DNA of 64,000 nucleotides from Hyphomonas sp. Lineage in GTDB: Bacteria > Pseudomonadota > Alphaproteobacteria > Caulobacterales > Hyphomonadaceae. This document shows positions 1 through 64,000 of the stretch, in pieces. Positions within the stretch are counted from its first letter, which is position 1. Every line of letters starts with the position of its first letter. The stretch covers positions 4,327 through 68,326 of the forward strand of contig NZ_JBBKXE010000048.1 in the NCBI RefSeq assembly GCF_037969335.1. The letters are read 5' to 3'. The position numbers and the translations under genes are program-made. Below the pieces are notes generated by a model, which saw only the letters and a program-made list of their open reading frames with translations, made no database searches and had not been told where the DNA came from.

Positions 1-240
1 GGTGATGGAGCGCGGTGTGTCGATCAGGGGCGCGGTGTATTTTGGGGATTCCGGCTCGGCCTTGTAGTCCGGCGTGGCGGCCTCGATGGAGACTTCGCCG
101 ATCTCGACCGGATCGGCCTCCTGGGACGATGTTGTCGATTGCGCGTTGGCGCTCAGCGGAAACAGGACGAGCCCGAGCGCTGTTGTAGCCAGAAGAGAGG
201 TGACCTGACGTTTTTCCGGGGCGGCCGTCTTGAAATCCAT
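1..240 (-). CDS. TonB-dependent siderophore receptor (Fiu/PiuA-like), N-terminal part; continues beyond the left edge
   Basis: Not in the ORF track. Manual translation from ATG 240: MDFKTAAPEKRQVTSLLATTALGLVLFPLSANAQ...EVSIEA...SPKYTAPLIDTPRSIT, i.e. signal peptide, TonB-box-like segment and plug start. Confidence 0.85.
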   Translation of the reverse strand, partial: MDFKTAAPEKRQVTSLLATTALGLVLFPLSANAQSTTSSQEADPVEIGEVSIEAATPDYKAEPESPKYTAPLIDTPRSIT

Positions 241-270
241 GATGTGCGTCCTTTGCTTTACATTCTGAGA

Positions 271-287
271 ATGCGAACTAATTGCAA
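271..287. promoter_or_regulatory. Degenerate Fur-like box
   Basis: ATGCGAACTAATTGCAA, imperfect palindrome 30 bp upstream of the receptor start. Confidence 0.45.
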
Positions 288-309
288 AACGGTAAGGTGG
301 CAACAGCAA

Positions 310-326
310 TTGAGAATAATTCTCAA
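310..326. promoter_or_regulatory. Fur box
   Basis: Perfect 8-1-8 palindrome TTGAGAAT-A-ATTCTCAA upstream of the siderophore receptor. Confidence 0.75.
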
Positions 327-376
327 AAAGATTGGGGGTGTTCGGAAAACGAGGCGGAGATGTGTGTGATGTCATG

Positions 377-1336
377 TCAGGCCAGCATGCTCGTGATCGC
401 CAAGGAAGGCTGGGCCGGCTGGTCGCGAAACTGGAACAGGGCGGCGATGCCATGACGATTAGCGAGGTCGAGGCCTTGCGAAGCGCCACTGGCAAAGAGA
501 CCGGTCGCCCAGGCATCAGCGAAGGCGCAGCTGGCGTGGAGAACGCTGACGCTGGCGAGGTCGCCGTCATCGCGATTGGCGTCCGGATGGCGCACGATGT
601 GCGAGACACGCTGGCCATTCTCGATGCGGAGCTTGCGGTAGTCGCCTGAGGTGGCGAGTGAGAGATTGCAGAGGGCAACACGCCATGGAGCGGCCGCGGC
701 GGGTGATTCTAAATCGACCCACCAGGGCAGGCCGTCAGGCTTCGCGCCACCGGCTGTGAACTCGCCGCCAATCTCTGCAAGGAAACTTGTGATGCCCAAG
801 GCGCGCAGAGCGTCTCCCATGCCGTCGACGGCATAGCCTTTGGCGATGGCCGACAGGTCGAGCTGGAACGGCGCGTGGCGCGTCAGCAGGGGACCGGCAA
901 GCGCGAAGGCCCGCCACGCATCACGGTCCGTCGCCTGGTCTGCCAGCGGCATCGCAGGGGATCCGAACCCGAGGCGGGAGACGTCGGCGCCGAGGCAGGG
1001 ATTGAGCGCGCCGTCCGTGGCTGCTGCGACCTGCAGCGTGATGTCCAGTACCTGCCGAAAGTCTTCCGGCAGGATCACGCTGTCGCCGATTGGCAGGCGG
1101 TTGAACCGGCTGATCAGGGAGTTCGGCTCCCATGTGCTCATCTCGGAGATGATGCGGGCGAATCCCGATTCAAGCGCGCTGCGAATGTCCTCGGCTCCGA
1201 CGCCGGGAGGCGCGTGGGCCGAGACCGACCAGTCCGTACCCATCGTTGTGCCGCTGAGCCGCAAGAGCGGCCCAGCGGCGACAAGAGGACGAACCGCGTC
1301 GGGCTGCGGCAGGTCATGAGGGATGAGCAGGTTCAA
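377..1336 (-). CDS. apbE: FAD:protein FMN transferase
   Basis: Motifs TMGT, MSTWEPNSLISRFN, DLSAIAKGYAVD, EIGGE, LATSGDYR, ADAWATGL. Confidence 0.93.
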   Translation of the reverse strand: MNLLIPHDLPQPDAVRPLVAAGPLLRLSGTTMGTDWSVSAHAPPGVGAEDIRSALESGFARIISEMSTWEPNSLISRFNRLPIGDSVILPEDFRQVLDITLQVAAATDGALNPCLGADVSRLGFGSPAMPLADQATDRDAWRAFALAGPLLTRHAPFQLDLSAIAKGYAVDGMGDALRALGITSFLAEIGGEFTAGGAKPDGLPWWVDLESPAAAAPWRVALCNLSLATSGDYRKLRIENGQRVSHIVRHPDANRDDGDLASVSVLHASCAFADAWATGLFASGASQGLDLANRHGIAALFQFRDQPAQPSLAITSMLA

Positions 1337-1342
1337 AGCGTT

Positions 1343-2161
1343 CTATAGGGGCAGGGCTTCGAAGGTTGCCGTGTAGGAGGACCGGACTTTCATCGGCAAG
1401 CCGTCAATCACGGTTTCGCCTTCCGACCCGGCCGTGAACCAGTAGGGACCCGGAATTGTCGGCGTGAAGGTGAAGACACCATCGGCATCCGTCGTCAGCT
1501 TGAATTCGCCCGGTGTGTCGCGATAGCGGTCATTGCCCGGCAGGACAGTCACTTCAAGGCCGCTGGCCGGTGCGCCGTCGAGCAGGAATTTGAAACTGAC
1601 CGGTTCGCCGGTGAAGACGTCATTGGGGTGGGTGACGGGCTGGAATTCAAGGCCCTTGCCTGTGGCGGCAAACACTTCGGTCGAAGGGGCGCCCAGCGTG
1701 ACGTAGGTCTCGACTCTGCGGTTCGACAGCGAGATCTGCACGTCGGGCTTCTTGTCCACGCCTTCGGCGCGAAGGGTCTCGAGCGTCCCGCGCCAGCGTT
1801 TGCGCTCGCCCGCTTCGGACCAGCTGGCGAAGTAGAAGGGTTCGCCTGCGGTGGAGACGCGATAGGTGCCCTGCTGGTTCATCTGGAAATCGAACATCGC
1901 GCGAATCTCGCCGGACGCGGCATTCTTGATCTCGACGACCGAACCGTCAGGCCCGGTGACGGTGACCGATGCCGGATCAATCGCGTGATGGTTCGGGAAG
2001 AAGAGGTCGTTGGAGATGGCGGCGTCAACGGTCACCCATTGCGAGTCTCCGGAGAAGGTGAAGGTCGAGGGCAGCATCCAGGCCCGGTGGGCACTGGCCG
2101 TGCCAGCCAAGGCGAAGAGTACGGAAGATGCGGCGAGGAGCCGGATGGCAAAGTGTTTCAT
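1343..2161 (-). CDS. DUF4198 periplasmic protein
   Basis: Signal peptide ending ASA then HRAWMLPS; GLEFQPVTHPND; typical partner of DUF2271/ApbE. Confidence 0.85.
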   Translation of the reverse strand: MKHFAIRLLAASSVLFALAGTASAHRAWMLPSTFTFSGDSQWVTVDAAISNDLFFPNHHAIDPASVTVTGPDGSVVEIKNAASGEIRAMFDFQMNQQGTYRVSTAGEPFYFASWSEAGERKRWRGTLETLRAEGVDKKPDVQISLSNRRVETYVTLGAPSTEVFAATGKGLEFQPVTHPNDVFTGEPVSFKFLLDGAPASGLEVTVLPGNDRYRDTPGEFKLTTDADGVFTFTPTIPGPYWFTAGSEGETVIDGLPMKVRSSYTATFEALPL

Positions 2162-2210
2162 GGGGAGAGTCTCCTTGAGGATAGGCGCGCGCCGGGCGGC
2201 GGCCCCGGGT

Positions 2211-2732
2211 CTAGTCTTCGTCGGTAAGCGTGAGCGTGATCTGGCCGAGCTCGGTTTCGCCCGAGACAGTCAGCGGCGCGGCGCCATTGGCTGGCCATGT
2301 GAATGGCACCTGCACCATTTCGCGCCCGCCTACTTCGCGGACAGCCTCGACGGTGAGGATGTAGTCGCCGGGTTCGAGCGCGGCCAAGGCGGGCGAGCCG
2401 CCAGCGATATTGAAGCTGTGCGTGCCGGGGCCACGCGTCGGTCCGGATACGCCATCAACCGGCATGGTGAGATCGCGGCCGGCGCGGCGCCACCATTGGC
2501 GCAAATCCTTCAGCCAGGTTTCGCCCTCTTCTTCGCCGCGCCGTTCCTGCTGGTAGAGGACAGCCAGGTTGGCGGCGACGGTCTGGTCGGGGCGGGCGAT
2601 CCATGCGGCGAGATAGGGCCGGTGATATTCGGCGACGTTGAGCTGCGGGATGGCGATGCCGATCTCCATCGAGTCAGCGACGGCGGGGCCGGTCAGGAGG
2701 GCCATTCCGGCCAGGGTCATGATTGCGCGCAT
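2211..2732 (-). CDS. DUF2271 periplasmic protein, putative FMN-flavinylation substrate
   Basis: Start MRAIMTLAG; EYHRPYLAAWI, WLKDLRQWWRR, VDGVSGPTR, EAVREVGGRE. Confidence 0.88.
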   Translation of the reverse strand: MRAIMTLAGMALLTGPAVADSMEIGIAIPQLNVAEYHRPYLAAWIARPDQTVAANLAVLYQQERRGEEEGETWLKDLRQWWRRAGRDLTMPVDGVSGPTRGPGTHSFNIAGGSPALAALEPGDYILTVEAVREVGGREMVQVPFTWPANGAAPLTVSGETELGQITLTLTDED

Positions 2733-2739
2733 GGGATCC

Positions 2740-3426
2740 TCAAATGTGGGCAAAGAAAAGAAGGAGCAGGATGGGCACCGCGAAACCCGCGATGGTGAGC
2801 GGCCAGGTGGTGGCGCGCCGGGCCGAGTGGATCTGCAGGAGCCAGAGACCCGACAGGCAGAATAGCATTGTGGCGACGGCAAAGATGTCGAGAAACCATG
2901 CCCAGGCGGTGCCGGTATTGCGGCCTTTGTGCAGGTCGTTGAGATAGGCGACCGCGCCGCGGCTGGTGGTCTCGAAGGCGACGTCGCCGGTTTCGCGGTC
3001 GATGCTGAGCCAGGCGTCGCCGCCGGGACGGGGCAGACCGATATAGACATCGACGTCGGTCCATTCCGCCTGCCGGCCGCCGACATCGGCGCCGAGTTCG
3101 GTCTTGAGCTGGCGGGCGACGGCGACGGGCAGGGCCGGCGTCGTGCCTGTGTCCGGGCCTGCTTCGAGCAGGGCGAGCAAAGACGGCGCCAGCGTGGTTT
3201 CCACTTCGCTGACCTGCGGACGGCTCGGAATGTCGGCCGCGTGGTTGAGCGTGATTCCCGTTGCGGCGAACAGGAGCATGCCGATCAGGCAGACGGCGCC
3301 CGACATCCAGTGGATGGTGCGGATCTGGCGTTTCCAGAACGCATACCGCATCCGGCGCTGGCCCGCCTTGGCCTGCGCGCGGTCTGTCGCGGCCTGTGAT
3401 GGGGATTCAGTCAGCAGGGAGGTCAA
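2740..3426 (-). CDS. PepSY-associated TM helix protein
   Basis: HWMSGAVCLIGMLLFAATGITLNH and LNDLHKGR motifs; three TM segments; start codon uncertain. Confidence 0.88.
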   Translation of the reverse strand: MTSLLTESPSQAATDRAQAKAGQRRMRYAFWKRQIRTIHWMSGAVCLIGMLLFAATGITLNHAADIPSRPQVSEVETTLAPSLLALLEAGPDTGTTPALPVAVARQLKTELGADVGGRQAEWTDVDVYIGLPRPGGDAWLSIDRETGDVAFETTSRGAVAYLNDLHKGRNTGTAWAWFLDIFAVATMLFCLSGLWLLQIHSARRATTWPLTIAGFAVPILLLLFFAHI

Positions 3427-3482
3427 GCGATACTCGGCGTTGGTGGAAGGATGCGACGGTCCCTAGCAGCCCGATATTGCGG

Positions 3483-3499
3483 ATGCAAGTCATTCTCAA
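3483..3499. promoter_or_regulatory. Fur-like box
   Basis: ATGCAAGTCATTCTCAA; right half identical to the 310-326 box; upstream of the PepSY operon. Confidence 0.6.
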
Positions 3500-3615
3500 A
3501 CATTGGGCTGCGTGCTGCGATGATGGCGTCAGAGCGAGCATTGGCGCCGTCGCGGCGGGGCGAGGGCATGCATTGTTGGTGCGCTGGGTCGATACCAGTC
3601 GGCGCCGTTCAGAAC

Positions 3616-3655
3616 GACAAAGGGGCGCCGCTCCTGGCGAGCAGCGCCCCTTGTC
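3616..3655 (-). terminator. Rho-independent terminator-like hairpin after the GH3 remnant
   Basis: Minus strand GACAAGGGGCGCTGCTC-loop-GAGCGGCGCCCCTTTGTC. Confidence 0.6.
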
Positions 3656-3684
3656 TGGTGGTCTCGCAGCTTTGCTGCGCCGGA

Positions 3685-5136
3685 TCAGTCGGCGGTGAAG
3701 GTGACACGGGCCGAGGCCGCGCCGGTGTCCTCGACAAAGCCGGGCTGGCCGCCGCCGAGCGAGAGCGTCGCCGACATGCCCGCCGGGGCAACAAGCGCGC
3801 CGTCCTTATCGAAATAGCCAAGCCGTTCAGGTGACAGGTCGAATTTCACGGTCTGGCTTTCGCCGGGCGCCAGTTCGACGACATCGAACGCGACCAGTTC
3901 CACGCGCGGCGTCGAGGGGTTGGGCCTTTCGTCGAGCTGGATATAGGCCTGCACCACTTCGCGTCCTGCGCGCTCGCCCGTATTGGTCACGGTGACGGAG
4001 ACCGGCATGGCCTCCGCGCCGTCCTGCGCTTCTGGCACCGAGATGTCGGAATAGGCGAAGCTGGTGTAGCTGAGGCCGTGTCCGAACGGATAGAGCGGCT
4101 TGCCCTCATAGTATCTGTACGTCCGGTTCTGCATCGAATAGTCATCGAAGGCGGGCATGCCGTCGAGCGATGTGTTGAACGTTACCGGCAGGCGGCCTGA
4201 CGGGCTGAACTCGCCCCAGAGCAGGTCGGCGATGGCGCTGCCAGCTTTCTCGCCGGGATAGAAGGCATGGACGATGGCCGGCAGGTTCTCGGCCTCCCAG
4301 TTAAGCGCCATGGCGCTGCCCGAGAAGTTGACGAGAACGACCAGCTTGTCCGTTGCGTGCAGCTTCTTCAGCAGGTCTTCCTGCACTCGCGGCAGCTTGA
4401 GGTGGGTGCGGTCGCCGCCGAGGAAGCCGTCGATTTCGACACTCAACTCCTCGCCTTCGAGGTCAGCGTCGATGCCGCCGAAGAAGAGGACAGCATCAGC
4501 CTCCTCAGCTGCGGCCAGCGCCTCGCCGGCCCAATTGCGGGACCTGTTGACCCATGACAGGCTGGCCATCGGCTCGATCGTGTTGCGTGGCCAGAAGCGC
4601 TCGACGGTCAACGTGTATGACACGGGATAGGCCTCACCGGCCTTCATCTCGACCGGGCCGTCACTGACATTCTGGCCGCCGATGATGGCTTCGGATTCGC
4701 GCGCGGTCTCGAAGCTGTAGGCACCGTCTTCTTCCGGTACGATAAAGCCTTCCCAGACGATCCCGAACTCGTCTGCAATGCTGCCGTCGATTGGGGATGT
4801 CTTCCAGTGATGGTCGAGCTGCGCGTCGACCGTCACAGATACCGGGTCGCCTTCGCGTGCAGGATTGTCCGAGCTTGTCATTGTCAGGCCGGGTTCAAGT
4901 GCGCCCTTGTCATTGGCGTGTTTCAGGACGCTCGCTTCGACGGGTTTATGATTGCCGAAGACTCCACCGGCCAGGGCGGATCCCGGCGCATAGACGACAT
5001 TTTCGGCACCCGCCTTCGCCATCACACCCTCGAGCGCGGTGACCGGTGCGGTCGGGTAGCCGAAATAGTTTGCCACCAGGGTCAGTTCATTGTCGGCGTT
5101 CGGGCCGATGACCGCGACTTTCGTGCCTTCGGCCAC
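3685..5136 (-). pseudogene. 5'-truncated GH3 beta-glucosidase/xylosidase (C-terminal domain, PA14 insert and FnIII only)
   Basis: Begins at KVAVIGPNAD; has GGDRTHLKLP, YPGEKAG, SPSGRLPVTF, YPFGHGLSYTSF, NTGERAGREVVQ; N-terminal TIM barrel absent. Confidence 0.8.
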
Positions 5137-5240
5137 ACGCTAACATTATTCACGCCAAGCCCTTTCTCGCGCGGCTGCGCGATCCCGCCCGGACATCAGT
5201 CGGGCGGCAAGAATGAGGCGTTGGGGCTGGGCGCCGGGTG

Positions 5241-6227
5241 TCAGGTTGGCGTTTTGAGGGCGGCGATCGCCAATGCGATATCCTGGAGCTTATCGCCATT
5301 GGAGGGGGCGAGCATGCCTTCGCCTTCTGCGACTTCAAGCTGCTTCGCATCATATGCCCAGCGTCGGAGCAGCTCCAGTTTGATGGCGTCTGAGAAACGC
5401 GCGGCCAGAAGCTTCTCGATAGTATGAAATGTGTTGGCGGGATCGATCAGGGCCGCATTCAGATCAATTTTTTCAGAACGCGCTGATGCATAGAGGGATT
5501 CGAGATACCTCAATCGTTCGACATAGGATCTCGCCTCATCGGCGTTTGAGAATACCTTGCCCGAAACATAATATTCATCGTCGCCCGAGTGGACAAAACC
5601 GGTATCGCGATAGGCGTCGGCTTCGGCTGCCGAAATCGCCCCAAGATAGCGGTCCTCCAGGACCGGGTGCAGGTCCGGCAGGCCATGCAAGTGCACGTCT
5701 TGCCCGGAATGGGCTTTCAGAATCTTGGTCGCGCGGGCTTCATCCCCTTCATTCCAGGTGCGCACCCACAAAGTCAGGCCGCCATGCTCGACCTGATCGG
5801 CGATGTATTCGGCGTGCTCACCACCGATGATTCTTGCCAGGGCGGCACCGAGCGCGGCGCCACTGCCGCCGCCAACGAGAAGCGCAACCAGTCCGGCCGC
5901 CAGGGCCCCGCCGGATGCGACGACCGGGATCAGGCCCGCCAGCGCGCCGACATACATCAACGTTCCAATGACGGCACCCTCGGCATTGCCGACATCTTCC
6001 TCGGCGACGTAAGCGATCCGGGGCGCAGCCGTATCGTCCTCGACCTCGGCCACTTTCCGGTAGGCATGGCCCAATTTCTGCTCAACACTATCGGAGCGCG
6101 CAAGCAGGCTGATCTCTGCCCGGTCAAAACCATGCGACAGCAGGTCATCAATGGCCGCCTGGAGCGTTTCTTCGGTCTGAAAAACGCCGACGGCTTCGCG
6201 GGCAGGTAGAGGGCTCGGTTGAGTCAT
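5241..6227 (-). CDS. General-stress-protein-like membrane protein with an extra C-terminal domain
   Basis: EAVGVF...AIDDLLSHGFDRAEISLLA, Gly/Ala-rich TM hairpin, GGLTLWVRT; GGAG SD. Confidence 0.65.
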   Translation of the reverse strand: MTQPSPLPAREAVGVFQTEETLQAAIDDLLSHGFDRAEISLLARSDSVEQKLGHAYRKVAEVEDDTAAPRIAYVAEEDVGNAEGAVIGTLMYVGALAGLIPVVASGGALAAGLVALLVGGGSGAALGAALARIIGGEHAEYIADQVEHGGLTLWVRTWNEGDEARATKILKAHSGQDVHLHGLPDLHPVLEDRYLGAISAAEADAYRDTGFVHSGDDEYYVSGKVFSNADEARSYVERLRYLESLYASARSEKIDLNAALIDPANTFHTIEKLLAARFSDAIKLELLRRWAYDAKQLEVAEGEGMLAPSNGDKLQDIALAIAALKTPT

Positions 6228-6249
6228 GACGGTACTCCTGTTCGCCCGA

Positions 6250-6277
6250 AGCCTAGCTGAGGCAATGGATATGTCAA
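6250..6277 (-). promoter_or_regulatory. Sigma70-type promoter
   Basis: Minus strand TTGACA-16 nt-TAGGCT upstream of 6227. Confidence 0.55.
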
Positions 6278-6505
6278 AAACGACCGGTAGCGACCTGGAG
6301 CCGCATCCCTGAAGTCATCATGCCCGATTTTGAATCTGGCCGCTTCGGCTGTTCCCCTGTGGTTGCAGCGATTGGCAGCGAGTTAGGGCGCCTATTTGCC
6401 CGATCTGAATAGCAGCCGAGGTAAATGTTTGTACACGTTTCCCACCCAGCGTTGCGAAAATCTGTTGCGCCCGATGCATTCGGGGGCCGTGAAACGAGAG
6501 CTGTG

Positions 6506-8824
6506 ATGAACACTCCTACGACATTCTGGCGCGATCTGTTTCCAGGTTCCCTTCGAAACAGGATCATCGTGCTTGCCTGTTGCGTGTCGCTCCTGACGTC
6601 GATCGCGCTAGGTGTGCTGCTGGTGATGCGTACCACCAGCATTTCCTACGACTTGGCCGTCGAAAACGTCGCGCATGAAACGCAACTGGTCGCACTCGAC
6701 TTCAAGTGTGCGTACAATGAAATCGAGAATGACGCCTTTGTCATCTCTCGGACGCCGCCGATCCAGGGGATGCTGCGGAGTGCGGAATCTAATCACATCG
6801 ACCCCCGCGACGGCTCTACGACAGATCAATGGCGTGAGCGCCTGGAGGCCATCTTCGCATCGATCATGAATGCGCGGACCAGCTACACACAGATCCGCTA
6901 TATCGGTGCCCACAATGACGGCAGGGAGCTGGTGCGCGTCAACCGGCATGATGACGGATTTGAAATGGTCCCGGTATCCCTCCTGCAGACGAAATCCGAG
7001 GAATCCTATTTCCAGAAAGCGCTGACGCTTGAGCCGGGCGAGGCCTATTTTTCAAAAGTGACCTACAACCGCGAGCTTGGACAGCTTGATAGCGAACTCG
7101 TCCCTACGCTCCGCGTCGTCGTACCGATATTCGATCTGGACGGAGAAATCTTCGGCATGGTCGTCATCAATGCCGACTATGCCGCCATGCTTCGCAGACG
7201 CTTCGAGGCGATAAATATCACCCGCAATATCATCGTCTCGAATGAATCGGGCGACTATATGGAGCAGCTTTCCGACGGTACGGTGGCTGACCTTCGCTAC
7301 CATAATGGCGGATCGGGTGAGGGCGACGAGCTGCTTGCGGCGCTGCTTCCCGGAAAAGAGCGCGGGTCGGATTCATGGGTCGCAAGGACCGGTGACGAAC
7401 TCATTTATTCTGTGCGAATGCCGATCAGCGAACGGCTCGACGATTCGCATCTGATCATGTCGATACGCGTTCCGAACGACGAATTGTTTGCAGGGGCCAA
7501 CCAGATCAGGAAGGAAGGCATCCTGCTCGCCCTTTTGCTCATTGCGCTTTCGCTCGGGGCTGCCGCCTGGGCTGCGACAGAGCTAACAGGGCCGCTATTG
7601 CGCATGACCCGATCTGTCCGAGAGGCGAGCCATTCAGGCGATGTTCCCGATCTTCCGGTCGGCCGGGATGATGAAATCGGAGAGTTGGCGGTCGCTTTCC
7701 AGTCTCTCGCCCAGAACCTGACCGGAAGCGAAGCGCAAATCCGGGCGATCTTCGGTAATGTCGTGGATGGCGTCTTTACCGTTGACGAGGCCGGCGCCAT
7801 TCAGAGTTACAATTCGTCCTCGGAGCGAATGTTCGGATTTCCGTTCGAAGACGTCATAGGACAGGACATTGGCCTGTTGATGCCGGACGAAATTTTCACG
7901 CAATATGATCGTCGGCTCAACGAGGCCCGGGAGTCGGGCGCGGAGGACACGATAGGTGTCACGTGTGAGGTGGTTGGGAATCGGCAGGATGGTTCTGTAT
8001 TTCCGATGGAGGTGTCGGTCAGCAAGGTCGATGCCGGCGGGCAGATCATGTTTGTCGGGATTGTTCGCGACATTACCGAACGCAAACAGATGGACACTAT
8101 CAAGAGCGAGTTTGTGTCGACAGTGAACCACGAACTGCGGACGCCGCTGACGTCGATTCAGGCCGCCTTGGGGATATTGCAGAAAATGCTGCAGGGTAAG
8201 GTCGGACCCAAGGAAGAGCGCCTGCTTGATATCTCGCTGGAAGGCACGCAGCGACTTGGCCTGCTCGTCAATGATATCCTGGACGTCGAGAAGATTGCGG
8301 CCGGGAAAATGGAATTCTATCCGGAGACCTGCGAAATGGTCGGGTTGGTGACCGATATCGTGGAGCGTCACCAGAGCCTGGCCGAGAAATACCGCGTCAT
8401 CTTCCGTCTCGACACGCAGATTCCGAACGCCCATTGCCGGGTGGACCCATCCCGCTTCAATCAGGCGCTTGTGAACCTGCTGTCCAACGCGGCCAAATTT
8501 TCGCCTGAAGGTGAACCCGTTGGCATCGAGATCGCGGAGCAGGCAGACAACCGCATTCGGATATCGGTTTCTGATACCGGCCCTGGCATTCCAGCCGCGT
8601 TCCGGAACAAGATTTTCCAGCGATTTGCACAGGCTGACAGTTCGGCAACACGTTCGACCGGCGGATCCGGGCTGGGACTGAACATCACCAAAACGATCAT
8701 CGAAACGCTCGATGGCGAGATTTCATTCGAGAGCGTTGAGGGGCAGGGGACGACGTTCACGATCGTTCTTCCAACCTGTGCCAATGCGGAGAAGACGGGA
8801 GATACCAAATGGCAGGCGGCCTGA
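6506..8824 (+). CDS. Membrane sensor histidine kinase (periplasmic Cache-like, HAMP, PAS, HisKA, HATPase)
   Basis: Two TMs, HAMP RDDEIGELA, PAS, H-box VNHELRTPL, N-box NLLSNAAKF, DTGPGI, GGSGLGL. Confidence 0.93.
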   Translation: MNTPTTFWRDLFPGSLRNRIIVLACCVSLLTSIALGVLLVMRTTSISYDLAVENVAHETQLVALDFKCAYNEIENDAFVISRTPPIQGMLRSAESNHIDPRDGSTTDQWRERLEAIFASIMNARTSYTQIRYIGAHNDGRELVRVNRHDDGFEMVPVSLLQTKSEESYFQKALTLEPGEAYFSKVTYNRELGQLDSELVPTLRVVVPIFDLDGEIFGMVVINADYAAMLRRRFEAINITRNIIVSNESGDYMEQLSDGTVADLRYHNGGSGEGDELLAALLPGKERGSDSWVARTGDELIYSVRMPISERLDDSHLIMSIRVPNDELFAGANQIRKEGILLALLLIALSLGAAAWAATELTGPLLRMTRSVREASHSGDVPDLPVGRDDEIGELAVAFQSLAQNLTGSEAQIRAIFGNVVDGVFTVDEAGAIQSYNSSSERMFGFPFEDVIGQDIGLLMPDEIFTQYDRRLNEARESGAEDTIGVTCEVVGNRQDGSVFPMEVSVSKVDAGGQIMFVGIVRDITERKQMDTIKSEFVSTVNHELRTPLTSIQAALGILQKMLQGKVGPKEERLLDISLEGTQRLGLLVNDILDVEKIAAGKMEFYPETCEMVGLVTDIVERHQSLAEKYRVIFRLDTQIPNAHCRVDPSRFNQALVNLLSNAAKFSPEGEPVGIEIAEQADNRIRISVSDTGPGIPAAFRNKIFQRFAQADSSATRSTGGSGLGLNITKTIIETLDGEISFESVEGQGTTFTIVLPTCANAEKTGDTKWQAA

Positions 8825-9216
8825 ACAGAATTCTCTATGTGGAAGACGATCCGATCATCGCCGAGCTGGCGGGCATGGTGTTGACGACATTTGGTGGATT
8901 CGACGTGCGTCATTGCGCGTCCGGGGCCGACGCGATTGCGGCGTTTCCCGAATTTTCTCCGCAGATGCTGCTGCTGGATGTGATGATGCCCGAAATGGAT
9001 GGGCCCCAGACCCTGCAGAACATCCGATCCATGCCGGGTGGCGATGCCATTCCGGCGGTCTTCATGACGGCGCGGGTCCAGGTGCACGAGCGCGAGTCGT
9101 ATATGCAGCTGGTTGCGGTGGGGGTCATTCCCAAACCGTTCGATCCGATGACGCTGTCCGATCAGATAGCCGAGATGTGGCGTCTCAGTTCTGCGGTGGC
9201 TTTCCAGGACAGCTGA
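8809..9216 (+). CDS. Single-domain response regulator
   Basis: YVEDD, LLDVMMPEMDG, FMTA, KPF; overlaps the kinase stop. Confidence 0.92.
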   Translation: MAGGLNRILYVEDDPIIAELAGMVLTTFGGFDVRHCASGADAIAAFPEFSPQMLLLDVMMPEMDGPQTLQNIRSMPGGDAIPAVFMTARVQVHERESYMQLVAVGVIPKPFDPMTLSDQIAEMWRLSSAVAFQDS

Positions 9217-9252
9217 GCCTGAGGCCATCAGCGCGTAAAAAATGTCACGCGG

Positions 9253-9266
9253 ATGACAAGGATCAA
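9253..9266. promoter_or_regulatory. FNR/FixK-like box
   Basis: ATGAC-AAGG-ATCAA, centred 41.5 bp upstream of ATG 9301. Confidence 0.55.
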
Positions 9267-9300
9267 TTTGCGTGCGGCGAAGCCGTGCTTTCTTGCATCC

Positions 9301-9855
9301 ATGAAAATCGAACCTGAAATATCCTATCGAAACATTGAGCCGTCCCAGCAATTGCAGGAGCGGATCAACAAGGAAATCCGCCAGCTCGAAAAAATTGACC
9401 CGGAGCTGATCTCCTGCACGGTTCTGGTGGACGGCCCGAGCGGGCACAAACATGCGGGCGGACTGGCATCGGTCCGGATCCACCTGACGGCCCCGGGCCG
9501 CAAGGATATTGCCGTCACACACGTGGCCGACGACAATCATGCGCATGAGGACGTCCTGGTCAGTGTCCGGGATGCGTTCAAGGCCGCCCAGCGACAGATC
9601 AAGAAGCTCAAGCCTGACCACAGGGCCGAAGGGGCTGGTGACGACACGCGGGTCGCCGGCAAGATCGCGCGGTTCCTGGCCGAGGAGGGGGCGGGGTTCA
9701 TTGTCGCCGAAGACGGGCAGGACTATTACTTTCAGGCCCGCTCGGTCACCGATGCGCAGTTCAAGGCGCTGAAAGTCGGCGACGATGTTACGTTCAGGGT
9801 CGAGCCGGGCGACAAGGGCCCGCAGGCGGTTGCCGTTCACCTGCGCGGCGATTGA
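9301..9855 (+). CDS. HPF/RaiA-family ribosome-associated protein fused to a cold-shock domain
   Basis: ISYRNIEPS...VRIHLTAPG...VRDAFKAAQRQ, then GAGFI...YYF...LKVGDDVTF...GDKGPQA. Confidence 0.88.
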   Translation: MKIEPEISYRNIEPSQQLQERINKEIRQLEKIDPELISCTVLVDGPSGHKHAGGLASVRIHLTAPGRKDIAVTHVADDNHAHEDVLVSVRDAFKAAQRQIKKLKPDHRAEGAGDDTRVAGKIARFLAEEGAGFIVAEDGQDYYFQARSVTDAQFKALKVGDDVTFRVEPGDKGPQAVAVHLRGD

Positions 9856-9877
9856 GCGACAGGAAAAGGAACCTCAT

Positions 9878-10306
9878 ATGTTTGTAAGAAATTTCGACCT
9901 CATTCTCGACCCGGCCGACGCGATGCAGATTGCCATGCTGGTGCGCGAGTTCGACACGGAGGATATCGATCCGACGGGCGAGGAATATTCGGGCGATGAG
10001 GCCTTCGCAGACGAGGAGGACCTGCTCGAACAGGAGGAGAAGGACCCGGCTGATCCGGCGCTGGACGCGCTTGGCGCTGCCGTCAATCTCCTGAATGTCG
10101 ATGCGCAGCGAGACTTGCTCGCGCTGATGTGGGTGGGGCGCGGTGACTACAGGCCCGAGGACTGGGCGACAGCGCGCCATCAGGCCACCGATGTCGCCGA
10201 CATGCATCTGGCCAAGTATCTTGCAGAGACGCCGCTCGCGAGCACGTACCTCATCGAGGGACTGAGCCAGATGGGCTATTCCGTCGATGATTACGAGGCC
10301 TCCTGA
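9878..10306 (+). CDS. DUF3775 protein
   Basis: Acidic; LNVDAQRDLLALMWVGRGDY...W...YL.ETPLASTYLIEGL. Confidence 0.82.
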   Translation: MFVRNFDLILDPADAMQIAMLVREFDTEDIDPTGEEYSGDEAFADEEDLLEQEEKDPADPALDALGAAVNLLNVDAQRDLLALMWVGRGDYRPEDWATARHQATDVADMHLAKYLAETPLASTYLIEGLSQMGYSVDDYEAS

Positions 10307-10328
10307 AGCGGGAAGAGGGAGAAGAACG

Positions 10329-11099
10329 ATGGGAATGGTTGACGGAAAGAGCGCTCTGATCACGGGTGCCGGAGCGGGCATCGGGCGCGCAACGGCGCTC
10401 AAGTTCGCAGCCGAAGGCGCTCGTGTCGCCGTGTCGGACGTGAATGTCGAAGGCGGCGAGGAAACGGTTCGCCTGATCGAGGCAGTTGGCGGCGAGGCCT
10501 TCTTCATGCGGGCCGACGTATCGCAGGCCAAGGAGGTCGAGGCGCTGATCAAGCAGACGGTCAAGACGTTCGGTAGGATCGATTGCGCCTGCAACAATGC
10601 CGGGATTGAAGGGACCATTGCGCCGTTCGCAGAGCAGACGGAAGAGAATTTCGACCGGATCATTTCGGTCAACCTGAAGGGCGTCTTCCTGTGCCTGCGC
10701 GCAGAGATACAGCAGATGGTCAAAACTGGCGGCGGGGCAATCGTCAATCTCGCCTCGGTTGCCGGCCTTGTCGGATTTGCGGGCCTCAGCCCCTATGTGG
10801 CGTCAAAGCATGGCGTGAACGGCCTGACGAAGAATGCCGCGCTTGAATATGGCAAGGCAGGTATCCGCGTGAATTCGGTCTGCCCCGGCGGGATTGATAC
10901 AAGGATGCTGGATTCGCTCGCAGAGCAATCGAGCGACGGGAAGATGACGTCCCGCGACATGCTCGATCCAATGCACCCGATCGGGCATATCGGTACGCCG
11001 GAGGAAGTGGCCGAACTGATCGTCTGGTTGTGCTCGCCGCGCGCGTCTTTCGTCACCGGCGCGAACATCCCGGTCGATGGCGGCTTCGTGGCGCAGTAG
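10329..11099 (+). CDS. Short-chain dehydrogenase/reductase
   Basis: TGAGAGIG, NNAG, YVASK, VDGG. Confidence 0.93.
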   Translation: MGMVDGKSALITGAGAGIGRATALKFAAEGARVAVSDVNVEGGEETVRLIEAVGGEAFFMRADVSQAKEVEALIKQTVKTFGRIDCACNNAGIEGTIAPFAEQTEENFDRIISVNLKGVFLCLRAEIQQMVKTGGGAIVNLASVAGLVGFAGLSPYVASKHGVNGLTKNAALEYGKAGIRVNSVCPGGIDTRMLDSLAEQSSDGKMTSRDMLDPMHPIGHIGTPEEVAELIVWLCSPRASFVTGANIPVDGGFVAQ

Positions 11100-11113
11100 G
11101 CAGCCGCGCGGTC

Positions 11114-12403
11114 TCAGATCAGTCCGATGGCCGCTGCGACGCCCAGGCCTGCTGCGCCCGCCAGCGCCATGAACACCGCGACAGCCATGCATTGGTGCCT
11201 GTAGGCGCCTTCACCCGCGACCAGTGCAATCGTGCCCTTCAGCAGCGTATTGGCGATCGCAGCCAGTGCGACGGCGATGGCGGCGGTTTCGGTGCTCAGT
11301 CCTTTCGCGCTCATCTGGATCATGGAGAGGCTGATGGCATCCACATCTGCGGCGCCCGCCACAAGGGCGACGCCGTAAATCCCTGTCGGCCCCAGCATGT
11401 CGGCGGCAGCCCTCGACAGAAGGAGCGCCGTCGCCAGAAGGGCCGCGAAGAATAGTGCCGACCTGACGTCGAGGGGGTTGGACAGGACGAGGTCCGGCGC
11501 GGCCTGTGTTCCCCGGCGCAGGAGGAAAATTGCAGCAATGGCCAATGCGACAACCAGCATGGACCCGAATGGCAAGGCGAGGGGGGCGACGAGTGATGGT
11601 GCGAAGGCGCCGAGAATAAAAGCGGTCCGGACGATCATGCCGGCCCAGGCCAGGGCCGTGCCTCCGACCAGGGCGCGCGCATCGCCCGCGTCGTTCCGGC
11701 TGAACCGCGCAAAGGAAAGGGTCACGGCGGTTGATGAGGCAAAACTGCCCGCGAGTGCCAGCAGTCCGATGCCGCGCCGGCTCCCCAGCCATTTGACGCC
11801 GAGATAGCCGACAAACCCCAGGCCACTGATCAGGACGACCATCCACCAGATCGCGCGCGGATTGAACGCGTCATAGGGCCCGTAGGCCTGGTCGGGCAGT
11901 ACGGGCAGGACGACGACCGAGATCAGCAACTGGCGGAGGAAAGCGCTGAGTTCCTTTTCCTCGATCCGGTGCAGCAGGGCGTGAAGGGGTGTTCTCAGCC
12001 AGAGCACGAATGCCACGATCACGGCCCCGGCCGCGGCTGCCTGGGAATGGCCGAGCACCGCCACGGCGCCGAGTGCATAGGCGCTGAGCGCGGCCACCAT
12101 CGTCGTGACACTGACGATGCGGGTAACATCAATCTGGGCTTCGAACCCTTCCCGCAAGAGCAGCGCGAGCGCGACAAAGCCGGCCGCGATGACAAAGCCA
12201 TTTCCCGTATCGACAAGGGCGCACAAACCGCCCAGAAATCCGATCAGTCCGATGGTCCGGAACCCGGCAACGCGCGAGCCGTCGGGATCGGCCCGATCTT
12301 TCCAGCCGCGCTCCAGCCCGATCAGCAAGCCAATGCCGAGCGCAGTCAGCAGACCGGTGAGGGGCGTCTCAGGTATCATCGGGACATATCCGGGACCATC
12401 CAT
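11114..12403 (-). CDS. MgtC/SapB + DUF4010 membrane protein
   Basis: IGLLIGLER, AGFRT, WWMVVLISGLGFVGY, SSTAVT, ADVDAISLS; start may be 12379. Confidence 0.85.
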   Translation of the reverse strand: MDGPGYVPMIPETPLTGLLTALGIGLLIGLERGWKDRADPDGSRVAGFRTIGLIGFLGGLCALVDTGNGFVIAAGFVALALLLREGFEAQIDVTRIVSVTTMVAALSAYALGAVAVLGHSQAAAAGAVIVAFVLWLRTPLHALLHRIEEKELSAFLRQLLISVVVLPVLPDQAYGPYDAFNPRAIWWMVVLISGLGFVGYLGVKWLGSRRGIGLLALAGSFASSTAVTLSFARFSRNDAGDARALVGGTALAWAGMIVRTAFILGAFAPSLVAPLALPFGSMLVVALAIAAIFLLRRGTQAAPDLVLSNPLDVRSALFFAALLATALLLSRAAADMLGPTGIYGVALVAGAADVDAISLSMIQMSAKGLSTETAAIAVALAAIANTLLKGTIALVAGEGAYRHQCMAVAVFMALAGAAGLGVAAAIGLI

Positions 12404-12423
12404 TCAGCAAGGAGCAGGCAGCA

Positions 12424-13620
12424 TTATGCGGCATACCGGCAGAGGGAAAAGGCTTCGCGCGCAATCACTTCTTCCTCATTGGTGGGGATTACGGCAACCG
12501 CGATCTCGGAGCGCTGCGTGGAAATAATGCCAGCACCGGATTCGTTCAGCGTCGCATCAAGTTCGATCCCCATCCAAGACAGGCGCGCGATGACACGCCG
12601 TCTGATCTCCTGTGAGTTCTCGCCGACACCGCCGGTGAACACGATGGCCTCGAGGCCATTGAGCGCGACCGTCAGGGACCCGATTTCCCGCGCAATCCTG
12701 TATGTGTACACATCAAGGGCCTCCTCCGCTTCCGGCGCGAGGCTGGCGAGCAGGTCACGGACATCCCCGCTTATTCCGGAGACTCCGAGCAGGCCGGATT
12801 TGTGATGCAGCATGTCCGAGACCGCGTCCGGCGTCATCTTTTGGCTGCCAATCAGGTAGAGGACCGCGCCCGGATCAAGGTCGCCGCACCGGGTGGCCAT
12901 AGGGACACCCGACAGGGCGGTCAGTCCCATAGAGGTGGCGATACTGGTGCCGTCCTGTATCGCGCAGAGGCTCGCCCCGTTGCCAAGGTGGGCCATGACC
13001 GTCTTGCGATGTGGCCGATCGGAAAAGGTCTGTGTCATCGCGCCCGCGATATAAGCGTAGGAGAGGCCATGAAATCCGTAGCGTTGGAGGCCGGACTCGG
13101 TCAGTTCCCGTGGCAGCGCATAGAGGCGGGCTTCTCTTGGCTGTGCGCTGTGGAAGGCGGTGTCGAAGGACAGGGATTGGGGAAGGCCCGGGAACTGTTT
13201 TGCCAGGCTGCGAACGCCGGCCAGATTGTAGGGCTGGTGATCGGGCGCAAAGACGGAGAGCCTGTCCAGCGCATCCAGCAGTTCAGGCGTCGCGAGGCGC
13301 GGACCGTCGCAGGACTGGCCACCATGCACGATCCGGTGGCCCGCTGCGATCAATTCGGTGCCATCGATGGCGGCGCTCAGGCAGCGCGCCAATTCCGGGA
13401 TGAGTTGTTCAGGTGCCGGGTCGACCTTTGACAGGGCATCGACGAACTGGCGCTCATGGCTTTCGCTCGTCGTATCCATATCGACTTTGAGGTTTGCGCC
13501 CAGTCCGGTCAGTTTGCCGCCAAGCAGGCGCCCTGCAAGCTGGTCTGCCCCGGCGCGGTAGAGCGAAAATTTCAGGCTGGACGATCCGGTGTTGAAGGTG
13601 GCAATAACCGGAGTGGTCAT
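12424..13620 (-). CDS. ackA: Acetate/propionate kinase
   Basis: NTGSSSLK, GHRIVHGG, FDTAFH, RYGFHGLSY, HLGNGAS, FTGGVGENS, PTNEE; start MTTPV at 13620. Confidence 0.93.
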   Translation of the reverse strand: MTTPVIATFNTGSSSLKFSLYRAGADQLAGRLLGGKLTGLGANLKVDMDTTSESHERQFVDALSKVDPAPEQLIPELARCLSAAIDGTELIAAGHRIVHGGQSCDGPRLATPELLDALDRLSVFAPDHQPYNLAGVRSLAKQFPGLPQSLSFDTAFHSAQPREARLYALPRELTESGLQRYGFHGLSYAYIAGAMTQTFSDRPHRKTVMAHLGNGASLCAIQDGTSIATSMGLTALSGVPMATRCGDLDPGAVLYLIGSQKMTPDAVSDMLHHKSGLLGVSGISGDVRDLLASLAPEAEEALDVYTYRIAREIGSLTVALNGLEAIVFTGGVGENSQEIRRRVIARLSWMGIELDATLNESGAGIISTQRSEIAVAVIPTNEEEVIAREAFSLCRYAA

Positions 13621-14561
13621 GGCGCACTCGCCTTCCAGGCGAGGTAGCACTTGGCCAGCGCGCAGGAGGCCAGCCGCTCTCTCACGCTGTCGGACCGGCT
13701 GGTCAGGATGATCGGAACCTGAGCGCCGACAACCAGGCCCGCGGCGGCGGCGCCGGCCAGGTAGTCGAGTTGCTTGGCGAGCATGTTGCCGGCCTCGATA
13801 TCCGGCACGATGAGAATGTCGGCGTCGCCAGCGACATCGGAGACCAGGCCCTTGATTTTTACGGCCTGTTTCGAGACAGCCAGATCGAAGGCGAGTGGAC
13901 CATCGAGCACACCGCCGGTGATTTGCCCCCGTTGGGCCATCTTGCAGAGCGCGGCTGCGTCGACGGTCGTCGGCATGTGGGGATCGACCTCTTCGGTGGC
14001 AGCCAGGATCGCCGTCTTCGGGGAGTCTATTCCGATGGCATTGGCCACGTCGATGGCGTTCTGGACAATCCATCTCTTGGTGTGCAGGTCCGGCGAGATA
14101 TTCAGGGCGCCATCGCTGATGAGCAGGTATTTCGGATAAGCGGGGGTCTGCATCACGAAGACATGGCTCATCCGGCGGTCGGTGCGCAGGCCGGTATTGC
14201 GGGCAACAATGGCTGCCATCAGTTCGTTTGTGTGCAGGGCGCCTTTCATCAGCGCCTGTACCTTGCCGGCCCGGGCGAGTTCGACGCCCGTCTGGGCGGC
14301 GGCGTGGCTGTGCGGTGTGTCGATGATCTCGGCGCCTGCCAGATCGAGACTGAATTGATCTGCTGCCGCGCGAATGCGCTGCTCCGGCCCTATCAGGACC
14401 GCCTTGATCAGACCGGTCGCCTGCGCGTCGAGAGCAGCCGCAAGGGCATTCTGGCTAACGGGGTGAATAACCGCCGTCGCTATCGGGGCGCCGTCTGCGC
14501 GTGAGAGGATTGACGCGAAGGCGTCGTGCGGATCGCCTTGTTCGGCGCTGCTTTGAGTCAT
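13617..14561 (-). CDS. Phosphate acetyl/butyryltransferase
   Basis: LMKGALHT, RMSHV, DGPLAFDLA, AGNMLAK, PIILTSRSD; overlaps the ackA start. Confidence 0.9.
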   Translation of the reverse strand: MTQSSAEQGDPHDAFASILSRADGAPIATAVIHPVSQNALAAALDAQATGLIKAVLIGPEQRIRAAADQFSLDLAGAEIIDTPHSHAAAQTGVELARAGKVQALMKGALHTNELMAAIVARNTGLRTDRRMSHVFVMQTPAYPKYLLISDGALNISPDLHTKRWIVQNAIDVANAIGIDSPKTAILAATEEVDPHMPTTVDAAALCKMAQRGQITGGVLDGPLAFDLAVSKQAVKIKGLVSDVAGDADILIVPDIEAGNMLAKQLDYLAGAAAAGLVVGAQVPIILTSRSDSVRERLASCALAKCYLAWKASAP

Positions 14562-14605
14562 TGGACGAGTGCCCCATCGTGGTTGGCGTTCATTCGCCCG
14601 CCTTA

Positions 14606-15325
14606 TCAGTAACCGACCACGGACGCGTATTCTTCTTCGGTGGGTTCGCCAGCGGCGGCAATGAGGCGCTTGCGGTCAGATATCCGGATTCGGTTCGACT
14701 GTGGCAGTTCAATGATCCCTTGCCGCTTCAGCTGGTTCATCATGCGGCTGACTGTCTCCAGTGTCAGCCCGACATAGTCGGCCATGTCGCAGCGACTCAT
14801 CCGGATATCGACAAAGCTCGTCGCGGGGTCTGCGAAGCGGCTGTCGAGGAAGAGAAGAAAGGTTGCCGTGCGTTCCATCGCGCATTTGCGCCCGAGCAGA
14901 AGGGCTTGCTCGCGCGAGGCATTCAGCATGTCCCCGATCAGGGTGAAGATGCTCCGGCGAAATACGGCATTGTCTTGTAGTGCGCGATCAAAACTGGCTC
15001 GGGCGATGAAGTCGACCTCGACATCTGTCAGGGCTTCAGCACTGAGATTGTGAATGTCGGCGAAGGTCAGCGCGAGGAAATCTCCGTCGCTAGAAAAATC
15101 CTGAATCTGACGGCGCCCATCGGCCATGAGCTTGTAGAGGATTACCGTGCCGGAAATGATCTGGAACACGCCGGTCGGCTGGTCTCCCTGGAAGAACAGA
15201 TGCTCGTGCGGCGCAAAATGCAGCCTGTTTCGCGGCACACCATGCTCGTCCCTGTGCGCATGTGATGCGCGGACGCCCGCAGAGCGTGCAGCAGTAGGGA
15301 GTTGAAGAATGGTGTGAGCGGTCAT
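14606..15325 (-). CDS. fixK: Crp/Fnr regulator, FixK type
   Basis: DGRRQI; HTH SRCDMADYVGLTLETVSR (FNR-type ExxSR); no N-terminal Cys cluster. Confidence 0.8.
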   Translation of the reverse strand: MTAHTILQLPTAARSAGVRASHAHRDEHGVPRNRLHFAPHEHLFFQGDQPTGVFQIISGTVILYKLMADGRRQIQDFSSDGDFLALTFADIHNLSAEALTDVEVDFIARASFDRALQDNAVFRRSIFTLIGDMLNASREQALLLGRKCAMERTATFLLFLDSRFADPATSFVDIRMSRCDMADYVGLTLETVSRMMNQLKRQGIIELPQSNRIRISDRKRLIAAAGEPTEEEYASVVGY

Positions 15326-15407
15326 TTTCTACCTCCTGTGTTTTGGGCTGGGTCACCCGTTCGGCCTCTCCCAGACAAGATGGAGCACCACGCGAAAATT
15401 GAATTGC

Positions 15408-15417
15408 GGGAAACTAC
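15408..15417 (-). promoter_or_regulatory. Putative FixJ binding site
   Basis: Minus strand GTAGTTTCCC, 83-92 bp upstream of the fixK-like start; matches the rhizobial FixJ site as recalled. Confidence 0.45.
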
Positions 15418-15575
15418 CTAGAAGACGCCGTATTGATCAAAGCGACGTGTGCCATCGAAGGATTCATAGGCGCGAGACGCGCAAGATCCGGGTTCCGGTG
15501 CCGGCCGAAGGGGCACACCAAGGGTGGCAGGCACGCAAGGCCCTTCGTGACATACGGAGGGTGATGGCGCTGTGC

Positions 15576-15589
15576 TTGAGCGAGATCAA
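15576..15589. promoter_or_regulatory. FNR/FixK box
   Basis: TTGAG-CGAG-ATCAA (1 mismatch), upstream of the WXXGXW gene. Confidence 0.7.
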
Positions 15590-15656
15590 CCTGCCCGGCA
15601 ACGGTCCGGTATAGGGATGATGTGCGACGTCGCAAGCCCGTGGAGGAGATCAGGTA

Positions 15657-16001
15657 GTGCCATTGAAATCAAAGGCGATACCCTTCTTGCTGGGCGCCTG
15701 CGCCTTGGCAGTAGCGGGCTGCGCCACACATTCTCATCCTTATTATCGGCATGGGCCGGTCACGCCCGATATCAGCATCGTTTATGTTCGCTCGGCGCCA
15801 CCGCCACCGTGACGGGTTCATTTGCCTCCGCGGCCTTCTGCGACGGCAGTCTGGGTCGACGGATACTGGAGCTGGACGGGGGTGAGGTTCGCCTGGGTCG
15901 ATGGTTTCTGGGAGCCACATCCACATAGCCGCGTTTGGGTGCCCGATAGCTGGGTGCATACCAATCGTGGATGGTATCGCCGCCCGGGGCGCGGGAGATA
16001 G
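15657..16001 (+). pseudogene. WXXGXW(YXWGXW)-repeat lipoprotein interrupted by an in-frame TGA at 15810-15812
   Basis: Manual translation: MPLKSKAIPFLLGACALAVAGC-ATHSHPYY...APPPP*RVHLPPRP...VWVDGYWSWTGVRFAWVDGFWE...WVPDSW...GWYRRPGRGR; GGAGGAG SD. Confidence 0.8.
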
Positions 16002-16014
16002 GGCGCAGCGGAGC

Positions 16015-16028
16015 TTGATGGAAATCAA
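16015..16028. promoter_or_regulatory. FNR/FixK box
   Basis: Perfect TTGAT-GGAA-ATCAA. Confidence 0.85.
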
Positions 16029-16089
16029 GCGTCCGGTCGCCAGACCGTCTCTTATGGGATATCCAATCAGGGAACAGGAGGCAGTTGCC

Positions 16090-16527
16090 ATGAAGCTGAA
16101 AAACGGAACTTGGGTACTTGTATGTGACAGCGGCAAATTCCTGCTGCTCGAAAACAATGGCGACGAGGATATCATGGACCTGCGCGTGGTCGCACATGAT
16201 GAAGCCGTCAATCCAGCGACCAGCGACCAGGGTACGGATCGGCCAGGACGGTTCGCGATCTCGCCGGACCGGCGCGGAACGACCCAGGAGACCGACTGGC
16301 ACCAACTCGAGGAGACCCGTTTCGCCCAGGACCTGGCAGAAAAGCTCGGCCGGTGGGAAAATAACAAGCGCTTCAACGATCTTGTTATCGTGTCCGACAG
16401 CCGAACGCTCGGCGTGTTGCGGAGCGCGCTCTCAGACCAGGTGAAGAAGCGGGTTCGCGGTGAAGTCCAGAAGGATTATGCCCATCGCACGATCGAGTTC
16501 ATCGAGACGGCACTCGCGAAAGAATAG
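16090..16527 (+). CDS. Host attachment protein (AtsE-like / baeRF12 family)
   Basis: TWVLVCDSGK.LLLEN.G, TDRPGR, DWHQLEETRFA, LVIV....LGVLR..L, EVQKD; AGGAGG SD. Confidence 0.85.
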   Translation: MKLKNGTWVLVCDSGKFLLLENNGDEDIMDLRVVAHDEAVNPATSDQGTDRPGRFAISPDRRGTTQETDWHQLEETRFAQDLAEKLGRWENNKRFNDLVIVSDSRTLGVLRSALSDQVKKRVRGEVQKDYAHRTIEFIETALAKE

Positions 16528-16554
16528 GTCTGGTTTCGATCAGCGGGTTGCGGC

Positions 16555-17463
16555 TCATGTCCGGGATGGTCTGGCCGTCTTGAGCAGGCTGGACGTGGCG
16601 TCTGCCAGAATGCCGCTCACATCAATGGCGTTGCTTGGATGGGAAATGGTGTTGCTCGTTACTATACGGGCGGCACCAGCTTCCAGCAGTGCTTCATGCG
16701 CGCCATCGGCAAAAATACCATGCACCGCGCAGCATGTCGGGGGACGAAGACCCTGCTGGACGAGCTGACGCGTCACCGCAATCATGGTGGAGGCCGTTGA
16801 GATCGTGTCATCGACAATGACCGGTGTGTGATGGCGCCATTTTTCCAGATCGGGAAGCGAGATGTCCACGTCCCGGTCGCCATGCCTCGTCTTGGTCAGG
16901 ACGATATGATCCACGCCGGCCAGCGCAGCGATTTCCGAAACCCATTGCTCGCTTTCCGCATCCGGGCCGATCAGGAGGGGGGTGTCGATTTCCTGCCTGA
17001 TCCATGCGGCCATTGCAGGCGCGGCATGGGCCGCCACGGAAGGGATGTCGTAAATGTCCGATAGCGCCTTCCAGCGGTGCAGGTGGGGATCGGTTGTGAC
17101 GAGCCAGTCGACGCAGGACGAGACCCATTTCGCAAAATGCACGGACGTGATCGCCTCGCCCGGCTGGAACATCTTGTCCTGGCGCATATAGGGCAGGTAG
17201 GGCGCGACCAGCCCGACTGATTTGGCGCCAAGAGCGCGGGCTGTCTGCGCGGCAAAGGCAAGCGCAGGCAGCTTTGAATCGGGTTGGGAGAGGCCCGCAA
17301 GCAGGACGACGTCGCGCCCTTCCGGCGGCGTGTCGAAGCGCAGGTAGGTTTCGCCATCGGGAAACCGGCGCAGGTCGATTTCAGCCGTCTCCGCACCAAG
17401 CGCGCGGGCCAGAGGGGCGGACATCTGCGCGGTATCCTGCAGGGGCATCAGGAGCGGCTTCAT
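16555..17463 (-). CDS. Ribose-phosphate pyrophosphokinase-like protein
   Basis: FPDGE, PYLPYMRQDK, DPHLH, GPDAESEQW, VDDTISTAST. Confidence 0.9.
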   Translation of the reverse strand: MKPLLMPLQDTAQMSAPLARALGAETAEIDLRRFPDGETYLRFDTPPEGRDVVLLAGLSQPDSKLPALAFAAQTARALGAKSVGLVAPYLPYMRQDKMFQPGEAITSVHFAKWVSSCVDWLVTTDPHLHRWKALSDIYDIPSVAAHAAPAMAAWIRQEIDTPLLIGPDAESEQWVSEIAALAGVDHIVLTKTRHGDRDVDISLPDLEKWRHHTPVIVDDTISTASTMIAVTRQLVQQGLRPPTCCAVHGIFADGAHEALLEAGAARIVTSNTISHPSNAIDVSGILADATSSLLKTARPSRT

Positions 17464-18992
17464 GGTTTGGTCAATTCGATGATGTCCGGATTGGCCATGA
17501 CATAGTCGATGACGTAGGCGAGTTCGCCGGGAGTCTCCGTATAGAGCGTATAGAGCGGCTGCCCGCCTTTGACCCTGTCGCCCAGCCTGACATGGAGATC
17601 AAGACCGGCGGTCTTGTCGCCGGGCGCGCCTGCGAGTTTGGCGGCCCGGGCGAGGTGCCGACTGTCGATGCAGGTCACCCGGCCGGGAGCTGGCGCCAGG
17701 ACAGGGCGGCTGTGTTCCGCAAGGGTCGGCTCTCGAAATCCACCCTGGGCGCGGCAGATGGCTTCGAACTTGGTGTAGGCTGCTCCGCTGCGGAGCACGT
17801 TCAGTGCCATGGCCTTGCCCGCTCCCGCATCGGCCTTGCCGACAAGTTCAAGCAGGGCCCCGGCGATCAGGCAGGCGCGGTCTGCAAGATCGGCAGGGGC
17901 ATCCGGATCGTTGCGCAGGACGCCGAGAATATCACGCGCTTCGAGCGCGGGGCCGATGCCGCGCCCGACCGGCTGGGTGCCGTCGGTGACGAGGGAGAGG
18001 ACTTTCAGGCCGAATTCAGCGGCGACCTTTTCAAGAAGGGATTGCAGGGACAGGGCAGCGGCCTGGCTGCGGACCTTGGCTGTGGGCCCCACCGGAATGT
18101 CGATCACGACATGGGTGGCGCCGGCGGCGATCTTCTTTGACAGGACGGATGCGACGAGCGCGCCCTCGCTGTCGAGATCCAGCGCGCGCTCGATCCGGAT
18201 CAGGGCATCGTCAGCGGGACTGAAATGCATGCCGCCGCCCCAGACGAAACAGCCGCCTTCTTGGTCAACGACCCGCCGCATGCTTTCAAGATCGAGGTCG
18301 ACATCGGTCAGGACTTCCATCGTGTCGGCGGTGCCGGCGGGCGACGTGATCGCGCGGGACGATGTTTTCGGGATGGTCAGGCCGAGCGAGGCGCAGATCG
18401 CCACGACAATAGGTGTTGTCCGGTTGCCCGGCAGGCCGCCGACGCAATGCTTGTCGGCAATGGGCATGCGGTCCCAGGTCATCCTGCTGCCGGTTTCGAC
18501 CATGGCGCGGGTGAGGGCGATGGTTTCGGTTACGTCCAGTGGCAGAGCCGAGCATGCGGTGACGAAAGAGGACAGATGGATGTCCGAATAGCGCCCTGCG
18601 ACAATATCAGTGATGATGGCCAGCGTGCCAGCTGCGTCGAGCCGCTGGCCGAACACTTTGCCCCGAACCGTTTTGAGCGACTCGAGCGGCGCAGGATGGC
18701 TGATGGAAATCTCGCAACCATCGACAAGACCGAGCAGGCGCCAGGCGGCCTCCGACAGGCCGATCTCCTGATCGGAAACGAGGTCGGTCGATGTCTGGTA
18801 TAGCGTGGCGATAATGGAGCAGGTGCCATTGGTCAGCTCGACACGGGAATGCGCGGAAAACCCTTCGGATCGGCAGACAGGACTGTCTGCCTGAACGAAG
18901 GCCATGGCTTCATGCTGGGTATCAAGCCCGAGCCGCCGCGCGGTCAGCACATTGGTCAAGGTTGGCGGGCCCGGAGGTTGCGCGTCCATCAA
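17460..18992 (-). CDS. Thymidine phosphorylase family, archaeal-type AMP/NMP phosphorylase-like
   Basis: N-terminal extension, DKHCVGGLPGNRTT, KTSSRAITSPAGTADTMEVL, SKKIAAG, QPVGRGIGPALEA. Confidence 0.9.
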   Translation of the reverse strand: MMDAQPPGPPTLTNVLTARRLGLDTQHEAMAFVQADSPVCRSEGFSAHSRVELTNGTCSIIATLYQTSTDLVSDQEIGLSEAAWRLLGLVDGCEISISHPAPLESLKTVRGKVFGQRLDAAGTLAIITDIVAGRYSDIHLSSFVTACSALPLDVTETIALTRAMVETGSRMTWDRMPIADKHCVGGLPGNRTTPIVVAICASLGLTIPKTSSRAITSPAGTADTMEVLTDVDLDLESMRRVVDQEGGCFVWGGGMHFSPADDALIRIERALDLDSEGALVASVLSKKIAAGATHVVIDIPVGPTAKVRSQAAALSLQSLLEKVAAEFGLKVLSLVTDGTQPVGRGIGPALEARDILGVLRNDPDAPADLADRACLIAGALLELVGKADAGAGKAMALNVLRSGAAYTKFEAICRAQGGFREPTLAEHSRPVLAPAPGRVTCIDSRHLARAAKLAGAPGDKTAGLDLHVRLGDRVKGGQPLYTLYTETPGELAYVIDYVMANPDIIELTKP

Positions 18993-20353
18993 GCGAGATT
19001 CTGCGTTTCATTGTGTTCAGGCACGATAACGGACCAGCCCAGTTCTTCCTCGATCCGGTGACGAAGGGCATCGGCGGCGTCCGGCTCGCCATGGACGATG
19101 AAGGTCTGCTTCGGCGGTGATTCAAAGCCGCCCAGCCAGTGCATGATTTCATCCGCGTCGGCATGCGCCGAGAGCATGTGCAGGGTGGCGACTTCGGCGC
19201 GCACGTCATGGTACTCGCCGTGGATCTTGATCCGGTCAATTCCGGCGACCATGGCGGCGCCCCGCGTGCCGCCTGCCTGGAACCCTGCAAACAGGACGGA
19301 GTTGCGGGCGTCCGGCGCATAGAATTTCAGGTGGTGCAGGACCCGGCCGCCGGTCGCCATGCCGCTCGCCGCGATGATGATCTTGGGCATCTGGTCATAG
19401 TCGAGGGCCTTGGAGTCTTCGCTATCATGAACATATTTTGCGACATGGCATGTGTTCAGGCTCTGCGTCTTGCTGAGCTTGTGACAATAGGCATGCTTGC
19501 AGAAGAGTTCGGTGGCATCGATTGCCATCGGGCTATCGAGATAGACGGGCAGGTCCGGAATGCGGTTGGCCGCTTTCAGCTCGTGGAGGTGGTAGAGCAG
19601 TGTCTGGGCGCGCCCGACAGCGAAGGACGGAATGAGCACTGTGCCGCCGCGCTTGGCCGTCCGGTTGATGATGTCGGCCAGCGCATCCTGCGCATTGCGC
19701 GCGCCATGCTGGCGGTTGCCATAGGTCGACTCGACGAGCAGGTAGTCAGCCTGCCGGATAGGTGCAGGATCATACATGATCGGGTCGTTCGGGCGACCGA
19801 GATCCCCCGAAAAGACGATCTTGCTCGTCGGCGCCTGGAGCTCGACAATGGCCGCGCCGAGGATGTGGCCGGCAATCCGGAATGTCGCGGACACGTCCTT
19901 TGCCACGCTGGTCGGTGCGTCGAAGGGCGAGGTGTCAAACATTTCGAGTGTTCGATTGACGTCTTTCTCGCCATAGAGCGGCAAGGCGGGCTTGTGCTTT
20001 GAATAGCCATAGCGATTGGCGCGCTCGGCTTCGCGCTCCTGCAAGTAGGCGCTGTCGGGCAGCAGGATTCGGCAAAGGTCATAGGTTGCTTCGGTGCAAT
20101 GTATCTTGCCCCTGAAGCCATTCTTGACGAGGACAGGCAGGTAACCGGAATGGTCGATATGCGCATGGGTCAGGACCACGGCGTCGATGGTTGCCGGATC
20201 GACCGGCAGGTCTTTCCAGTTTCGCAGGCGCAGCTGCTTGTAGCCCTGGAACAGGCCGCAATCGACCAGGATGCGCGCCTCGCCCGTGTCGACCAGGTAT
20301 TTTGACCCGGTCACCGTACCAACGCCGCCGAGGAACTTGAGTTGAAGTGTCAT
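18989..20353 (-). CDS. MBL-fold beta-CASP ribonuclease
   Basis: GTVTGS, DCGLFQG, THAHIDHSG, AGHILG, FSGDLG, ESTYG, PSFAVGRAQ, ASGM..GGR, SAHAD, VHGE. Confidence 0.92.
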   Translation of the reverse strand: MTLQLKFLGGVGTVTGSKYLVDTGEARILVDCGLFQGYKQLRLRNWKDLPVDPATIDAVVLTHAHIDHSGYLPVLVKNGFRGKIHCTEATYDLCRILLPDSAYLQEREAERANRYGYSKHKPALPLYGEKDVNRTLEMFDTSPFDAPTSVAKDVSATFRIAGHILGAAIVELQAPTSKIVFSGDLGRPNDPIMYDPAPIRQADYLLVESTYGNRQHGARNAQDALADIINRTAKRGGTVLIPSFAVGRAQTLLYHLHELKAANRIPDLPVYLDSPMAIDATELFCKHAYCHKLSKTQSLNTCHVAKYVHDSEDSKALDYDQMPKIIIAASGMATGGRVLHHLKFYAPDARNSVLFAGFQAGGTRGAAMVAGIDRIKIHGEYHDVRAEVATLHMLSAHADADEIMHWLGGFESPPKQTFIVHGEPDAADALRHRIEEELGWSVIVPEHNETQNLA

Positions 20354-20484
20354 GTGTCGGCTTCCTCGGTGACCGTATCGGCAAGGGTGGACTGCGCGCA
20401 ACGCATCCGCTTGAAATCAGGCTATCGCATGTGACCTTGCAAAAGGGACGCATGCAACCCTGTCGTATCGCGTTGGGGGTGGCG

Positions 20485-20943
20485 CTAGAGACCGGCGATG
20501 GGCGTGGTGCGGATGGAGGCCTTGCCCAGATCCCGGATCGGCTTGGGGAGCGCCTGCAGCACATTCTCGATTTCGCCGGGTGAAATATACATGCTGAGCA
20601 CTTCAAACACGGCAGCGGTGACCGCGTCGGCTTTGACGCCGGGAAAGTTCCTGAACGCGTCTGCAATCGGCGCGAGGAAGGCCTCCAGCGATCTGTCAGT
20701 TGGGCGCTCTGACCCGGGCGACCAGCCTTCGAAGAATATGCCGCGCACGATCAACGGCATCTGCGATGAGAAGTTCGCGGCCAGCGGCACCGGCAGCCGG
20801 TCGCGAATTTCATGCATTACGACCTTGAGGGCCTGATGAGCCTGGGCAGGTTCGGTCCACGCGAGAACCTCCATCACATCCTTCAGCCATACATTGGCCG
20901 TCTGGAGCGCCTCGTCGAACTGGTGCAAACTTGTGTGGGTCAT
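20485..20943 (-). CDS. DUF2267 protein
   Basis: ANVWLKDV...VMHEIRDRL...QMPLIVRGIFFEGW...ISPGEIENV..ALPKPIR. Confidence 0.85.
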   Translation of the reverse strand: MTHTSLHQFDEALQTANVWLKDVMEVLAWTEPAQAHQALKVVMHEIRDRLPVPLAANFSSQMPLIVRGIFFEGWSPGSERPTDRSLEAFLAPIADAFRNFPGVKADAVTAAVFEVLSMYISPGEIENVLQALPKPIRDLGKASIRTTPIAGL

Positions 20944-20974
20944 CGTGTAATTCCGCCCGGTAGGCGGCCTCCCT

Positions 20975-21475
20975 CTAGTCGGACTTGATAGCGATTTTTT
21001 TCGCTGGCTGCCGGGCTGTTTCGGATTTCGGCAATGTGATCGACAAAACGCCCTTCTTCAGCGTTGCGTTGACTTTCGCGGCATCGACTTCGCACGGCAG
21101 GGGCACGTGCCGCTCGAAGGTGCCGTAGGCGCGCTCCATGCGATGGAAGTTCTTGCCCTTTTCTTCCTTTTTCTCTTCGCGCTTGCCTTTGATCATCACG
21201 CCCGTGTCGGTCAGGCTGATGTCGATATCCTTGCGGTCGATTCCCGGTAGGTCGAGGACAAGTTCGATTGCGTCATCGGTCTCGCTGACGTCGAGGTCTG
21301 TAGGGAGGGTGAATGCCTGTCCGCCATTGGCGCGACCAAATGCGGGCAGCGCCGGAATATAGCTGCTGAAAAGGTCGTCCATCTCTGCTTTCAGCTGGGA
21401 AACGGGATCATGACTGCGCAGCCATCCGAATGGCTGGCTCGGTGTGCGGTCTTCCTTCTTTTGCAAACTCGTCAT
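20975..21475 (-). CDS. Hsp20/alpha-crystallin small heat-shock protein
   Basis: DLPGID, ERAYGTFER...LP, ATLKKGVLSITLPK; GAGGAG SD. Confidence 0.95.
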   Translation of the reverse strand: MTSLQKKEDRTPSQPFGWLRSHDPVSQLKAEMDDLFSSYIPALPAFGRANGGQAFTLPTDLDVSETDDAIELVLDLPGIDRKDIDISLTDTGVMIKGKREEKKEEKGKNFHRMERAYGTFERHVPLPCEVDAAKVNATLKKGVLSITLPKSETARQPAKKIAIKSD

Positions 21476-21557
21476 TTTTCAACTCCTCAATCACAGTAAA
21501 TCTTACGTGCCATCGTTCGATGCCAAGTCACTTTACGCCGCGAGGTCGACGTGCTGA

Positions 21558-21571
21558 TTGATTGGAATCAA
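21558..21571. promoter_or_regulatory. FNR/FixK box
   Basis: Perfect TTGAT-TGGA-ATCAA upstream of the hsp20 run. Confidence 0.85.
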
Positions 21572-21716
21572 GTCGGGTGGAGTCCTGCTTTTCCGTGATG
21601 CGCGCCAATAAATTTGAGCTTATCGCATGGGCACGGTTGCCTGACCGTGTGTCTCCCTGCCAATGTCGTTCGCAGGCCGGACAAGACACCGGCATCATGC
21701 CAACCCGGAGGCAAAA

Positions 21717-22904
21717 ATGGATCTCGAGCTTACGCAGGCTGATAGTGATTTTCGCGACGAAGTGCGGGCCTTCCTCCGGGATAACCTGACCGATGACCTG
21801 GCGCAGGCCGGCCGGCTGACGACCAGCGTCTTCATCGAGCCGCAGTTCAGCCTGCCCTGGCAGCGGATCCTGCACGCACGCGGATGGGCCGCGCCGGGCT
21901 GGCCGGTCGAATATGGCGGTACAGGCTGGAGCGAGATGCAGCGCTACATTTTCGCGTCGGAATGCGCGCGCGCCGGTGCGCCGTCGCTCTCTCCGATGGG
22001 GCTGAGTATGGTGGGCCCCTGCATTATCGGGCACGGCACGCCTGAACAGAAAGCCCACTACCTGCCGCGTATCCTGTCTGGCGAGGACTATTGGTGCCAG
22101 GGCTATTCAGAACCGAATGCCGGGTCGGACCTTGCAAGCCTTGGCCTCAAGGCTGTCGCGGATGGCGACGATTACATCCTCAACGGGACCAAGATCTGGA
22201 CCACGCACGCGCAATGGGCCAGCCGCATGTTCTGCCTCGTGCGCACGCGTTTCGACGGCAAGCCGCAGGTGGGCATCACCTTCCTCCTGCTCGACATGAA
22301 CCTGCCCGGCATCACGGTCGAGCCGATCATCACCCTCGCCGGCGAGCATGAAGTGAACCAGGTCTTCTTTGACGATGTCCGTGTGCCACAAGCCGGTCGG
22401 CTGGGTGACGAGAACAATGGCTGGACTGTCGCGAAATACCTGCTCGAATTCGAACGCGGTGGCGGCTCGTCGGCCGGACTGGAAGTCAATGTGGCGCGCA
22501 TCCGCGCGCTCGCCGAGGAAAACGGATTGCTGGCGCGCGACTCCGGCTTTGCCCGCGATCTTGCCGCGACCGAGGTCGCCCTCGAGGCGATCAAGATTAC
22601 CGAGCAGCGCGTGTCGTCCGCGCTGTCGAGCGGATCCAATCCGGGACCGGCTGCGTCGATGCTGAAGGTCCAGCGCACCGAGATGATGCAACGGATCGAT
22701 ACGCTCGGCATCGAACTCGGAGGCACCTATGCCGGGGTCGAGCAGATCGAGGCGCGCCAGCCGGGCACAAATGTCGACCCGGTCGGCCCGTCGAACCTGC
22801 TCACCCTGATGCCGCGCTATCTCAACAACCGGGCCGGCTCGATCTATGGCGGCTCGAACGAGGTCCAGCGCAATATCATGGCGAAACTCGTCCTGGGGCT
22901 CTGA
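21717..22904 (+). CDS. Acyl-CoA dehydrogenase
   Basis: WCQGYSEPNAGSDLASL, NGTKIWTT, NQVFFDDVRVP, IYGGSNEVQRNI. Confidence 0.93.
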   Translation: MDLELTQADSDFRDEVRAFLRDNLTDDLAQAGRLTTSVFIEPQFSLPWQRILHARGWAAPGWPVEYGGTGWSEMQRYIFASECARAGAPSLSPMGLSMVGPCIIGHGTPEQKAHYLPRILSGEDYWCQGYSEPNAGSDLASLGLKAVADGDDYILNGTKIWTTHAQWASRMFCLVRTRFDGKPQVGITFLLLDMNLPGITVEPIITLAGEHEVNQVFFDDVRVPQAGRLGDENNGWTVAKYLLEFERGGGSSAGLEVNVARIRALAEENGLLARDSGFARDLAATEVALEAIKITEQRVSSALSSGSNPGPAASMLKVQRTEMMQRIDTLGIELGGTYAGVEQIEARQPGTNVDPVGPSNLLTLMPRYLNNRAGSIYGGSNEVQRNIMAKLVLGL

Positions 22905-23104
22905 AACCCCGCACTCACGTTCGGCGAGCGACACTGGCCCTGCTGCTGCGGGGTCTGAATGCCAGCCTGGCGGCTGCCGGGCAGGGCGTGGCGCGGTGTC
23001 AACTTTGCCATCCATTGTGCCGTTCGAAAGGCGCCGCGCCTGATAATGGGCGTCACAACCCTAACGATATTCCCGGCATTCCTCTACGGCATCCCTTGTC
23101 ATAA

Positions 23105-23124
23105 AATTAGAACGTGTTCTAATT
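23105..23124. promoter_or_regulatory. TetR-type operator
   Basis: Perfect inverted repeat AATTAGAAC-GT-GTTCTAATT, 23 bp before the operon start. Confidence 0.75.
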
Positions 23125-23147
23125 AGCAAAACAACGGAGCCTTCTTC

Positions 23148-23387
23148 ATGCCAGTCGATAATCTCTCTCGCGTACGAAAATCCATTCTTCCTACAGAGGG
23201 AGATACATGGAGCATCGTCGCCAAACGCGAACTTCCGGAACTCGCCCCGGATGAGGCGCTGGCCAAGCTGCAAAGCTGGAACCTGCACGTCTTCATGCGG
23301 GCAGCAGGGGCAATGGCCGCGCCCGGTGGTGGCAACCCGATCCTGCCAAGTGATGTCGTTTTCATTGAGCCGCCGCTGGCGACCTGA
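23148..23387 (+). CDS. Small hypothetical protein, LysM-like pattern
   Basis: GGAG SD; EGDTWSIVAKR...L..WN...ILPSDVVFI; TGATG overlap with the next ORF. Confidence 0.6.
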   Translation: MPVDNLSRVRKSILPTEGDTWSIVAKRELPELAPDEALAKLQSWNLHVFMRAAGAMAAPGGGNPILPSDVVFIEPPLAT

Positions 23388-23641
23388 TGAGCGGAGCTGT
23401 CATCAGCCGGGTGCAACTCGCCGCCGCCCATGACGGCGACGCCGAACTGGTGGTGACGCTTCTCTTTGAAAATGGCGGAGAGTCACTGGTGCCACTGGAT
23501 GAACATGCCGTGCGGGTCCTGATGGAATCGTCCGGTGCCAGCGATCCTGACGAGCTTGTCGGGAAAGGGTGGGGGCTTGTGCGCGACGCGCTGGAAGCAT
23601 CCTCGAACAGATTTATGAATTCAAATTCAAACGCTCAATGA
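23387..23641 (+). CDS. Small hypothetical protein
   Basis: Translationally coupled 84-aa ORF directly before the amidohydrolase. Confidence 0.6.
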   Translation: MSGAVISRVQLAAAHDGDAELVVTLLFENGGESLVPLDEHAVRVLMESSGASDPDELVGKGWGLVRDALEASSNRFMNSNSNAQ

Positions 23642-23656
23642 GAGAAGGATCCGACA

Positions 23657-25345
23657 ATGTATGATCTTGTCATCAGAAACGGAAAAGTCGTCGATGGTTC
23701 GGGCGCGCCCGCCTATAATGCGGATGTCGCGGTGAATGGGAACCGGATCGTCAAGATCGGGAAGATCACCGAAGCGGCGCGGTCGGAAGTCGACGCGGCC
23801 GGCAAGGTCGTGACGCCCGGCTTTATTGATCCCCATACGCATTTCGACGCCCAGCTCTTGTGGGACGGATGTGCGAAGCCTGCACTGTCCCATGGTGTGA
23901 CGACCATTGTGTCCGGCAACTGTTCCCTGTCGCTGGCGCCGCTCAAGGCCAAGCACCGGATGAAACTGGTCGGCATGTTCAACCAGATCGAAGAGATGCC
24001 GCTGAAAGCCTTCAAGGAAGGCGTCGTCTGGGACTGGGAAACCTTCTCCGATTATATTGCGCGCATCCGCAAGGGCCTGGCGATCAATGTTGCACCGCTG
24101 GTCGGTCATAGCGTCATCCGTCTCTGGGTGATGAATGATGCGGCCATGGAGCGGACCGCGACGGACGCCGAAATCGCCGAGATGCAGAGCGTGCTGCGTG
24201 AATGCCTCGACGCGGGTTCCGTTGGCCTGTCGACGAGCTATGTCGACATGGATGAACGCCTGCAGCCCGTGCCGAGCCGTTACGCCGATTCCCGCGAAGT
24301 CGAGGCGCTGGCCAGCGTCCTTGGCGAATATGGCCGGGTGCTGCAGATCGTGCCGGAATTCTATGACGCGGACCTGACGATTGCGCGTCTCGACCAACTC
24401 GCTGAGCTGTCGCTGAAGTACAATATCCCGACGACTTTCTCGCCAGTGTTCGCCAATGCCGACAATGTCGATGCTGTCGAGCGTGTGATGAAGCGCGTCG
24501 ACGAGCAGTTCGATCGGGGCGCACGGGTCTGGCCGCAAGTTCAGACGCGTCCGATCGACATCAGCTTCAGCTTTGCCGTTCCGAGCCTGTTGTTCATGCG
24601 GATGCCGACCTGGTACGGGATCATTCGGTTCGGCACGCCAGCAGACATCATGGCCGCGTTCAGCGATCCGGATAAACGCTCGAAACTTCTGCAGGAAGCG
24701 TCAGCGCTCGGGCCGCTGTGGCCAACCCTGATTTTCCGTCACGCCAACACCGAGGCGAACCAGAAATATATCGGACAGACGCTGGGCGAGATTGCCAAGG
24801 CGCGTGGGACCACGCCGGTCGAAGCGATGATCGACCTGTCACTGGAAGAGGAGCTGGACGCGCATTTCCTGTCCTCCGGCATGGGGCACAATGACGACAA
24901 GGTCGTCGGCGACCTGCTCAATCATCCCCGGGTCCATATCGGCGCCAGCGATGGCGGCGCACATATCCTGTCCTTCTCGACCTATGGTGACACAGGCTAC
25001 CTCTTCTCGCACTTCGTCCGCGATCTTGATGCCATGAGCCTCGAGTCCGCCGTGAAGAAGATCACGTCCGACACCGCGGCCATCTGGGGCATCCCGCAAC
25101 GGGGCCTGCTGCAGGAGGGCTATGTCGCCGATATTGCCGTATTCGATGCGGCGACGATTGAACGTGGCGAAGAGAAATTCGTGAATGACGTGCCGGGCGA
25201 CGGATACCGCTATGTGCGGGATTCCCATGGCGTGGACACCGTGATCGTTGGTGGCGGAATCGCCTGGACGGCCAAGGATGGTTACAAGGATGCCTGTGGT
25301 GAAGTTCTTCCCGGTGCCGACGTGAAGAAGAAGGTGGCCGCATGA
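23657..25345 (+). CDS. N-acyl-D-amino-acid deacylase family amidohydrolase
   Basis: VVDGSG, PGFIDPHTHFD, GVTT..SGNC, GASDGGAH, RGLL..GYVADI.VFD. Confidence 0.88.
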   Translation: MYDLVIRNGKVVDGSGAPAYNADVAVNGNRIVKIGKITEAARSEVDAAGKVVTPGFIDPHTHFDAQLLWDGCAKPALSHGVTTIVSGNCSLSLAPLKAKHRMKLVGMFNQIEEMPLKAFKEGVVWDWETFSDYIARIRKGLAINVAPLVGHSVIRLWVMNDAAMERTATDAEIAEMQSVLRECLDAGSVGLSTSYVDMDERLQPVPSRYADSREVEALASVLGEYGRVLQIVPEFYDADLTIARLDQLAELSLKYNIPTTFSPVFANADNVDAVERVMKRVDEQFDRGARVWPQVQTRPIDISFSFAVPSLLFMRMPTWYGIIRFGTPADIMAAFSDPDKRSKLLQEASALGPLWPTLIFRHANTEANQKYIGQTLGEIAKARGTTPVEAMIDLSLEEELDAHFLSSGMGHNDDKVVGDLLNHPRVHIGASDGGAHILSFSTYGDTGYLFSHFVRDLDAMSLESAVKKITSDTAAIWGIPQRGLLQEGYVADIAVFDAATIERGEEKFVNDVPGDGYRYVRDSHGVDTVIVGGGIAWTAKDGYKDACGEVLPGADVKKKVAA

Positions 25346-26304
25346 GCTGGCCGGGCATCACCGAGCGGCGGATCGCGACCAACGGAATTGAGCTTAATAT
25401 AGCCGAGGCTGGCGAGGGGCCGCTTGTCCTGCTGCTGCACGGGTTTCCGGAATCCTGGTATTCCTGGCGGCACCAGTTCAAGCCTCTCGCGGATGCCGGT
25501 TACCACGTGGTGGCGCCTGACATGCGGGGCTATGGCAAGAGCGACAAGCCGTCGGAGATCAAGGCCTATAACCAGGTCGAAGTGGTCAATGACATTATCG
25601 GTCTCGTGCCGGCGCTTGGATATGAAAAGGCCGTCGTGATCGGGCATGACTGGGGCGCGCCAACGGCATGGGCTACGGCGTTGAACCATCCCGACGTGGT
25701 CCGCGCCGTCGGGGCGCTGTCCGTGCCGTTCCTGCCGCGATCGCCAGTTCCGCCGATGGCGATGATGCGCGAAGTCTATAAGGGCCAGTTCTTCTACCAG
25801 CTCTACTTCTTCGAGCCGGGGGTCGCCGAAGCCGAGTTTGAAGCCGACATTCGCATGGCCCTGAAGAAATTCCTCGTCATGGCAGGCGGCGAAACGGACC
25901 TGTCGGCTTTGCCGCCGAAGGCGGAAGATGACGACATGTTCTCCAGCCTGCCCGATCCCGAAACGCTTCCTGCCTGGGTCAGCGAAGCAGACCTGGATTT
26001 CTATACCGGAGAGTTCGAGCGTTCAGGCATGCGCGGGCCGCTTAATTATTATCGCAACCACGACCTGACCTGGGAGCTGACCAAGGATTCGCCCACGACG
26101 ATCTCGCAACCCGCGTTTTTCCTCGCTGGCGCAAATGACGGCGTGATCATGATGGCCGAAGAGCTGGTGAAGATCATGCCGCACTTCGTGACGGATCTGC
26201 GCATCAACACGTTGATCCCGAAGATCGGTCACTGGACGCAGCAGGAGGCGCCCGAAGCGGTCAATCAGCACATCCTTGCATTCCTGAAAGAGATAGACGG
26301 ATGA
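25342..26304 (+). CDS. Epoxide hydrolase (alpha/beta fold)
   Basis: HGFPE, GYGKSD, GHDWGA (Asp nucleophile), YQLYF and LNYYR tyrosines, GHWTQQE. Confidence 0.88.
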   Translation: MSWPGITERRIATNGIELNIAEAGEGPLVLLLHGFPESWYSWRHQFKPLADAGYHVVAPDMRGYGKSDKPSEIKAYNQVEVVNDIIGLVPALGYEKAVVIGHDWGAPTAWATALNHPDVVRAVGALSVPFLPRSPVPPMAMMREVYKGQFFYQLYFFEPGVAEAEFEADIRMALKKFLVMAGGETDLSALPPKAEDDDMFSSLPDPETLPAWVSEADLDFYTGEFERSGMRGPLNYYRNHDLTWELTKDSPTTISQPAFFLAGANDGVIMMAEELVKIMPHFVTDLRINTLIPKIGHWTQQEAPEAVNQHILAFLKEIDG

Positions 26305-27809
26305 CCGAGACAGTTGCCGTCATCGGCGCAGGGATCGGCGGACTCTGCACGGCCCTCACACTGGCGCCTACGGGACGGAAAGTCATCCTGCTGGAGCGCG
26401 ATGCGTCACCGCCCAGCGATGATCCCGATACGGTGTTCCACGAATGGCGCCATACCGGTGTCGGCCAGTTGCGCCAGAGCCATGCCTTCCTCGCCCGGCT
26501 GCGCTCGATCATCAAGACCGAGCATCCCGGGCTGCTGGAAGACCTGCTGGCACTTGGCGTGCGGGAACTGCCGTTTGAAGCCATGCTGAGCGAAATGCAG
26601 CGCGAGTCTTACAAGGCCACGCCGGACGATTCAGAACTGACCATCATTACAAGCCGCCGGACAACACTCGAACTGGCGATGCGGCGCTATGTCGAAAAGC
26701 TGGAAAACGTCACGATCCGGTCCGGCTTCCTTGTACGCCGGCTGCTCACCCGGAAGGGATCTGGTGGCGTGATCGACGTGCTCGGCGTGGTTGGAGACAG
26801 CGGCGGCGATGAGGTGATGGTGAATGCCGACGTGGTTGTCGATGCGTCGGGCAAGAGCGGTTTCATTATCGACCAGGTGATGAAAGACAGCGCCAACACG
26901 TCCGAGGAACAGGAATCGGCAGGTATCCTCTACTTCACCCGCCATTACAGGCTGAAGCCGGGCATGGATGAGCCGTCGCGGACAGAGAACCCGCCAGCCA
27001 CCGGCGACCTCGGTTTCGTGAAATTCGGTGTCTTTCCCGGCGACAATGGCTGCTTCTCGATCACGCTTGCGATTCCGGAAATCGAAATGGAACTGCGCAA
27101 GGCCATCCTGGATCCTGACATTTTCCACGCCATGACGCTGCAGCTGCCCGGATTGAAACCCTGGACGAATGCAGACCGGTCCGATCCGGTTGGCCGGGTT
27201 CATGGCATGGGTGACCTGATCAGCCGGTGGCGCGAACTCGTCGTCGACGGCAAGCCCGCAACACACGGCTATTTTGCCCTTGGCGACACGCTGATCCGAA
27301 CGAACCCGCTCTATGGCCGGGGCTGTTCGTTTGCGGCCGCCAGCGCGCAGGTCTTGCGGAAAACACTCGATGAGAGTGCTGATCCGGACGCGCGGGCCCT
27401 GGCCTTCCACGAGCGTCTTCATAGCGAGTTGAAGCCCTATTACATCAACCAGCGCACACAGGACCGCTCGGCGATCAAGCGCGCCCGTCAGGCCCTGACG
27501 CCCGGCTATCGCAAGAGCCGCCGCGCCAAGCTGATGGAAAGCTTTTTCGAAGACGGTGTCGGCGTCGCGGTACGCTATGACATTGCCCTGATGCGGGAAG
27601 CGATGCGCGGGTTCCATATGCTGGAACATCCGAACAAATGGCTCGGCAGGCCGCGGAACCTCGCGAAGGTGTTCTATTACTGGATGCGGGGAAAGAAGCG
27701 CAATGCGGTTGCCTACCCGCCCAAGCCCGGCCCGGAACGGCGCGAGATGATGCAGGCATTGTCTTTGGACTTCCAGGCAGATATCGACCGTATCGCGCAG
27801 GGTGCGTGA
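26301..27809 (+). CDS. FAD-dependent oxidoreductase/monooxygenase
   Basis: GAGIGG, GVGQLRQSH, VVDASG, GD....NPLYGRG. Confidence 0.82.
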   Translation: MTETVAVIGAGIGGLCTALTLAPTGRKVILLERDASPPSDDPDTVFHEWRHTGVGQLRQSHAFLARLRSIIKTEHPGLLEDLLALGVRELPFEAMLSEMQRESYKATPDDSELTIITSRRTTLELAMRRYVEKLENVTIRSGFLVRRLLTRKGSGGVIDVLGVVGDSGGDEVMVNADVVVDASGKSGFIIDQVMKDSANTSEEQESAGILYFTRHYRLKPGMDEPSRTENPPATGDLGFVKFGVFPGDNGCFSITLAIPEIEMELRKAILDPDIFHAMTLQLPGLKPWTNADRSDPVGRVHGMGDLISRWRELVVDGKPATHGYFALGDTLIRTNPLYGRGCSFAAASAQVLRKTLDESADPDARALAFHERLHSELKPYYINQRTQDRSAIKRARQALTPGYRKSRRAKLMESFFEDGVGVAVRYDIALMREAMRGFHMLEHPNKWLGRPRNLAKVFYYWMRGKKRNAVAYPPKPGPERREMMQALSLDFQADIDRIAQGA

Positions 27810-27833
27810 TGCAGGACAGGCGGGATTCGACCG

Positions 27834-28547
27834 ATGCAGGCTGACGAGACGGGAAAGCGCGAGCTGGCGAAAGCAGAGCGTCGGTCACGGATCGTCCATG
27901 CTGCGCGCGATCTCATTCGTGAGACGGGCGATACGAATCTGTCGATGCGCATGATCGCCAAGCGGGCCGATGTCAGCTTGGCTACGCCCTACAATCTCTT
28001 CGGGTCAAAGCATGCGGTCGTTCTGGCCGTGTTTGAGGATGAGCGCGATTTCGCCGAACGCTTCAGCCGGTTGAAGGCCGCCAATGCCATTGAGCGGCTG
28101 TTCGATGCCCATGCGCTGGCGACGAGTTATTTCACGGACGATCCGGATTTCTACAGGCCGCTCTGGAGGGCCCTGCTGGATGCGCAGGGCGGCAACGAAA
28201 CGGGGCTGGCGACGCCGGAGCGCCTGGAGCAGAACCGTGAGGCCTGGCACATGCTACTGGAGGCGGCCCAACAGGAGGGCCTGCTCGACTCCGCCGTGCC
28301 TGCCGATTTGCTCGAAAGGACGCTGTCCTTCTTTGCCAATGGGGTGATGCTGTCCTGGGCGATGGGCGTGCTGCCGACCCGCGACCTGCGGCCGTCGTCA
28401 GCCCTCGGTTATGCCATGGTCCTGCGGGGGGCAGCGACCGAACAGGGCAGGGATATCCTGACGGCCCACATTGAATCATTCCAGACCATGCTGCGCCGTT
28501 CGAACGAGCCGGCCAAAGGCCGCCGCCGGGTGTCACTGAGCACCTGA
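27834..28547 (+). CDS. TetR family regulator
   Basis: HTH SMRMIAKRADVSLATPYNLFGSK. Confidence 0.9.
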   Translation: MQADETGKRELAKAERRSRIVHAARDLIRETGDTNLSMRMIAKRADVSLATPYNLFGSKHAVVLAVFEDERDFAERFSRLKAANAIERLFDAHALATSYFTDDPDFYRPLWRALLDAQGGNETGLATPERLEQNREAWHMLLEAAQQEGLLDSAVPADLLERTLSFFANGVMLSWAMGVLPTRDLRPSSALGYAMVLRGAATEQGRDILTAHIESFQTMLRRSNEPAKGRRRVSLST

Positions 28548-28772
28548 TCCGCCGATGCCTTCTGACGACTTGAAACATTCTGACGTGGACTGGGCTCTAC
28601 TCGTCCGCTTCGCGCTGTAGCCGTCTCGGACCTTTCATTCGAGAATCAGTGATGCTGGCGGGAGTGATGGCCTGACCCGTTCCGTTACAGTTTCCCCCGG
28701 GCATGCCTCAATGCCTGGACCTTGTGTGAACGATTTATCAAATTTCAGCTTCCCTTCGCGGCGTGCCCGCGA

Positions 28773-28790
28773 CTGTCATCTGCGCGTCAC
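28773..28790 (+). promoter_or_regulatory. Pho box (PhoB site)
   Basis: CTGTCAT-CTGC-GCGTCAC, 7-4-7 direct repeat upstream of TBDR-phoD. Confidence 0.6.
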
Positions 28791-28816
28791 CGACAGGCCG
28801 TAGCTGGCTCCAACAG

Positions 28817-28895
28817 CCGCACAAACCGTTCCGGACACGGGAGTCCGGGAGGCAAAACGCGTTGGTTCGGGACCAACGTGAACGGACTTGTGCGG
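28817..28895 (+). ncRNA. Candidate structured 5' leader RNA, family unknown
   Basis: Nested stems CCGCACAA/TTGTGCGG, CCGTTC/GAACGG, CGGAC/GTCCG, CGTTGGT/ACCAACG. Confidence 0.4.
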
Positions 28896-28925
28896 GCCTG
28901 GGTCACACGTATTCCACGAGGGAAA

Positions 28926-31307
28926 ATGATGAATACATATTGGAAGACCGGCCTCATGGCCGGAGTTAGCCTGAGCGTTGTGCTTGGCGCGGCATTCGCT
29001 GATGACGCTGCAGGAGCGCCTGACACGGCGAGGCAGCTGGACACGGTCATCGTGCTCGGCGCGCAGCAGACCTATTCTTCGGTCGAGTCGACGGAAGCCA
29101 TGGCGCTGCAGCAGGCGCCGGTGACGAGCATCCTGGCGCAAATCGACAACCTCCCCGGCGTGCAGGTGCAGGAAGGCGACGCTTTCGGATTCGACGACTG
29201 GTCGACCGGTGTCGCGGTGCGCGGCTTCCAGAATAATCTCGGCGAGCAACAGGTCGGCATCACGATTGACGGCATGCCGAATGGCGGGTCGAACTATGGT
29301 GGCGGCGCGAAGGCCAACCGCTATATCGACACACAGAATGCCGGCGCCATCGAAGTGTCGCAGGGTACGGCAGACATCGCCTCGCGTTCGAACGACGCGC
29401 TGGGTGGTACGCTGAACTTCACGACGCAGAATCCGCTGGACGAGCGCCGCGTGCGTGTTTCGGCCTCGCTTGGCGATTTCGACTCGCAGCGTTTCTATGG
29501 CCGTTATGACAGCGGCTTGCTGTCTGACGACAAGACCAAGTTCTGGGTCTCGCTGTCGACCCAGTCAGCGACGGATCATGTCAACCAGTCAGCCGATAAT
29601 CGGCGTGACCACATGGCGGCAAAGCTGCAGACCGAACAATTCGGCATCGACTGGACCAGCTACATTTCCTATGACGACACGCAGGAAAACAATTACCAGC
29701 GCCTGTTTTCGCCGGACCAGTTCGCGGCCAATCCAGACTCGGACGAACTGACCGGTGAGTGGACGGGCGTTCCCTATATCGACCAGCTCTATCGCCAAGC
29801 CTGGGGCACATTGCGGGAAAACCTGTTCTTCTATGTGAAGGGCGAAAAGGAACTGTTTGACGGCTTCAATCTGGAAGCCGGCCTCTATCGCCATGATAAT
29901 GCCGGCCGTGGTGACTGGGTGCCGCAATACGTGGTCAATGTCGGCCAGTTCGGCGCTTCCGCTGTTCCGCTCGTGACATTCACGGATCCCGCCGGTACGC
30001 CGCTCACGCCTGAAGCCGGTTGCGTGTCGTCAATAACTTATCCCTATGGCGGCGGTGGCTCGGAATATGATGCGGCCTGTTTCCCGGCCGGCTCCATCCC
30101 GGTCTCGTCCTACCGTCACACGCATTACCAGAAAGAGCGGACCGGCGCCTATGCCGATTTCGACTGGAACACCCAGCTCGGTGAAGCGATCGACAACACG
30201 GTCCGTGGCGGTCTCTGGTATGAAGATGCAACGCGCTACGAATATCGCGACTGGCACCAGCTGATCGATTCCCGCATCGGTGCCGATTATGACCACACGG
30301 CCTACTGGGTGCAGTATAACCGCGAGTTCCCGCAATCGACCTTCAAATGGTATCTCGAAGACGTCGTGAAAGTATCGGACTTCTCGTTCCGTCTTGGCGT
30401 CAAACAGTTCAGCAATGAAATCGAACGCGCCGACAATTTCACGCCGAACGATCCGGCCCTGAACTTCAAGGTGTCGACCGATTCCGACGTCCTGTTCTCG
30501 GGCGGTGCGGCATGGGCCCCAAGTGCCATGCCGGGCCTCGAAGTCTTCGCCGGTTATGCCGAAAACTTCAAAGCCATCCCGGATACGGTGCTCGAAGTCC
30601 TGGCGCCGGGCGGCACACCCGATCCGGAAACGTCGGAAAACATGGAAGTTGGCGTGCGCTATTCCGGGGACCGTCTTCGCGGCTCTCTCGTCTACTTCGA
30701 CTCGACCTTTGAAAACCGGTTGCTGGCCGTCGCCAACCAGACGGTTGACGGGATCGATTATCTCGAAGCGTCGAATGGCGGCTACATCAATGGCGGCGGC
30801 ATCGAGTCGAGCGGCTTTGAGGCCTCGGGCGAATTCCTCGTCAATGACAGCCTGTCACTGTTTGCGTCCTATACCAGCATCAGCGATGCCACCATTCTGG
30901 GTACGGGCGTTGTCTCGAAGGATGTTGCAACCGGGCTGACTGCAGTCGACCTCTCTGGCAACATCGTGAGCACGGTCGTCGGGAATGATGTGCCCGGGAT
31001 TGCCAAGAACATGGCCGTCCTCAGCGCGGATTACCGGGAAGGCAACTTCTATGCCGGCCTGTCGACCAAATGGGTCGATGACCGCTTCGTGGACCTGGCC
31101 AATAGCTGGACCGCAGAGAGCTATTATGACGCCGACCTCTATGCCGGCGTCTCGGGTTCGGCCCTGTCTGACGACCTGTCGAACGTTGATTTCCGCCTGA
31201 CGGTGAACAACCTGTTCGACGGTGACTGGCTGGCGGGTATTTCAGGCAACGGCGCCTGGATCTCGGCCCCGCGGACGGTCGTGTTCACGGTCACCGCTGA
31301 CTTCTAG
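28926..31307 (+). CDS. TonB-dependent receptor
   Basis: Signal peptide, TonB box DTVIV, plug (LPGV, VRGF, IDGMP, LGGTLNF), NNLFD, terminal Phe. Confidence 0.93.
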   Translation: MMNTYWKTGLMAGVSLSVVLGAAFADDAAGAPDTARQLDTVIVLGAQQTYSSVESTEAMALQQAPVTSILAQIDNLPGVQVQEGDAFGFDDWSTGVAVRGFQNNLGEQQVGITIDGMPNGGSNYGGGAKANRYIDTQNAGAIEVSQGTADIASRSNDALGGTLNFTTQNPLDERRVRVSASLGDFDSQRFYGRYDSGLLSDDKTKFWVSLSTQSATDHVNQSADNRRDHMAAKLQTEQFGIDWTSYISYDDTQENNYQRLFSPDQFAANPDSDELTGEWTGVPYIDQLYRQAWGTLRENLFFYVKGEKELFDGFNLEAGLYRHDNAGRGDWVPQYVVNVGQFGASAVPLVTFTDPAGTPLTPEAGCVSSITYPYGGGGSEYDAACFPAGSIPVSSYRHTHYQKERTGAYADFDWNTQLGEAIDNTVRGGLWYEDATRYEYRDWHQLIDSRIGADYDHTAYWVQYNREFPQSTFKWYLEDVVKVSDFSFRLGVKQFSNEIERADNFTPNDPALNFKVSTDSDVLFSGGAAWAPSAMPGLEVFAGYAENFKAIPDTVLEVLAPGGTPDPETSENMEVGVRYSGDRLRGSLVYFDSTFENRLLAVANQTVDGIDYLEASNGGYINGGGIESSGFEASGEFLVNDSLSLFASYTSISDATILGTGVVSKDVATGLTAVDLSGNIVSTVVGNDVPGIAKNMAVLSADYREGNFYAGLSTKWVDDRFVDLANSWTAESYYDADLYAGVSGSALSDDLSNVDFRLTVNNLFDGDWLAGISGNGAWISAPRTVVFTVTADF

Positions 31308-31322
31308 ACATATCGCATCCGG

Positions 31323-31353
31323 AAAAGGCGGGCCCCTGCGGGTCCGCCTTTTT
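31323..31353 (+). terminator. Rho-independent terminator
   Basis: AAAAGGCGGGCCC-CTGC-GGGTCCGCCTTTTT. Confidence 0.85.
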
Positions 31354-31408
31354 CATTTTCTTTTTCAATCTTACGACCGCAACATGCGGCCAAGCCGAGG
31401 ACACTGAC

Positions 31409-33085
31409 ATGCCCACACTGGATCGCCGACAGGCACTCGCCCTGATTGCTGCAGGAACCGTCGGGGCCTGCGCAGCACCGCAGGCATCCCCGACCACCCC
31501 GGCCAATTCGGCCACCTTTGCCCACGGTGTCGCCAGCGGCGACCCTCAGACCGAAAGCATCGTCCTGTGGACGCGCGTGACAACCACCTCCGAGGCAGAG
31601 ACGGTCAGCTGGACCCTCGCTCGCAATCCTGAATTCACGGATATCGTCCTTCAGGGCGAGACCACTGCCAGCGCCGCCGCCGACCATACAGTCAAGGTCA
31701 CCCCGGAAGGCCTTGAGCCCGGCACGACCTATTATTATCGATTCACCGCCGCCGGTGAGACCTCGTCCACCGGCCGGACGAAAACACTGCCCGCTGGCGC
31801 GCTGGACAGGCTGGGCATCGCACTCGTCTCCTGCTCGAACTATCCGTTCGGTCATTTCAACGCCTATGACGCGATAGCCCGCGATGAGGCGATAGACGTG
31901 GTCCTGCACACCGGTGACTATATCTACGAATACGGGGCTGACAGCTGGGGTGCGGAAACCGGCGCCAGCATCGGACGCCTGCATGAGCCGGCGCATGAGA
32001 TCGTCACGCTGGACGATTATCGCCGCCGCCATGCCCAGTACAAGACGGATGCCGGGTCACGCGCCATGCATGCGGCGCATCCCTTCATCGCCTGCTGGGA
32101 CGACCATGAGAGCGCGAATAACCCATGGACAGGCGGCGCGCAGAACCACCAGCCCGAAACCGAAGGTGACTGGGCAACGCGACGGGCCGCTTCGATCCGG
32201 GCGTATTACGAATGGATGCCGATCCGCGAACCGGAACCGGGCTTCAGCCGCGCGGAATTCTGGCGCACTTATGTGTTCGGCGACCTGGCAACGCTGGTAA
32301 CACTGGAATCGCGTCATACCGGGCGCGGGCAGCAGGTTGATTACAGCGTCTACTACGAGTCGATCACGACGCCGGAGGCCCGCGACGCCTTCATGCGTGA
32401 CGTGATGAACGATCCGGCGCGTACGATGATTTCACCGCGCATGGAGGCCACGCTTGCCAAAGGATTGGCGCAGTCCGTGGCGGCGGGCCAGCCCTGGCGC
32501 CTGATCGGCAATGCCAGCCCCATCGCCCGGATGCTGGTGCCGGATGTGGCCGCGCTGGGCATCGATCCGGCCAAGGCACCGAAAGGCCAGGCACCGGGCG
32601 AGGGGCCGAACCTGTTCTGGAAAGGCAAATGGAACCTGCCGTTCTATACCGATACATGGGACGGCTACCCCGCCGCGCGGGAAGCCTTCTATGCGCTGAG
32701 CCGGGAGGCTGGCGCGGAAGACCTGTTGTTCCTGACCGGTGACAGCCACAGTTTCTGGTCGAACACGGTGAGCGACGGCGAGGGGCGGCCGATGGGGCTG
32801 GAACTCGGCACGGCGGGCGTCTCCTCGCCGGGGGATTTTGTCGAATCCGGATGGGACGCTGAAACGGCCGAAAAGCTCGACCGCGTTTTCGCGCAGTCGC
32901 TCGATGAAGTGCGCTGGACCGACAATTTCCATCAGGGCTATGTCCGCGTCGTGCTGACGCGGGAGCAGGCGGATGTCGCGTTCGTGGCCGTCGATACGGT
33001 CCTGCTGCCGACCTACAGGATTACCACGGTGCGTGAAGAGACCGTCGTCAAAGACGGAAAGACGATTGTGTTTGCCGATAGCTGA
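31409..33085 (+). CDS. phoD: Alkaline phosphatase D family, Tat-exported lipoprotein
   Basis: DRRQAL...VGAC signal; HGVASGDP, HTGDYIYE, WDDHE, WDGYP, LTGDSH. Confidence 0.92.
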   Translation: MPTLDRRQALALIAAGTVGACAAPQASPTTPANSATFAHGVASGDPQTESIVLWTRVTTTSEAETVSWTLARNPEFTDIVLQGETTASAAADHTVKVTPEGLEPGTTYYYRFTAAGETSSTGRTKTLPAGALDRLGIALVSCSNYPFGHFNAYDAIARDEAIDVVLHTGDYIYEYGADSWGAETGASIGRLHEPAHEIVTLDDYRRRHAQYKTDAGSRAMHAAHPFIACWDDHESANNPWTGGAQNHQPETEGDWATRRAASIRAYYEWMPIREPEPGFSRAEFWRTYVFGDLATLVTLESRHTGRGQQVDYSVYYESITTPEARDAFMRDVMNDPARTMISPRMEATLAKGLAQSVAAGQPWRLIGNASPIARMLVPDVAALGIDPAKAPKGQAPGEGPNLFWKGKWNLPFYTDTWDGYPAAREAFYALSREAGAEDLLFLTGDSHSFWSNTVSDGEGRPMGLELGTAGVSSPGDFVESGWDAETAEKLDRVFAQSLDEVRWTDNFHQGYVRVVLTREQADVAFVAVDTVLLPTYRITTVREETVVKDGKTIVFADS

Positions 33086-33174
33086 CCGTTTCCATCGCGG
33101 ATGTCTGGGCCTAGGGTGCGTGCCTGTATTTCGAGGGTGTGCGCCGTGCATGCCGGGCATGAAAGCGACGGACC

Positions 33175-33402
33175 GTGAAGCACCATATCATGATCGCGCT
33201 CGGCCTTGTGCTGGGGCTGACCTTCGCGCTGCGGCTGGCGCGGGCCATTCTGACTCCGGGGCTTGGGATTGCCGAGGCCTACCTCGCCGGCGGGCTGGTC
33301 CTGTCTGTCTGGCTGATCATCGGCGGCCTTGCCGAATGGCGCCATGTTCGCGCCAATCGTGCGGCTGGGGACGAGACGGTCGAGGACGAAGTCGAAAGTT
33401 GA
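33175..33402 (+). CDS. Small two-TM hypothetical protein
   Basis: Two hydrophobic segments; fills the intergenic gap. Confidence 0.5.
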   Translation: MKHHIMIALGLVLGLTFALRLARAILTPGLGIAEAYLAGGLVLSVWLIIGGLAEWRHVRANRAAGDETVEDEVES

Positions 33403-33485
33403 TCTGTTCATCTGCTTCGTGGCAGTGCAGCGTGTAGCGCGCGGGTATCATCGCGTGACAAGAACACGGCTATGGGAGGACGAAC

Positions 33486-33752
33486 ATGTCGAAAGATGCG
33501 GCTGAAATAGACGGGAAGGGCTATTGGCGGGCGGTGCTCCGCCTGACGCTGTCTTTGCTCACGATCTGGTTCATGGTCTCGTTCGGCGCGGGCATCCTGT
33601 TTCGCGACGTCCTGGACCAGGTATCGATCGGCGGTGCGCCGCTGGGGTTCTGGTTTGCCCAGAACGGTTCGATCTATGTCTTCGTAGCGCTGATTTTCTA
33701 TTATTGCGTGGCGATGCGCCGACTTGAACGCAAATTCGGCGTGAAGGGGTGA
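33486..33752 (+). CDS. DUF4212 small membrane protein (symporter accessory)
   Basis: YW...L...L.IWF.VSFG, PLGFWFAQNGS; GGAGG SD. Confidence 0.88.
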   Translation: MSKDAAEIDGKGYWRAVLRLTLSLLTIWFMVSFGAGILFRDVLDQVSIGGAPLGFWFAQNGSIYVFVALIFYYCVAMRRLERKFGVKG

Positions 33753-35545
33753 GCGCGATGTCACAGGAAATGTGGACCTATATTTTCGTCGCCGGGACGT
33801 TCGCCATCTATATCGGCATCGCGATCTGGGCGCGGGCCGCATCGACCGACGATTTCTACGTAGCAGGCCATGACGTTCATCCGATGGTCAACGGGATGGC
33901 CACGGCAGCGGACTGGATGTCGGCGGCCTCCTTCCTGTCAATGGCGGGCCTGATTGCCTTCATGGGCTATGGCGGCTCGGTCTACCTGATGGGGTGGACG
34001 GGCGGCTATGTGCTCTTGGCGCTGTTGCTGGCGCCATTCCTGCGCGAATTCGGCAAGTTCACCGTGCCGGACTTTGTCGGCGACCGGTATTATTCGACGA
34101 CCGCGCGGATGATCGCCGTCATCTGCGCCCTGTTCGTCTCGTTCACCTATATTGCGGGACAGATGAAGGGCGTCGGCGTTGCCTTTTCCGGCTTCCTCGG
34201 GGTCGAGTTCAATACCGGCATCTATGTCGGCATGGGCATCGTCTTCGTCTACGCCGTGCTGGGCGGCATGAAGGGCATCACGTACACGCAGGTGGCCCAG
34301 TATTGCGTGCTGATCTTCGCCTATACGGTGCCTGCGATCTTCATCTCGCTGATCATCACCGGTAATCCGATCCCGCAGCTCGGTTTCATCTCCGATGTGA
34401 AGGGCGAGGACGTGTCGATGCTGGCCAAGCTGAACCAGGTCGTCACCGATCTCGGATTCAAGGAATATACGAGCACCGAAAAGTCCATGTTCGATATGTT
34501 CGCCATAACGGGCGCACTGATGTTCGGCACGGCGGGCTTGCCGCACGTGATCATCCGGTTTTTCACTGTATCCAGTGCCGGTGCGGCGCGCGTCTCGGCG
34601 GGCTGGGCGCTGGTCTTCATCGCGCTCCTGTATACGACGGCGCCGGCAGTGGCGGGCTTCGCGCGGCTCAACTTCATCGATACGGTGAACGAGTCGACCT
34701 ATGTCGAAAGCCTCGACAATTACGACGCCGAGGCGGCGGCGATTGTTGCGGCTGGCGGCAAACCCATTCCGAAATGGTTCAAGGACTGGGAGAAAACGGG
34801 CCTGCTGGCCGTCGAAGACAAGAATGGCGATGGCAGGGTCCAGTACCGAGCCGGGACCGACAATGAAGTCACCAAACTCGACCGGGATATTTTCGTGCTC
34901 GCCAATCCGTCGATTGCCAACCTGCCGGGCTGGGTGATCGGCCTCGTTGTTGCGGGTGGCCTTGCGGCGGCCCTGTCGACGGCAGCGGGACTGCTGATGG
35001 TGATCTCGTCATCGATCTCGCATGACCTGTGCCGGCGCACCCTGTTCAAGGACATGGATGACAAGACCGAGCTGCGGGTGGCGCGCCTTGCGGCGGCGGG
35101 GGCTGTGGTCGCGGCGGGTTTCATGGGCATCTATTCGGCCCAGCTGGCCTTCGTGGCGCAGGTCGTGGCCTTTGCCTTCGGGTTGGCGGCGGCGTCCCTG
35201 TTCCCGGTGATCTTCCTTGGCATCTTCTGGAAGCGGATGAACCGGGAAGGGGCGATTGCCTCGATGCTCACAGGCCTTGTGCCAACCTTCGCCTATATCT
35301 GGCACTTCAAGATCGGGGCGGGGAAGGCAGCGGGAGCTGCTGACTGGTTCCTGGGCGTCTCGCCGGAGGGGATCGGCTTCGTCTTCATGTTCGTGTCGCT
35401 CGCCGTCGGCATTGCCGTGTCGCTGGCCACCAAGGCACCGCCGCAGGATATCCAGGACCTTGTCGAGGATATCAGGGTGCCGGGAACGCGGCGGTCGCAT
35501 GGTATCGCGGACAGTGGCATGGCCCCGGTGGCTGACCACACGTAA
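33749..35545 (+). CDS. Sodium:solute symporter, ActP-like
   Basis: NGMATAADWMSAASF, KFTVPDF, GTAGLPHV, AAALSTAAGL. Confidence 0.9.
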   Translation: MSAMSQEMWTYIFVAGTFAIYIGIAIWARAASTDDFYVAGHDVHPMVNGMATAADWMSAASFLSMAGLIAFMGYGGSVYLMGWTGGYVLLALLLAPFLREFGKFTVPDFVGDRYYSTTARMIAVICALFVSFTYIAGQMKGVGVAFSGFLGVEFNTGIYVGMGIVFVYAVLGGMKGITYTQVAQYCVLIFAYTVPAIFISLIITGNPIPQLGFISDVKGEDVSMLAKLNQVVTDLGFKEYTSTEKSMFDMFAITGALMFGTAGLPHVIIRFFTVSSAGAARVSAGWALVFIALLYTTAPAVAGFARLNFIDTVNESTYVESLDNYDAEAAAIVAAGGKPIPKWFKDWEKTGLLAVEDKNGDGRVQYRAGTDNEVTKLDRDIFVLANPSIANLPGWVIGLVVAGGLAAALSTAAGLLMVISSSISHDLCRRTLFKDMDDKTELRVARLAAAGAVVAAGFMGIYSAQLAFVAQVVAFAFGLAAASLFPVIFLGIFWKRMNREGAIASMLTGLVPTFAYIWHFKIGAGKAAGAADWFLGVSPEGIGFVFMFVSLAVGIAVSLATKAPPQDIQDLVEDIRVPGTRRSHGIADSGMAPVADHT

Positions 35546-35576
35546 GAACGCACGGATTGAAAAAGGAGCAGGCCGC

Positions 35577-36377
35577 ATGAACAAGCACGAGCAGGAGGCC
35601 GCCTATCGCCTGGCGGCGCTGGACCAGGATTTCATCCTCGGCGATTCCATGCGCGGTGCGCGCTTCATGATGGAATATACCAAGGCCGAGCAGCACTTGC
35701 GGGTGCAGAAAATCCTGTCGACGATTGTTGTGTTCGGCAGCGCCCGCGTACGTGAGGATGGCAATGAATGGCAGGCGCGGGTCTATGCGGCGGCGCGCGA
35801 GTTTGGCCGGTTGGCTTCGGCGCGCGGCGGGGCGCTGGCCGAGAATGACGGCTGGCGCACAAATGTGATCGCCACGGGTGGCGGACCGGGTGTGATGGAA
35901 GCCGCCAATCGCGGCGCACAGGACGCGGGCGCAGTGACGATCGGCTTCAACATTGCCCTGCCGTTCGAGCAGGAGCCGAACCCCTATATCACGCCGGACC
36001 TGTGCCTTCAGTTTCACTATTTCGCCATGCGCAAGATGCACCTTGCGATGCGGGCGCGGGCTTTGGTTGTCTTTCCGGGCGGGTTCGGCACGCTGGACGA
36101 ATTGTTCGAACTGCTGACGCTGAACCAGACCGGCAAGTCTCCGAAGATGCCGGTCGTGCTGTATGACCGGGCATTCTGGAACAAGATCGTGAATTTCGAG
36201 GCGCTTGTCGACGCGGGCGTGATCGCCGAGACGGACCTTGCGCGCTTCGACTTTGCCGATGATGCCGAGGAGGCCTGGGAAAGCCTCCTGTCGCAGGGGC
36301 TCTCGACGAATGAAGAGACAGAGAGTGGGGCCGAGATTGCGGTCCTGTCTGGCTGGGAACCGTCAGGCATGATGTGA
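35577..36377 (+). CDS. LOG family nucleotide phosphoribohydrolase
   Basis: VFGSAR, TGGGPGVMEA, EQEPN, YFAMRK, PGGFGTLDE; AGGAG SD before ATG 35577. Confidence 0.9.
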   Translation: MNKHEQEAAYRLAALDQDFILGDSMRGARFMMEYTKAEQHLRVQKILSTIVVFGSARVREDGNEWQARVYAAAREFGRLASARGGALAENDGWRTNVIATGGGPGVMEAANRGAQDAGAVTIGFNIALPFEQEPNPYITPDLCLQFHYFAMRKMHLAMRARALVVFPGGFGTLDELFELLTLNQTGKSPKMPVVLYDRAFWNKIVNFEALVDAGVIAETDLARFDFADDAEEAWESLLSQGLSTNEETESGAEIAVLSGWEPSGMM

Positions 36378-36559
36378 TGCGCTCTCCTTTGGCGCCGGGG
36401 CCGGAAGAGACAGCGCGTCAGGTTCCGCAAGGGAATAGATTTGCAGGGGGGAATAGTCGGGTAAACTCGCCACAGAGAGAGACTTCGCACCGTGCGACGG
36501 TCTCCGCAATTTCACGGGCCGAAGATGTCCGGAAATGCAGTCAATGGGAGTGACGCGCT

Positions 36560-38365
<1,806 letters not shown>

Positions 38366-38406
38366 ACCCACGCGCACACTGGCTGGCAAGAGACGAGGAC
38401 TGCGTC

Positions 38407-39570
38407 ATGGATTTTGAACTGGCCGAAGAATACCGGATGCTGCGCGACCTGGTGCAGCGCTTCGTGCGGGACGAACTGATGCCGCTGGAGGCGGGTGTGC
38501 TGGCGCGTGATGCTGAAGGGCAGGGGTCGCACCTTGTTGAGGGCGAACGGACGCGGCTCGACAAAGTGTCGAAAGAGATGGGCCTGTGGAGCCTCGATGC
38601 GCCGGAGGAATCGGGCGGCATGGGCCTGCCGCATGTGGCGCTGGTGGGGGTGAACGAGGCGCTGGGATCGACCGTGGCCCAGTACACGCTGCCGCCGGAT
38701 TCACCCAACTTGCGGATGCTGATGACAGCGGTCAACGACCAGCAACGGACCGCTTACCTGGAACCGTATGCGCGGGGCGAGACGATTTCGGCGATCGGCA
38801 TTTCCGAGCCCGGCGCCGGGGCTGACCCGGCGGGCATGCTGACCAAGGTGGTGAAGGATGGCGATGACTGGGTGATCAATGGCCGCAAGATATGGATCAC
38901 GCGGGCGGCGGAGGCCGACTTCACGATCCTGATGGCGATTACCGATCCGGTGAAGCGGGCGCGGGGCGGCATGTCGGCTTTTCTCGTCGACCGGGATACG
39001 CCGGGCTTCAATGTGCTGAGGCGCATTCCGATGCTGGGCGGCGAATATACGTATGAAGTGGTGCTGGAGAATTGCCGGGTGCCGGGCTGGAAACTGCTCG
39101 GCAAGGAAGGCGACGGGTTCGGGCCGATGCAGGTGCGCCTGGGAACGCGCCGGATGGAGATGGCGGCCTGGTGCATCGGTGCGGCGCAGCGGGCGCTGGA
39201 CATGATGATCGACTACGCGCCGCAGCGGGTGACCTTTGGCCAGAAACTGTCACAGAGGCAGGCCGTGCAATGGTGGGTGGCCGACGGCGCGGCGAAGATT
39301 CATGCGGCGCGGCTGATGGCCTATGATTGCGCGTGGAAGCTGGATACCGGCAAGGATGTGCGGACCGAAATCTCGATGCTGAAATATTATGCGACCGAGA
39401 TGGCGCAGGAGATTATCGACAATGCCATGCAGTGCTTTGGCGCGATGGGCATGACCAAGGAGATGCCGCTGCACCTGTTTGCCGGGCGTATCCGCAACAT
39501 GCGGATCTATGACGGGCCGTCGGAAGTGCACCGCATGGTAGTGGCGCGCAACCTGATGGACACGCGCTGA
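38407..39570 (+). CDS. Acyl-CoA dehydrogenase
   Basis: ISEPGAGAD, NGRKIWIT, IYDGPSEVHR. Confidence 0.93.
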   Translation: MDFELAEEYRMLRDLVQRFVRDELMPLEAGVLARDAEGQGSHLVEGERTRLDKVSKEMGLWSLDAPEESGGMGLPHVALVGVNEALGSTVAQYTLPPDSPNLRMLMTAVNDQQRTAYLEPYARGETISAIGISEPGAGADPAGMLTKVVKDGDDWVINGRKIWITRAAEADFTILMAITDPVKRARGGMSAFLVDRDTPGFNVLRRIPMLGGEYTYEVVLENCRVPGWKLLGKEGDGFGPMQVRLGTRRMEMAAWCIGAAQRALDMMIDYAPQRVTFGQKLSQRQAVQWWVADGAAKIHAARLMAYDCAWKLDTGKDVRTEISMLKYYATEMAQEIIDNAMQCFGAMGMTKEMPLHLFAGRIRNMRIYDGPSEVHRMVVARNLMDTR

Positions 39571-39637
39571 GAGCGCGTACGTTGAGTATGCCTGTCAGGG
39601 GGCATAGGATGAATCACAACAAGACAGGAATTCCAGG

Positions 39638-40450
39638 ATGACCGACCGCATAAATATCTTCATCGACAATGGCGTCGCCGATGTGCGCCTCGTGCGCGAA
39701 GACAAGATGAACGCACTGGACGACGCGATGTTCGCGCGGCTGATCTCGGCAGCCGAAGAGATCAATGCCGACAAGTCCGTGCGGGTTGTCGTCCTGTCGG
39801 GGCAGGGCCGGGCATTCTGCGCCGGGCTCGACATGGGCAATTTCGGCAAGATGGCTGAAGGCGGTCCGAAGGATGACAGCGCGGCGGGTGGCCGGCTGAC
39901 GCCCCGCACGCACGGCATTGCCAACCGGGCGCAGCAGGCCGTGTGGGGCTGGCATAGCCTGCGTGTGCCCGTGATTGCCGCTGTGCATGGCGTCGCTTTG
40001 GGCGGTGGCTTCCAGGTGGCGTTGGGCGCAGATATCCGGATCGTGCACCCGGAGACGAAACTGTCGATCCTGGAAGTGAAATGGGGCCTTGTGCCGGACA
40101 TGAGCTCGACCGCGATCATGCGGCGGCTGGCGCGCGAGGACATCATCCGGGAGCTGACATATACGGGTCGTATCTTCTCCGGGACGCAAGCATTGGAATA
40201 TGGTTTCGCGACGAAGCTGTCCGAGACGCCTTATGAGGACGCCATGAACCTGGCGCGCCTGATTGCCGAGAAGAGCCCGAGCGCGGTGCAGGCGGCGAAG
40301 AAGCTGTACAATGAGATTGGCGACAAGTCGGACGCCGAGGCATTGCAGGCGGAGTCTGTCGTGCAGGACAAGCTGATGGGCAGCAAGAACCAGATCGAGG
40401 CCGTGATGGCCGGGCTGCAGAAGCGCGCTGGCAAGTTCGTTGACGAATAG
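39638..40450 (+). CDS. Enoyl-CoA hydratase/crotonase
   Basis: KMNALD, AFCAGLD, GVALGGG, EVKWGLVPDM. Confidence 0.92.
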   Translation: MTDRINIFIDNGVADVRLVREDKMNALDDAMFARLISAAEEINADKSVRVVVLSGQGRAFCAGLDMGNFGKMAEGGPKDDSAAGGRLTPRTHGIANRAQQAVWGWHSLRVPVIAAVHGVALGGGFQVALGADIRIVHPETKLSILEVKWGLVPDMSSTAIMRRLAREDIIRELTYTGRIFSGTQALEYGFATKLSETPYEDAMNLARLIAEKSPSAVQAAKKLYNEIGDKSDAEALQAESVVQDKLMGSKNQIEAVMAGLQKRAGKFVDE

Positions 40451-40468
40451 GGCCCGGGGAGGGCACGC

Positions 40469-41260
40469 ATGATCGATTACAAAGGCAAAGTGGCACTGGT
40501 GACCGGTGCCGGCTCCGGCATTGGCCGGGCGCTGGCGCAGGCACTGGTGGCGCGCGGCGCGAAAGTCGTGTGCGCGGACATCAATGAGGACGGCGTGCGG
40601 GAAACGGCGGACGGCCTTGGCGCCGACGCGCTGGCGATGGTGTGTGACATGGCCGACCATGATGCGGCGGCCACACTGATCCATGATGCGGGGACGTGGC
40701 AGGGACGGCTGGACCTTGTCTGTTCGAATGCGGGGATCGGGCTCAACCGGCGGCTGATCAAGCAGGAACTGGACGAGCGGGCCGAGCGCCTGTTCGAGGT
40801 GAACCTGTTCGCGAACCTGCGTGTGGCGCAGGCCTATGCGCGCTGGCTGGAAGCCAGTGGCGGCGAGGGGCGGCTGATGATTACGGGGTCCGAGAATTCG
40901 CTGAGCGTGCCTGCGGCGGTGAAGGGCAACGGGCTGGGCCTGTATGGCGCGACCAAGCATGGCGTGCTGGTGATGGCAGAATGGATGCGGGACGAGTTTG
41001 CCAGCGGCAATGTGCCGGTGGACGTGCATGTGCTGATGCCGGGCGCCGTCTATACGGCGCTGATCGAGAAGCATTTACCGGACCCGTCAAAGGCACCGCC
41101 GGAACTGGGCCTGATCATGCCGGAGCGATGCGCGGAGATTGCCCTGAAGGGCATGGATCTCGGCCTGTTCTATATTCCGACGCATGCGCACCTGGCCGAT
41201 GACATGAAGCCGCGCATGCAGGGCGTGGCGGATGCGCTGAAGGCGCTGGGGCTGACCTGA
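40469..41260 (+). CDS. Short-chain dehydrogenase/reductase
   Basis: TGAGSGIG, SNAG, YGATK. Confidence 0.9.
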   Translation: MIDYKGKVALVTGAGSGIGRALAQALVARGAKVVCADINEDGVRETADGLGADALAMVCDMADHDAAATLIHDAGTWQGRLDLVCSNAGIGLNRRLIKQELDERAERLFEVNLFANLRVAQAYARWLEASGGEGRLMITGSENSLSVPAAVKGNGLGLYGATKHGVLVMAEWMRDEFASGNVPVDVHVLMPGAVYTALIEKHLPDPSKAPPELGLIMPERCAEIALKGMDLGLFYIPTHAHLADDMKPRMQGVADALKALGLT

Positions 41261-41342
41261 TCTTCTGAAGGAGGCGCATCTCCACCAGCACCAGCACCAG
41301 CGGCCGCGCATGGCGGCTGTGCAGTTCTGATTTTCGAGACCT

Positions 41343-41948
41343 TTAGCCCGGCGGCCAGTGGGGTTGCAGGCAGAGGATGCTGCGCGGTGAGACGGTTGCG
41401 CGGACCGATGGCGGGCGTGACGGGGCCTTGGGCCGGGGAGCTGGTTTTGGCCTGGACTCTGGTTTGGCGAGATGCCGGGCGAGCCGGATTGCATGCGTAT
41501 AAGGATTGGCCATGGCCGCCTCGATGCGGGCGATACGGCGCAGGAAGGCGTCGGTTGTGAGGTCTGGCTTGAAAACGTGTGCACGCGGGGACACGCCACG
41601 CGGGCCGGTGGGCGGCGTCGGCGGCACGCGGTCGGTGACCGGGCGGATATTGAACAGGCCGATACGCGTCGTGGCTTTCCGGGGGAGAGGCGCGGGCGTC
41701 TCGGGTGTGACGCGCGCGGGTGCGGCGGGTTTCGGGGCCAAGGGTGCGACCGTGATGTCGAGCGCCAGGATGTAGAGCGCGCCGCGCAACATGTCTTCGA
41801 TGACGCAGAGATGGCGCTGGGCCTTCCTGTAGAAGGCGCGCGGAATTGTCAGCGTTTCACGGCCACCGATCCAGTCGATGAACTCGGCGACCATGTCGAT
41901 CACGCGGGTGAACAGGGTGGGGGCGGACGTATCTGTCATGCGGCCCAT
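41343..41948 (-). CDS. Hypothetical Pro/Arg-rich protein
   Basis: Longest ORF covering the gap; no recognised domain; start may be 41939. Confidence 0.5.
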   Translation of the reverse strand: MGRMTDTSAPTLFTRVIDMVAEFIDWIGGRETLTIPRAFYRKAQRHLCVIEDMLRGALYILALDITVAPLAPKPAAPARVTPETPAPLPRKATTRIGLFNIRPVTDRVPPTPPTGPRGVSPRAHVFKPDLTTDAFLRRIARIEAAMANPYTHAIRLARHLAKPESRPKPAPRPKAPSRPPSVRATVSPRSILCLQPHWPPG

Positions 41949-42005
41949 TATGCGGCCGCGCCGGAGGGGGGTGGATAAGTTTTGCCTGTCAGACAGGAAG
42001 CGGAG

Positions 42006-42878
42006 CTAGAGGAAGGCTTTCAGGTCGGCAATGAAGCGGTCGAACTGGTCGTGGTGGAGCCAGTGGCCGGCATTCTCGTAGAGCTTTACTTCGGCATCCT
42101 GGAAATGCTCGAGGCGGCCGTCCTCGGCCGGGTTCGAGGCCCAGCTCTTTTCGCCATAGAGCAGGAGAGTGGGGCAGGTGATGGCCTGCCACAGGGTCTC
42201 GATGTCGGCATAGGGGATGTCGTAGGGCGTCATCACGCGGAAATAATTGTCGAACTTCCAGGAATAGGTGCCGTCCTCGTTCTGGCTGATGCCGTGGATG
42301 GTCAGGTGGCGAGCCTGTTCGTCGGTGAGGTAGCTGTTCTCGGTTTTCATACGCGTATAGGCGTCTTCGAGCGTCGGGTATTTCTTCGACGTGCGACCGG
42401 CGGCGGCGCGCTTGGAATCGATCCAGTCGCGCATGCGCTCGCCCGGTGAGGTGCTGAAGCGCTCCTTCATCATCTTCGGCGACGGGCCAAGGCCTTCGAT
42501 GGCGACGATCTTGCGGACATTTTCCGGGTAGATGCCGGCATAGCGCAGGGAAATGGCGCCGCCATAGGAATGGGACACGATGGTGACAGGATTGAACTTC
42601 TGCTGGTGGATCAGCTGGGCGAGATCGTAGACGCAGGCGCGGACCGAATACTCGCCGTCTTCCGACCAGGCGCTGTCGCCATGGCCCCGCAGGTCGGGCG
42701 CGACGACGTGCCAGTCCTTGCTGAGTTCCTCGGCGACCCAGTCCCATGAGCGGCAATGGTCGCGGCCGCCATGGACCAGGACGAGCGGCGGCGCATCCTG
42801 GTTGCCCCAGTCGACATAGTGCAGGCGCAGGCGCTGGGAAATGAAGCTGTTCGAGGTCGGTCCGGAGAATTGGGTCAT
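42006..42878 (-). CDS. Alpha/beta hydrolase
   Basis: HGGRD, DLRGHGDS, SHSYGG, AGHWLHHD. Confidence 0.9.
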   Translation of the reverse strand: MTQFSGPTSNSFISQRLRLHYVDWGNQDAPPLVLVHGGRDHCRSWDWVAEELSKDWHVVAPDLRGHGDSAWSEDGEYSVRACVYDLAQLIHQQKFNPVTIVSHSYGGAISLRYAGIYPENVRKIVAIEGLGPSPKMMKERFSTSPGERMRDWIDSKRAAAGRTSKKYPTLEDAYTRMKTENSYLTDEQARHLTIHGISQNEDGTYSWKFDNYFRVMTPYDIPYADIETLWQAITCPTLLLYGEKSWASNPAEDGRLEHFQDAEVKLYENAGHWLHHDQFDRFIADLKAFL

Positions 42879-42945
42879 GGCGCTGATTTGCCCGGCTTTG
42901 CCCTGCGCTGTCCAGAGCCGTGGCCGGTTTATCGGCGCGGCGCGA

Positions 42946-43542
42946 TCAATCGGCGAGAACGGCGAGGATGGCCTGACGGATGAAGCGGGTCAGGCCGGCC
43001 TGATCGAGATCGGGATGGCGAAGCATGCGGATGGCGAGGCCATCGAACAGGGTGAACAGGACTTCGACGCGGCCTTCGGCGTGATCCAGCTTGAGCTTTT
43101 CACTTAGCAGGCGGGCGAACTCGGTCCTGACGATGACGTCATGGCGGCGGAGCCGTTCGGCAATGTCCGGGTTTCGCTTCGCTTCAGCCACGATTTCGAG
43201 GCTGAGGGCTGACCGGAACGGGTCTGTATTGGTGCGCACACCCTCTTCGGCGCGCGCCACCATTTCATTCTTCAAATTCTCGCAGGGGAGGGACTGGAAC
43301 TCCCGCATCTTGGCTTCATGGGCGCTGGTTTCGCGTTCAACGATGGCCGCGATGATCGCGTCCTTGCTGTCAAAATAGTGATAAATGTGCCCGGCGCTCA
43401 TCTCGGCGCGCTCGGCAATGCGGGCCATTCCCGTGCCGTGGAAGCCTTGCTCGACGAAGCAGGCCGTCGCGGCATCGAGGATCTGGATGACCCGCGCCTT
43501 GGTGCGAGGTGAGCGTTTGTCGATCTGATTCGTCATATTCAT
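42946..43542 (-). CDS. TetR/AcrR family regulator
   Basis: GFHGTGMARIAERAEMSAGHIYHYF; divergent from the RND operon; start uncertain. Confidence 0.9.
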   Translation of the reverse strand: MNMTNQIDKRSPRTKARVIQILDAATACFVEQGFHGTGMARIAERAEMSAGHIYHYFDSKDAIIAAIVERETSAHEAKMREFQSLPCENLKNEMVARAEEGVRTNTDPFRSALSLEIVAEAKRNPDIAERLRRHDVIVRTEFARLLSEKLKLDHAEGRVEVLFTLFDGLAIRMLRHPDLDQAGLTRFIRQAILAVLAD

Positions 43543-43586
43543 GAAAACTTCTGCTTTAGGCACTTGATTTGTTGCGCTGCAACATT

Positions 43587-43605
43587 ATTTCGAACGTTCA
43601 TTCTA
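43587..43605. promoter_or_regulatory. Putative operator of the RND-linked TetR
   Basis: Imperfect palindrome centred on GAACGTTC in the divergent promoter. Confidence 0.45.
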
Positions 43606-43656
43606 ACTTTACAATCCGTCGCGTACACATAGGCCCGATTGATCAAGGTGACATTA

Positions 43657-44859
43657 ATGCCAAGCATATCAAACAGTTTCAGAGCGCTGATCGCAACCGC
43701 ACTGATCGGCGCAGTCGTTGCCTGTGGGGCGTCAGAGCCCAGCGCCTCTGAGCAAGCTGCGGCGCAGGCCCCTGCTGCGGCGCCCGTTGACGTCATGGTC
43801 GTGCACAAGACACGCGTTGAGAGTACGCGCGAATTGCCGGGCCGCGCCCGCGCTTTCCGGGAGGCGGAGATCCGCCCCCAGGTCACAGGTCTGATCAAGT
43901 CGCGCCTGTTCACGGAAGGCGAACTGGTCAGCCAGGGACAGGCCCTCTACCAGATTGATGCCTCCGAATACGCTGCTGCCGTAAACAGCGCGAAAGCCGC
44001 CGTTCAGCGCGCCGAGGCGACAGCCGAAGCGGCGCGCCAGACGGCAGGCCGGTTCGAGCGCCTTGCCGAGATCAATGCCGTGAGCCGCGAGAACCTCGAT
44101 CAGGCCATCGCGACCCAGAAACAGGCCGAGGCCGACGTAGCGATCCAGAAGGCGGCCCTGCAGCGGGCCAATATTGACTTGTCGCGCACCAAGGTCACCT
44201 CGCCGATTGACGGCCGGATCGGCCGTTCGAGCGTGACTCCGGGTGCGCTGGTGACCGAGAACCAGGCCACGCCGCTGGCCATGGTGTTGCAACTGGACCC
44301 GATCTACCTCGACCTGACGGCGGGCAGCTCGAAGATTCTCGGCTGGAAGCGCGACATTTCCGAGGGCCGGATCAAGTCCTCCGACGGCGAGAGCGTGGCT
44401 GTGACCATTGCACTGGAAGATGGCAGCACCTATTCCGAGCCGGGCCGGCTGGCATTCAGCGAAGTCAGCGTCGACGAAAGCGCCGGATCGGTGATCATTC
44501 GCGCCGTGGTGCCCAATCCCGACGGATACCTGTTGCCGGGCATGTATGTGAATGCCAGCTTCAGTGCCGGGACCTATGACAATGTCTTCCTGGTGCCGCA
44601 GGGCGCCGTGACGCGCACGGTCAAGGGTGATCCGACGGTGATGGTGGTCGGTGATGACGGCACGGCCGAAGTGCGCAACCTGACGATTATTGAAGCCAGC
44701 GGAAACGACTGGATCGTATCGGACGGACTGGAAGACGGCGACAAGCTGATCATTGGCGGCCTGCAGAAGGTTCGCCCCGGCGCGCCCGTTGCGCTGGTGC
44801 CTCCGATGACGGCATCGGTCCAACCGACCGACGCGGCGAAAACCGTCGTCAAACAATAA
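43657..44859 (+). CDS. RND periplasmic adaptor, AcrA/MexA-like lipoprotein
   Basis: VVAC lipobox, LPGR, AEIRPQVTG, SPIDGRIG, LLPGMYV. Confidence 0.93.
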   Translation: MPSISNSFRALIATALIGAVVACGASEPSASEQAAAQAPAAAPVDVMVVHKTRVESTRELPGRARAFREAEIRPQVTGLIKSRLFTEGELVSQGQALYQIDASEYAAAVNSAKAAVQRAEATAEAARQTAGRFERLAEINAVSRENLDQAIATQKQAEADVAIQKAALQRANIDLSRTKVTSPIDGRIGRSSVTPGALVTENQATPLAMVLQLDPIYLDLTAGSSKILGWKRDISEGRIKSSDGESVAVTIALEDGSTYSEPGRLAFSEVSVDESAGSVIIRAVVPNPDGYLLPGMYVNASFSAGTYDNVFLVPQGAVTRTVKGDPTVMVVGDDGTAEVRNLTIIEASGNDWIVSDGLEDGDKLIIGGLQKVRPGAPVALVPPMTASVQPTDAAKTVVKQ

Positions 44860-44879
44860 TTCAACTGAGTTGAACCCCC

Positions 44880-47800
44880 ATGGCTAATTTCTTCATTGAC
44901 CGGCCCATCTTCGCATGGGTCCTGGCGATCATTGTCATGATCGCCGGTGGCATCGCGCTGCGGACCCTGCCTGTGGCCCAGTACCCGGACATTGCGCCGA
45001 CGACGGTGTCGATCAATGCGGTCTATCCGGGGGCGTCCGCCAAGGCCGTGGAAGACACGGTCACGCAGGTGATCGAACAGCAGATGACGGGGCTGGACGG
45101 CCTCGACTATATTTCCTCCTCGTCCAGCTCGCAGGGCGCCGCGTCCGTCACGCTGACCTTCGAGACGGGTACGGACCCCGACATCGCGCAGGTGCAGGTG
45201 CAGAACAAGCTGGCGCTGGCGACCCCGCTCTTGCCCGAACAAGTGCAGCGCCAGGGCGTGACCGTGAGCAAGGCCTCGTCCGGGTTCCTGATGGTGACGG
45301 CGCTGATCTCGCCGAACGGGACGTTCGACCAGACAGATCTTGGCGACTATGCGCGCTCGAACGTGACCGACGTGCTGAGCCGCGTCGATGGCGTCGGCAG
45401 CGTGCGGCTGTTCGGTTCGCCCTATGCGATGCGTATCTGGCTCGATCCGAGCAAACTGAACCAGTACAATTTGATGCCAAGCGACGTGATCGCGGCGATC
45501 CGCGCCCAGAACGCGCAAGTCTCGACGGGTGCGCTGGGCGGCAGCCCGGCGGTGGAAGGCCAGGAAATAACCGCAACGATTTCGCTGCAGACGCTCCTCT
45601 CCACTCCCGGCCAGTTCCGCGACCTGCTGATCCTGACGACCGGCGACGGCGCCTCGGTACGCCTCCGCGATGTTGCACGGGTCGAGATGGGTGCTGAGAA
45701 CTATTCGACGGTTGCAAAATATAATGGCCAGCCGGCCGCTGGCATGGGCATTTCGCTCGCATCGGGCGCGAATGCCTTGCAGACGGCGGAAGGCGTGCGT
45801 TCTGCGATGGACACGCTGGGGAAACAGTTTCCGGACGATCTCGGCGTGGTCTATCCATATGACACGACACCCTTCATCAGCACGTCCATCCATGAAGTCC
45901 AGAAGACGCTGATCGAAGCGGTGATCCTGGTCTTCCTCGTGATCCTTGTCTTCCTGCAAAGCTTCCGGGCCAGCTTCATTCCGATGATTGCGGTCCCGGT
46001 GGTCCTGCTGGGTACATTCGCGGTCCTGCTGATGTTCGGCTATTCGATCAACACGCTGACCATGTTCGCCATGGTGCTGGCGATCGGGCTCCTGGTCGAT
46101 GACGCGATCGTGGTGGTGGAGAATGTCGAGCGGGTGATGGCCGAAGAAGGCCTGTCGCCGCGCGATGCGACGCGCAAGTCGATGAAACAGATTACCGGCG
46201 CGCTTGTGGGCATCGCAGTTGTGCTGTCGGCCGTGTTCATTCCGATGGCATTCTTTCCGGGATCGGCGGGTGTGATCTATCGCCAGTTCTCGATCACGAT
46301 TGTTACCGCCATGACCCTGTCAGTGCTGGTGGCACTGATCCTGTCGCCCGCCTTGTGTGCGACCCTGTTGAAAGCGAACGGACATGCCGCGTCCGAAAAG
46401 AAAAACCTGGCGGCGCGTGGCGGTGCCTTGTTCGAGAGCGGATTTTCGCGCCTGCGTGACGGTTATGAAGCGGTCGTGGCGCGTGTGCTGCGCCGTGTCT
46501 GGCTGTTCGTCGGTGTGTTCGCCGTGATGCTTGTCCTGCTGGGACTGGGTTTCCGTAGCCTGCCAACGTCATTCCTGCCGAACGAAGACCAGGGCGCCGT
46601 GATGACGATTGTCCAGCTGCCGACGGGTGCGACGCTGGCGCGGACAACAGAAGTCATGGATGCCGTGTCGCTGCACTATCGTGAGAACGATACCGAGAAC
46701 GTGCAGGGCGTCATGGCGATTGCCGGCTTTGGCTTTGCCGGAGCGGGCCAGAATGTCGGCCTGTCCTTCACGCCGCTGAAGGACTGGTCGGAGCGGACCC
46801 GCAAGGACCAGTCTTCGTCGGCGATTGCCGGGCGGGCATCGGCTGCGTTCAGCCAGCGCACGGATGCGATGATCTTCGCCGTTATCCCGCCACCGATCCG
46901 CGAACTGGGCAATGCCAGCGGTTTTGACCTTTACCTGAAGGATACGGGCGGCATCGGCCATGATGCGCTGGTGAATGCCCGCAACCAGTTGCTTGGCATG
47001 GCCGCGCAGGAACCGGGCCTGACGAGCGTGCGTCCGAACGGGCAGGAAGACAGCCCGCAATTCAAGCTGAATCTCGACTACCAGAAGGCGCAGGCGCTGG
47101 GCATTGACCTGGCCGATGCGACGAGCCTGTTGTCGGTCGGCCTGGGTGGAACCTATGTGAACGACTTTATCGACCGTGGCCGGATCAAGCGCGTTTACGT
47201 GCAGGGCGATGCCCCGTTCCGGATGCAGCCAGACGATATCGGTGACTGGCGCGTGCGCAACGGTACGGGCGACATGACGCCGGTGTCGGAGATCGTGTCG
47301 TCCGAGTGGGACTATGGCGCGTCGCTTCTGCAACGCTACAATGGCTCGCCAGCACTGAACATCCAGGGCCAGCCTGCACCGGGCGAAAGCTCGGGCGTCG
47401 CGATGGACAAGATGGAAGAGCTGGTGTCTCGCCTGCCGGCTGGCACGAGCCTCGAATGGACGGGTATCAGTGCGCAGGAGCGCAGCTCCGGCAACCAGAG
47501 CACCTTGCTGTACCTGTTGTCCGGACTGTTCGTCTTCCTTTGCCTTGCGGCGCTTTACGAAAGCTGGACGGTGCCGATATCCGTGTTGCTGGTTGCGCCT
47601 GTGGGCATGCTTGGCGCGGTCGTCGGTGCGCATCTGGGCGGGTATGACAATGACGTCTTCTTCCAGGTGGGCCTGCTGACGACGGTCGGGCTTGCGTCAA
47701 AGAATGCCATCCTGATTGTCGAGTTCGCCCGTGCGCTCGAAGCGGAAGGCAAAGGCCTGATCGAAGCGACGATGGAATCGGTGCGGTTGCGTTTCCGTCC

Positions 47801-48023
47801 GATCCTGATGACGTCGCTGGCCTTCGGGCTGGGTATTACGCCGCTTGTGTTCAGTTCGGGTGCCGGGGCAGCGTCTCGCGCCGCGCTGGGTACGACTGTC
47901 CTGAGCGGGATGATTGCCGTGACGGCGATCGGCCTGTTTGCTGCGCCGCTTTTCTATGTTGTCGTCCGGAAACTGACGACCCGCACGCCCAAGGCGCGCC
48001 CTCAAGTCGATGGAACTGTATGA
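44880..48023 (+). CDS. RND efflux permease, AcrB/MexB-like
   Basis: FFIDRPIFAWV, GLLVDDAIVVVENVER, KNAILIVEFA, RFRPILMTS. Confidence 0.96.
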   Translation: MANFFIDRPIFAWVLAIIVMIAGGIALRTLPVAQYPDIAPTTVSINAVYPGASAKAVEDTVTQVIEQQMTGLDGLDYISSSSSSQGAASVTLTFETGTDPDIAQVQVQNKLALATPLLPEQVQRQGVTVSKASSGFLMVTALISPNGTFDQTDLGDYARSNVTDVLSRVDGVGSVRLFGSPYAMRIWLDPSKLNQYNLMPSDVIAAIRAQNAQVSTGALGGSPAVEGQEITATISLQTLLSTPGQFRDLLILTTGDGASVRLRDVARVEMGAENYSTVAKYNGQPAAGMGISLASGANALQTAEGVRSAMDTLGKQFPDDLGVVYPYDTTPFISTSIHEVQKTLIEAVILVFLVILVFLQSFRASFIPMIAVPVVLLGTFAVLLMFGYSINTLTMFAMVLAIGLLVDDAIVVVENVERVMAEEGLSPRDATRKSMKQITGALVGIAVVLSAVFIPMAFFPGSAGVIYRQFSITIVTAMTLSVLVALILSPALCATLLKANGHAASEKKNLAARGGALFESGFSRLRDGYEAVVARVLRRVWLFVGVFAVMLVLLGLGFRSLPTSFLPNEDQGAVMTIVQLPTGATLARTTEVMDAVSLHYRENDTENVQGVMAIAGFGFAGAGQNVGLSFTPLKDWSERTRKDQSSSAIAGRASAAFSQRTDAMIFAVIPPPIRELGNASGFDLYLKDTGGIGHDALVNARNQLLGMAAQEPGLTSVRPNGQEDSPQFKLNLDYQKAQALGIDLADATSLLSVGLGGTYVNDFIDRGRIKRVYVQGDAPFRMQPDDIGDWRVRNGTGDMTPVSEIVSSEWDYGASLLQRYNGSPALNIQGQPAPGESSGVAMDKMEELVSRLPAGTSLEWTGISAQERSSGNQSTLLYLLSGLFVFLCLAALYESWTVPISVLLVAPVGMLGAVVGAHLGGYDNDVFFQVGLLTTVGLASKNAILIVEFARALEAEGKGLIEATMESVRLRFRPILMTSLAFGLGITPLVFSSGAGAASRAALGTTVLSGMIAVTAIGLFAAPLFYVVVRKLTTRTPKARPQVDGTV

Positions 48024-49426
48024 TGACCCACACGCTTCGCCTTGCCCCGCTGATGCTGTCTGTCGCGCTGGCGGGATGTGTCAATCTCGCGCCAGCCTAT
48101 GACCGCGTGGCGGCCCCCGTGCCGGACGCGTTGCCGGTTTCGGATGCTGACACGGGGGCTGCGGATGTACGCGGCTGGCAGGATCTTGTCGAATCCGATG
48201 CGCTGGAAAGCCTGATACAGCTGGCACTTGAGAACAATCGGGACCTGCGATCGGCAACCGCGCGGATCGCGATCGCCGAGGCGCAATACGGAATCACGCG
48301 GGCCGCGCGCCTGCCGACCCTGTCAGCCACGGGATCGGTGACGGAAGCGGGCGCGCTTGATGGCGACGATGCGTCCGCCTTCCTGACTGACAGCGCGCGG
48401 GCGCAATTGGGCGTGACAGCCTATGAACTGGACCTGTTCGGCCGGGTCGCGAGCCTGAATGAGGCAGCGCTGCAGGCCTACCTGTCGACGGTTGAAGGCG
48501 CGCGCAGCGTGAAGATTTCGCTGATCTCGTCTGTCGCGCAATCCTGGCTGACCCTTGCGGCGGATCAGGAGCGGTTGCGGCTGGCGCAGGAAACTGTCGA
48601 GAGCCAGGGCAAGTCGCTGGCACTGACGCGGGAATTGTTTGATTCCGGTGTCGTGACGGAGATTGATGTGCGCCGGGCCTCGGCCAGTGTCGAGACGGCG
48701 AAGGCGCAGGTGGCGCAGTTTACCGGACTGGTGCGGCAGGACGTGAATGCGCTGCGGCTGGTTGTCGGCGCGAACCTGCCTGCGAATGTGGCGGAGCAGG
48801 CCGTGCTGAGCCCGTCGCCGATCAAGGACAGGCTGGCTGTGGATGCGCCGTCGGACATCCTGCTCAATCGTCCTGATGTGCTGTCGGCCGAGCGGCAGTT
48901 GCGCGCCGCGAATGCGAATATCGGTGCGGCCCGCGCCGCCTATTTTCCGACGATCGCTCTGACCGGCAGCGCCGGGTATAGTAGCACTGGATTGGACGAC
49001 CTGTTCGATGGCAGCGGCGCGTGGAGCATTGGCCCGCAAGTGTCCCTGCCGATCTTCGACGGTGGCAGCCGCAAGGCGAATCTTGGCGTGTCCAAGGCCA
49101 GCCGCGACCTCGCGCTGGCGCAGTATGAGCAATCGATCCAGACGGCCTTCCGCGAGACCGCAGACGCGCTGGCGATCGCGCAGACGGTTGATGAGCGGAT
49201 CGACGCGCTGCGCCGCCTCGTTGATGATACGTCGGTGACCCTCAACCTGTCGCAGGAACGGTTCCGCGTCGGGATCGACGATTATTTCTCCGTTCTGGAT
49301 GCCCAGCGGGCCGACTACCAGTCGCGCCAGAACCTGATCGGTGCCGAACTGGACCGGGCCCTGAATGTCGTGGCCCTGTTCCGGGCACTTGGCGGCGGCC
49401 CCGTCGTGACGGTAACCGCCGAATAG
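48020..49426 (+). CDS. Efflux outer-membrane lipoprotein, OprM/NodT-like
   Basis: LAGC lipobox, NNRDLR, YELDLFG, RPDV..AE, ALGGG. Confidence 0.93.
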   Translation: MMTHTLRLAPLMLSVALAGCVNLAPAYDRVAAPVPDALPVSDADTGAADVRGWQDLVESDALESLIQLALENNRDLRSATARIAIAEAQYGITRAARLPTLSATGSVTEAGALDGDDASAFLTDSARAQLGVTAYELDLFGRVASLNEAALQAYLSTVEGARSVKISLISSVAQSWLTLAADQERLRLAQETVESQGKSLALTRELFDSGVVTEIDVRRASASVETAKAQVAQFTGLVRQDVNALRLVVGANLPANVAEQAVLSPSPIKDRLAVDAPSDILLNRPDVLSAERQLRAANANIGAARAAYFPTIALTGSAGYSSTGLDDLFDGSGAWSIGPQVSLPIFDGGSRKANLGVSKASRDLALAQYEQSIQTAFRETADALAIAQTVDERIDALRRLVDDTSVTLNLSQERFRVGIDDYFSVLDAQRADYQSRQNLIGAELDRALNVVALFRALGGGPVVTVTAE

Positions 49427-49430
49427 GCGC

Positions 49431-50723
49431 CTAGTCGAGCCGGGCAGCCCGTTCGGCGTCGGCCCGGTAGTTCCGGCTGGACATCAACAGGCAGAGAATA
49501 CTGAGCGCATTGAAGATGAGGATGAGCTCGAGCGCCCGTGCCAGCGGGTGAGCCTCGCCCTGCGCGGTGAAATAGTCGCTGAGGCTGCCAGCGATCCACG
49601 GACCGCAGCCGATGCCGATCAGCGTCAGGCAGAACAGCATGAAAGCCGAGGCGAAGGATCGCATGCGCAGCTGCACCAGTTCCTGTGAGGCCGTGTAGGC
49701 GATGCTGGCATAGATGAGGCCGACAAAGCTGGGCACCACGTTCCACGCATAAGCGAGGCCGACTGTGGGCGCGCGCAGGAACATCCAGGCGAAGGGCAGG
49801 GCGATGGCCGCACAGAGGGCGATGATCAGCGGGCGCCAGCGCAGGTCTTTCTTCGACAGGCGGTCACAGACCAGCCCGATGACAACCGCACCGATACTGC
49901 CGACGCCGCCGATGAGGAGGCCGAGCGGCCATGAGACCTGGCCGGGGGTGAGGCCGTAGGTGCGCTGGAGGTGGCTGGACGTGAAGACGAGGAAGGCGTT
50001 GGCCGAGATGCAGATTAGCAGGCAGCCGGCGAGGAGCCACAGATACGAGGTCTGCCCCATGATGAAGCGAAGTGTTTCCTTCAGCGACGGCGCGGGACGG
50101 TCGTCCTGGCGCGCTTCGGAATGGCCGCGCACGGGTTCGCGAATGGTGAAGCGGACGAGCAGGGCCAGCAACAGGCCCGGCACGCCGGCAACGAAGAAGG
50201 CCATGCGCCAGCCATAGGCTTCATAGACCAGGCCGCCGAGGGCGAAGCCGAGCATGACGCCAAGGCCGATGCCGGTCGTGTAGACGCCGAGGGCTGTGGC
50301 GCGTTCCTGAGGGGGGTAGAGGTCTGCGATCATGCTGGTGGCGGGCGGTGTGCCGCCGGCTTCGCCGACGCCGACGCCCATGCGGGCGACGAGGAGCTGC
50401 CAATAGGATTGCGACAGGCCGGACAGGGCGGTCATACCCGACCAGATGGTCAGGGCGATGGCGATGATGTTACGGCGGTTGCCGCGGTCGGCCCACATCG
50501 CGACCGGAATGCCCAACGTCGCATAGAAGGCCGCGAAGGCGATGCCGGTGAGCATGCCGAGCTGGCTGTCCTTCAGGCCGAGTTCGGTCTTGATCGGCTC
50601 GAGCAGGATGACGAGGATCTGCCGGTCGACATGGTTGAACGTGTAGACGAGCGTCAGCACCATAAGGACCCAAAGGCGACCTGAATTGGCAGCCTTCGCG
50701 GGGAGGGACGGAGCATTGGACAT
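49431..50723 (-). CDS. MFS transporter, spinster-like
   Basis: NHVDRQI, ADRGNRR, RMGVGVGEAG, IADLYPP; start MSNAPS. Confidence 0.9.
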   Translation of the reverse strand: MSNAPSLPAKAANSGRLWVLMVLTLVYTFNHVDRQILVILLEPIKTELGLKDSQLGMLTGIAFAAFYATLGIPVAMWADRGNRRNIIAIALTIWSGMTALSGLSQSYWQLLVARMGVGVGEAGGTPPATSMIADLYPPQERATALGVYTTGIGLGVMLGFALGGLVYEAYGWRMAFFVAGVPGLLLALLVRFTIREPVRGHSEARQDDRPAPSLKETLRFIMGQTSYLWLLAGCLLICISANAFLVFTSSHLQRTYGLTPGQVSWPLGLLIGGVGSIGAVVIGLVCDRLSKKDLRWRPLIIALCAAIALPFAWMFLRAPTVGLAYAWNVVPSFVGLIYASIAYTASQELVQLRMRSFASAFMLFCLTLIGIGCGPWIAGSLSDYFTAQGEAHPLARALELILIFNALSILCLLMSSRNYRADAERAARLD

Positions 50724-50856
50724 GTGTCGGGACCTGTATTCTGGCGCGCAGCACGCGGACGAAGGGGAAGAGCCGGAGAGGCAGTGGAGACCGAAAGGTC
50801 TCGCGCGATCAGCTATCGGCTCCCCTTGAAGCGAAATGAGCGAGGTTGATCCCCAC

Positions 50857-50872
50857 TTCAACAAGTGTTGAA
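50857..50872. promoter_or_regulatory. TetR operator, copy 1
   Basis: TTCAACA-AG-TGTTGAA between the divergent MFS and TetR genes. Confidence 0.75.
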
Positions 50873-50965
50873 ATATGGCCTGCTTTCACATGAGGGGCAA
50901 GACAAATGCGTCCTGCCCGTTAGTATCAGTGAATTCCTGCGACCGAACCCGAAGAGAAATAACCC

Positions 50966-51622
50966 ATGTCCCTAGCACTGCCCGATGACGGCAAACCCGT
51001 TCGCCGGACGGCGATCCTTGACGCCGCAGAAGCACAATTCGCCCAGCACGGGTATGATGGTGTGAACCTGCGGGCGATCGCCCGCGATGCCGGCGTGGAT
51101 GTCGCGCTGGCGAATTACCATTTCGGGAAGAAGCGCGACCTGTTCGACGCGGTGCTGATGCGACGGGCCGAAGTGCTGAACGCCTGGCGCCTCAAGGCGC
51201 TGGAGGACGCGCTGTCGGAGGCGAGGCCGAACCCGCCAAGCGTCGAGGCGATTGTCAGGGCCTATCTCAGGCCGCTGCTGACCGGATCGCATGTCACCGA
51301 GCCGGGCTGGAAGCATTATTATGCGCTGATCGCCTATGTGAACAATTCGACCGAATGGGGCGGCAAGCTGATGACCCAGTTCTTTGATCCGCTGATCATC
51401 CAGTTCATCGATGCGCTGCGACTGAGCCTCGGCGGTGTCGACGAGAAGGCGCTGTACTGGTCGTACCATTGTTTTTCCGGCGCGCTGACCCTGACCTTTG
51501 CCGAGACCGGCCGTATCGACTTGCTGTCGAAAGGCCTGTGCCACTCGGATGACCTGGCCGGGGCGTATGAACATGTCGTGCGCTTCATCACGGCAGGGTT
51601 CGAGTCGATCCGGCCGACCTGA
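50966..51622 (+). CDS. TetR family regulator
   Basis: GYDGVNLRAIARDAGVDVALANYHFGKK. Confidence 0.92.
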   Translation: MSLALPDDGKPVRRTAILDAAEAQFAQHGYDGVNLRAIARDAGVDVALANYHFGKKRDLFDAVLMRRAEVLNAWRLKALEDALSEARPNPPSVEAIVRAYLRPLLTGSHVTEPGWKHYYALIAYVNNSTEWGGKLMTQFFDPLIIQFIDALRLSLGGVDEKALYWSYHCFSGALTLTFAETGRIDLLSKGLCHSDDLAGAYEHVVRFITAGFESIRPT

Positions 51623-51624
51623 TC

Positions 51625-51669
51625 CGGAAACGAAAACGGCGGCATGTTGCCATGCCGCCGTCGTTTCCG
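51625..51669. terminator. Hairpin between convergent genes, probable bidirectional terminator
   Basis: ACGGCGGCATG-TTGC-CATGCCGCCGT, flanked by CGGAAACG/CGTTTCCG. Confidence 0.7.
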
Positions 51670-51686
51670 TGAGGAAAGTTCAAGTC

Positions 51687-54035
51687 CTAGTATTTGAAGT
51701 CGACGCCGAACGTGACGGTACGCGGATCGCCGTAGAAGCCGGTCAGCGTGCCTTCGAGGCCGAGTGTCGGTGTGATCGTGCCGTTCGTGTTGACGTTCAC
51801 GAAATTATAGCCCGCCACGATGTAGCGTTCGTCTGTGAGGTTCTTGCCGTTGAGGCTGAAGCCCCAACGTCCGCCTTCGGTTTCCCAACGCATGCCGACG
51901 TCGACAAGCGTGAAGGCCGGCTGGTCGAGGTATGCACTCGGCACCTCGAACTGGCTGGAGTCGCCACGATAGGAGACCAGCGTGTTCATGAGGAGGCGAC
52001 CGTTATTGTCGAGGATCGTAAGCGGCGTGTCATAGGAAAGACGGCCACTTGCGGTCCAGTCCGGCGTGTTCTGAATGACGCGGGCATTGGCGACGTCGTT
52101 GCCGAACGCATCAATGTATTCGTCGTATTGTGCATCGACATAGCCAACCGACCAGCCAAGGTTGAACAGGTCGGACTGGTTGAACACCTGCTCGGCGAGC
52201 GTGGCGCTGCCTTCGAATTCAATACCCCAGATCGTGGCAGCGGCGGCATTCGTCGTTACGCCGGTAAATGTATCGTTGACGCCGTCATTGTCGGTGTCGA
52301 TGCCAACCGAACCGGGAACCTGAACATCCTTGTAGTCGGAATAGAAGGCCGCGACGCTGTAGTTGAGGTCGCCACCATACTGGCTGCCCTTGTAGCCGAT
52401 TTCGTAGCTGTCGACTTCTTCCGGTTCGAACTGCATGAATTCGTAGATTTCAGCATCAGTGACCGTTCCGCTGAGGTCGAGGTCGGGAGCAGCCGTTGTC
52501 TGGCCGCGTGGATCGAAGCCACCCCCCTTGAAGCCCTGAGCATAGGTTGCATAGAGGTTGCTGGAATCGGTCGCCTTGTAGCTGACCGAAAGGCGCGGGC
52601 TGAAATCGTCAAACGTGGCCGAGCCGTTGAAGTCTGACGTTGTCGCGATCAGGAGCGGGTTGCCGCCGAAGTATTCAGAGAACCCACCGATATAAGTGCG
52701 ACGGAGGACTTTCGCGGTCCGCTCGTCTTCGGTGTAACGGGCGCCGACCGTGACGCTGAAGCGATCCGTCAGATCATAGGTGAAGTCGCCGAAGATCGAC
52801 CATGTCTTGGTACCGACATCGCCGAAAGTCTGGGCATTCAGGCCAGGCAGCAAAAGCAGGTCGCCGGTGGTGCCGAGCAGAACGTCGAACACGGTCGAAG
52901 CATTGGCATCGAGATAGTAGACGCCGACGATGCCGTTGAGGCGTTCGCTGGAATACAGGACCTGGAATTCTTCCGAGAACTGGTCGTTCGCATAGTTGGC
53001 CGGAACGTCGAGATCGGCTTCGGGAAGGCTATCAAAGTCGATCGGCGAGGTGCTCTCGTCTTCGCGATAGGCGAGGATGTTCTTGAGCGTGATCGTGTCG
53101 GACAGGGTGTATTCGCCGACGATGGAGCCGCCATAGGCTTCCGATTCCTGCTTCACGACATTCAGGCCAGCCCGCGTGTCATATTCGCTGTCGAGGACAG
53201 GGTAGGTGAAGGGTGCGAACTGGTCAGGGATCAGGCGGTGGCCCTGACGGGCGTTCGAATCGTCCTTGGTGTAGTCGGCGGCGAAGCGAAGCTGGAAGTC
53301 CGGATTGACGTCCCACTCGGCGGACAAACGAGAGGACGCGACGTCCTTGTTGTAGTTGTCCTTACCGGTGATGATGTTCTCGCCGAAGCCGTCGCGATAG
53401 AGCGCTGCGACGGCGCCGCCGACGCGGAACGTGTCCGACAGGGGCGCGCTGGCCGAGACGACGACTTCTTTCTGGCCATAGGTGCCGACAGCAGCGCGAA
53501 CCTTGAGAGCCGGCTCATTGGCGAGCGACCGGGTGACGTATTTGACGGCGCCACCGATCGTGTTGCGACCGTAGAGCGTGCCCTGCGGGCCGCGCAGGAC
53601 TTCGATGCGCTCGACGTCGAACACGTCAAGGACGGCGCTTTGCGGGCGGTTGAGATAGACGTCGTCGACATAGATGCCGACACCGGCTTCAAAACCGGCA
53701 ACAGGATCCTGCTGGCCGACACCGCGGATGAAGGCGGTGAGCGTGGAATTGGTGCCGCGCGACACTTCGAGCGTGACGTTCGGGGAGATTTTCGCGACTT
53801 CGGTGATGTCTGCGACGCCGAGTTCGGCGAGCAGGTCGCCGTCAAAGGCGGAGACCGACAGTGGCACGTCGATGAGGTTCTGTTCGCGGCGCTGGGCGGT
53901 GACAACGACCGGGCCGAATCGGCGCTCGGTTTGCGCACCGGCGTCTTCGTCAACCTGGGCAAAGGCAGGCGCGAGCGGTGTCAGCGCGCTGGCTGCCAGG
54001 GCGATCAACGCGACGCGGGATGTGTGCTTGTTCAT
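51687..54035 (-). CDS. TonB-dependent receptor
   Basis: VVVTAQRREQ, IRGVG, RIEVLRGPQGTLYGRNTIGG, KNLTDE, terminal Tyr; GAGGAGG SD. Confidence 0.95.
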   Translation of the reverse strand: MNKHTSRVALIALAASALTPLAPAFAQVDEDAGAQTERRFGPVVVTAQRREQNLIDVPLSVSAFDGDLLAELGVADITEVAKISPNVTLEVSRGTNSTLTAFIRGVGQQDPVAGFEAGVGIYVDDVYLNRPQSAVLDVFDVERIEVLRGPQGTLYGRNTIGGAVKYVTRSLANEPALKVRAAVGTYGQKEVVVSASAPLSDTFRVGGAVAALYRDGFGENIITGKDNYNKDVASSRLSAEWDVNPDFQLRFAADYTKDDSNARQGHRLIPDQFAPFTYPVLDSEYDTRAGLNVVKQESEAYGGSIVGEYTLSDTITLKNILAYREDESTSPIDFDSLPEADLDVPANYANDQFSEEFQVLYSSERLNGIVGVYYLDANASTVFDVLLGTTGDLLLLPGLNAQTFGDVGTKTWSIFGDFTYDLTDRFSVTVGARYTEDERTAKVLRRTYIGGFSEYFGGNPLLIATTSDFNGSATFDDFSPRLSVSYKATDSSNLYATYAQGFKGGGFDPRGQTTAAPDLDLSGTVTDAEIYEFMQFEPEEVDSYEIGYKGSQYGGDLNYSVAAFYSDYKDVQVPGSVGIDTDNDGVNDTFTGVTTNAAAATIWGIEFEGSATLAEQVFNQSDLFNLGWSVGYVDAQYDEYIDAFGNDVANARVIQNTPDWTASGRLSYDTPLTILDNNGRLLMNTLVSYRGDSSQFEVPSAYLDQPAFTLVDVGMRWETEGGRWGFSLNGKNLTDERYIVAGYNFVNVNTNGTITPTLGLEGTLTGFYGDPRTVTFGVDFKY

Positions 54036-54081
54036 TAGCGGTCCTCCTCGGGGTCGAATGCGAAATGCTTCGACTCTCAAT

Positions 54082-54097
54082 TTCAACAATTGTTGAA
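54082..54097. promoter_or_regulatory. TetR operator, copy 2
   Basis: TTCAACA-AT-TGTTGAA upstream of the receptor. Confidence 0.75.
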
Positions 54098-54254
54098 AAA
54101 CGCCTCAAAGCGGCCACTTTGTCAATTGCCTTCTACTTCGTGCAAGATTTTATCCGGGGAGCCGTGACTTTATCGCCACGCTGGGTTCACGGCGGGATGT
54201 AGGGCTGCCCTGTCGCCTTGCCGCTCCGGCCTTCAGCCCGTACCTGACGCAGCG

Positions 54255-54746
54255 ATGGCCGATCACACTGACCTCCTGAAGTCCCTTCGCCAGATTACGC
54301 AGGCGATAGACCTCTATTCAAAACAGCTCCTGAAAGAGACCGGACTGACCTCTCCCCAGTTGCTGGTATTGCAGGCTGTCAGTATGCGCGGACGGGAAAA
54401 GCCGTCCGAAATCGCCCGCGCCGTGAACCTGTCGCAGGGCACGATCACGTCAATTGTCGACAATCTGGCCCGGGCCGGACTGGTCGACCGTGAGCGCAAT
54501 GCCGGAGACAAGCGGGTGATCGAAGTAGTCGTGACGGACGCCGGACGTGTGCGCCTTGCAGACGCGCCAGCACCGTTGCAGCACGATTTCCTCAAGCAAT
54601 TTGGCGCGCTCGCGGATTGGGAGAAGTCGCTGCTTGTCTCATCCGTTCAGCGCATTGCGGGGATGATGCAGGCCGATGGCCTGGACGCCGCACCGATTCT
54701 CGAGATTGGCGACCTGTCGCCGGATGCGCCGAAGCGCCAAAGCTGA
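54255..54746 (+). CDS. MarR regulator, CosR/EctR-like
   Basis: LRQITQAIDLYSK.L...GLTSPQL and WEKSLLVSSVQRIAGMM...DAAPIL, recalled as CosR/EctR signatures. Confidence 0.8.
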   Translation: MADHTDLLKSLRQITQAIDLYSKQLLKETGLTSPQLLVLQAVSMRGREKPSEIARAVNLSQGTITSIVDNLARAGLVDRERNAGDKRVIEVVVTDAGRVRLADAPAPLQHDFLKQFGALADWEKSLLVSSVQRIAGMMQADGLDAAPILEIGDLSPDAPKRQS

Positions 54747-54752
54747 GGGGCC

Positions 54753-55913
54753 TTAGCGTTCGACCTGTTCCATCTCATCTTCGGCGGGGCTGTCCCATGG
54801 CAGGTGGCGCTCGTCGAGTACGACGAGGTTATCGCGCGAAATGATGGTCGCGCGCGTGTGGTAGCCAAGCAGCTTGGTCGTCGGTTCTTCCAGGTTGCGG
54901 GCAAGCAGCATGGTTTCTTCGGACGAGAAGTTGGACAGGCCGCGGGCGCGCTCGACGCCTGCCTCATCATAGACATGGATGACGTCGCTGCGGACATAGG
55001 GGCCATGGATGGAGATGACGTCCGCACGTTCGACGCCACGCTTGCCAGCTTCGAGCAGATCGGCCGCTTCCTGGCTGATAACAATGCTGCCGGCCATCTG
55101 GAGTCGGTCAGTGAGCCAGGCAGCCCATGCGGAGGCGGGCTCGGTGTTGGCGATGCATTTGGTGTGCGGGCGTTCGCCCTTGAGCACGGATGAAACCGGA
55201 TTGTCGGCCTCGCCATTGGCAATGAGGGTCGTGCAGCCGGCATGCTGGGCCATGTTGGCGGCCTGCATCTTGGTGAGCATGCCACCGCTGCCGAGCGCAC
55301 TCGTGCCTTCGGTGACGGACAGGTATTCCGAGACGTCGTGGAGTTCTTCGACCAGCTTGGCGCCGGGTTCGGACGGGTCCTTGTCGTAGAGGCCATCGAC
55401 GCTGGTCAGGATGATCAGGTGCGATGCCTGGATCATCTGGGCGATACGTGCGGCCAGACGGTCATTGTCGCCGACGCGGATTTCTTCGGTCGTGATTGTG
55501 TCGTTCTCATTGACGATTGGCATGACATTGCCGTTGAGCAGGCGGTGAACCGTGTTCTTGGTGTTGAGGAACCGGCGCCGCTCTTCGAGGTCGCCGCGCG
55601 TCACCAATACCTGGGCAATGTCGAAATTGAACTCAAGTGCGACCTGCTTGTAGGCGCTGAGAAGGATGGGCATGCCGCAGGCTGCGGCGGCCTGCTTGTC
55701 GCGGAGCCCGGCATTCTCGGGCGTGACGTTGAGCGTGTTCAGACCCAGCGCCACCGCGCCGGACGAGGTCAGCACGACTTCGTAGCCGTCTGCGCGCAGG
55801 AGCGCGATATCTTCCAGCAGTCGCTGAATGAACGCCCAGCGGGGGGTGAGCAGGTCAGGATTGGCCAGAAGGCTTGATCCGACTTTCACGACGATCCGTT
55901 TTGTCTGAGGCAA
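54753..55913 (-). CDS. proB: Glutamate 5-kinase with PUA domain
   Basis: VVKVGSS, SSGAVA, NENDT, GDNDRL, GSGGMLTK. Confidence 0.95.
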   Translation of the reverse strand: MPQTKRIVVKVGSSLLANPDLLTPRWAFIQRLLEDIALLRADGYEVVLTSSGAVALGLNTLNVTPENAGLRDKQAAAACGMPILLSAYKQVALEFNFDIAQVLVTRGDLEERRRFLNTKNTVHRLLNGNVMPIVNENDTITTEEIRVGDNDRLAARIAQMIQASHLIILTSVDGLYDKDPSEPGAKLVEELHDVSEYLSVTEGTSALGSGGMLTKMQAANMAQHAGCTTLIANGEADNPVSSVLKGERPHTKCIANTEPASAWAAWLTDRLQMAGSIVISQEAADLLEAGKRGVERADVISIHGPYVRSDVIHVYDEAGVERARGLSNFSSEETMLLARNLEEPTTKLLGYHTRATIISRDNLVVLDERHLPWDSPAEDEMEQVER

Positions 55914-56107
55914 TTTTCAACTCCGTAAGTCTGAGCGCACGAACTAGGTGTGTTTTGAAGAGGAAACAACTCGCTGGCGGATAAAACGACTGTGCTTTGT
56001 GACCTGACAAGCCGTATTCGCCGAATTATTGGCAATGAAAGCAAAGTGCTGGACGCTTGCCTTGAAAAATATGAAAAAAGTTTGGTATGCGCCGCGTGTG
56101 ATAAAAA

Positions 56108-56119
56108 TTTGAACTCAAA
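56108..56119. promoter_or_regulatory. Putative CosR-like operator
   Basis: TTTGA-AC-TCAAA palindrome in the proB/proC divergent region. Confidence 0.45.
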
Positions 56120-56197
56120 GCAAAAACGACTAGGAAGGCCGCAAAGGGGATCTTTGCGATTCCGGTCACTCAGGCGTTACAGGAACAGAAAGTCACA

Positions 56198-56977
56198 ATG
56201 AAGGCACTTTTGGTTGGATGTGGAAAAATGGGCGGCGCCTTGCTGCAACAATGGTCACGGTCTGCGGATTGGGATTTTACCGTTGTGGACCCGTTCGCTG
56301 ACACCGTGCCCGAAGGCGTGACTCTGCTGAAAGCCCGAGAGGACCTTCCTGACACATTGTTCGACCTGTTGATCGTCGCGGTGAAACCGCAAATGATTGA
56401 CGAGGTCATGCCAGCCTACCAGGCGAACCTTGCGCCCTCGGGCGTGGTCGCCTCGATCGCGGCCGGGTGTTCGGTTGACCGCCTGAAGGCTGCGACAGGT
56501 GCAGGGGCAGTGATCCGGATCATGCCCAACCTGCCGGCCCTGATCGCCAAGGGCGTGAGCGGCCTGTATGCGAGCCCGGAATGCACCGGCGACCAGAAGA
56601 CAGCCGTGGAAGCCCTGATGCAGCGGGCTGGCACGACCGTGTGGGTTGATGATGAGGATGCGCTCGACCGTGTGACGGCCGTTGCCGGCAGCGGGCCCGG
56701 CTATGTCTTCGAAATCGCGCGGACCTATATCGCCGCAGCGGAAGCCCTTGGCTTCACGAACAGCCAGGCGCGCGCGCTCGTGCTGGGCACAATGGCTGGC
56801 GCGGTCGAGATGGCGCAGCAATCTGACGAAACCGTCGAGACGCTGCGCAATTCGGTCACCAGCAAGAACGGCACGACACAAGCGGGCCTCGAAGCCCTCA
56901 ACGCAGACGGCACGCTCACCGAGCTGATGCTGCGCACAACCCAGGCCGCTTATGACCGGGCCGTGGAACTGCGTTAG
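56198..56977 (+). CDS. proC: Pyrroline-5-carboxylate reductase
   Basis: GCGKMG, AVKPQ, SIAAG, RIMPN, GSGPGY, VTSKNGTT. Confidence 0.95.
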   Translation: MKALLVGCGKMGGALLQQWSRSADWDFTVVDPFADTVPEGVTLLKAREDLPDTLFDLLIVAVKPQMIDEVMPAYQANLAPSGVVASIAAGCSVDRLKAATGAGAVIRIMPNLPALIAKGVSGLYASPECTGDQKTAVEALMQRAGTTVWVDDEDALDRVTAVAGSGPGYVFEIARTYIAAAEALGFTNSQARALVLGTMAGAVEMAQQSDETVETLRNSVTSKNGTTQAGLEALNADGTLTELMLRTTQAAYDRAVELR

Positions 56978-57051
56978 GCGTTTCAGGCGGATTCTGGCAT
57001 CAGTGCCGACACTTATCCAAAGACTCACAGACGACAGAGAAGAAAATCCAT

Positions 57052-58560
57052 ATGAATACAGCAGCCCTGATTTCGCTCGGCGCCTATTTTGTCCTGATGA
57101 TGCTGATCGGGCTTTATGCCTACCGTACGTCCACGAGTGACGTTTCAGAGTACATGCTTGGCGGCCGCCATCTGCATCCGGCGGTCGGCGCTCTGTCTGC
57201 GGGCGCTTCCGACATGAGCGGCTGGATGCTGATGGGGCTGCCGGGCGCGATTTACGTCTCCGGGTTCGGTGCTGCGTGGATTGCCGTCGGTTTGGTCATC
57301 GGGGCCTATCTGAACTACCGCCTCGTTGCGCCGAGGCTGCGCGTCTATACAGAACTGGCAAATGACTCGATCACGATCCCGGAATTCTTCGAGAACCGCT
57401 TTATAGACAAATCACATGCCCTGCGCGTGCTGTCGTCAGTCGTCATCATCGTCTTTTTCACACTCTATACCTCCGCCGGTGTCGTCGCGGGCGGCAAGTT
57501 GTTTGAGGCGTCGTTCGGCCTCGATTATTCGATCGGCCTGTTCCTGACGGCCGGTGTTGTCGTTGCCTATACGATGTTTGGCGGTTTCCTCGCGGTCAGC
57601 CTCACCGACTTTGTGCAGGGCTGCATCATGTTCATTGCGCTGATCCTGGTGCCCATCGTGACGCTGAATGAGCTCGGCGGCATCGAGGAGACGGCGGCCG
57701 TCGTGCGGAGCGTGGATCCGAGCCTGCTCGACTGGATGCGCGGCGCGACCGTATTCGGCATCATATCCAGCCTGTCATGGGGGCTTGGCTACTTTGGCCA
57801 GCCGCACATCATCGTGCGATTCATGGCCATCCGGTCGCTGAAATCCATTGCGACCGCACGCTATATTGGCATGGCGTGGATGATCATCACCGTGATCGGC
57901 GCCGTAGCGACCGGTATTATCGGCCTGGCCTTCGTGACCAAGACCGATGCGGTGCTGGCGGATCCGGAGACCGTGTTCATCCTGTTGTCCCAGGTCCTGT
58001 TCCACCCGCTCATCTCGGGCTTCCTGCTGGCGGCGATCCTGGCGGCCATCATGAGCACGATTTCATCGCAATTGCTGGTGTCGTCGAGTTCATTGACCGA
58101 GGATTTCTACAAGCCCTTCCTGCGCAAGAATGCGAGCCAGAAGGAGCTGGTCATGGTTGGGCGCCTGTCGGTTCTCGCCGTGTCGTTGGTGGCGATCGGG
58201 CTTGCCTTTGACCGGTCGAGTAACGTCCTGTCGCTGGTCAGCAACGCATGGGCCGGGTTTGGTGCCGCGTTTGGACCGCTCGTCATCCTGAGCCTGTTCT
58301 GGCGTGGTGTGACCCGAGACGGCGCGCTGGCCGGCATGGTCGTCGGCGCCGCAACGGTCCTGTTCTGGCTGTATGCGCCGATCACGATTGACGGGCAGTC
58401 CCTGTCATCGATTCTCTATGAGATTGTACCCGGGTTCTTCCTGAGCTTCGTCACCACGCTGGTGGTGAGTATGGTCGGGCGCCCTGCCCAGCCGCAGGTG
58501 CAGGCGCAGTTCGATGAAATGAAGGTTGCCATGTCGGCCGAGAAGCAGCCGCTTTTCTAG
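57052..58560 (+). CDS. putP: Sodium/proline symporter
   Basis: ALSAGASDMSGW, GLGYFGQPHI, AAIMSTISSQLL, AWAGFGAAFGP. Confidence 0.95.
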   Translation: MNTAALISLGAYFVLMMLIGLYAYRTSTSDVSEYMLGGRHLHPAVGALSAGASDMSGWMLMGLPGAIYVSGFGAAWIAVGLVIGAYLNYRLVAPRLRVYTELANDSITIPEFFENRFIDKSHALRVLSSVVIIVFFTLYTSAGVVAGGKLFEASFGLDYSIGLFLTAGVVVAYTMFGGFLAVSLTDFVQGCIMFIALILVPIVTLNELGGIEETAAVVRSVDPSLLDWMRGATVFGIISSLSWGLGYFGQPHIIVRFMAIRSLKSIATARYIGMAWMIITVIGAVATGIIGLAFVTKTDAVLADPETVFILLSQVLFHPLISGFLLAAILAAIMSTISSQLLVSSSSLTEDFYKPFLRKNASQKELVMVGRLSVLAVSLVAIGLAFDRSSNVLSLVSNAWAGFGAAFGPLVILSLFWRGVTRDGALAGMVVGAATVLFWLYAPITIDGQSLSSILYEIVPGFFLSFVTTLVVSMVGRPAQPQVQAQFDEMKVAMSAEKQPLF

Positions 58561-58572
58561 CGACGTCCTGAC

Positions 58573-60699
58573 TCAGGTGGTGCCCGTCGCGTAGTCCAGC
58601 GCGCGGGCATCATACTGGTCGATCACCGCATCGAGATCGCCCGGAGAATTCAGCAGGGCGAGCTTTTCCTTCGGTTCAAGCGCGGTGATGTATTCACCCA
58701 GCGTCGACAGACGGTTCGCACGCGCCCGGGCGATCGCGAGGGGCGTATGAACTTCGCTATGGGCGAGCGGCCAGTGCGTATCGACAATATGCGTCCGGCG
58801 GTTCCGGAGATTACGGTCGGAGAACAGGTTGGCCAGACTTGGCGCCGACAGGTCCTGATAGGCGGGCCGGCTGGCCACTGAATCGAGATAGGACTGCGGT
58901 GGATCGCGTTCTTCCGGGCTTTCGAGCAGGTTCATACGCAGCGCGAAATCGCCGCTCTTGGTGCGCCCGGTCCACCAGGACAGGGTGGCTGCGAGCAGCA
59001 TGCCGATGGTTGCCGGCGCGAGCCAGGCTGCAAAGATCGGCGAGATGGCAAAGGCCGAAACCGTGAGCACGACGCCCAGCACGATGGCCGGGGCGTGGTG
59101 GCGGAACGTGTCGGACAGGGTGTATTCGTTCGATTCGCGGGCCTGCGGGTTCCAGCCGCCATCGCGACCGGTGAACACGCGGTATACGGCGACGGTCTGC
59201 TCGACCATCATGACCGGGGCGAGCAGGACCGAGATCAGCGTTTCGGTAATAACGCCCATGAATGTCTTGACCGGGCCGACGGTGCGGCGCCAGCGTGGCG
59301 ACGCGAGGCCATAAATGAGCCCGTAGAGCTTGGGAGCAAACAGGATCGCCATGGTCGCCGTGAACAGATGCAGCGAGCGCTCGGAGTCGATCACGGGCCA
59401 TGACGGGAAGAGGGCCGCTGTCTCGCCGAAATAGGCCGGCGTAAGGAACATGTTCTGCAGTGACAGCAACATGCCGACCGTGATGAAGAGCAGCCAGAGC
59501 GGCGACGCCAGATAGGAAAAGATGCCGATAATCAGGTGCATGCGGCTGGTGAAGGTGAGGCCGCGTGTCTTCAGCAGGACAGCCATGTGCTGCATGTTGC
59601 CCTGGCACCAGCGGCGGTCGCGGATGGACAGGTCGATGATCGATGGCGGGCCTTGCTCATACGAGCCGCCCAGTTCGGGCGCGATCTGCACGTTCCAGCC
59701 AGCACGGCGCAGGAGCGCGGCCTCGACGAAATCATGGCTGAGAATGGAGCCGCCGAACGGGGCCCGGCCCGGGATTTCCGGGAGCCCTGCCGCATTGGCG
59801 AGGGCCGAGATGCGCAGGATGGCGTTATGGCCCCAGAAATTGCCTTCATTCTGCGCCCACCAGGCGAGGCCGCTGCCGAGGACAGGGCCATACAGCGCGG
59901 CGGCGAATTGCTGGGTACGGGCGAACAGTGTGCGTCCGCCGACAAGCTGGGGAATGGTCTGGATCAGGCCGGTCGCCGGTGAGGCATCCATCCGGCGCGC
60001 GAGTTCGATGAGGGTATCGCGCTCCATGAAACTGTCGGCGTCGAACACGATCATGTAGTCGTAGCGGCCACCCCAGCGAGTGATGAAGTCACGGATATTG
60101 CCGGCCTTGCGGTGCAGGTTCATCGTGCGGCGGCGATAGTGGACCAGCGTTCCGGGCGTCATACGTGTACGCAAGCGCTCGAACGCGGCTTCCTCGCGCA
60201 AGGCAATTTCAGGATCGTTGGTATCGCTGAGAATGAAGCATTCGAAGCGGCCGGGTGCGGTCGCGAGCGATTCAGCGGTCGACTCGACCGTGGCGAACAC
60301 GCGCTCGACGTCTTCATTGTAGATCGGGAAAACGACAACCGTGCGACCGGCGATCATCTGGGTCGCATCCGGAGTGGCCGACTTGGGCGCGGGAAACAGG
60401 CCAGCCAGTGCGGCGAGGAAGCCGATCGTGCTGCTGACAAAGGCATAGGCGATCCAGCTGATGTTCAGGCTGAACACTGCGAGCAGCACTTTTTCGAGCA
60501 CCGTGACGCCGGACACGTTCAGCACGTAATACATTTCGATCGTCGCCCAGGCGGCGAGGACGAGGGCGAGCGAGAATACGATGACCTTGCGCCACATCAG
60601 CGACTTCGGTGCGCGATGGTTCACGGTCGGGCCCGTCTTGAATGCCTGATCCGGCATCGCGATGGGGTATTCTGCAGGGCGGGCGCGAAAAGTGATCAT
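58573..60699 (-). CDS. opgH: Glucans biosynthesis glucosyltransferase H
   Basis: PIYNED, LSDT, RKAGNI, DADS, NFWGHNAI, ILSHDFVEA, RDRRWCQGN. Confidence 0.95.
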   Translation of the reverse strand: MITFRARPAEYPIAMPDQAFKTGPTVNHRAPKSLMWRKVIVFSLALVLAAWATIEMYYVLNVSGVTVLEKVLLAVFSLNISWIAYAFVSSTIGFLAALAGLFPAPKSATPDATQMIAGRTVVVFPIYNEDVERVFATVESTAESLATAPGRFECFILSDTNDPEIALREEAAFERLRTRMTPGTLVHYRRRTMNLHRKAGNIRDFITRWGGRYDYMIVFDADSFMERDTLIELARRMDASPATGLIQTIPQLVGGRTLFARTQQFAAALYGPVLGSGLAWWAQNEGNFWGHNAILRISALANAAGLPEIPGRAPFGGSILSHDFVEAALLRRAGWNVQIAPELGGSYEQGPPSIIDLSIRDRRWCQGNMQHMAVLLKTRGLTFTSRMHLIIGIFSYLASPLWLLFITVGMLLSLQNMFLTPAYFGETAALFPSWPVIDSERSLHLFTATMAILFAPKLYGLIYGLASPRWRRTVGPVKTFMGVITETLISVLLAPVMMVEQTVAVYRVFTGRDGGWNPQARESNEYTLSDTFRHHAPAIVLGVVLTVSAFAISPIFAAWLAPATIGMLLAATLSWWTGRTKSGDFALRMNLLESPEERDPPQSYLDSVASRPAYQDLSAPSLANLFSDRNLRNRRTHIVDTHWPLAHSEVHTPLAIARARANRLSTLGEYITALEPKEKLALLNSPGDLDAVIDQYDARALDYATGTT

Positions 60700-62423
60700 T
60701 GCGATCTCCAGCGATAGAGCCAGGTTTCAGAGACAGGGCGGTCGGCCTTGGTCATCAAGGCGCGCAGTTCGCTCAGGCTTGCGTCTTTGGCGTCGAGTTC
60801 AAAGCTGAGGCGGACGCCGCCCGTTGTCGGGTTCGGCCGGACAATGGGCGATATAATGGTGCCGGAGGACGTCGACACCTGGGGAACTGCATCGCGCAGC
60901 AATTCGTCATTGTCGGAGTCGAAGTCGATGATGAACATCGGCCGCTTCGTGGCTGGCGAGATGCCGACTTTCGTCGCCGTGATTTTGGCGACCGGCGCGA
61001 CGACCGGCTGCGGCAGGCTCCAGATCATCTGGTAGGACAGCCGGACCGGCTTGCCGGCGACCCATGCCTCTGCCGGGCGCCATGAAACAACGATATTATC
61101 ATTGTATTCGTTGGTGGTCGGGATTTCGACGAGGGTCAGGTTGCCCGGGCCCCAGCCGTCTTTCGGGGCAATCCAGACATTGGGGCGGCGCTCATAGGCC
61201 GCTTCAAGGTCGTCATAGTCCTCAAAGTCGCGATTGCGCTGCATCAGGCCGAAGCCGAGCGGCGGCTGGGTGGCGAAACTGGAGATTTCGAGCTGGCTGG
61301 GATTGGCGAGCGGGCGCCAGACCCATTCGCCGTTCCGGAGTTCGATCATCAGGCCTTCGGAATCGTGCACGGCGACGCGATAGTCACGATTGCCGCGATT
61401 GATGCTGTGCGGTGAGAAATAATACATCGAGGTGATCGGCGCGATGCCGACTTCGGTGAGCTTGCGACGCGGGAAGAAGACCGCTTCCACGTCGATCATG
61501 GTCGACGTGCCGGGTGTGATGTCGAAGCGGAAGGCACCCGTTGTGCTGACGCCATTGAGCAAGGCGTACACGGTGAGCGTCTTGGCGCCGGGTGCCGGTT
61601 TGACCAGCCAGAACTCACGGAAGGACGGAAACTCTTCTCCGGCCGGGGAGGCTGTCGAAATCGCCATGCCCCGGGCCGACGCGCCATAGACGGTGCCAGC
61701 GCTCAGTGCGCGAAAGAAGCTGGCGCCCTTGAAGCTGATCAGGTCATCAAACTTGCCCGAGGAATTCAGGGGTGTGGTGACGTGAAAGCCTGCAAAGCCG
61801 ATTGAGTTCTTGTCCGCGTCCGACAAAGGCAGGTCAAAGAAGGCGAAATCTTCTTCCGTGTAGGGGCGGGGCAGCGCGACACCGTTCTCGACGATGTTGA
61901 GCTTGACTTCATCATTGAAGAGATAGCCGCGCGGGTCGTAGTGGACACGGAACGGCACGGTGCCGTCGGGCGTCCATTCGGCTGCCTCGCGCTTGAATTC
62001 GATGCGCCGGTACTGGTCATAGTCGAGCGAGGCGGCGGCAGCAGGAACGGACGAAGACTTCTGGTAGGCGTGTTCCGACAGGGCCTGTGCCTTGTTGATG
62101 ACCTGTTCGAAGGCGAAAGGCGGCGCGGCAGGGGCTGCGCCTGCCGCTATTGCGACCGGACTAGCACTGTCGCCTGATACGTCCGCTTCGTCGCTGATAT
62201 CGGCGACGGAGTCGATTGGCTCTATGACTGGTGCGGTTGGCAACGTGATTGCCGTATCCGCGAGGTCGGACGTTTCCTCGTCGGACGTACCTGCGCCGAC
62301 CACGGCAAGGGTTGGTGCCGGCTTTGCCGAGATGGAGGCGATGACCACGCCACCCAACAGGACAGTGATCGCCGCGCAGAGCGCGACGGCGGGTATGAAG
62401 AAAGGACGTTCAGTCAGTTTCAA
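60696..62423 (-). CDS. opgG: Periplasmic glucan biosynthesis protein G/D
   Basis: YDQYRRI, GASFFRA, YGASARG, EEFPSFREFW, VHDSEGL, EYNDNIV, SETWLYRW. Confidence 0.9.
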   Translation of the reverse strand: MKLTERPFFIPAVALCAAITVLLGGVVIASISAKPAPTLAVVGAGTSDEETSDLADTAITLPTAPVIEPIDSVADISDEADVSGDSASPVAIAAGAAPAAPPFAFEQVINKAQALSEHAYQKSSSVPAAAASLDYDQYRRIEFKREAAEWTPDGTVPFRVHYDPRGYLFNDEVKLNIVENGVALPRPYTEEDFAFFDLPLSDADKNSIGFAGFHVTTPLNSSGKFDDLISFKGASFFRALSAGTVYGASARGMAISTASPAGEEFPSFREFWLVKPAPGAKTLTVYALLNGVSTTGAFRFDITPGTSTMIDVEAVFFPRRKLTEVGIAPITSMYYFSPHSINRGNRDYRVAVHDSEGLMIELRNGEWVWRPLANPSQLEISSFATQPPLGFGLMQRNRDFEDYDDLEAAYERRPNVWIAPKDGWGPGNLTLVEIPTTNEYNDNIVVSWRPAEAWVAGKPVRLSYQMIWSLPQPVVAPVAKITATKVGISPATKRPMFIIDFDSDNDELLRDAVPQVSTSSGTIISPIVRPNPTTGGVRLSFELDAKDASLSELRALMTKADRPVSETWLYRWRSQ

Positions 62424-62583
62424 GATAACCTCTTTGCCGACGAAGCCGCTGAATTCAGAAAGCGCCGTCGATTGCCCGTGGCAACAAAATTACCGCCCGG
62501 ATCGCCGACGCTTCGAAAAGCGCCCGCTATCTGGGCAGTACGCCTCGCCTCGGCATTCGTTTCACTGAGAATTTTGGTCATTT

Positions 62584-62595
62584 TGCGGCGCAGCA
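62584..62595. promoter_or_regulatory. Possible PhaR-type site
   Basis: TGCGGCGCAGCA with nearby CAGTGCTGCA direct repeats. Confidence 0.3.
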
Positions 62596-62777
62596 TTACA
62601 GTGCTGCAATAACCCCACCCGAGCCCATTCGGCGAACCAGTGCTGCACAATCCAATTTGTTGCAAGTGCTCAGTAGCTGTGCGGCTGATTATCGCGTCTG
62701 AAACGGCGCGGGATTCGCCTCAGGCGGTATTCCGCGATATGCATGGCTGCAGCCCTGCTAGCCCTGAAAGCCCCCTG

Positions 62778-63500
62778 ATGCATCCGAATGCAACTTTGAA
62801 CGGCGGGACCTCGCTTGCTGGTGTCATCACGGTGGAATCAGGCATTCCCGGGGTTTCGGTTCTGGTGTGTGACAGTGCAAAGCAGGCGCGGGGTCAGGTT
62901 ACGGACAGTCTTGTGACCAGTGCGCCGGAGGCCGAACGCGCGGCGCGGCTGCACGATCCGGCGGCGCGGCAGAGGCTGCTGGTGTCTCTCGCAAGCGCAA
63001 GGGCGATGCTGGGGCTCGCGCTGGATATTCCGGCGCGCGAGGTGGACCTGGCGCGCACGGAAGATGGTGTGCCCTATCTTGCCAGCCGTCCCGACCGTGC
63101 CGTCTCGATCTCGCGGAGTGAGGGCTGGACGGCTGTTGCTCTCGCCGACGCGCGGGCGATTGGTCTGGATATTGAGCAAGTAAGGCCCATCGACTGGCAG
63201 CCGATGCTGTCGATGATCTGCAGCGATACGGAGCGCGACCAGATGCTGGCGCTGGCAGATGCGCCGCCGGAGCGTGCCCTTGCTGTCTTCTTCGCGCTAT
63301 GGACCGTGAAAGAGGCCGTTCTGAAGGCGTCAGGCAAAGGCTTGCGTGGCGGGGCGAAGACCGTTCCTGTGCCGGTCGCATCACTGGGGCAGCCTGCGCC
63401 GACACGGCAGGACGTGTCGGTTGGCGGCGCTCGCTACGCGGTCTGGACGGAGCAGATCGAGGATGTTTTCCTCAGCGTAGCGGTTGGCGACGCGCGCTAG
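62778..63500 (+). CDS. Sfp-type 4'-phosphopantetheinyl transferase
   Basis: GVPYL, SISRS, IGLDIE, WTVKEAVLKA.G.GL; start uncertain. Confidence 0.9.
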   Translation: MHPNATLNGGTSLAGVITVESGIPGVSVLVCDSAKQARGQVTDSLVTSAPEAERAARLHDPAARQRLLVSLASARAMLGLALDIPAREVDLARTEDGVPYLASRPDRAVSISRSEGWTAVALADARAIGLDIEQVRPIDWQPMLSMICSDTERDQMLALADAPPERALAVFFALWTVKEAVLKASGKGLRGGAKTVPVPVASLGQPAPTRQDVSVGGARYAVWTEQIEDVFLSVAVGDAR

Positions 63501-64000
63501 GCCCTGTCGGCCAGCGCGATCGTCAGCGGGCTTGCCTCATAGATCCGCAGGCCGTCGCACCAGAGCGTGCCCTTGCCGGTGATCAAGAGACGGTCACCGG
63601 ATTGGCTGACATCCATGATCTCCATCACCGTGGTGACTTCCTGCTTGTCCGGCGTGACCTGACCGCGATAGGCCCATTTGACCGGCGCGCCTGCCGCAAT
63701 GGTTTCGAATTGCGGGTCGGCCATGCCTTTGGTGTAGCCCTTGAGGCAGGCGGCGTGGGACAGGAGCTGGACCAGCGCATCGAGGCCGAGCGAGCCGGGC
63801 TGGACCGGATCCTGGAAGAAGTGAGCCTTGAAGTACCATGCATGCGGATCAACCGACTGGCGGCCGCGCGCGAGACCGAGGCCTGCCGCGCCGCCCGTGG
63901 CGTCGAAATAGTCGATGCGGTCGAGCATGACCAAGTCGCCGGTGGCTGTGGGGGACTTTGGTAGTGTGGTGCCGGGACGGTTGGGAGTGAGACCCAGGAG
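63497..64000 (-). CDS. C-terminal FabA-like dehydratase domain of a Pfa-like (PUFA/polyketide) synthase; 5' part outside the window
   Basis: WYFKAHFFQDPVQPGSLG, WAYRGQV, DGLRIYE; frame open to the window edge. Confidence 0.8.
   Translation of the reverse strand, partial: LLGLTPNRPGTTLPKSPTATGDLVMLDRIDYFDATGGAAGLGLARGRQSVDPHAWYFKAHFFQDPVQPGSLGLDALVQLLSHAACLKGYTKGMADPQFETIAAGAPVKWAYRGQVTPDKQEVTTVMEIMDVSQSGDRLLITGKGTLWCDGLRIYEASPLTIALADRA

Follow-up and report, generated by a model that had tools for sequence, protein, structure and literature searches.

The window is a 64 kb stretch of DNA from a 3.17 Mb draft assembly (89.6% complete) of a Hyphomonadaceae genome. It contains a cluster of 12 to 16 genes, a compact set for stress, ribosome silencing, RNA breakdown and acetate fermentation that lies behind predicted FixK sites. 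Every gene family that a sequence-only reading had named is borne out by Pfam and NCBIfam; a histidine kinase and a receiver within the span went unmentioned in that reading. The features are as follows.

3685-5136, minus strand: GH3 remnant (Pfam GH3_C, PA14 and Fn3-like domains only)
5241-6227, minus strand: YflT-like glycine-zipper membrane stress protein (weak YflT match under the Pfam cut-off)
6425-9216, plus strand: periplasmic-sensor/HAMP/PAS histidine kinase (6425-8824) and stand-alone receiver (8809-9216) (Pfam, NCBIfam)
9253-9266: variant FNR-type box ATGACAAGGATCAA (ATGAC-N4-ATCAA)
9301-9855, plus strand: HPF/RaiA (S30AE)-CSD fusion (Pfam PF02482 and PF00313)
9878-10306, plus strand: DUF3775 protein (Pfam), its SD-preceded ATG shortly 3' of HPF-CSD
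10287-11099, plus strand: short-chain dehydrogenase, SDR (Pfam; NCBIfam PRK06172 above cut-off)
11114-12403, minus strand: MgtC/DUF4010 membrane protein (Pfam), last in the fixK-pta-ackA string
12424 to about 13602 (start approximate), minus strand: ackA, acetate/propionate kinase (Pfam; TIGR00016 above cut-off)
13617-14561, minus strand: pta, short-type phosphate acetyl/butyryl transferase (Pfam; NCBIfam PRK11890 above cut-off)
14606-15325, minus strand: FixK-type Crp/Fnr regulator (Pfam)
15576-15589: box TTGAGCGAGATCAA
15657-16001, plus strand: YXWGXW-repeat lipoprotein gene
16015-16028: perfect box TTGATGGAAATCAA
16090-16527, plus strand: baeRF family 12 / "host attachment" protein (Pfam PF18856, PF10116)
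16555-17463, minus strand: accessory archaeal-type PRPP-synthetase-like (PRS-like) protein (NCBIfam PRK07199)
17460-18989, minus strand: archaeal-type (AMP-phosphorylase-like) nucleoside/nucleotide phosphorylase (TIGR02645 above cut-off)
18989-20353, minus strand: beta-CASP metallo-beta-lactamase RNase (Pfam Beta-Casp, RMMBL, Lactamase_B)
20411-20424: degenerate box remnant TAGCCTGATTTCAA
20485-20943, minus strand: DUF2267 protein (Pfam)
20975-21475, minus strand: Hsp20/alpha-crystallin (Pfam)
21558-21571: perfect box TTGATTGGAATCAA

The GH3 remnant is the left neighbour of the regulon and lies outside it. The gene had been called broken, correctly: an internal deletion has removed the catalytic N-terminal domain, while the native start region is retained. 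In the relative G402, a GH3 N-terminal ORF adjoins HPF, and the 35 nt directly 5' of its start match window positions 5136-5170. Breakage by insertion of the cluster is rejected. A YflT-like protein 86% identical to that of the window lies next to HPF in locus L072, and the gene accompanies the cluster in the relative G401. The kinase and receiver form an indel of about 3 kb that is absent from G401 (in blastn blocks, 6229-9238 is missing in L072). No FNR/FixK box was found for the YflT-like, kinase or receiver genes, which make up the left third of the span (5241-9238).

The window contains exactly three TTGA-N6-TCAA boxes (starting at 15576, 16015 and 21558) against 0.53 expected; none of 100 shuffles reaches three. 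All are intergenic within the cluster, 68-90 nt upstream of start codons; the remaining 47.6 kb of the window has none, and the whole genome has 30. Among relatives that are 83-88% identical, the boxes stand out as phylogenetic footprints. The first is centred 74.5 nt upstream of the lipoprotein GTG, with the start of fixK 251 nt away; its half-sites are conserved and its spacer is variable in loci L001 and L003. The second, centred 68.5 nt upstream of the baeRF12 ATG, is identical in both loci, and baeRF12 homologues in L045 and L055 are also boxed, at a spacing of 60-68 nt. The third is centred 89.5 nt upstream of the hsp20 ATG; homology to relatives stops just past it, at 21579. Four boxes of TTGAT-N4-ATCAA type had been proposed; these three are canonical, but the fourth, before HPF-CSD, is a variant only. 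It differs from TTGAT-N4-ATCAA at two positions, breaks the TTGA core in one half-site and is not significant alone. Despite diverged flanks, it is identical in L071 and L072, where it is centred at the same 41.5 nt from the ATG. In relatives, a box precedes the beta-CASP gene. Since this box is degenerate here, induction of the beta-CASP, phosphorylase and PRS-like trio would depend on read-through from hsp20 over the 131 nt gap that follows DUF2267; no terminator was found in this gap, where the scan was at chance level.

The regulator's best solved relative is FixK2 (4I2O, 4e-36, versus 1e-16 for FNR), and its recognition helix, GLTLETVSR, is identical to that of Bradyrhizobium FixK2. It scores 150 against a cut-off of 300 for the NCBIfam Caulobacter FixK equivalog, which it therefore does not reach. 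The earlier description of it as Cys-less holds for the N-terminal (FNR) Cys cluster, which is absent, but not for the whole protein, which has Cys148 and Cys179; the position of FixK2 Cys183 is aligned with Ser. The genome's sole other Crp/Fnr protein has no E--SR helix, leaving the cluster regulator as the only one of this type. FixL-like, FixJ and FixT-like genes adjoin ccoNOQP on another contig; the only box before ccoN lies about 420 nt upstream and carries one mismatch. Within the cluster, pta-ackA has no box of its own.

The HPF-CSD protein has 89 database relatives; both domains are annotated in all except one, which has CSD only. In the genome survey, 70 genomes matched at E <= 1e-15, part of them over the HPF portion only; the full-length fusion is present in about 55 of 401 sampled alphaproteobacterial genomes. 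The HPF-CSD/DUF3775 pair is retained in G403 (53% and 44% identity), and DUF2267 adjoins HPF-CSD in three distant loci.

The phosphorylase gene overlaps both neighbours at its ends (ATGA and TGATG junctions). Its product is most similar among solved structures to Thermococcus kodakarensis AMP phosphorylase (4GA5, 9e-100) and has the N-terminal extension; its AMP_phos score of 458 is under the equivalog cut-off of 535. The best PDB match of the PRS-like protein is Methanocaldococcus jannaschii PRS. A housekeeping PRS is present separately, elsewhere on contig C7; the PRS-like protein is an extra paralogue.

The sequence-only reading had named lack of recurrence of the gene set and boxes as grounds for abandoning its claim; both recur, in relatives and in distant Proteobacteria. 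Two related genomes carry the cluster as a unit, and the phosphorylase is present in 47 of the 401 Pseudomonadota genomes that were sampled. In 20 distant phosphorylase loci, a PRS-like gene lies within 20 kb in 17, adjacent in most, and a beta-CASP gene in 10. ackA, DUF4010 and baeRF12 recur near the phosphorylase in distant loci, as does pta in one; MgtC/DUF4010 adjoins the trio in L037 and L044. These 20 loci contain 24 TTGA-N6-TCAA boxes, compared with 0-5 for control palindromes (11, composition-matched); 29 distant HPF-CSD loci contain 17, compared with 0-2, and in eight of them a canonical box lies no more than 250 nt upstream of HPF-CSD. Boxed neighbours in other genomes include USP, CBS and FtsH-like proteins and cytochrome c. 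G124, of the same genus, provides a natural control: the trio, baeRF12, DUF4010 and DUF3775 are present, the FixK orthologue is absent and there is no canonical box in 20 kb.

The DosR regulon of Mycobacterium tuberculosis is hypoxia-induced and includes an alpha-crystallin, a ribosome-hibernation-type factor and PRTase-fold proteins. It is governed by a NarL-type response regulator with haem-GAF kinases, whereas the regulator of the cluster belongs to Crp/Fnr, and the DNA motifs differ; the likeness is one of function only. In Pseudomonas aeruginosa, Anr-dependent pyruvate fermentation via ackA-pta supplies ATP for anoxic survival without growth. FNR-family control of pta-ackA is predicted in the cluster also; unlike in P. 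aeruginosa, these genes are apparently co-transcribed with the regulator gene. The phosphorylase recalls the archaeal pentose-bisphosphate pathway of T. kodakarensis, the source of 4GA5, but here its partners are a PRS-like protein and a beta-CASP RNase.

The closest precedent is the lxa locus of Burkholderia cenocepacia (Sass et al. 2013, PMC3721108), which supports anoxic survival of an aerobe. Like the cluster, lxa is contiguous and has an Anr/FNR-like CRP regulator, hsp20, ackA, pta and two-component systems; it also has a protease and a metal-dependent RNase, likened to the cluster RNase by description. It includes several Anr-like regulators, a TGA-N6-TCA motif precedes many of its genes, and hsp20, ackA, pta and RNase genes are induced 30-240-fold. 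The lxa locus differs in its size (about 50 genes), its six dominant USPs and its PHA synthesis, class II RNR, ribokinase and cytochrome genes; the cluster adds HPF-CSD, baeRF12, DUF2267, DUF3775 and the phosphorylase/PRS pair. USPs, the hallmark of the lxa and DosR sets, are absent from the cluster; the genome's single boxed USP is on another contig. The lxa authors cite an Anr/USP link in P. aeruginosa. They had also already compared their locus to DosR (PMC3721108), so the novelty claimed for one system convergent with DosR is not supported.

The FixLJ-FixK2 regulon of Bradyrhizobium diazoefficiens (Mesa 2008; Fernandez et al. 2019, PMC6515984) likewise has a FixK-type regulator with the same recognition helix and includes USP, CBS and Hsp proteins. 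Its bll3115-3117 trio (MBL, PRS, thymidine-phosphorylase family) is induced under microoxia in proteomics and transcriptomics data, though it was not classed among the direct FixK2 targets; host-attachment proteins are also microoxia-induced, and one, bll5315, is a direct target (PMC6515984). In Bradyrhizobium these genes are dispersed over an 8-9 Mb genome, whereas in the window they are packed around the regulator. Hsp20 is also a predicted member of the alphaproteobacterial FixK regulon (Dufour et al., PMC2908626). The locus type is thus already known from Burkholderia and Bradyrhizobium; the reading of this cluster holds up, but it is not novel.

We consider it probable that positions 9250-21580, approximately, are a low-oxygen-survival regulon island, the alphaproteobacterial counterpart of lxa. 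The proposed FixK wiring and hypoxia programme is a prediction from sequence, well supported by the helix identity, the conserved and suitably spaced boxes, the distant box enrichment and G124, which lacks both FixK and boxes. The model predicts the dependence on oxygen, the binding of FixK, the operon structure and all biochemical roles. In it, falling oxygen would act through the FixL-like haem-PAS kinase and FixJ to raise transcription of the cluster fixK, whose product lacks an oxygen sensor. FixK would bind TTGA-N6-TCAA at about -41.5 and activate four units: hsp20-DUF2267, probably reading through into beta-CASP-phosphorylase-PRS; baeRF12; the lipoprotein gene, which has acquired a stop codon; and HPF-CSD-DUF3775-SDR, off the variant box and possibly as a leaderless mRNA. 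The fixK transcript would carry pta-ackA-MgtC/DUF4010. Jointly, the products would switch off and shield a cell that is not growing: HPF-CSD and baeRF12 may target ribosomes, Hsp20 may hold unfolded proteins, the nuclease, NMP/nucleoside phosphorylase and accessory PRS may recycle RNA ribose and bases, and Pta-AckA may yield ATP from acetyl-CoA.

Some of these genes could instead form one integrated ribosome-to-ATP pathway, a bacterial analogue, without RuBisCO, of the archaeal pentose-bisphosphate pathway. HPF-CSD and baeRF12 would park or split ribosomes, the RNase would convert RNA to NMPs, the phosphorylase would form ribose-1,5-bisphosphate (R15P) and the PRS-like protein would lead towards PRPP or ribose-5-phosphate; carbon would end as acetyl-phosphate, with ATP formed via Pta-AckA. 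The overlap and recurrent adjacency of the phosphorylase and PRS-like genes, the archaeal best structural match, the extra PRS paralogue and locus L041, where beta-CASP, phosphorylase, pta and ackA form a single co-directional array, favour such a pathway. We nevertheless judge it unlikely: the phosphorylase misses the AMP_phos cut-off, the genome, at 89.6% completeness, yielded neither an R15P isomerase family member nor RuBisCO, and R15P is not obviously accepted by PRPP-synthase chemistry. We know of no enzyme activity for bacterial archaeal-type phosphorylase or PRS-like proteins. The gene sets also recur in shuffled combinations, a pattern to be expected of a regulon and not of a fixed pathway; the genes make up a co-regulated set rather than a demonstrated single pathway.

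A response to general stress or stationary phase (of sigma-EcfG/PhyR type, or to another signal, for example NO or redox state), with the boxes bound by another regulator or not linked to oxygen, is very improbable. Hsp20, YflT-like, HPF and CSD are classical general-stress products, FixK itself has no sensor and an unrelated sensor kinase and receiver lie within the cluster; against this, G401 lacks that pair, no GGAAC-N16,17-CGTT promoter is found anywhere in the window, the cluster's own regulator is the genome's only E--SR-type Crp/Fnr protein, and a low-oxygen response is known for orthologous modules in Bradyrhizobium and Burkholderia. We also doubt strongly that this copy is a decaying remnant which no longer works as a programme. 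Some decay is evident: the lipoprotein gene has an in-frame TGA at 15810-15812, where the L001 orthologue has Arg, and is a probable pseudogene; the Lon paralogue and phasin-like gene of G401 and G402 have been lost; the beta-CASP box is degenerate and the adjoining GH3 gene truncated. Single-base errors are possible in a draft assembly, however, and the remaining ORFs are intact and 74-97% identical to those of relatives; the regulator and three boxes are intact too.

The cluster encodes every gene family named in the sequence-only reading, as confirmed by Pfam and NCBIfam profile matches. The span also contains a PAS histidine kinase (HK) and a receiver-only protein (RR), both of which were missing from that summary. 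The features assigned by these profiles are:

3685-5136, minus strand: GH3 remnant with C-terminal, PA14 and Fn3 domains only
5241-6227, minus strand: YflT-like glycine-zipper membrane protein
6425-8824, plus strand: periplasmic-sensor/HAMP/PAS histidine kinase (HK)
8809-9216, plus strand: receiver-only protein (RR)
9301-9855, plus strand: HPF(S30AE)-CSD fusion
9878-10306, plus strand: DUF3775 protein
10287-11099, plus strand: SDR
12403-11114, minus strand: MgtC/DUF4010 protein
~13602-12424, minus strand: ackA
14561-13617, minus strand: pta
15325-14606, minus strand: fixK
15657-16001, plus strand: YXWGXW lipoprotein gene
16090-16527, plus strand: baeRF12/Host_attach protein
21475-20975, minus strand: hsp20
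20943-20485, minus strand: DUF2267 protein
20353-18989, minus strand: beta-CASP RNase
18989-17460, minus strand: archaeal-type phosphorylase
17463-16555, minus strand: PRS-like protein

The beta-CASP, phosphorylase and PRS-like genes (the trio) are linked by stop/start codon overlaps. The S30AE domain of the HPF-CSD fusion (PF02482, 2.9e-12) places it in the HPF/RaiA family; the C-terminal dimerisation domain of long HPF is not found in this protein, and a cold-shock domain fills its C-terminal half. An in-frame TGA interrupts the lipoprotein gene at 15810-15812; the gene's upstream FixK box is retained. Codon-by-codon reading and comparison with the orthologue in L001 (the cluster locus of the related genome G401), which has Arg at the same codon, rule out a frameshift; the TGA reflects a recent nonsense mutation or, alternatively, an error in the assembly.

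The 64 kb window has exactly three copies of the canonical FNR/FixK site, TTGA-N6-TCAA (15576, 16015 and 21558; 0.53 expected; none of 100 shuffles reaches three), and the 3.17 Mb genome has 30. The site is absent from the 47.6 kb of the window outside the cluster. All three boxes are intergenic, with centres 74.5 nt from the start codon of the lipoprotein gene, 68.5 nt from that of baeRF12 and 89.5 nt from that of hsp20; such distances are consistent with class II FNR-type promoters and leaders of 27-48 nt. Four boxes had been proposed; the fourth, before HPF-CSD, is a variant (ATGACAAGGATCAA, 9253-9266) which is statistically unsupported alone but identical in two relatives despite divergence of the surrounding DNA. 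In each case 41.5 nt separate its centre from the start codon (ATG) of HPF-CSD, a distance compatible with a leaderless transcript.

In relatives there is an extra box before the beta-CASP gene; the window copy has decayed to TAGCCTGATTTCAA. No box was seen before the YflT-like, HK or RR genes. Neither pta nor ackA has its own box; their expression probably depends on the fixK promoter. The sigma-EcfG (general-stress) promoter motif was not found in the window, and a promoter and terminator scan performed no better than chance.

The regulator combines a cNMP-binding-like domain with a Crp-type HTH (PF00027, PF13545, PF00325). It had been described as Cys-less; it does lack the N-terminal [4Fe-4S] Cys cluster of FNR, with no Cys in residues 1-147, but it is not wholly Cys-free, as Cys148 and Cys179 are present. 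Among solved structures, its best match is Bradyrhizobium FixK2 (4I2O, 4e-36, against 1e-16 for FNR and 1e-12 for DNR). The recognition helix, GLTLETVSR (the E--SR type, for TTGA-N6-TCAA), is the same as in FixK2 4I2O; Cys183 of FixK2 aligns with Ser. At 150 bits, the protein misses the 300-bit cut-off of the NCBIfam Caulobacter FixK equivalog. The regulator is FixK-type, outside this equivalog. Only one other Crp/Fnr protein is encoded in the genome, and it does not have the E--SR helix. Because genes for a FixL-like kinase (with a haem-PAS motif), FixJ and a FixT-like receiver sit beside ccoNOQP on another contig (C36), the usual cascade from FixLJ to FixK may plausibly operate in this genome.

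The closest public relatives of this Hyphomonadaceae-like alphaproteobacterium are metagenome-assembled genomes labelled Hyphomonas, Hyphomonadaceae or Alphaproteobacteria. In two related genomes, G401 and G402 (83-88% nucleotide identity), the block running from HPF-CSD to hsp20 is conserved in order and in every box; homology ends at 21579, just beyond the hsp20 box. The block differs among genomes at three places: HK-RR, the interval between the lipoprotein box and fixK, and the right flank. HK-RR is a 3 kb indel (window 6229-9238): G401 lacks it, and the YflT-like gene of G401 lies directly beside HPF-CSD. The relatives have an additional 3 kb in the interval from the lipoprotein box to fixK (L001 13437-16404), with genes for a Lon paralogue of 798 aa and a phasin-like protein of 132 aa, each gene preceded by its own TTGA-N6-TCAA box. 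Neither was found in the window's genome, which has only the housekeeping Lon (43% identity). Beyond hsp20 in G401 (L001 250-2949) there is a box, directly after it a dienelactone-hydrolase/PRTase fusion and then an erythromycin-esterase-like gene; neither gene was found in the window's genome. Their architectures presumably recall those of the DosR-regulon proteins Rv0571c and Rv2030c. The cluster is slightly decayed in this genome.

At the left flank, the GH3 gene (3685-5170 with its upstream DNA) is broken, as had been noted; it has no catalytic N-terminal domain, and keeps its native start codon and ~35 nt of upstream DNA. Both match the beginning of a GH3 ORF in G402 whose N-terminal part is complete (the ORF runs off the end of the locus). 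Since the 5' half of the G402 gene lies in the same place and the 35-nt start region is kept in the window, the defect is an internal deletion; insertion of the cluster as an island into GH3 is ruled out. Terminal repeats, tRNA genes and RNA families were looked for at the cluster borders, and none marks them.

Low-oxygen survival loci have been described in other Proteobacteria. In Burkholderia cenocepacia, the lxa locus is activated by low oxygen; it has CRP regulators related to Anr and a TGA-N6-TCA motif (PMC3721108). Its hsp20, acetate kinase, phosphate acetyl/butyryl transferase and metal-dependent RNase genes are induced 240-, 75-, 116- and 30-fold, respectively; it also contains a Zn protease and two-component systems (PMC3721108). 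Compared by family name only (with Table 4 of PMC3721108), the window has hsp20, pta, ackA and the metal-dependent RNase in common with lxa. As in the lxa type, an FNR-like motif precedes several units (three canonical boxes and one variant) and a Crp/Anr-like regulator, fixK, is internal. In contrast to lxa, which has multiple universal stress proteins (USPs), the window cluster has no Usp domain.

Parts of the cluster recur widely. The phosphorylase is present in 47 of 401 sampled Pseudomonadota genomes. Among 20 distant phosphorylase loci, 17 have a PRS-like gene and 10 a beta-CASP gene; ackA (with pta in one locus), DUF4010 and baeRF12 are recurrent nearby. These 20 loci hold 24 canonical boxes; 11 control palindromes matched for composition each occur 0-5 times. 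The boxed neighbours include USPs, CBS-domain proteins, an FtsH-like protease and cytochromes c. The distant phosphorylase loci are lxa-like hypoxia islands.

The HPF-CSD fusion is common and widespread in Alphaproteobacteria. At E <= 1e-15, 70 of the 401 genomes have a match, in some cases confined to the HPF part; ~55 have the full-length fusion. Both domains are annotated in all but one of the 89 database relatives of the fusion. The 29 distant loci with HPF-CSD have 17 boxes among them (0-2 for the controls); in eight, a box lies within 250 nt upstream of the fusion, and several have DUF2267, hsp20, beta-CASP or PRS-like genes alongside. In these loci (L075-L103) the fusion often has an FNR-type box before it, at -60 to -117, with a normal Shine-Dalgarno sequence, whereas the -41.5 geometry without a Shine-Dalgarno sequence is found only in the window's lineage. 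A natural control for the link between boxes and regulator is provided by G124, a complete genome of the same genus. Its locus clusters the trio, baeRF12, DUF4010 and DUF3775; the genome has no FixK orthologue, and no canonical box occurs in 20 kb.

Several members of the cluster have low-oxygen counterparts elsewhere. In Bradyrhizobium diazoefficiens, bll3115-3117 (MBL-fold hydrolase, ribose-phosphate pyrophosphokinase and thymidine-phosphorylase family) are induced by microoxia at transcript and protein level; host-attachment proteins are also microoxia-induced, and one of them, bll5315, is a direct FixK2 target (PMC6515984). The predicted alphaproteobacterial FixK regulon includes Hsp20, CBS, XdhC-like, ADH and ABC/HlyD genes (Dufour et al., PMC2908626). 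In view of these data and those on lxa, the mechanistic part of the sequence-only reading, a hypoxia/dormancy cluster wired by FixK, is reasonable. The novelty claimed for a locus convergent with the mycobacterial DosR regulon does not hold; the concept of an FNR-wired, DosR-like survival locus is already published, and the lxa authors expressly likened their locus to the DosR regulon (PMC3721108). The window cluster is itself not of the DosR type, which has a NarL-type DosR, DosS/DosT kinases and the DosR motif; it has instead a Crp/Fnr-type regulator and an RR consisting of a receiver only. Judged from its genes, boxes and conservation, we consider it a real, conserved, putatively FixK-box-wired low-oxygen survival cluster, an lxa-type or FixK-regulon island. 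Literature searches for a link of FixK to hibernation factors or to an HPF-CSD fusion gave no relevant hits.

The phosphorylase has archaeal AMP phosphorylase (4GA5, 9e-100) as its nearest relative. Membership of the archaeal AMP phosphorylase pathway is not supported: the protein misses the AMP_phos equivalog cut-off (458 vs 535 bits), and a search of the genome, which is 89.6% complete, found neither the R15P isomerase family (PF01008) nor RuBisCO (PF00016). Because of these results, and because the genome has a housekeeping PRS separate from the cluster's PRS-like gene, the conserved phosphorylase/PRS-like pairing points to an uncharacterised nucleotide-ribose route; no paper on such a route was found. 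It is unlikely that the trio forms an uncharacterised pathway in bacteria leading from RNA to ribose-1,5-bisphosphate and PRPP (or onward to central carbon), switched on by FNR-family regulators together with a ribosome-silencing pair, HPF-CSD and baeRF12, and with Pta-AckA; if it did, aerobes starved of oxygen would stay alive by shutting off some of their ribosomes and feeding on others. An integrated 'ribosome-to-ATP pathway' is a similarly doubtful reading.

Most of a FixK-type hypoxia response is gathered round its regulator in ~12 kb. Some members, namely the HPF-CSD fusion, baeRF12, DUF2267, DUF3775 and the trio, have recurrent FNR-box linkage across Proteobacteria; since these box-linked members are biochemically uncharacterised, the cluster is a handy candidate map for translation shutdown and RNA recycling in oxygen-starved strict aerobes. 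Its worth is that it singles out uncharacterised genes related to ribosomes and RNA for experimental work.

Elsewhere in the genome, the 30 boxes yield few convincing further targets, mainly a tandem-USP gene by an XdhC-like gene. On contig C119 (L058, 861-3272), a canonical box lies 55 nt before the start of the tandem-USP gene and the XdhC-like gene is divergent; both families appear in published FNR/FixK regulon predictions. There are two Usp domain matches in the genome, of which this one is boxed. On C36 (L057, 1694-6896), the FixT-like, FixJ and FixL-like genes are divergent from ccoN-ccoO; the only box in the fixL-ccoN interval has one mismatch (TCGATTCGGATCAA) and lies ~420 nt from the first ccoN start codon.

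Follow-up and report, generated by a model that had tools for sequence, protein, structure and literature searches.

A candidate nucleotide-ribose recycling module within a FixK/FNR-type island of Hyphomonas sp.

The stretch of Hyphomonas sp. DNA analysed here (64,000 nucleotides; the window) carries three minus-strand genes joined by stop/start overlaps, which encode a beta-CASP ribonuclease, a phosphorylase of the archaeal NMP/AMP type and a paralog of PRPP synthase (Prs). Such a cassette is widespread among bacteria, and no description of its biochemistry was found in the literature searched. That the trio is a nucleotide-ribose recycling module, set in a FixK/FNR-type low-oxygen and dormancy island, is a reading to which we assign an even balance of probability.

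The proposed mechanism has three steps. First, the beta-CASP enzyme would cut RNA in the 5'-to-3' direction, freeing 5'-NMPs, as its homologs lead one to expect. Second, the phosphorylase would convert NMP and Pi to free base and ribose-1,5-bisphosphate (R15P), as suggested by homology, motif identity and the archaeal context. Third, and hypothetically, the Prs paralog would pull the reaction by converting R15P and ATP to PRPP and ADP, or would otherwise process the 5-phosphoribosyl product. The path from RNA to NMP to R15P in the first two steps is considered probable on the sequence evidence, and some direct metabolic hand-over between phosphorylase and Prs paralog is likely as well. The specific R15P-to-PRPP chemistry is put forward tentatively, as it is the doubtful part. 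If the mechanism holds, cells would recover ribose-phosphate from surplus RNA and put it, with little expenditure of energy, into ATP, NAD and other nucleotides.

Organization of the gene trio

The features of the locus are collected in Table 1. Three overlapping genes had been described beforehand, and the reading frames and overlaps were found as reported. The nuclease gene most likely starts at ATG 20353: a ribosome-binding site, GAGGAAG, lies 7 nt upstream, and alignments to homologs begin at residue 14–20 of a longer ORF that opens with TTG. It stops at TGA 18991–18989, and the phosphorylase gene starts at ATG 18989 (TGATG, a 1-nt overlap). The start methionine is invariant in 35 homologs; an alternative start at TTG 18992, with a 4-nt overlap, is possible. 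The preliminary description gave the overlaps as 17460–17463 and 18989–18992. The former stands, a 4-nt ATGA in which the phosphorylase gene stops (TGA 17462–17460) and the Prs-like gene starts (ATG 17463), whereas the latter is 4 nt only with the TTG start and 1 nt with ATG 18989.

Table 1. Features of the trio and its surroundings, in window coordinates
Feature	Position	Strand	Length	Evidence or remark
FixK-type Crp/FNR regulator	14606..15325	-		Pfam cNMP_binding, HTH_Crp_2, Crp
Perfect FNR/FixK box	15576..15589			between regulator and baeRF12 genes
Perfect FNR/FixK box	16015..16028			upstream of baeRF12/Host_attach gene
baeRF family 12 / "host attachment" protein (start probable)	16090..16527	+		Pfam PF18856, PF10116; convergent with Prs-like gene
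PRPP-synthase paralog, PRK07199 subfamily, class-III-like	16555..17463	-	302 aa	NF005537, PDB matches
NMP(AMP)-phosphorylase-like protein	17460..18989	-	509 aa	NF003338, TIGR02645, PDB match, invariant motifs
Beta-CASP metallo-beta-lactamase ribonuclease, TTHA0252-like (start most likely)	18989..20353	-	454 aa	Pfam, PDB match, RBS
Decayed FNR/FixK half-site	20411..20424			~60–70 nt upstream of nuclease ATG
DUF2267 gene	20485..20943	-		Pfam PF10025; 131 nt upstream of nuclease gene
Hsp20 gene	20975..21475	-		Pfam HSP20
Perfect FNR/FixK box TTGATTGGAATCAA	21558..21571			upstream of hsp20

Identity of the three proteins

The nuclease contains the Pfam domains Lactamase_B, Beta-Casp and RMMBL. Its best PDB match is RNase TTHA0252 of Thermus thermophilus (2DKF, 3IEK–3IEM; E 1.5e-71), which has the same compact MBL, beta-CASP and RMMBL architecture; Cas14 and aCPSF1/CPSF73 come next. 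The metal-site and beta-CASP motifs, HAHIDH among them, can be read in the sequence, in line with a predicted, catalytically intact RNA-type beta-CASP enzyme. The earlier naming of this protein as a beta-CASP RNase is thereby upheld, as TTHA0252, the closest characterised relative, reportedly acts as a 5'-3' exo-RNase (PMC4229858). TTHA0252 is described as a stand-alone global mRNA-decay enzyme, whereas the nuclease gene of the trio is coupled, and in some species fused, to that of a nucleotide phosphorylase.

The resemblance of the beta-CASP protein to the Cas14 nuclease domain raises the idea of an anti-phage or toxin-like system, in which nuclease and nucleotide-cleaving enzymes could drain nucleotide pools. 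This is improbable in the extreme. PADLOC gave no meaningful match (its best hit, at E 1.5e-4, covered a generic MBL segment), the Cas14 model, with a cut-off of 800 bits, gave 410, and the genes lie in a stress/low-oxygen island or among housekeeping genes and not in a defence island. In addition, FixK2 controls the counterpart in Bradyrhizobium (PMC9104804).

The phosphorylase, whose database name is "thymidine phosphorylase family", was identified by profile search as NF003338 (657 bits, cut-off 434) and TIGR02645 (572 bits); the AMP phosphorylase model TIGR03327 AMP_phos gave 458 bits, under its cut-off of 535. None of the TP/PyNP equivalog models was reached (126–193 bits versus cut-offs of 269–571). 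The best PDB match is the AMP phosphorylase of T. kodakarensis (4GA4-6; E 9e-100, ~45% identity), and the best E value to TP/PyNP structures is 8e-37. The protein has the N-terminal extra domain and motifs of the AMPpase type, and both motifs named earlier, DKHCVGGLPGNRTT and KTSSRAITSPAGTAD, were found in it. DKHC.GG.PGNRT and PKTSSRAITSP.GTAD are invariant in 27–35 family members, and the active-site motifs are those of DPANN archaeal homologs that adjoin IF-2B (R15P isomerase) and RuBisCO. Together these findings support the earlier proposal that the protein is predicted to be of the archaeal NMP/AMP-phosphorylase type and not a thymidine phosphorylase.

Were the annotation correct, there would be no pathway, and the operon would simply bring together a standard thymidine/pyrimidine nucleoside phosphorylase, a second Prs isozyme that is redundant and an MBL hydrolase with no relation to either. 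The source name "thymidine phosphorylase family protein" and the Pfam domains, which are generic TP domains, agree with this, but it is very unlikely in view of the missed TP/PyNP cut-offs, the AMP phosphorylase as nearest structure, the extra domain with its AMPpase-type motifs, and the existence of fusions and conserved coupling.

The Prs paralog belongs to NF005537 (397 bits in profile search, cut-off 322). Its best PDB matches are the archaeal class III PRPP synthases of M. jannaschii (1U9Y, E 1e-35), then T. volcanium (3LPN/3MBI) and S. solfataricus (4TWB), while class I enzymes match at E-21 or weaker; the canonical class I prs is a separate gene of the same genome (contig C7, 382 bits). 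FPDGE, RQD, the KxR flexible loop and the DDxxSTxxT ribose-5-phosphate loop are retained, and in common with class III these read FPDGE, YxRQD, KTR and DDxISTxxT. Unlike class III, the paralog forms a separate bacterial subfamily with its own invariants: GPDxES for SPDxGG, DPHLHR, W174 and HxxN near the C-terminus. Among 14 control genomes NF005537 appeared in M. jannaschii only, under the cut-off. The loop VDDTISTAST, earlier singled out as divergent, is present, but its ST-AS-T form is peculiar to the Hyphomonas-type clade and the family consensus, DDIxS(T/S)GxT, is close to canonical. As all canonical PRPP-synthase motifs are kept, the paralog could still be an ordinary enzyme acting on R5P and ATP. 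We know of no gamma-phosphoryl transfer onto a 1-phosphate by the Prs fold.

Distribution and linkage in Pseudomonadota

The phosphorylase was found in 46 of 401 sampled Pseudomonadota genomes. The Prs paralog accompanies it in 41 of the carriers and is lacking from five; in 37 the two genes are immediate neighbours on one strand, with that of the Prs paralog on the 3' side. Of 16 adjacent pairs examined, 14 overlap by 4 nt or 1 nt, mostly as ATGA, and with such direct adjacency the arrangement is not due to chance.

The beta-CASP family occurs in 26/46 carriers versus 53/355 non-carriers, and 14 carriers have its gene next to the pair. Clustered at 90% identity, the nuclease-phosphorylase fusions fall into seven groups. 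The fusion in Solimonas flava is real, as an isolate genome and a second, independent assembly both show it; the gene of the Prs paralog comes next and overlaps it by 4 nt. This adjacency and the Solimonas flava fusion support a functional tie between nuclease and phosphorylase. In the largest carrier clade (18 genomes), the pair is found amid housekeeping genes with no adjoining nuclease and no FNR boxes, so that neither RNA degradation nor hypoxia is obligatory to the core function. The core of the cassette is thus the phosphorylase with the Prs-like protein and not the triad.

Fate of ribose-1,5-bisphosphate

Archaeal NMP phosphorylase is established to convert AMP, CMP and UMP to R15P, and in haloarchaea its homologs are confined to Rubisco-bearing species (PMC9700705). 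The bacterial cassette resembles the archaeal NMP shunt, or pentose bisphosphate pathway (TK0353, R15P isomerase, type III RuBisCO; 4GA4–4GA6), in its first enzyme type, with which it shares ~45% identity, the N-terminal extra domain and the active-site blocks. The shunt continues with R15P isomerase and type III RuBisCO, whereas these are found neither in 45 bacterial carrier genomes, none of which reaches the cut-off for the archaeal-type isomerase, nor in the genome of the window; the fixed partner is instead the PRPP-synthase paralog, often with the beta-CASP RNase. The preliminary description had noted that the window lacks both enzymes, and this now extends to the whole assembly (89.6% complete), which yielded neither RuBisCO nor any gene of the IF-2B/R15P-isomerase family. 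The route must therefore do without RuBisCO, as had been surmised, and without R15P isomerase. In bacteria, PhnN alone is established as converting R15P to PRPP (discussed in PMC9700705). The E. coli PhnN route (R15P + ATP to PRPP + ADP) has the same net reaction as that proposed for the Prs paralog, but PhnN is a P-loop kinase and the candidate in the trio has the Prs fold. The genome that contains the window yielded no PhnN.

Phosphorolytic equilibria of the nucleoside-phosphorylase type favour synthesis, that is, the nucleotide. With these equilibria and with no R15P isomerase or RuBisCO, the Prs paralog would supply the pull in the recycling reading. The same equilibria could be taken to favour cheap base salvage in the synthetic direction, where the Prs paralog makes the donor, either as an ordinary second PRPP isozyme or as a maker of R15P from R5P and ATP, and the phosphorylase runs base + R15P to NMP + Pi. 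This would provide broad-specificity salvage at low ATP cost when de novo synthesis is limited. The lack of an R15P sink in carrier genomes, the full catalytic set of the Prs paralog and the many genomes with the pair but no nuclease are in line with it. The nuclease fusions and frequent nuclease adjacency, however, mark NMPs as the natural substrate and not the product, and the Prs-like gene follows the phosphorylase gene. Synthetic salvage is therefore regarded as unlikely.

Low-oxygen context

TTGA-N6-TCAA occurs at only three sites in the 64 kb (expected 0.53; 0/100 shuffles reached three), and all three of these perfect FixK/FNR boxes lie within 6 kb around the trio. The nearby FixK-type regulator has the recognition helix ETVSR and no N-terminal Cys cluster. 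The site before the nuclease gene has two mismatches in one half; in a 94%-identical relative the corresponding position holds TTGAGTGAGATCAA, a perfect box. The spacer between the DUF2267 and nuclease genes contains no terminator-like site, and hsp20 is possibly the first gene of a five-gene transcription unit.

The island also holds a ribosome hibernation factor, acetate kinase and Pta besides Hsp20, and the Solimonas locus likewise lies amid Usp, S30AE, PFK and ADH genes. Such company would suit an AMP sink for energy-charge control, comparable to the removal of AMP by E. coli AMP nucleosidase. Here, the phosphorylase would remove AMP under energy stress and pull adenylate kinase towards ATP, the nuclease would help to dismantle RNA, and the Prs paralog, with its canonical motifs, would be a PRPP synthase of the ordinary kind, expressed in hypoxia and serving to rebuild nucleotides during recovery. 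This is a little less probable than synthetic salvage: it leaves unexplained both the near-obligate translational coupling of phosphorylase and Prs across 37 genomes and the family-specific invariant changes of the paralog, and it gives no fate for R15P.

For the recycling module, a regulatory parallel is the operon bll3117-bll3116-bll3115 of Bradyrhizobium diazoefficiens, whose RNA and protein levels rise in microoxia. It depends on FixK2 and has a box for this regulator at -74; no function was assigned to its products (PMC6515984, PMC9104804). It has the same three annotated products (thymidine phosphorylase family, ribose-phosphate pyrophosphokinase and MBL-fold hydrolase), the two loci being provisionally equated by product names and by gene order in other genomes, and the FixK-type boxes and regulator of Hyphomonas add to the likeness. 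The order is phosphorylase, Prs, MBL in B. diazoefficiens, whereas it is MBL, phosphorylase, Prs in Hyphomonas; in loci with the former order, the beta-CASP protein is 36–41% identical to the Hyphomonas nuclease. The lxa locus of Burkholderia cenocepacia has a similar flavour, being controlled by low oxygen and encoding acetate kinase, phosphate acetyl/butyryl transferase and stress proteins, but the main text of its description names no such trio (PMC3721108). The use in hypoxia suggested earlier is borne out in part, by the boxes, the regulator and the Bradyrhizobium operon; against it stand the decayed box and the box-free clade (f37). A low-oxygen role fits the trio.

The baeRF12 gene, a neighbour that recurs in 5 of 25 related loci, probably starts at Met64, near 16090, because the Pfam match begins at residue 70 of the long ORF.

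Gene layout of the trio

The beta-CASP ribonuclease (nuclease), the NMP/AMP-type phosphorylase and the PRPP-synthase-like Prs paralog are encoded by three minus-strand genes, which span 16555–20353 of the window. This trio is a real and conserved feature. The stop/start overlaps that the preliminary description reported for the three genes can be read in the window as TGATG (18989) and ATGA (17463), but the extent of one of them changes. The 4-nt overlap at 18989–18992 requires a TTG start at 18992, whereas the ATG at 18989, which encodes a Met that is invariant in 35 homologs, gives an overlap of 1 nt. The start listed for the nuclease is the most likely one because GAGGAAG is located 7 nt 5' of this ATG and because homologs align only from residue 14–20 of the longer TTG ORF. 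Every motif quoted in the preliminary description was found in the window's proteins.

Positions of the trio and of other features in the window
Feature	Position	Strand	Remark
YflT-domain stress protein gene and PAS/HAMP sensor histidine kinase gene	5241–8824		island edge
S30AE hibernation factor domain with C-terminal cold-shock domain	9253–9855	+	one 200-aa ORF
DUF3775 ORF	9785–10306		next after the S30AE/cold-shock ORF
MgtC/DUF4010 membrane protein gene	11114–12403	-
Acetate kinase and phosphate acetyl/butyryl-transferase-like genes	12424–14561	-	adjoin the FixK-type regulator; long ORFs overlap as listed
FixK-type Crp/FNR regulator gene	14606–15325	-
baeRF12 ('host attachment') gene	16090–16527	+
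Prs paralog gene	ATG 17463 to 16555	-	ATGA overlap with phosphorylase gene
Phosphorylase gene	ATG 18989 to TGA 17462–17460	-	TGATG, 1-nt overlap with nuclease gene
Beta-CASP nuclease gene	ATG 20353 to TGA 18991–18989	-	start most likely 20353
Catabolic/transport block	23657–31307		past the island
PhoD phosphatase gene	31409–33085

Properties of the three proteins

By domain and motif criteria, the nuclease is classed as a TTHA0252-like beta-CASP ribonuclease. It matches the Pfam models for MBL (Lactamase_B, 122.8 bits), Beta-Casp (70.4 bits) and RMMBL (58.4 bits), and the HxHxDH motif is legible in the sequence as HAHIDH. The nearest solved structure is the Thermus thermophilus RNase TTHA0252 (2DKF, E 1.5e-71), followed by Cas14 and then by archaeal and eukaryotic CPSF-type nucleases. 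The scores are under the equivalog cut-offs for RNase J (19 vs 820 bits), aCPSF1 (291 vs 580) and Cas14 (410 vs 800). Here, the nuclease core alone aligns, with no match to the RNase J C-terminal domain, to KH domains or to the C-terminal part of Cas14. A 5'-3' exo-RNase activity of the TTHA0252 type yields 5'-NMPs. This activity has been reported for TTHA0252 itself (PMC4229858).

The phosphorylase is named 'thymidine phosphorylase family protein' in the database. The preliminary description assigned it to the AMP-phosphorylase-like type, and this assignment, in which the substrate type is judged from motif comparison, is upheld. First, approximately 100 residues lie ahead of Glycos_trans_3N and form an extra N-terminal domain before the thymidine phosphorylase (TP) core; alignment to 4GA5 begins at query residue 69 and chain residue 51, and homologs from DPANN archaea align from the N-terminus on. 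Second, the AMPpase-type active-site blocks GG.PGN[KR]T and KTSSRAITS..GTAD are present and the TP-type blocks, which have the consensus GGVGD / SGRGLG.TGGT, are not. Throughout the bacterial family, DKHC(V/I)GG(L/I)PGNRT(T/S) and PKTSSRAITSPxGTAD are invariant. Third, the T. kodakarensis AMP phosphorylase is by far the closest structure (4GA4-6, E 9e-100), with the best classical enzyme at E 8e-37. The broader-family models NF003338 (656.7 bits, cut-off 434) and TIGR02645 (572 bits, cut-off 434.6) are passed, the NF003338 cut-off being exceeded also in 3 genomes of a control list that includes archaea. The cut-off of the archaeal AMP phosphorylase equivalog, TIGR03327, is missed (458.2 vs 535 bits), as are those of the TP and PyNP models (TIGR02643, 126 vs 571 bits; TIGR02644, 182 vs 409; NF004490, 193 vs 269; NF004747, 133 vs 559).

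Among the archaeal homologs found, the closest are DPANN proteins that contain inteins and share these active-site blocks. Their genes adjoin a gene of the IF-2B family, which is the ribose-1,5-bisphosphate (R15P) isomerase family, and in one case lie directly 3' of RuBisCO. In P0141, P0146 and P0165 (loci L064 and L065), a LAGLIDADG intein is inserted within the active-site block, exactly after DKH and ahead of the Cys of C.GG.PGNRT. The Lys of DKHC, which is DVHS in T. kodakarensis, was considered as the mark of another anion such as PPi; this idea was dropped, as the RuBisCO-adjoining DPANN homologs also have DKHC.

The Prs paralog belongs to the PRK07199 subfamily and matches NF005537 over its full length (396.9 bits, cut-off 322). 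The closest structures are archaeal class III PRPP synthases (M. jannaschii 1U9Y, E 1e-35), with class I enzymes at E-21 or weaker. The canonical PRPP-synthase motifs align to 1U9Y and do not vary in an alignment of 18 family members: FxDGE, RQD, the DxH-motif His, the K.R flexible loop and the DDxx(S/D)TxxT loop for ribose-5-phosphate (R5P). The divergent PRPP loop noted previously is present, but its ST-AS-T form is confined to a Hyphomonas-type clade and most members have the usual glycine. The PPi-loop deviates across the family, being GPDxES where class I enzymes have SPDxGG, and DPHLHR, W174 and HxxN are further family-specific invariants in the same alignment. A canonical prs is encoded elsewhere in the window's genome.

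Conservation, gene order and fusions

Conservation was counted in an even sample of 401 Pseudomonadota genomes. The phosphorylase scored above the cut-off in 46 and the Prs paralog in 42; both proteins are present in 41 and in 37 of these the Prs gene is located directly 3' of the phosphorylase gene on the same strand. Among the fetched loci with adjacent genes, the overlap is 4 nt in 12/16 and 1 nt in 2/16. The beta-CASP family occurs in 26/46 genomes with the phosphorylase (carriers) vs 53/355 others, and these counts, like those of carriers, are descriptive only because relatives are not independent. The nuclease gene adjoins the pair in 14 carriers, with the order nuclease, phosphorylase, Prs in 10, as in the window, and phosphorylase, Prs, nuclease in 4.

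The nucleases 5' and 3' of the pair form two groups that are 36–41% identical, and the partner phosphorylases (42–47%) and Prs paralogs (32–43%) are about as diverged as the nucleases themselves. A claim of two independent nuclease recruitments was thus dropped: on these identities, a single ancient trio that was later rearranged would be just as likely as two recruitments.

Fusions of nuclease and phosphorylase, 957–965 aa in length, make up seven clusters. In Solimonas flava, an isolate genome and an independent assembly both contain the fusion; its gene overlaps that of the Prs paralog, the next in order, by 4 nt, and the neighbours are Usp, Crp-family, S30AE, PFK and ADH genes. An apparent triple fusion (P0131) was not counted: its contig is labelled 1.64x and a separate 72-aa MBL fragment lies ahead, which suggests frameshift errors. 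A phosphorylase–Prs fusion (P0171) was likewise set aside, the neighbouring genes on its contig being in pieces; other rare, putative phosphorylase–Prs fusions are P0170 and P0172–P0174.

The core unit is the phosphorylase with the Prs paralog; the RNase is an accessory that often joins them and is fused in some cases. This follows from a clade of 18 small-genome carriers, in which the pair lies among housekeeping genes with neither the nuclease nor FNR boxes. The core pair thus exists outside hypoxia islands as well. A related-locus search with a single protein returned 6 close loci, and the wider context comes from genome searches. No further neighbour is consistently conserved with the pair in the loci compared, and there is loose recurrence of P-type ATPase, acetate kinase, MacB, Usp and Host_attach genes.

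In two small-genome loci (L049, 11393–12241; L057, 8515–9495), a DUF4743-NUDIX hydrolase gene and, next to it, mnmA come after the Prs paralog, with a PGM/PMM-family mutase gene opposite. The placement of a Nudix enzyme beside a PRPP/R15P enzyme could be either meaningful or fortuitous. Separately, in 7/25 loci (L042, L043, L044, L045, L046, L048 and L055), a gene for a heavy-metal P-type ATPase (HMA + E1-E2 ATPase) lies no more than a few kb from the pair, which recalls the FixI-type copper pumps of low-oxygen regulons.

Proposed fate of R15P

Archaeal NMP phosphorylase is known to phosphorolyse AMP, CMP and UMP, producing R15P (PMC9700705). Homology, motif identity, the archaeal context and the fusions make it likely that the nuclease supplies 5'-NMPs, which the phosphorylase would convert to free base and R15P. 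The Prs paralog and the phosphorylase must share a metabolite, for which AMP and a 5-phosphoribosyl compound are the candidates. A complex prediction for the two proteins, each with its own alignment, gave a score of 0.01, which is evidence neither way.

The archaeal pathway links the phosphorylase with R15P isomerase and RuBisCO, and in haloarchaea its homologs occur only in species with Rubisco (PMC9700705). In contrast, the bacterial enzyme is tied to the Prs paralog, often with the RNase. The absence of R15P isomerase and RuBisCO from the window, as first described, extends to the window's own assembly (89.6% complete), where RuBisCO, an IF-2B-family protein and PhnN were not found. The R15P-isomerase cut-off was reached in 0/45 other carrier genomes, and the weaker matches to this model, presumably MtnA, sit far from the pair. 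Because R15P isomerase and RuBisCO were not found here and haloarchaeal homologs occur only with Rubisco, the bacterial arrangement is a real departure from the archaeal pathway.

Phosphorolysis equilibria favour the nucleotide, and the enzymes that give the 'pull' in archaea are missing. In the simplest scheme, R15P would therefore be consumed by the Prs paralog, most plausibly in the reaction R15P + ATP -> PRPP + ADP. This is the PhnN reaction, proposed here in another fold. The net result would be the conversion of surplus RNA to PRPP and free bases for ~1 ATP. The R15P-to-PRPP step is a hypothesis, to which the alternatives are salvage by the pair in the synthesis direction and an AMP sink alongside an ordinary Prs. 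There is also a quite improbable variant, in which the pair conserves energy. Here, the energy of the NMP N-glycosidic bond would be kept as the 1-phosphate of R15P, and the Prs paralog, acting like a reverse PRPP synthase, would give this phosphate to AMP or ADP (R15P + AMP -> R5P + ADP or equivalent). The R5P would pass via pentose and acetyl-phosphate routes to the acetate kinase encoded nearby, amounting to substrate-level phosphorylation on the cell's own RNA in oxygen starvation and to a new Prs-fold activity. A defence role was also considered, and a PADLOC search returned nothing meaningful.

No description of the biochemistry of the bacterial phosphorylase–Prs pair was found in the papers searched. 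The trio is predicted to be a new, bacterial form of the archaeal NMP shunt. In about one-tenth of the sampled proteobacteria, the archaeal-type phosphorylase is fixed to a paralog of PRPP synthase, and an RNase frequently accompanies them. If the pair makes PRPP from NMPs or otherwise uses R15P, this would be a new branch of bacterial pentose-bisphosphate metabolism and the Prs fold would gain a new activity.

Possible low-oxygen regulation and the surrounding island

The window contains only three perfect TTGA-N6-TCAA sites, with 0.53 expected and no shuffle reaching three, and all of them lie within 6 kb around the trio. One is ~85 nt upstream of hsp20, the first of five genes on the same strand (hsp20, DUF2267, nuclease, phosphorylase and Prs) whose spacers contain no terminator-like sites. 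The other two flank the divergent regulator and baeRF12 genes. The regulator is classed from its sequence as FixK-like, because it has an ETVSR recognition helix and lacks the FNR cysteine cluster. In a 94%-identical relative, a perfect box is located ~80 nt upstream of the nuclease gene; at the same place, the window retains a half-site, the rest of the box having decayed.

Microoxia induces three B. diazoefficiens genes at the transcript and protein levels (PMC6515984): bll3117, for a thymidine phosphorylase family protein; bll3116, for a ribose-phosphate pyrophosphokinase; and bll3115, for an MBL-fold protein. They are predicted to make up an operon that depends on FixK2 and has a FixK2 box (PMC9104804). 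These genes are likened to the trio by product name and gene order only. In a paper on the lxa low-oxygen locus, the trio is not among the genes given in the main text. A conversion of NMPs to PRPP, or another use of R15P, by the pair would, if real, account for the re-use of rRNA by non-growing, oxygen-starved bacteria. Nodule bacteroids, in which FixK2 controls the operon of the same name, are among these.

Around the trio, the predicted island of low-oxygen stress genes encodes acetate kinase, a phosphate acyltransferase, MgtC/DUF4010 and a ribosome hibernation factor that has a fused cold-shock domain. Since the Pfam match in the acetate kinase ORF begins at residue 159, translation of this gene probably starts a long way 3' of the first ATG. 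The MgtC/DUF4010 gene is near the trio in three loci (the window, L040 and L041). The PAS/HAMP kinase at the island edge could be an oxygen-sensing input. Past the island, the unrelated catabolic/transport block encodes an amidohydrolase, an alpha/beta hydrolase, an FAD oxidoreductase, a TetR regulator and a TonB-dependent receptor, and the PhoD phosphatase gene lies beyond it.
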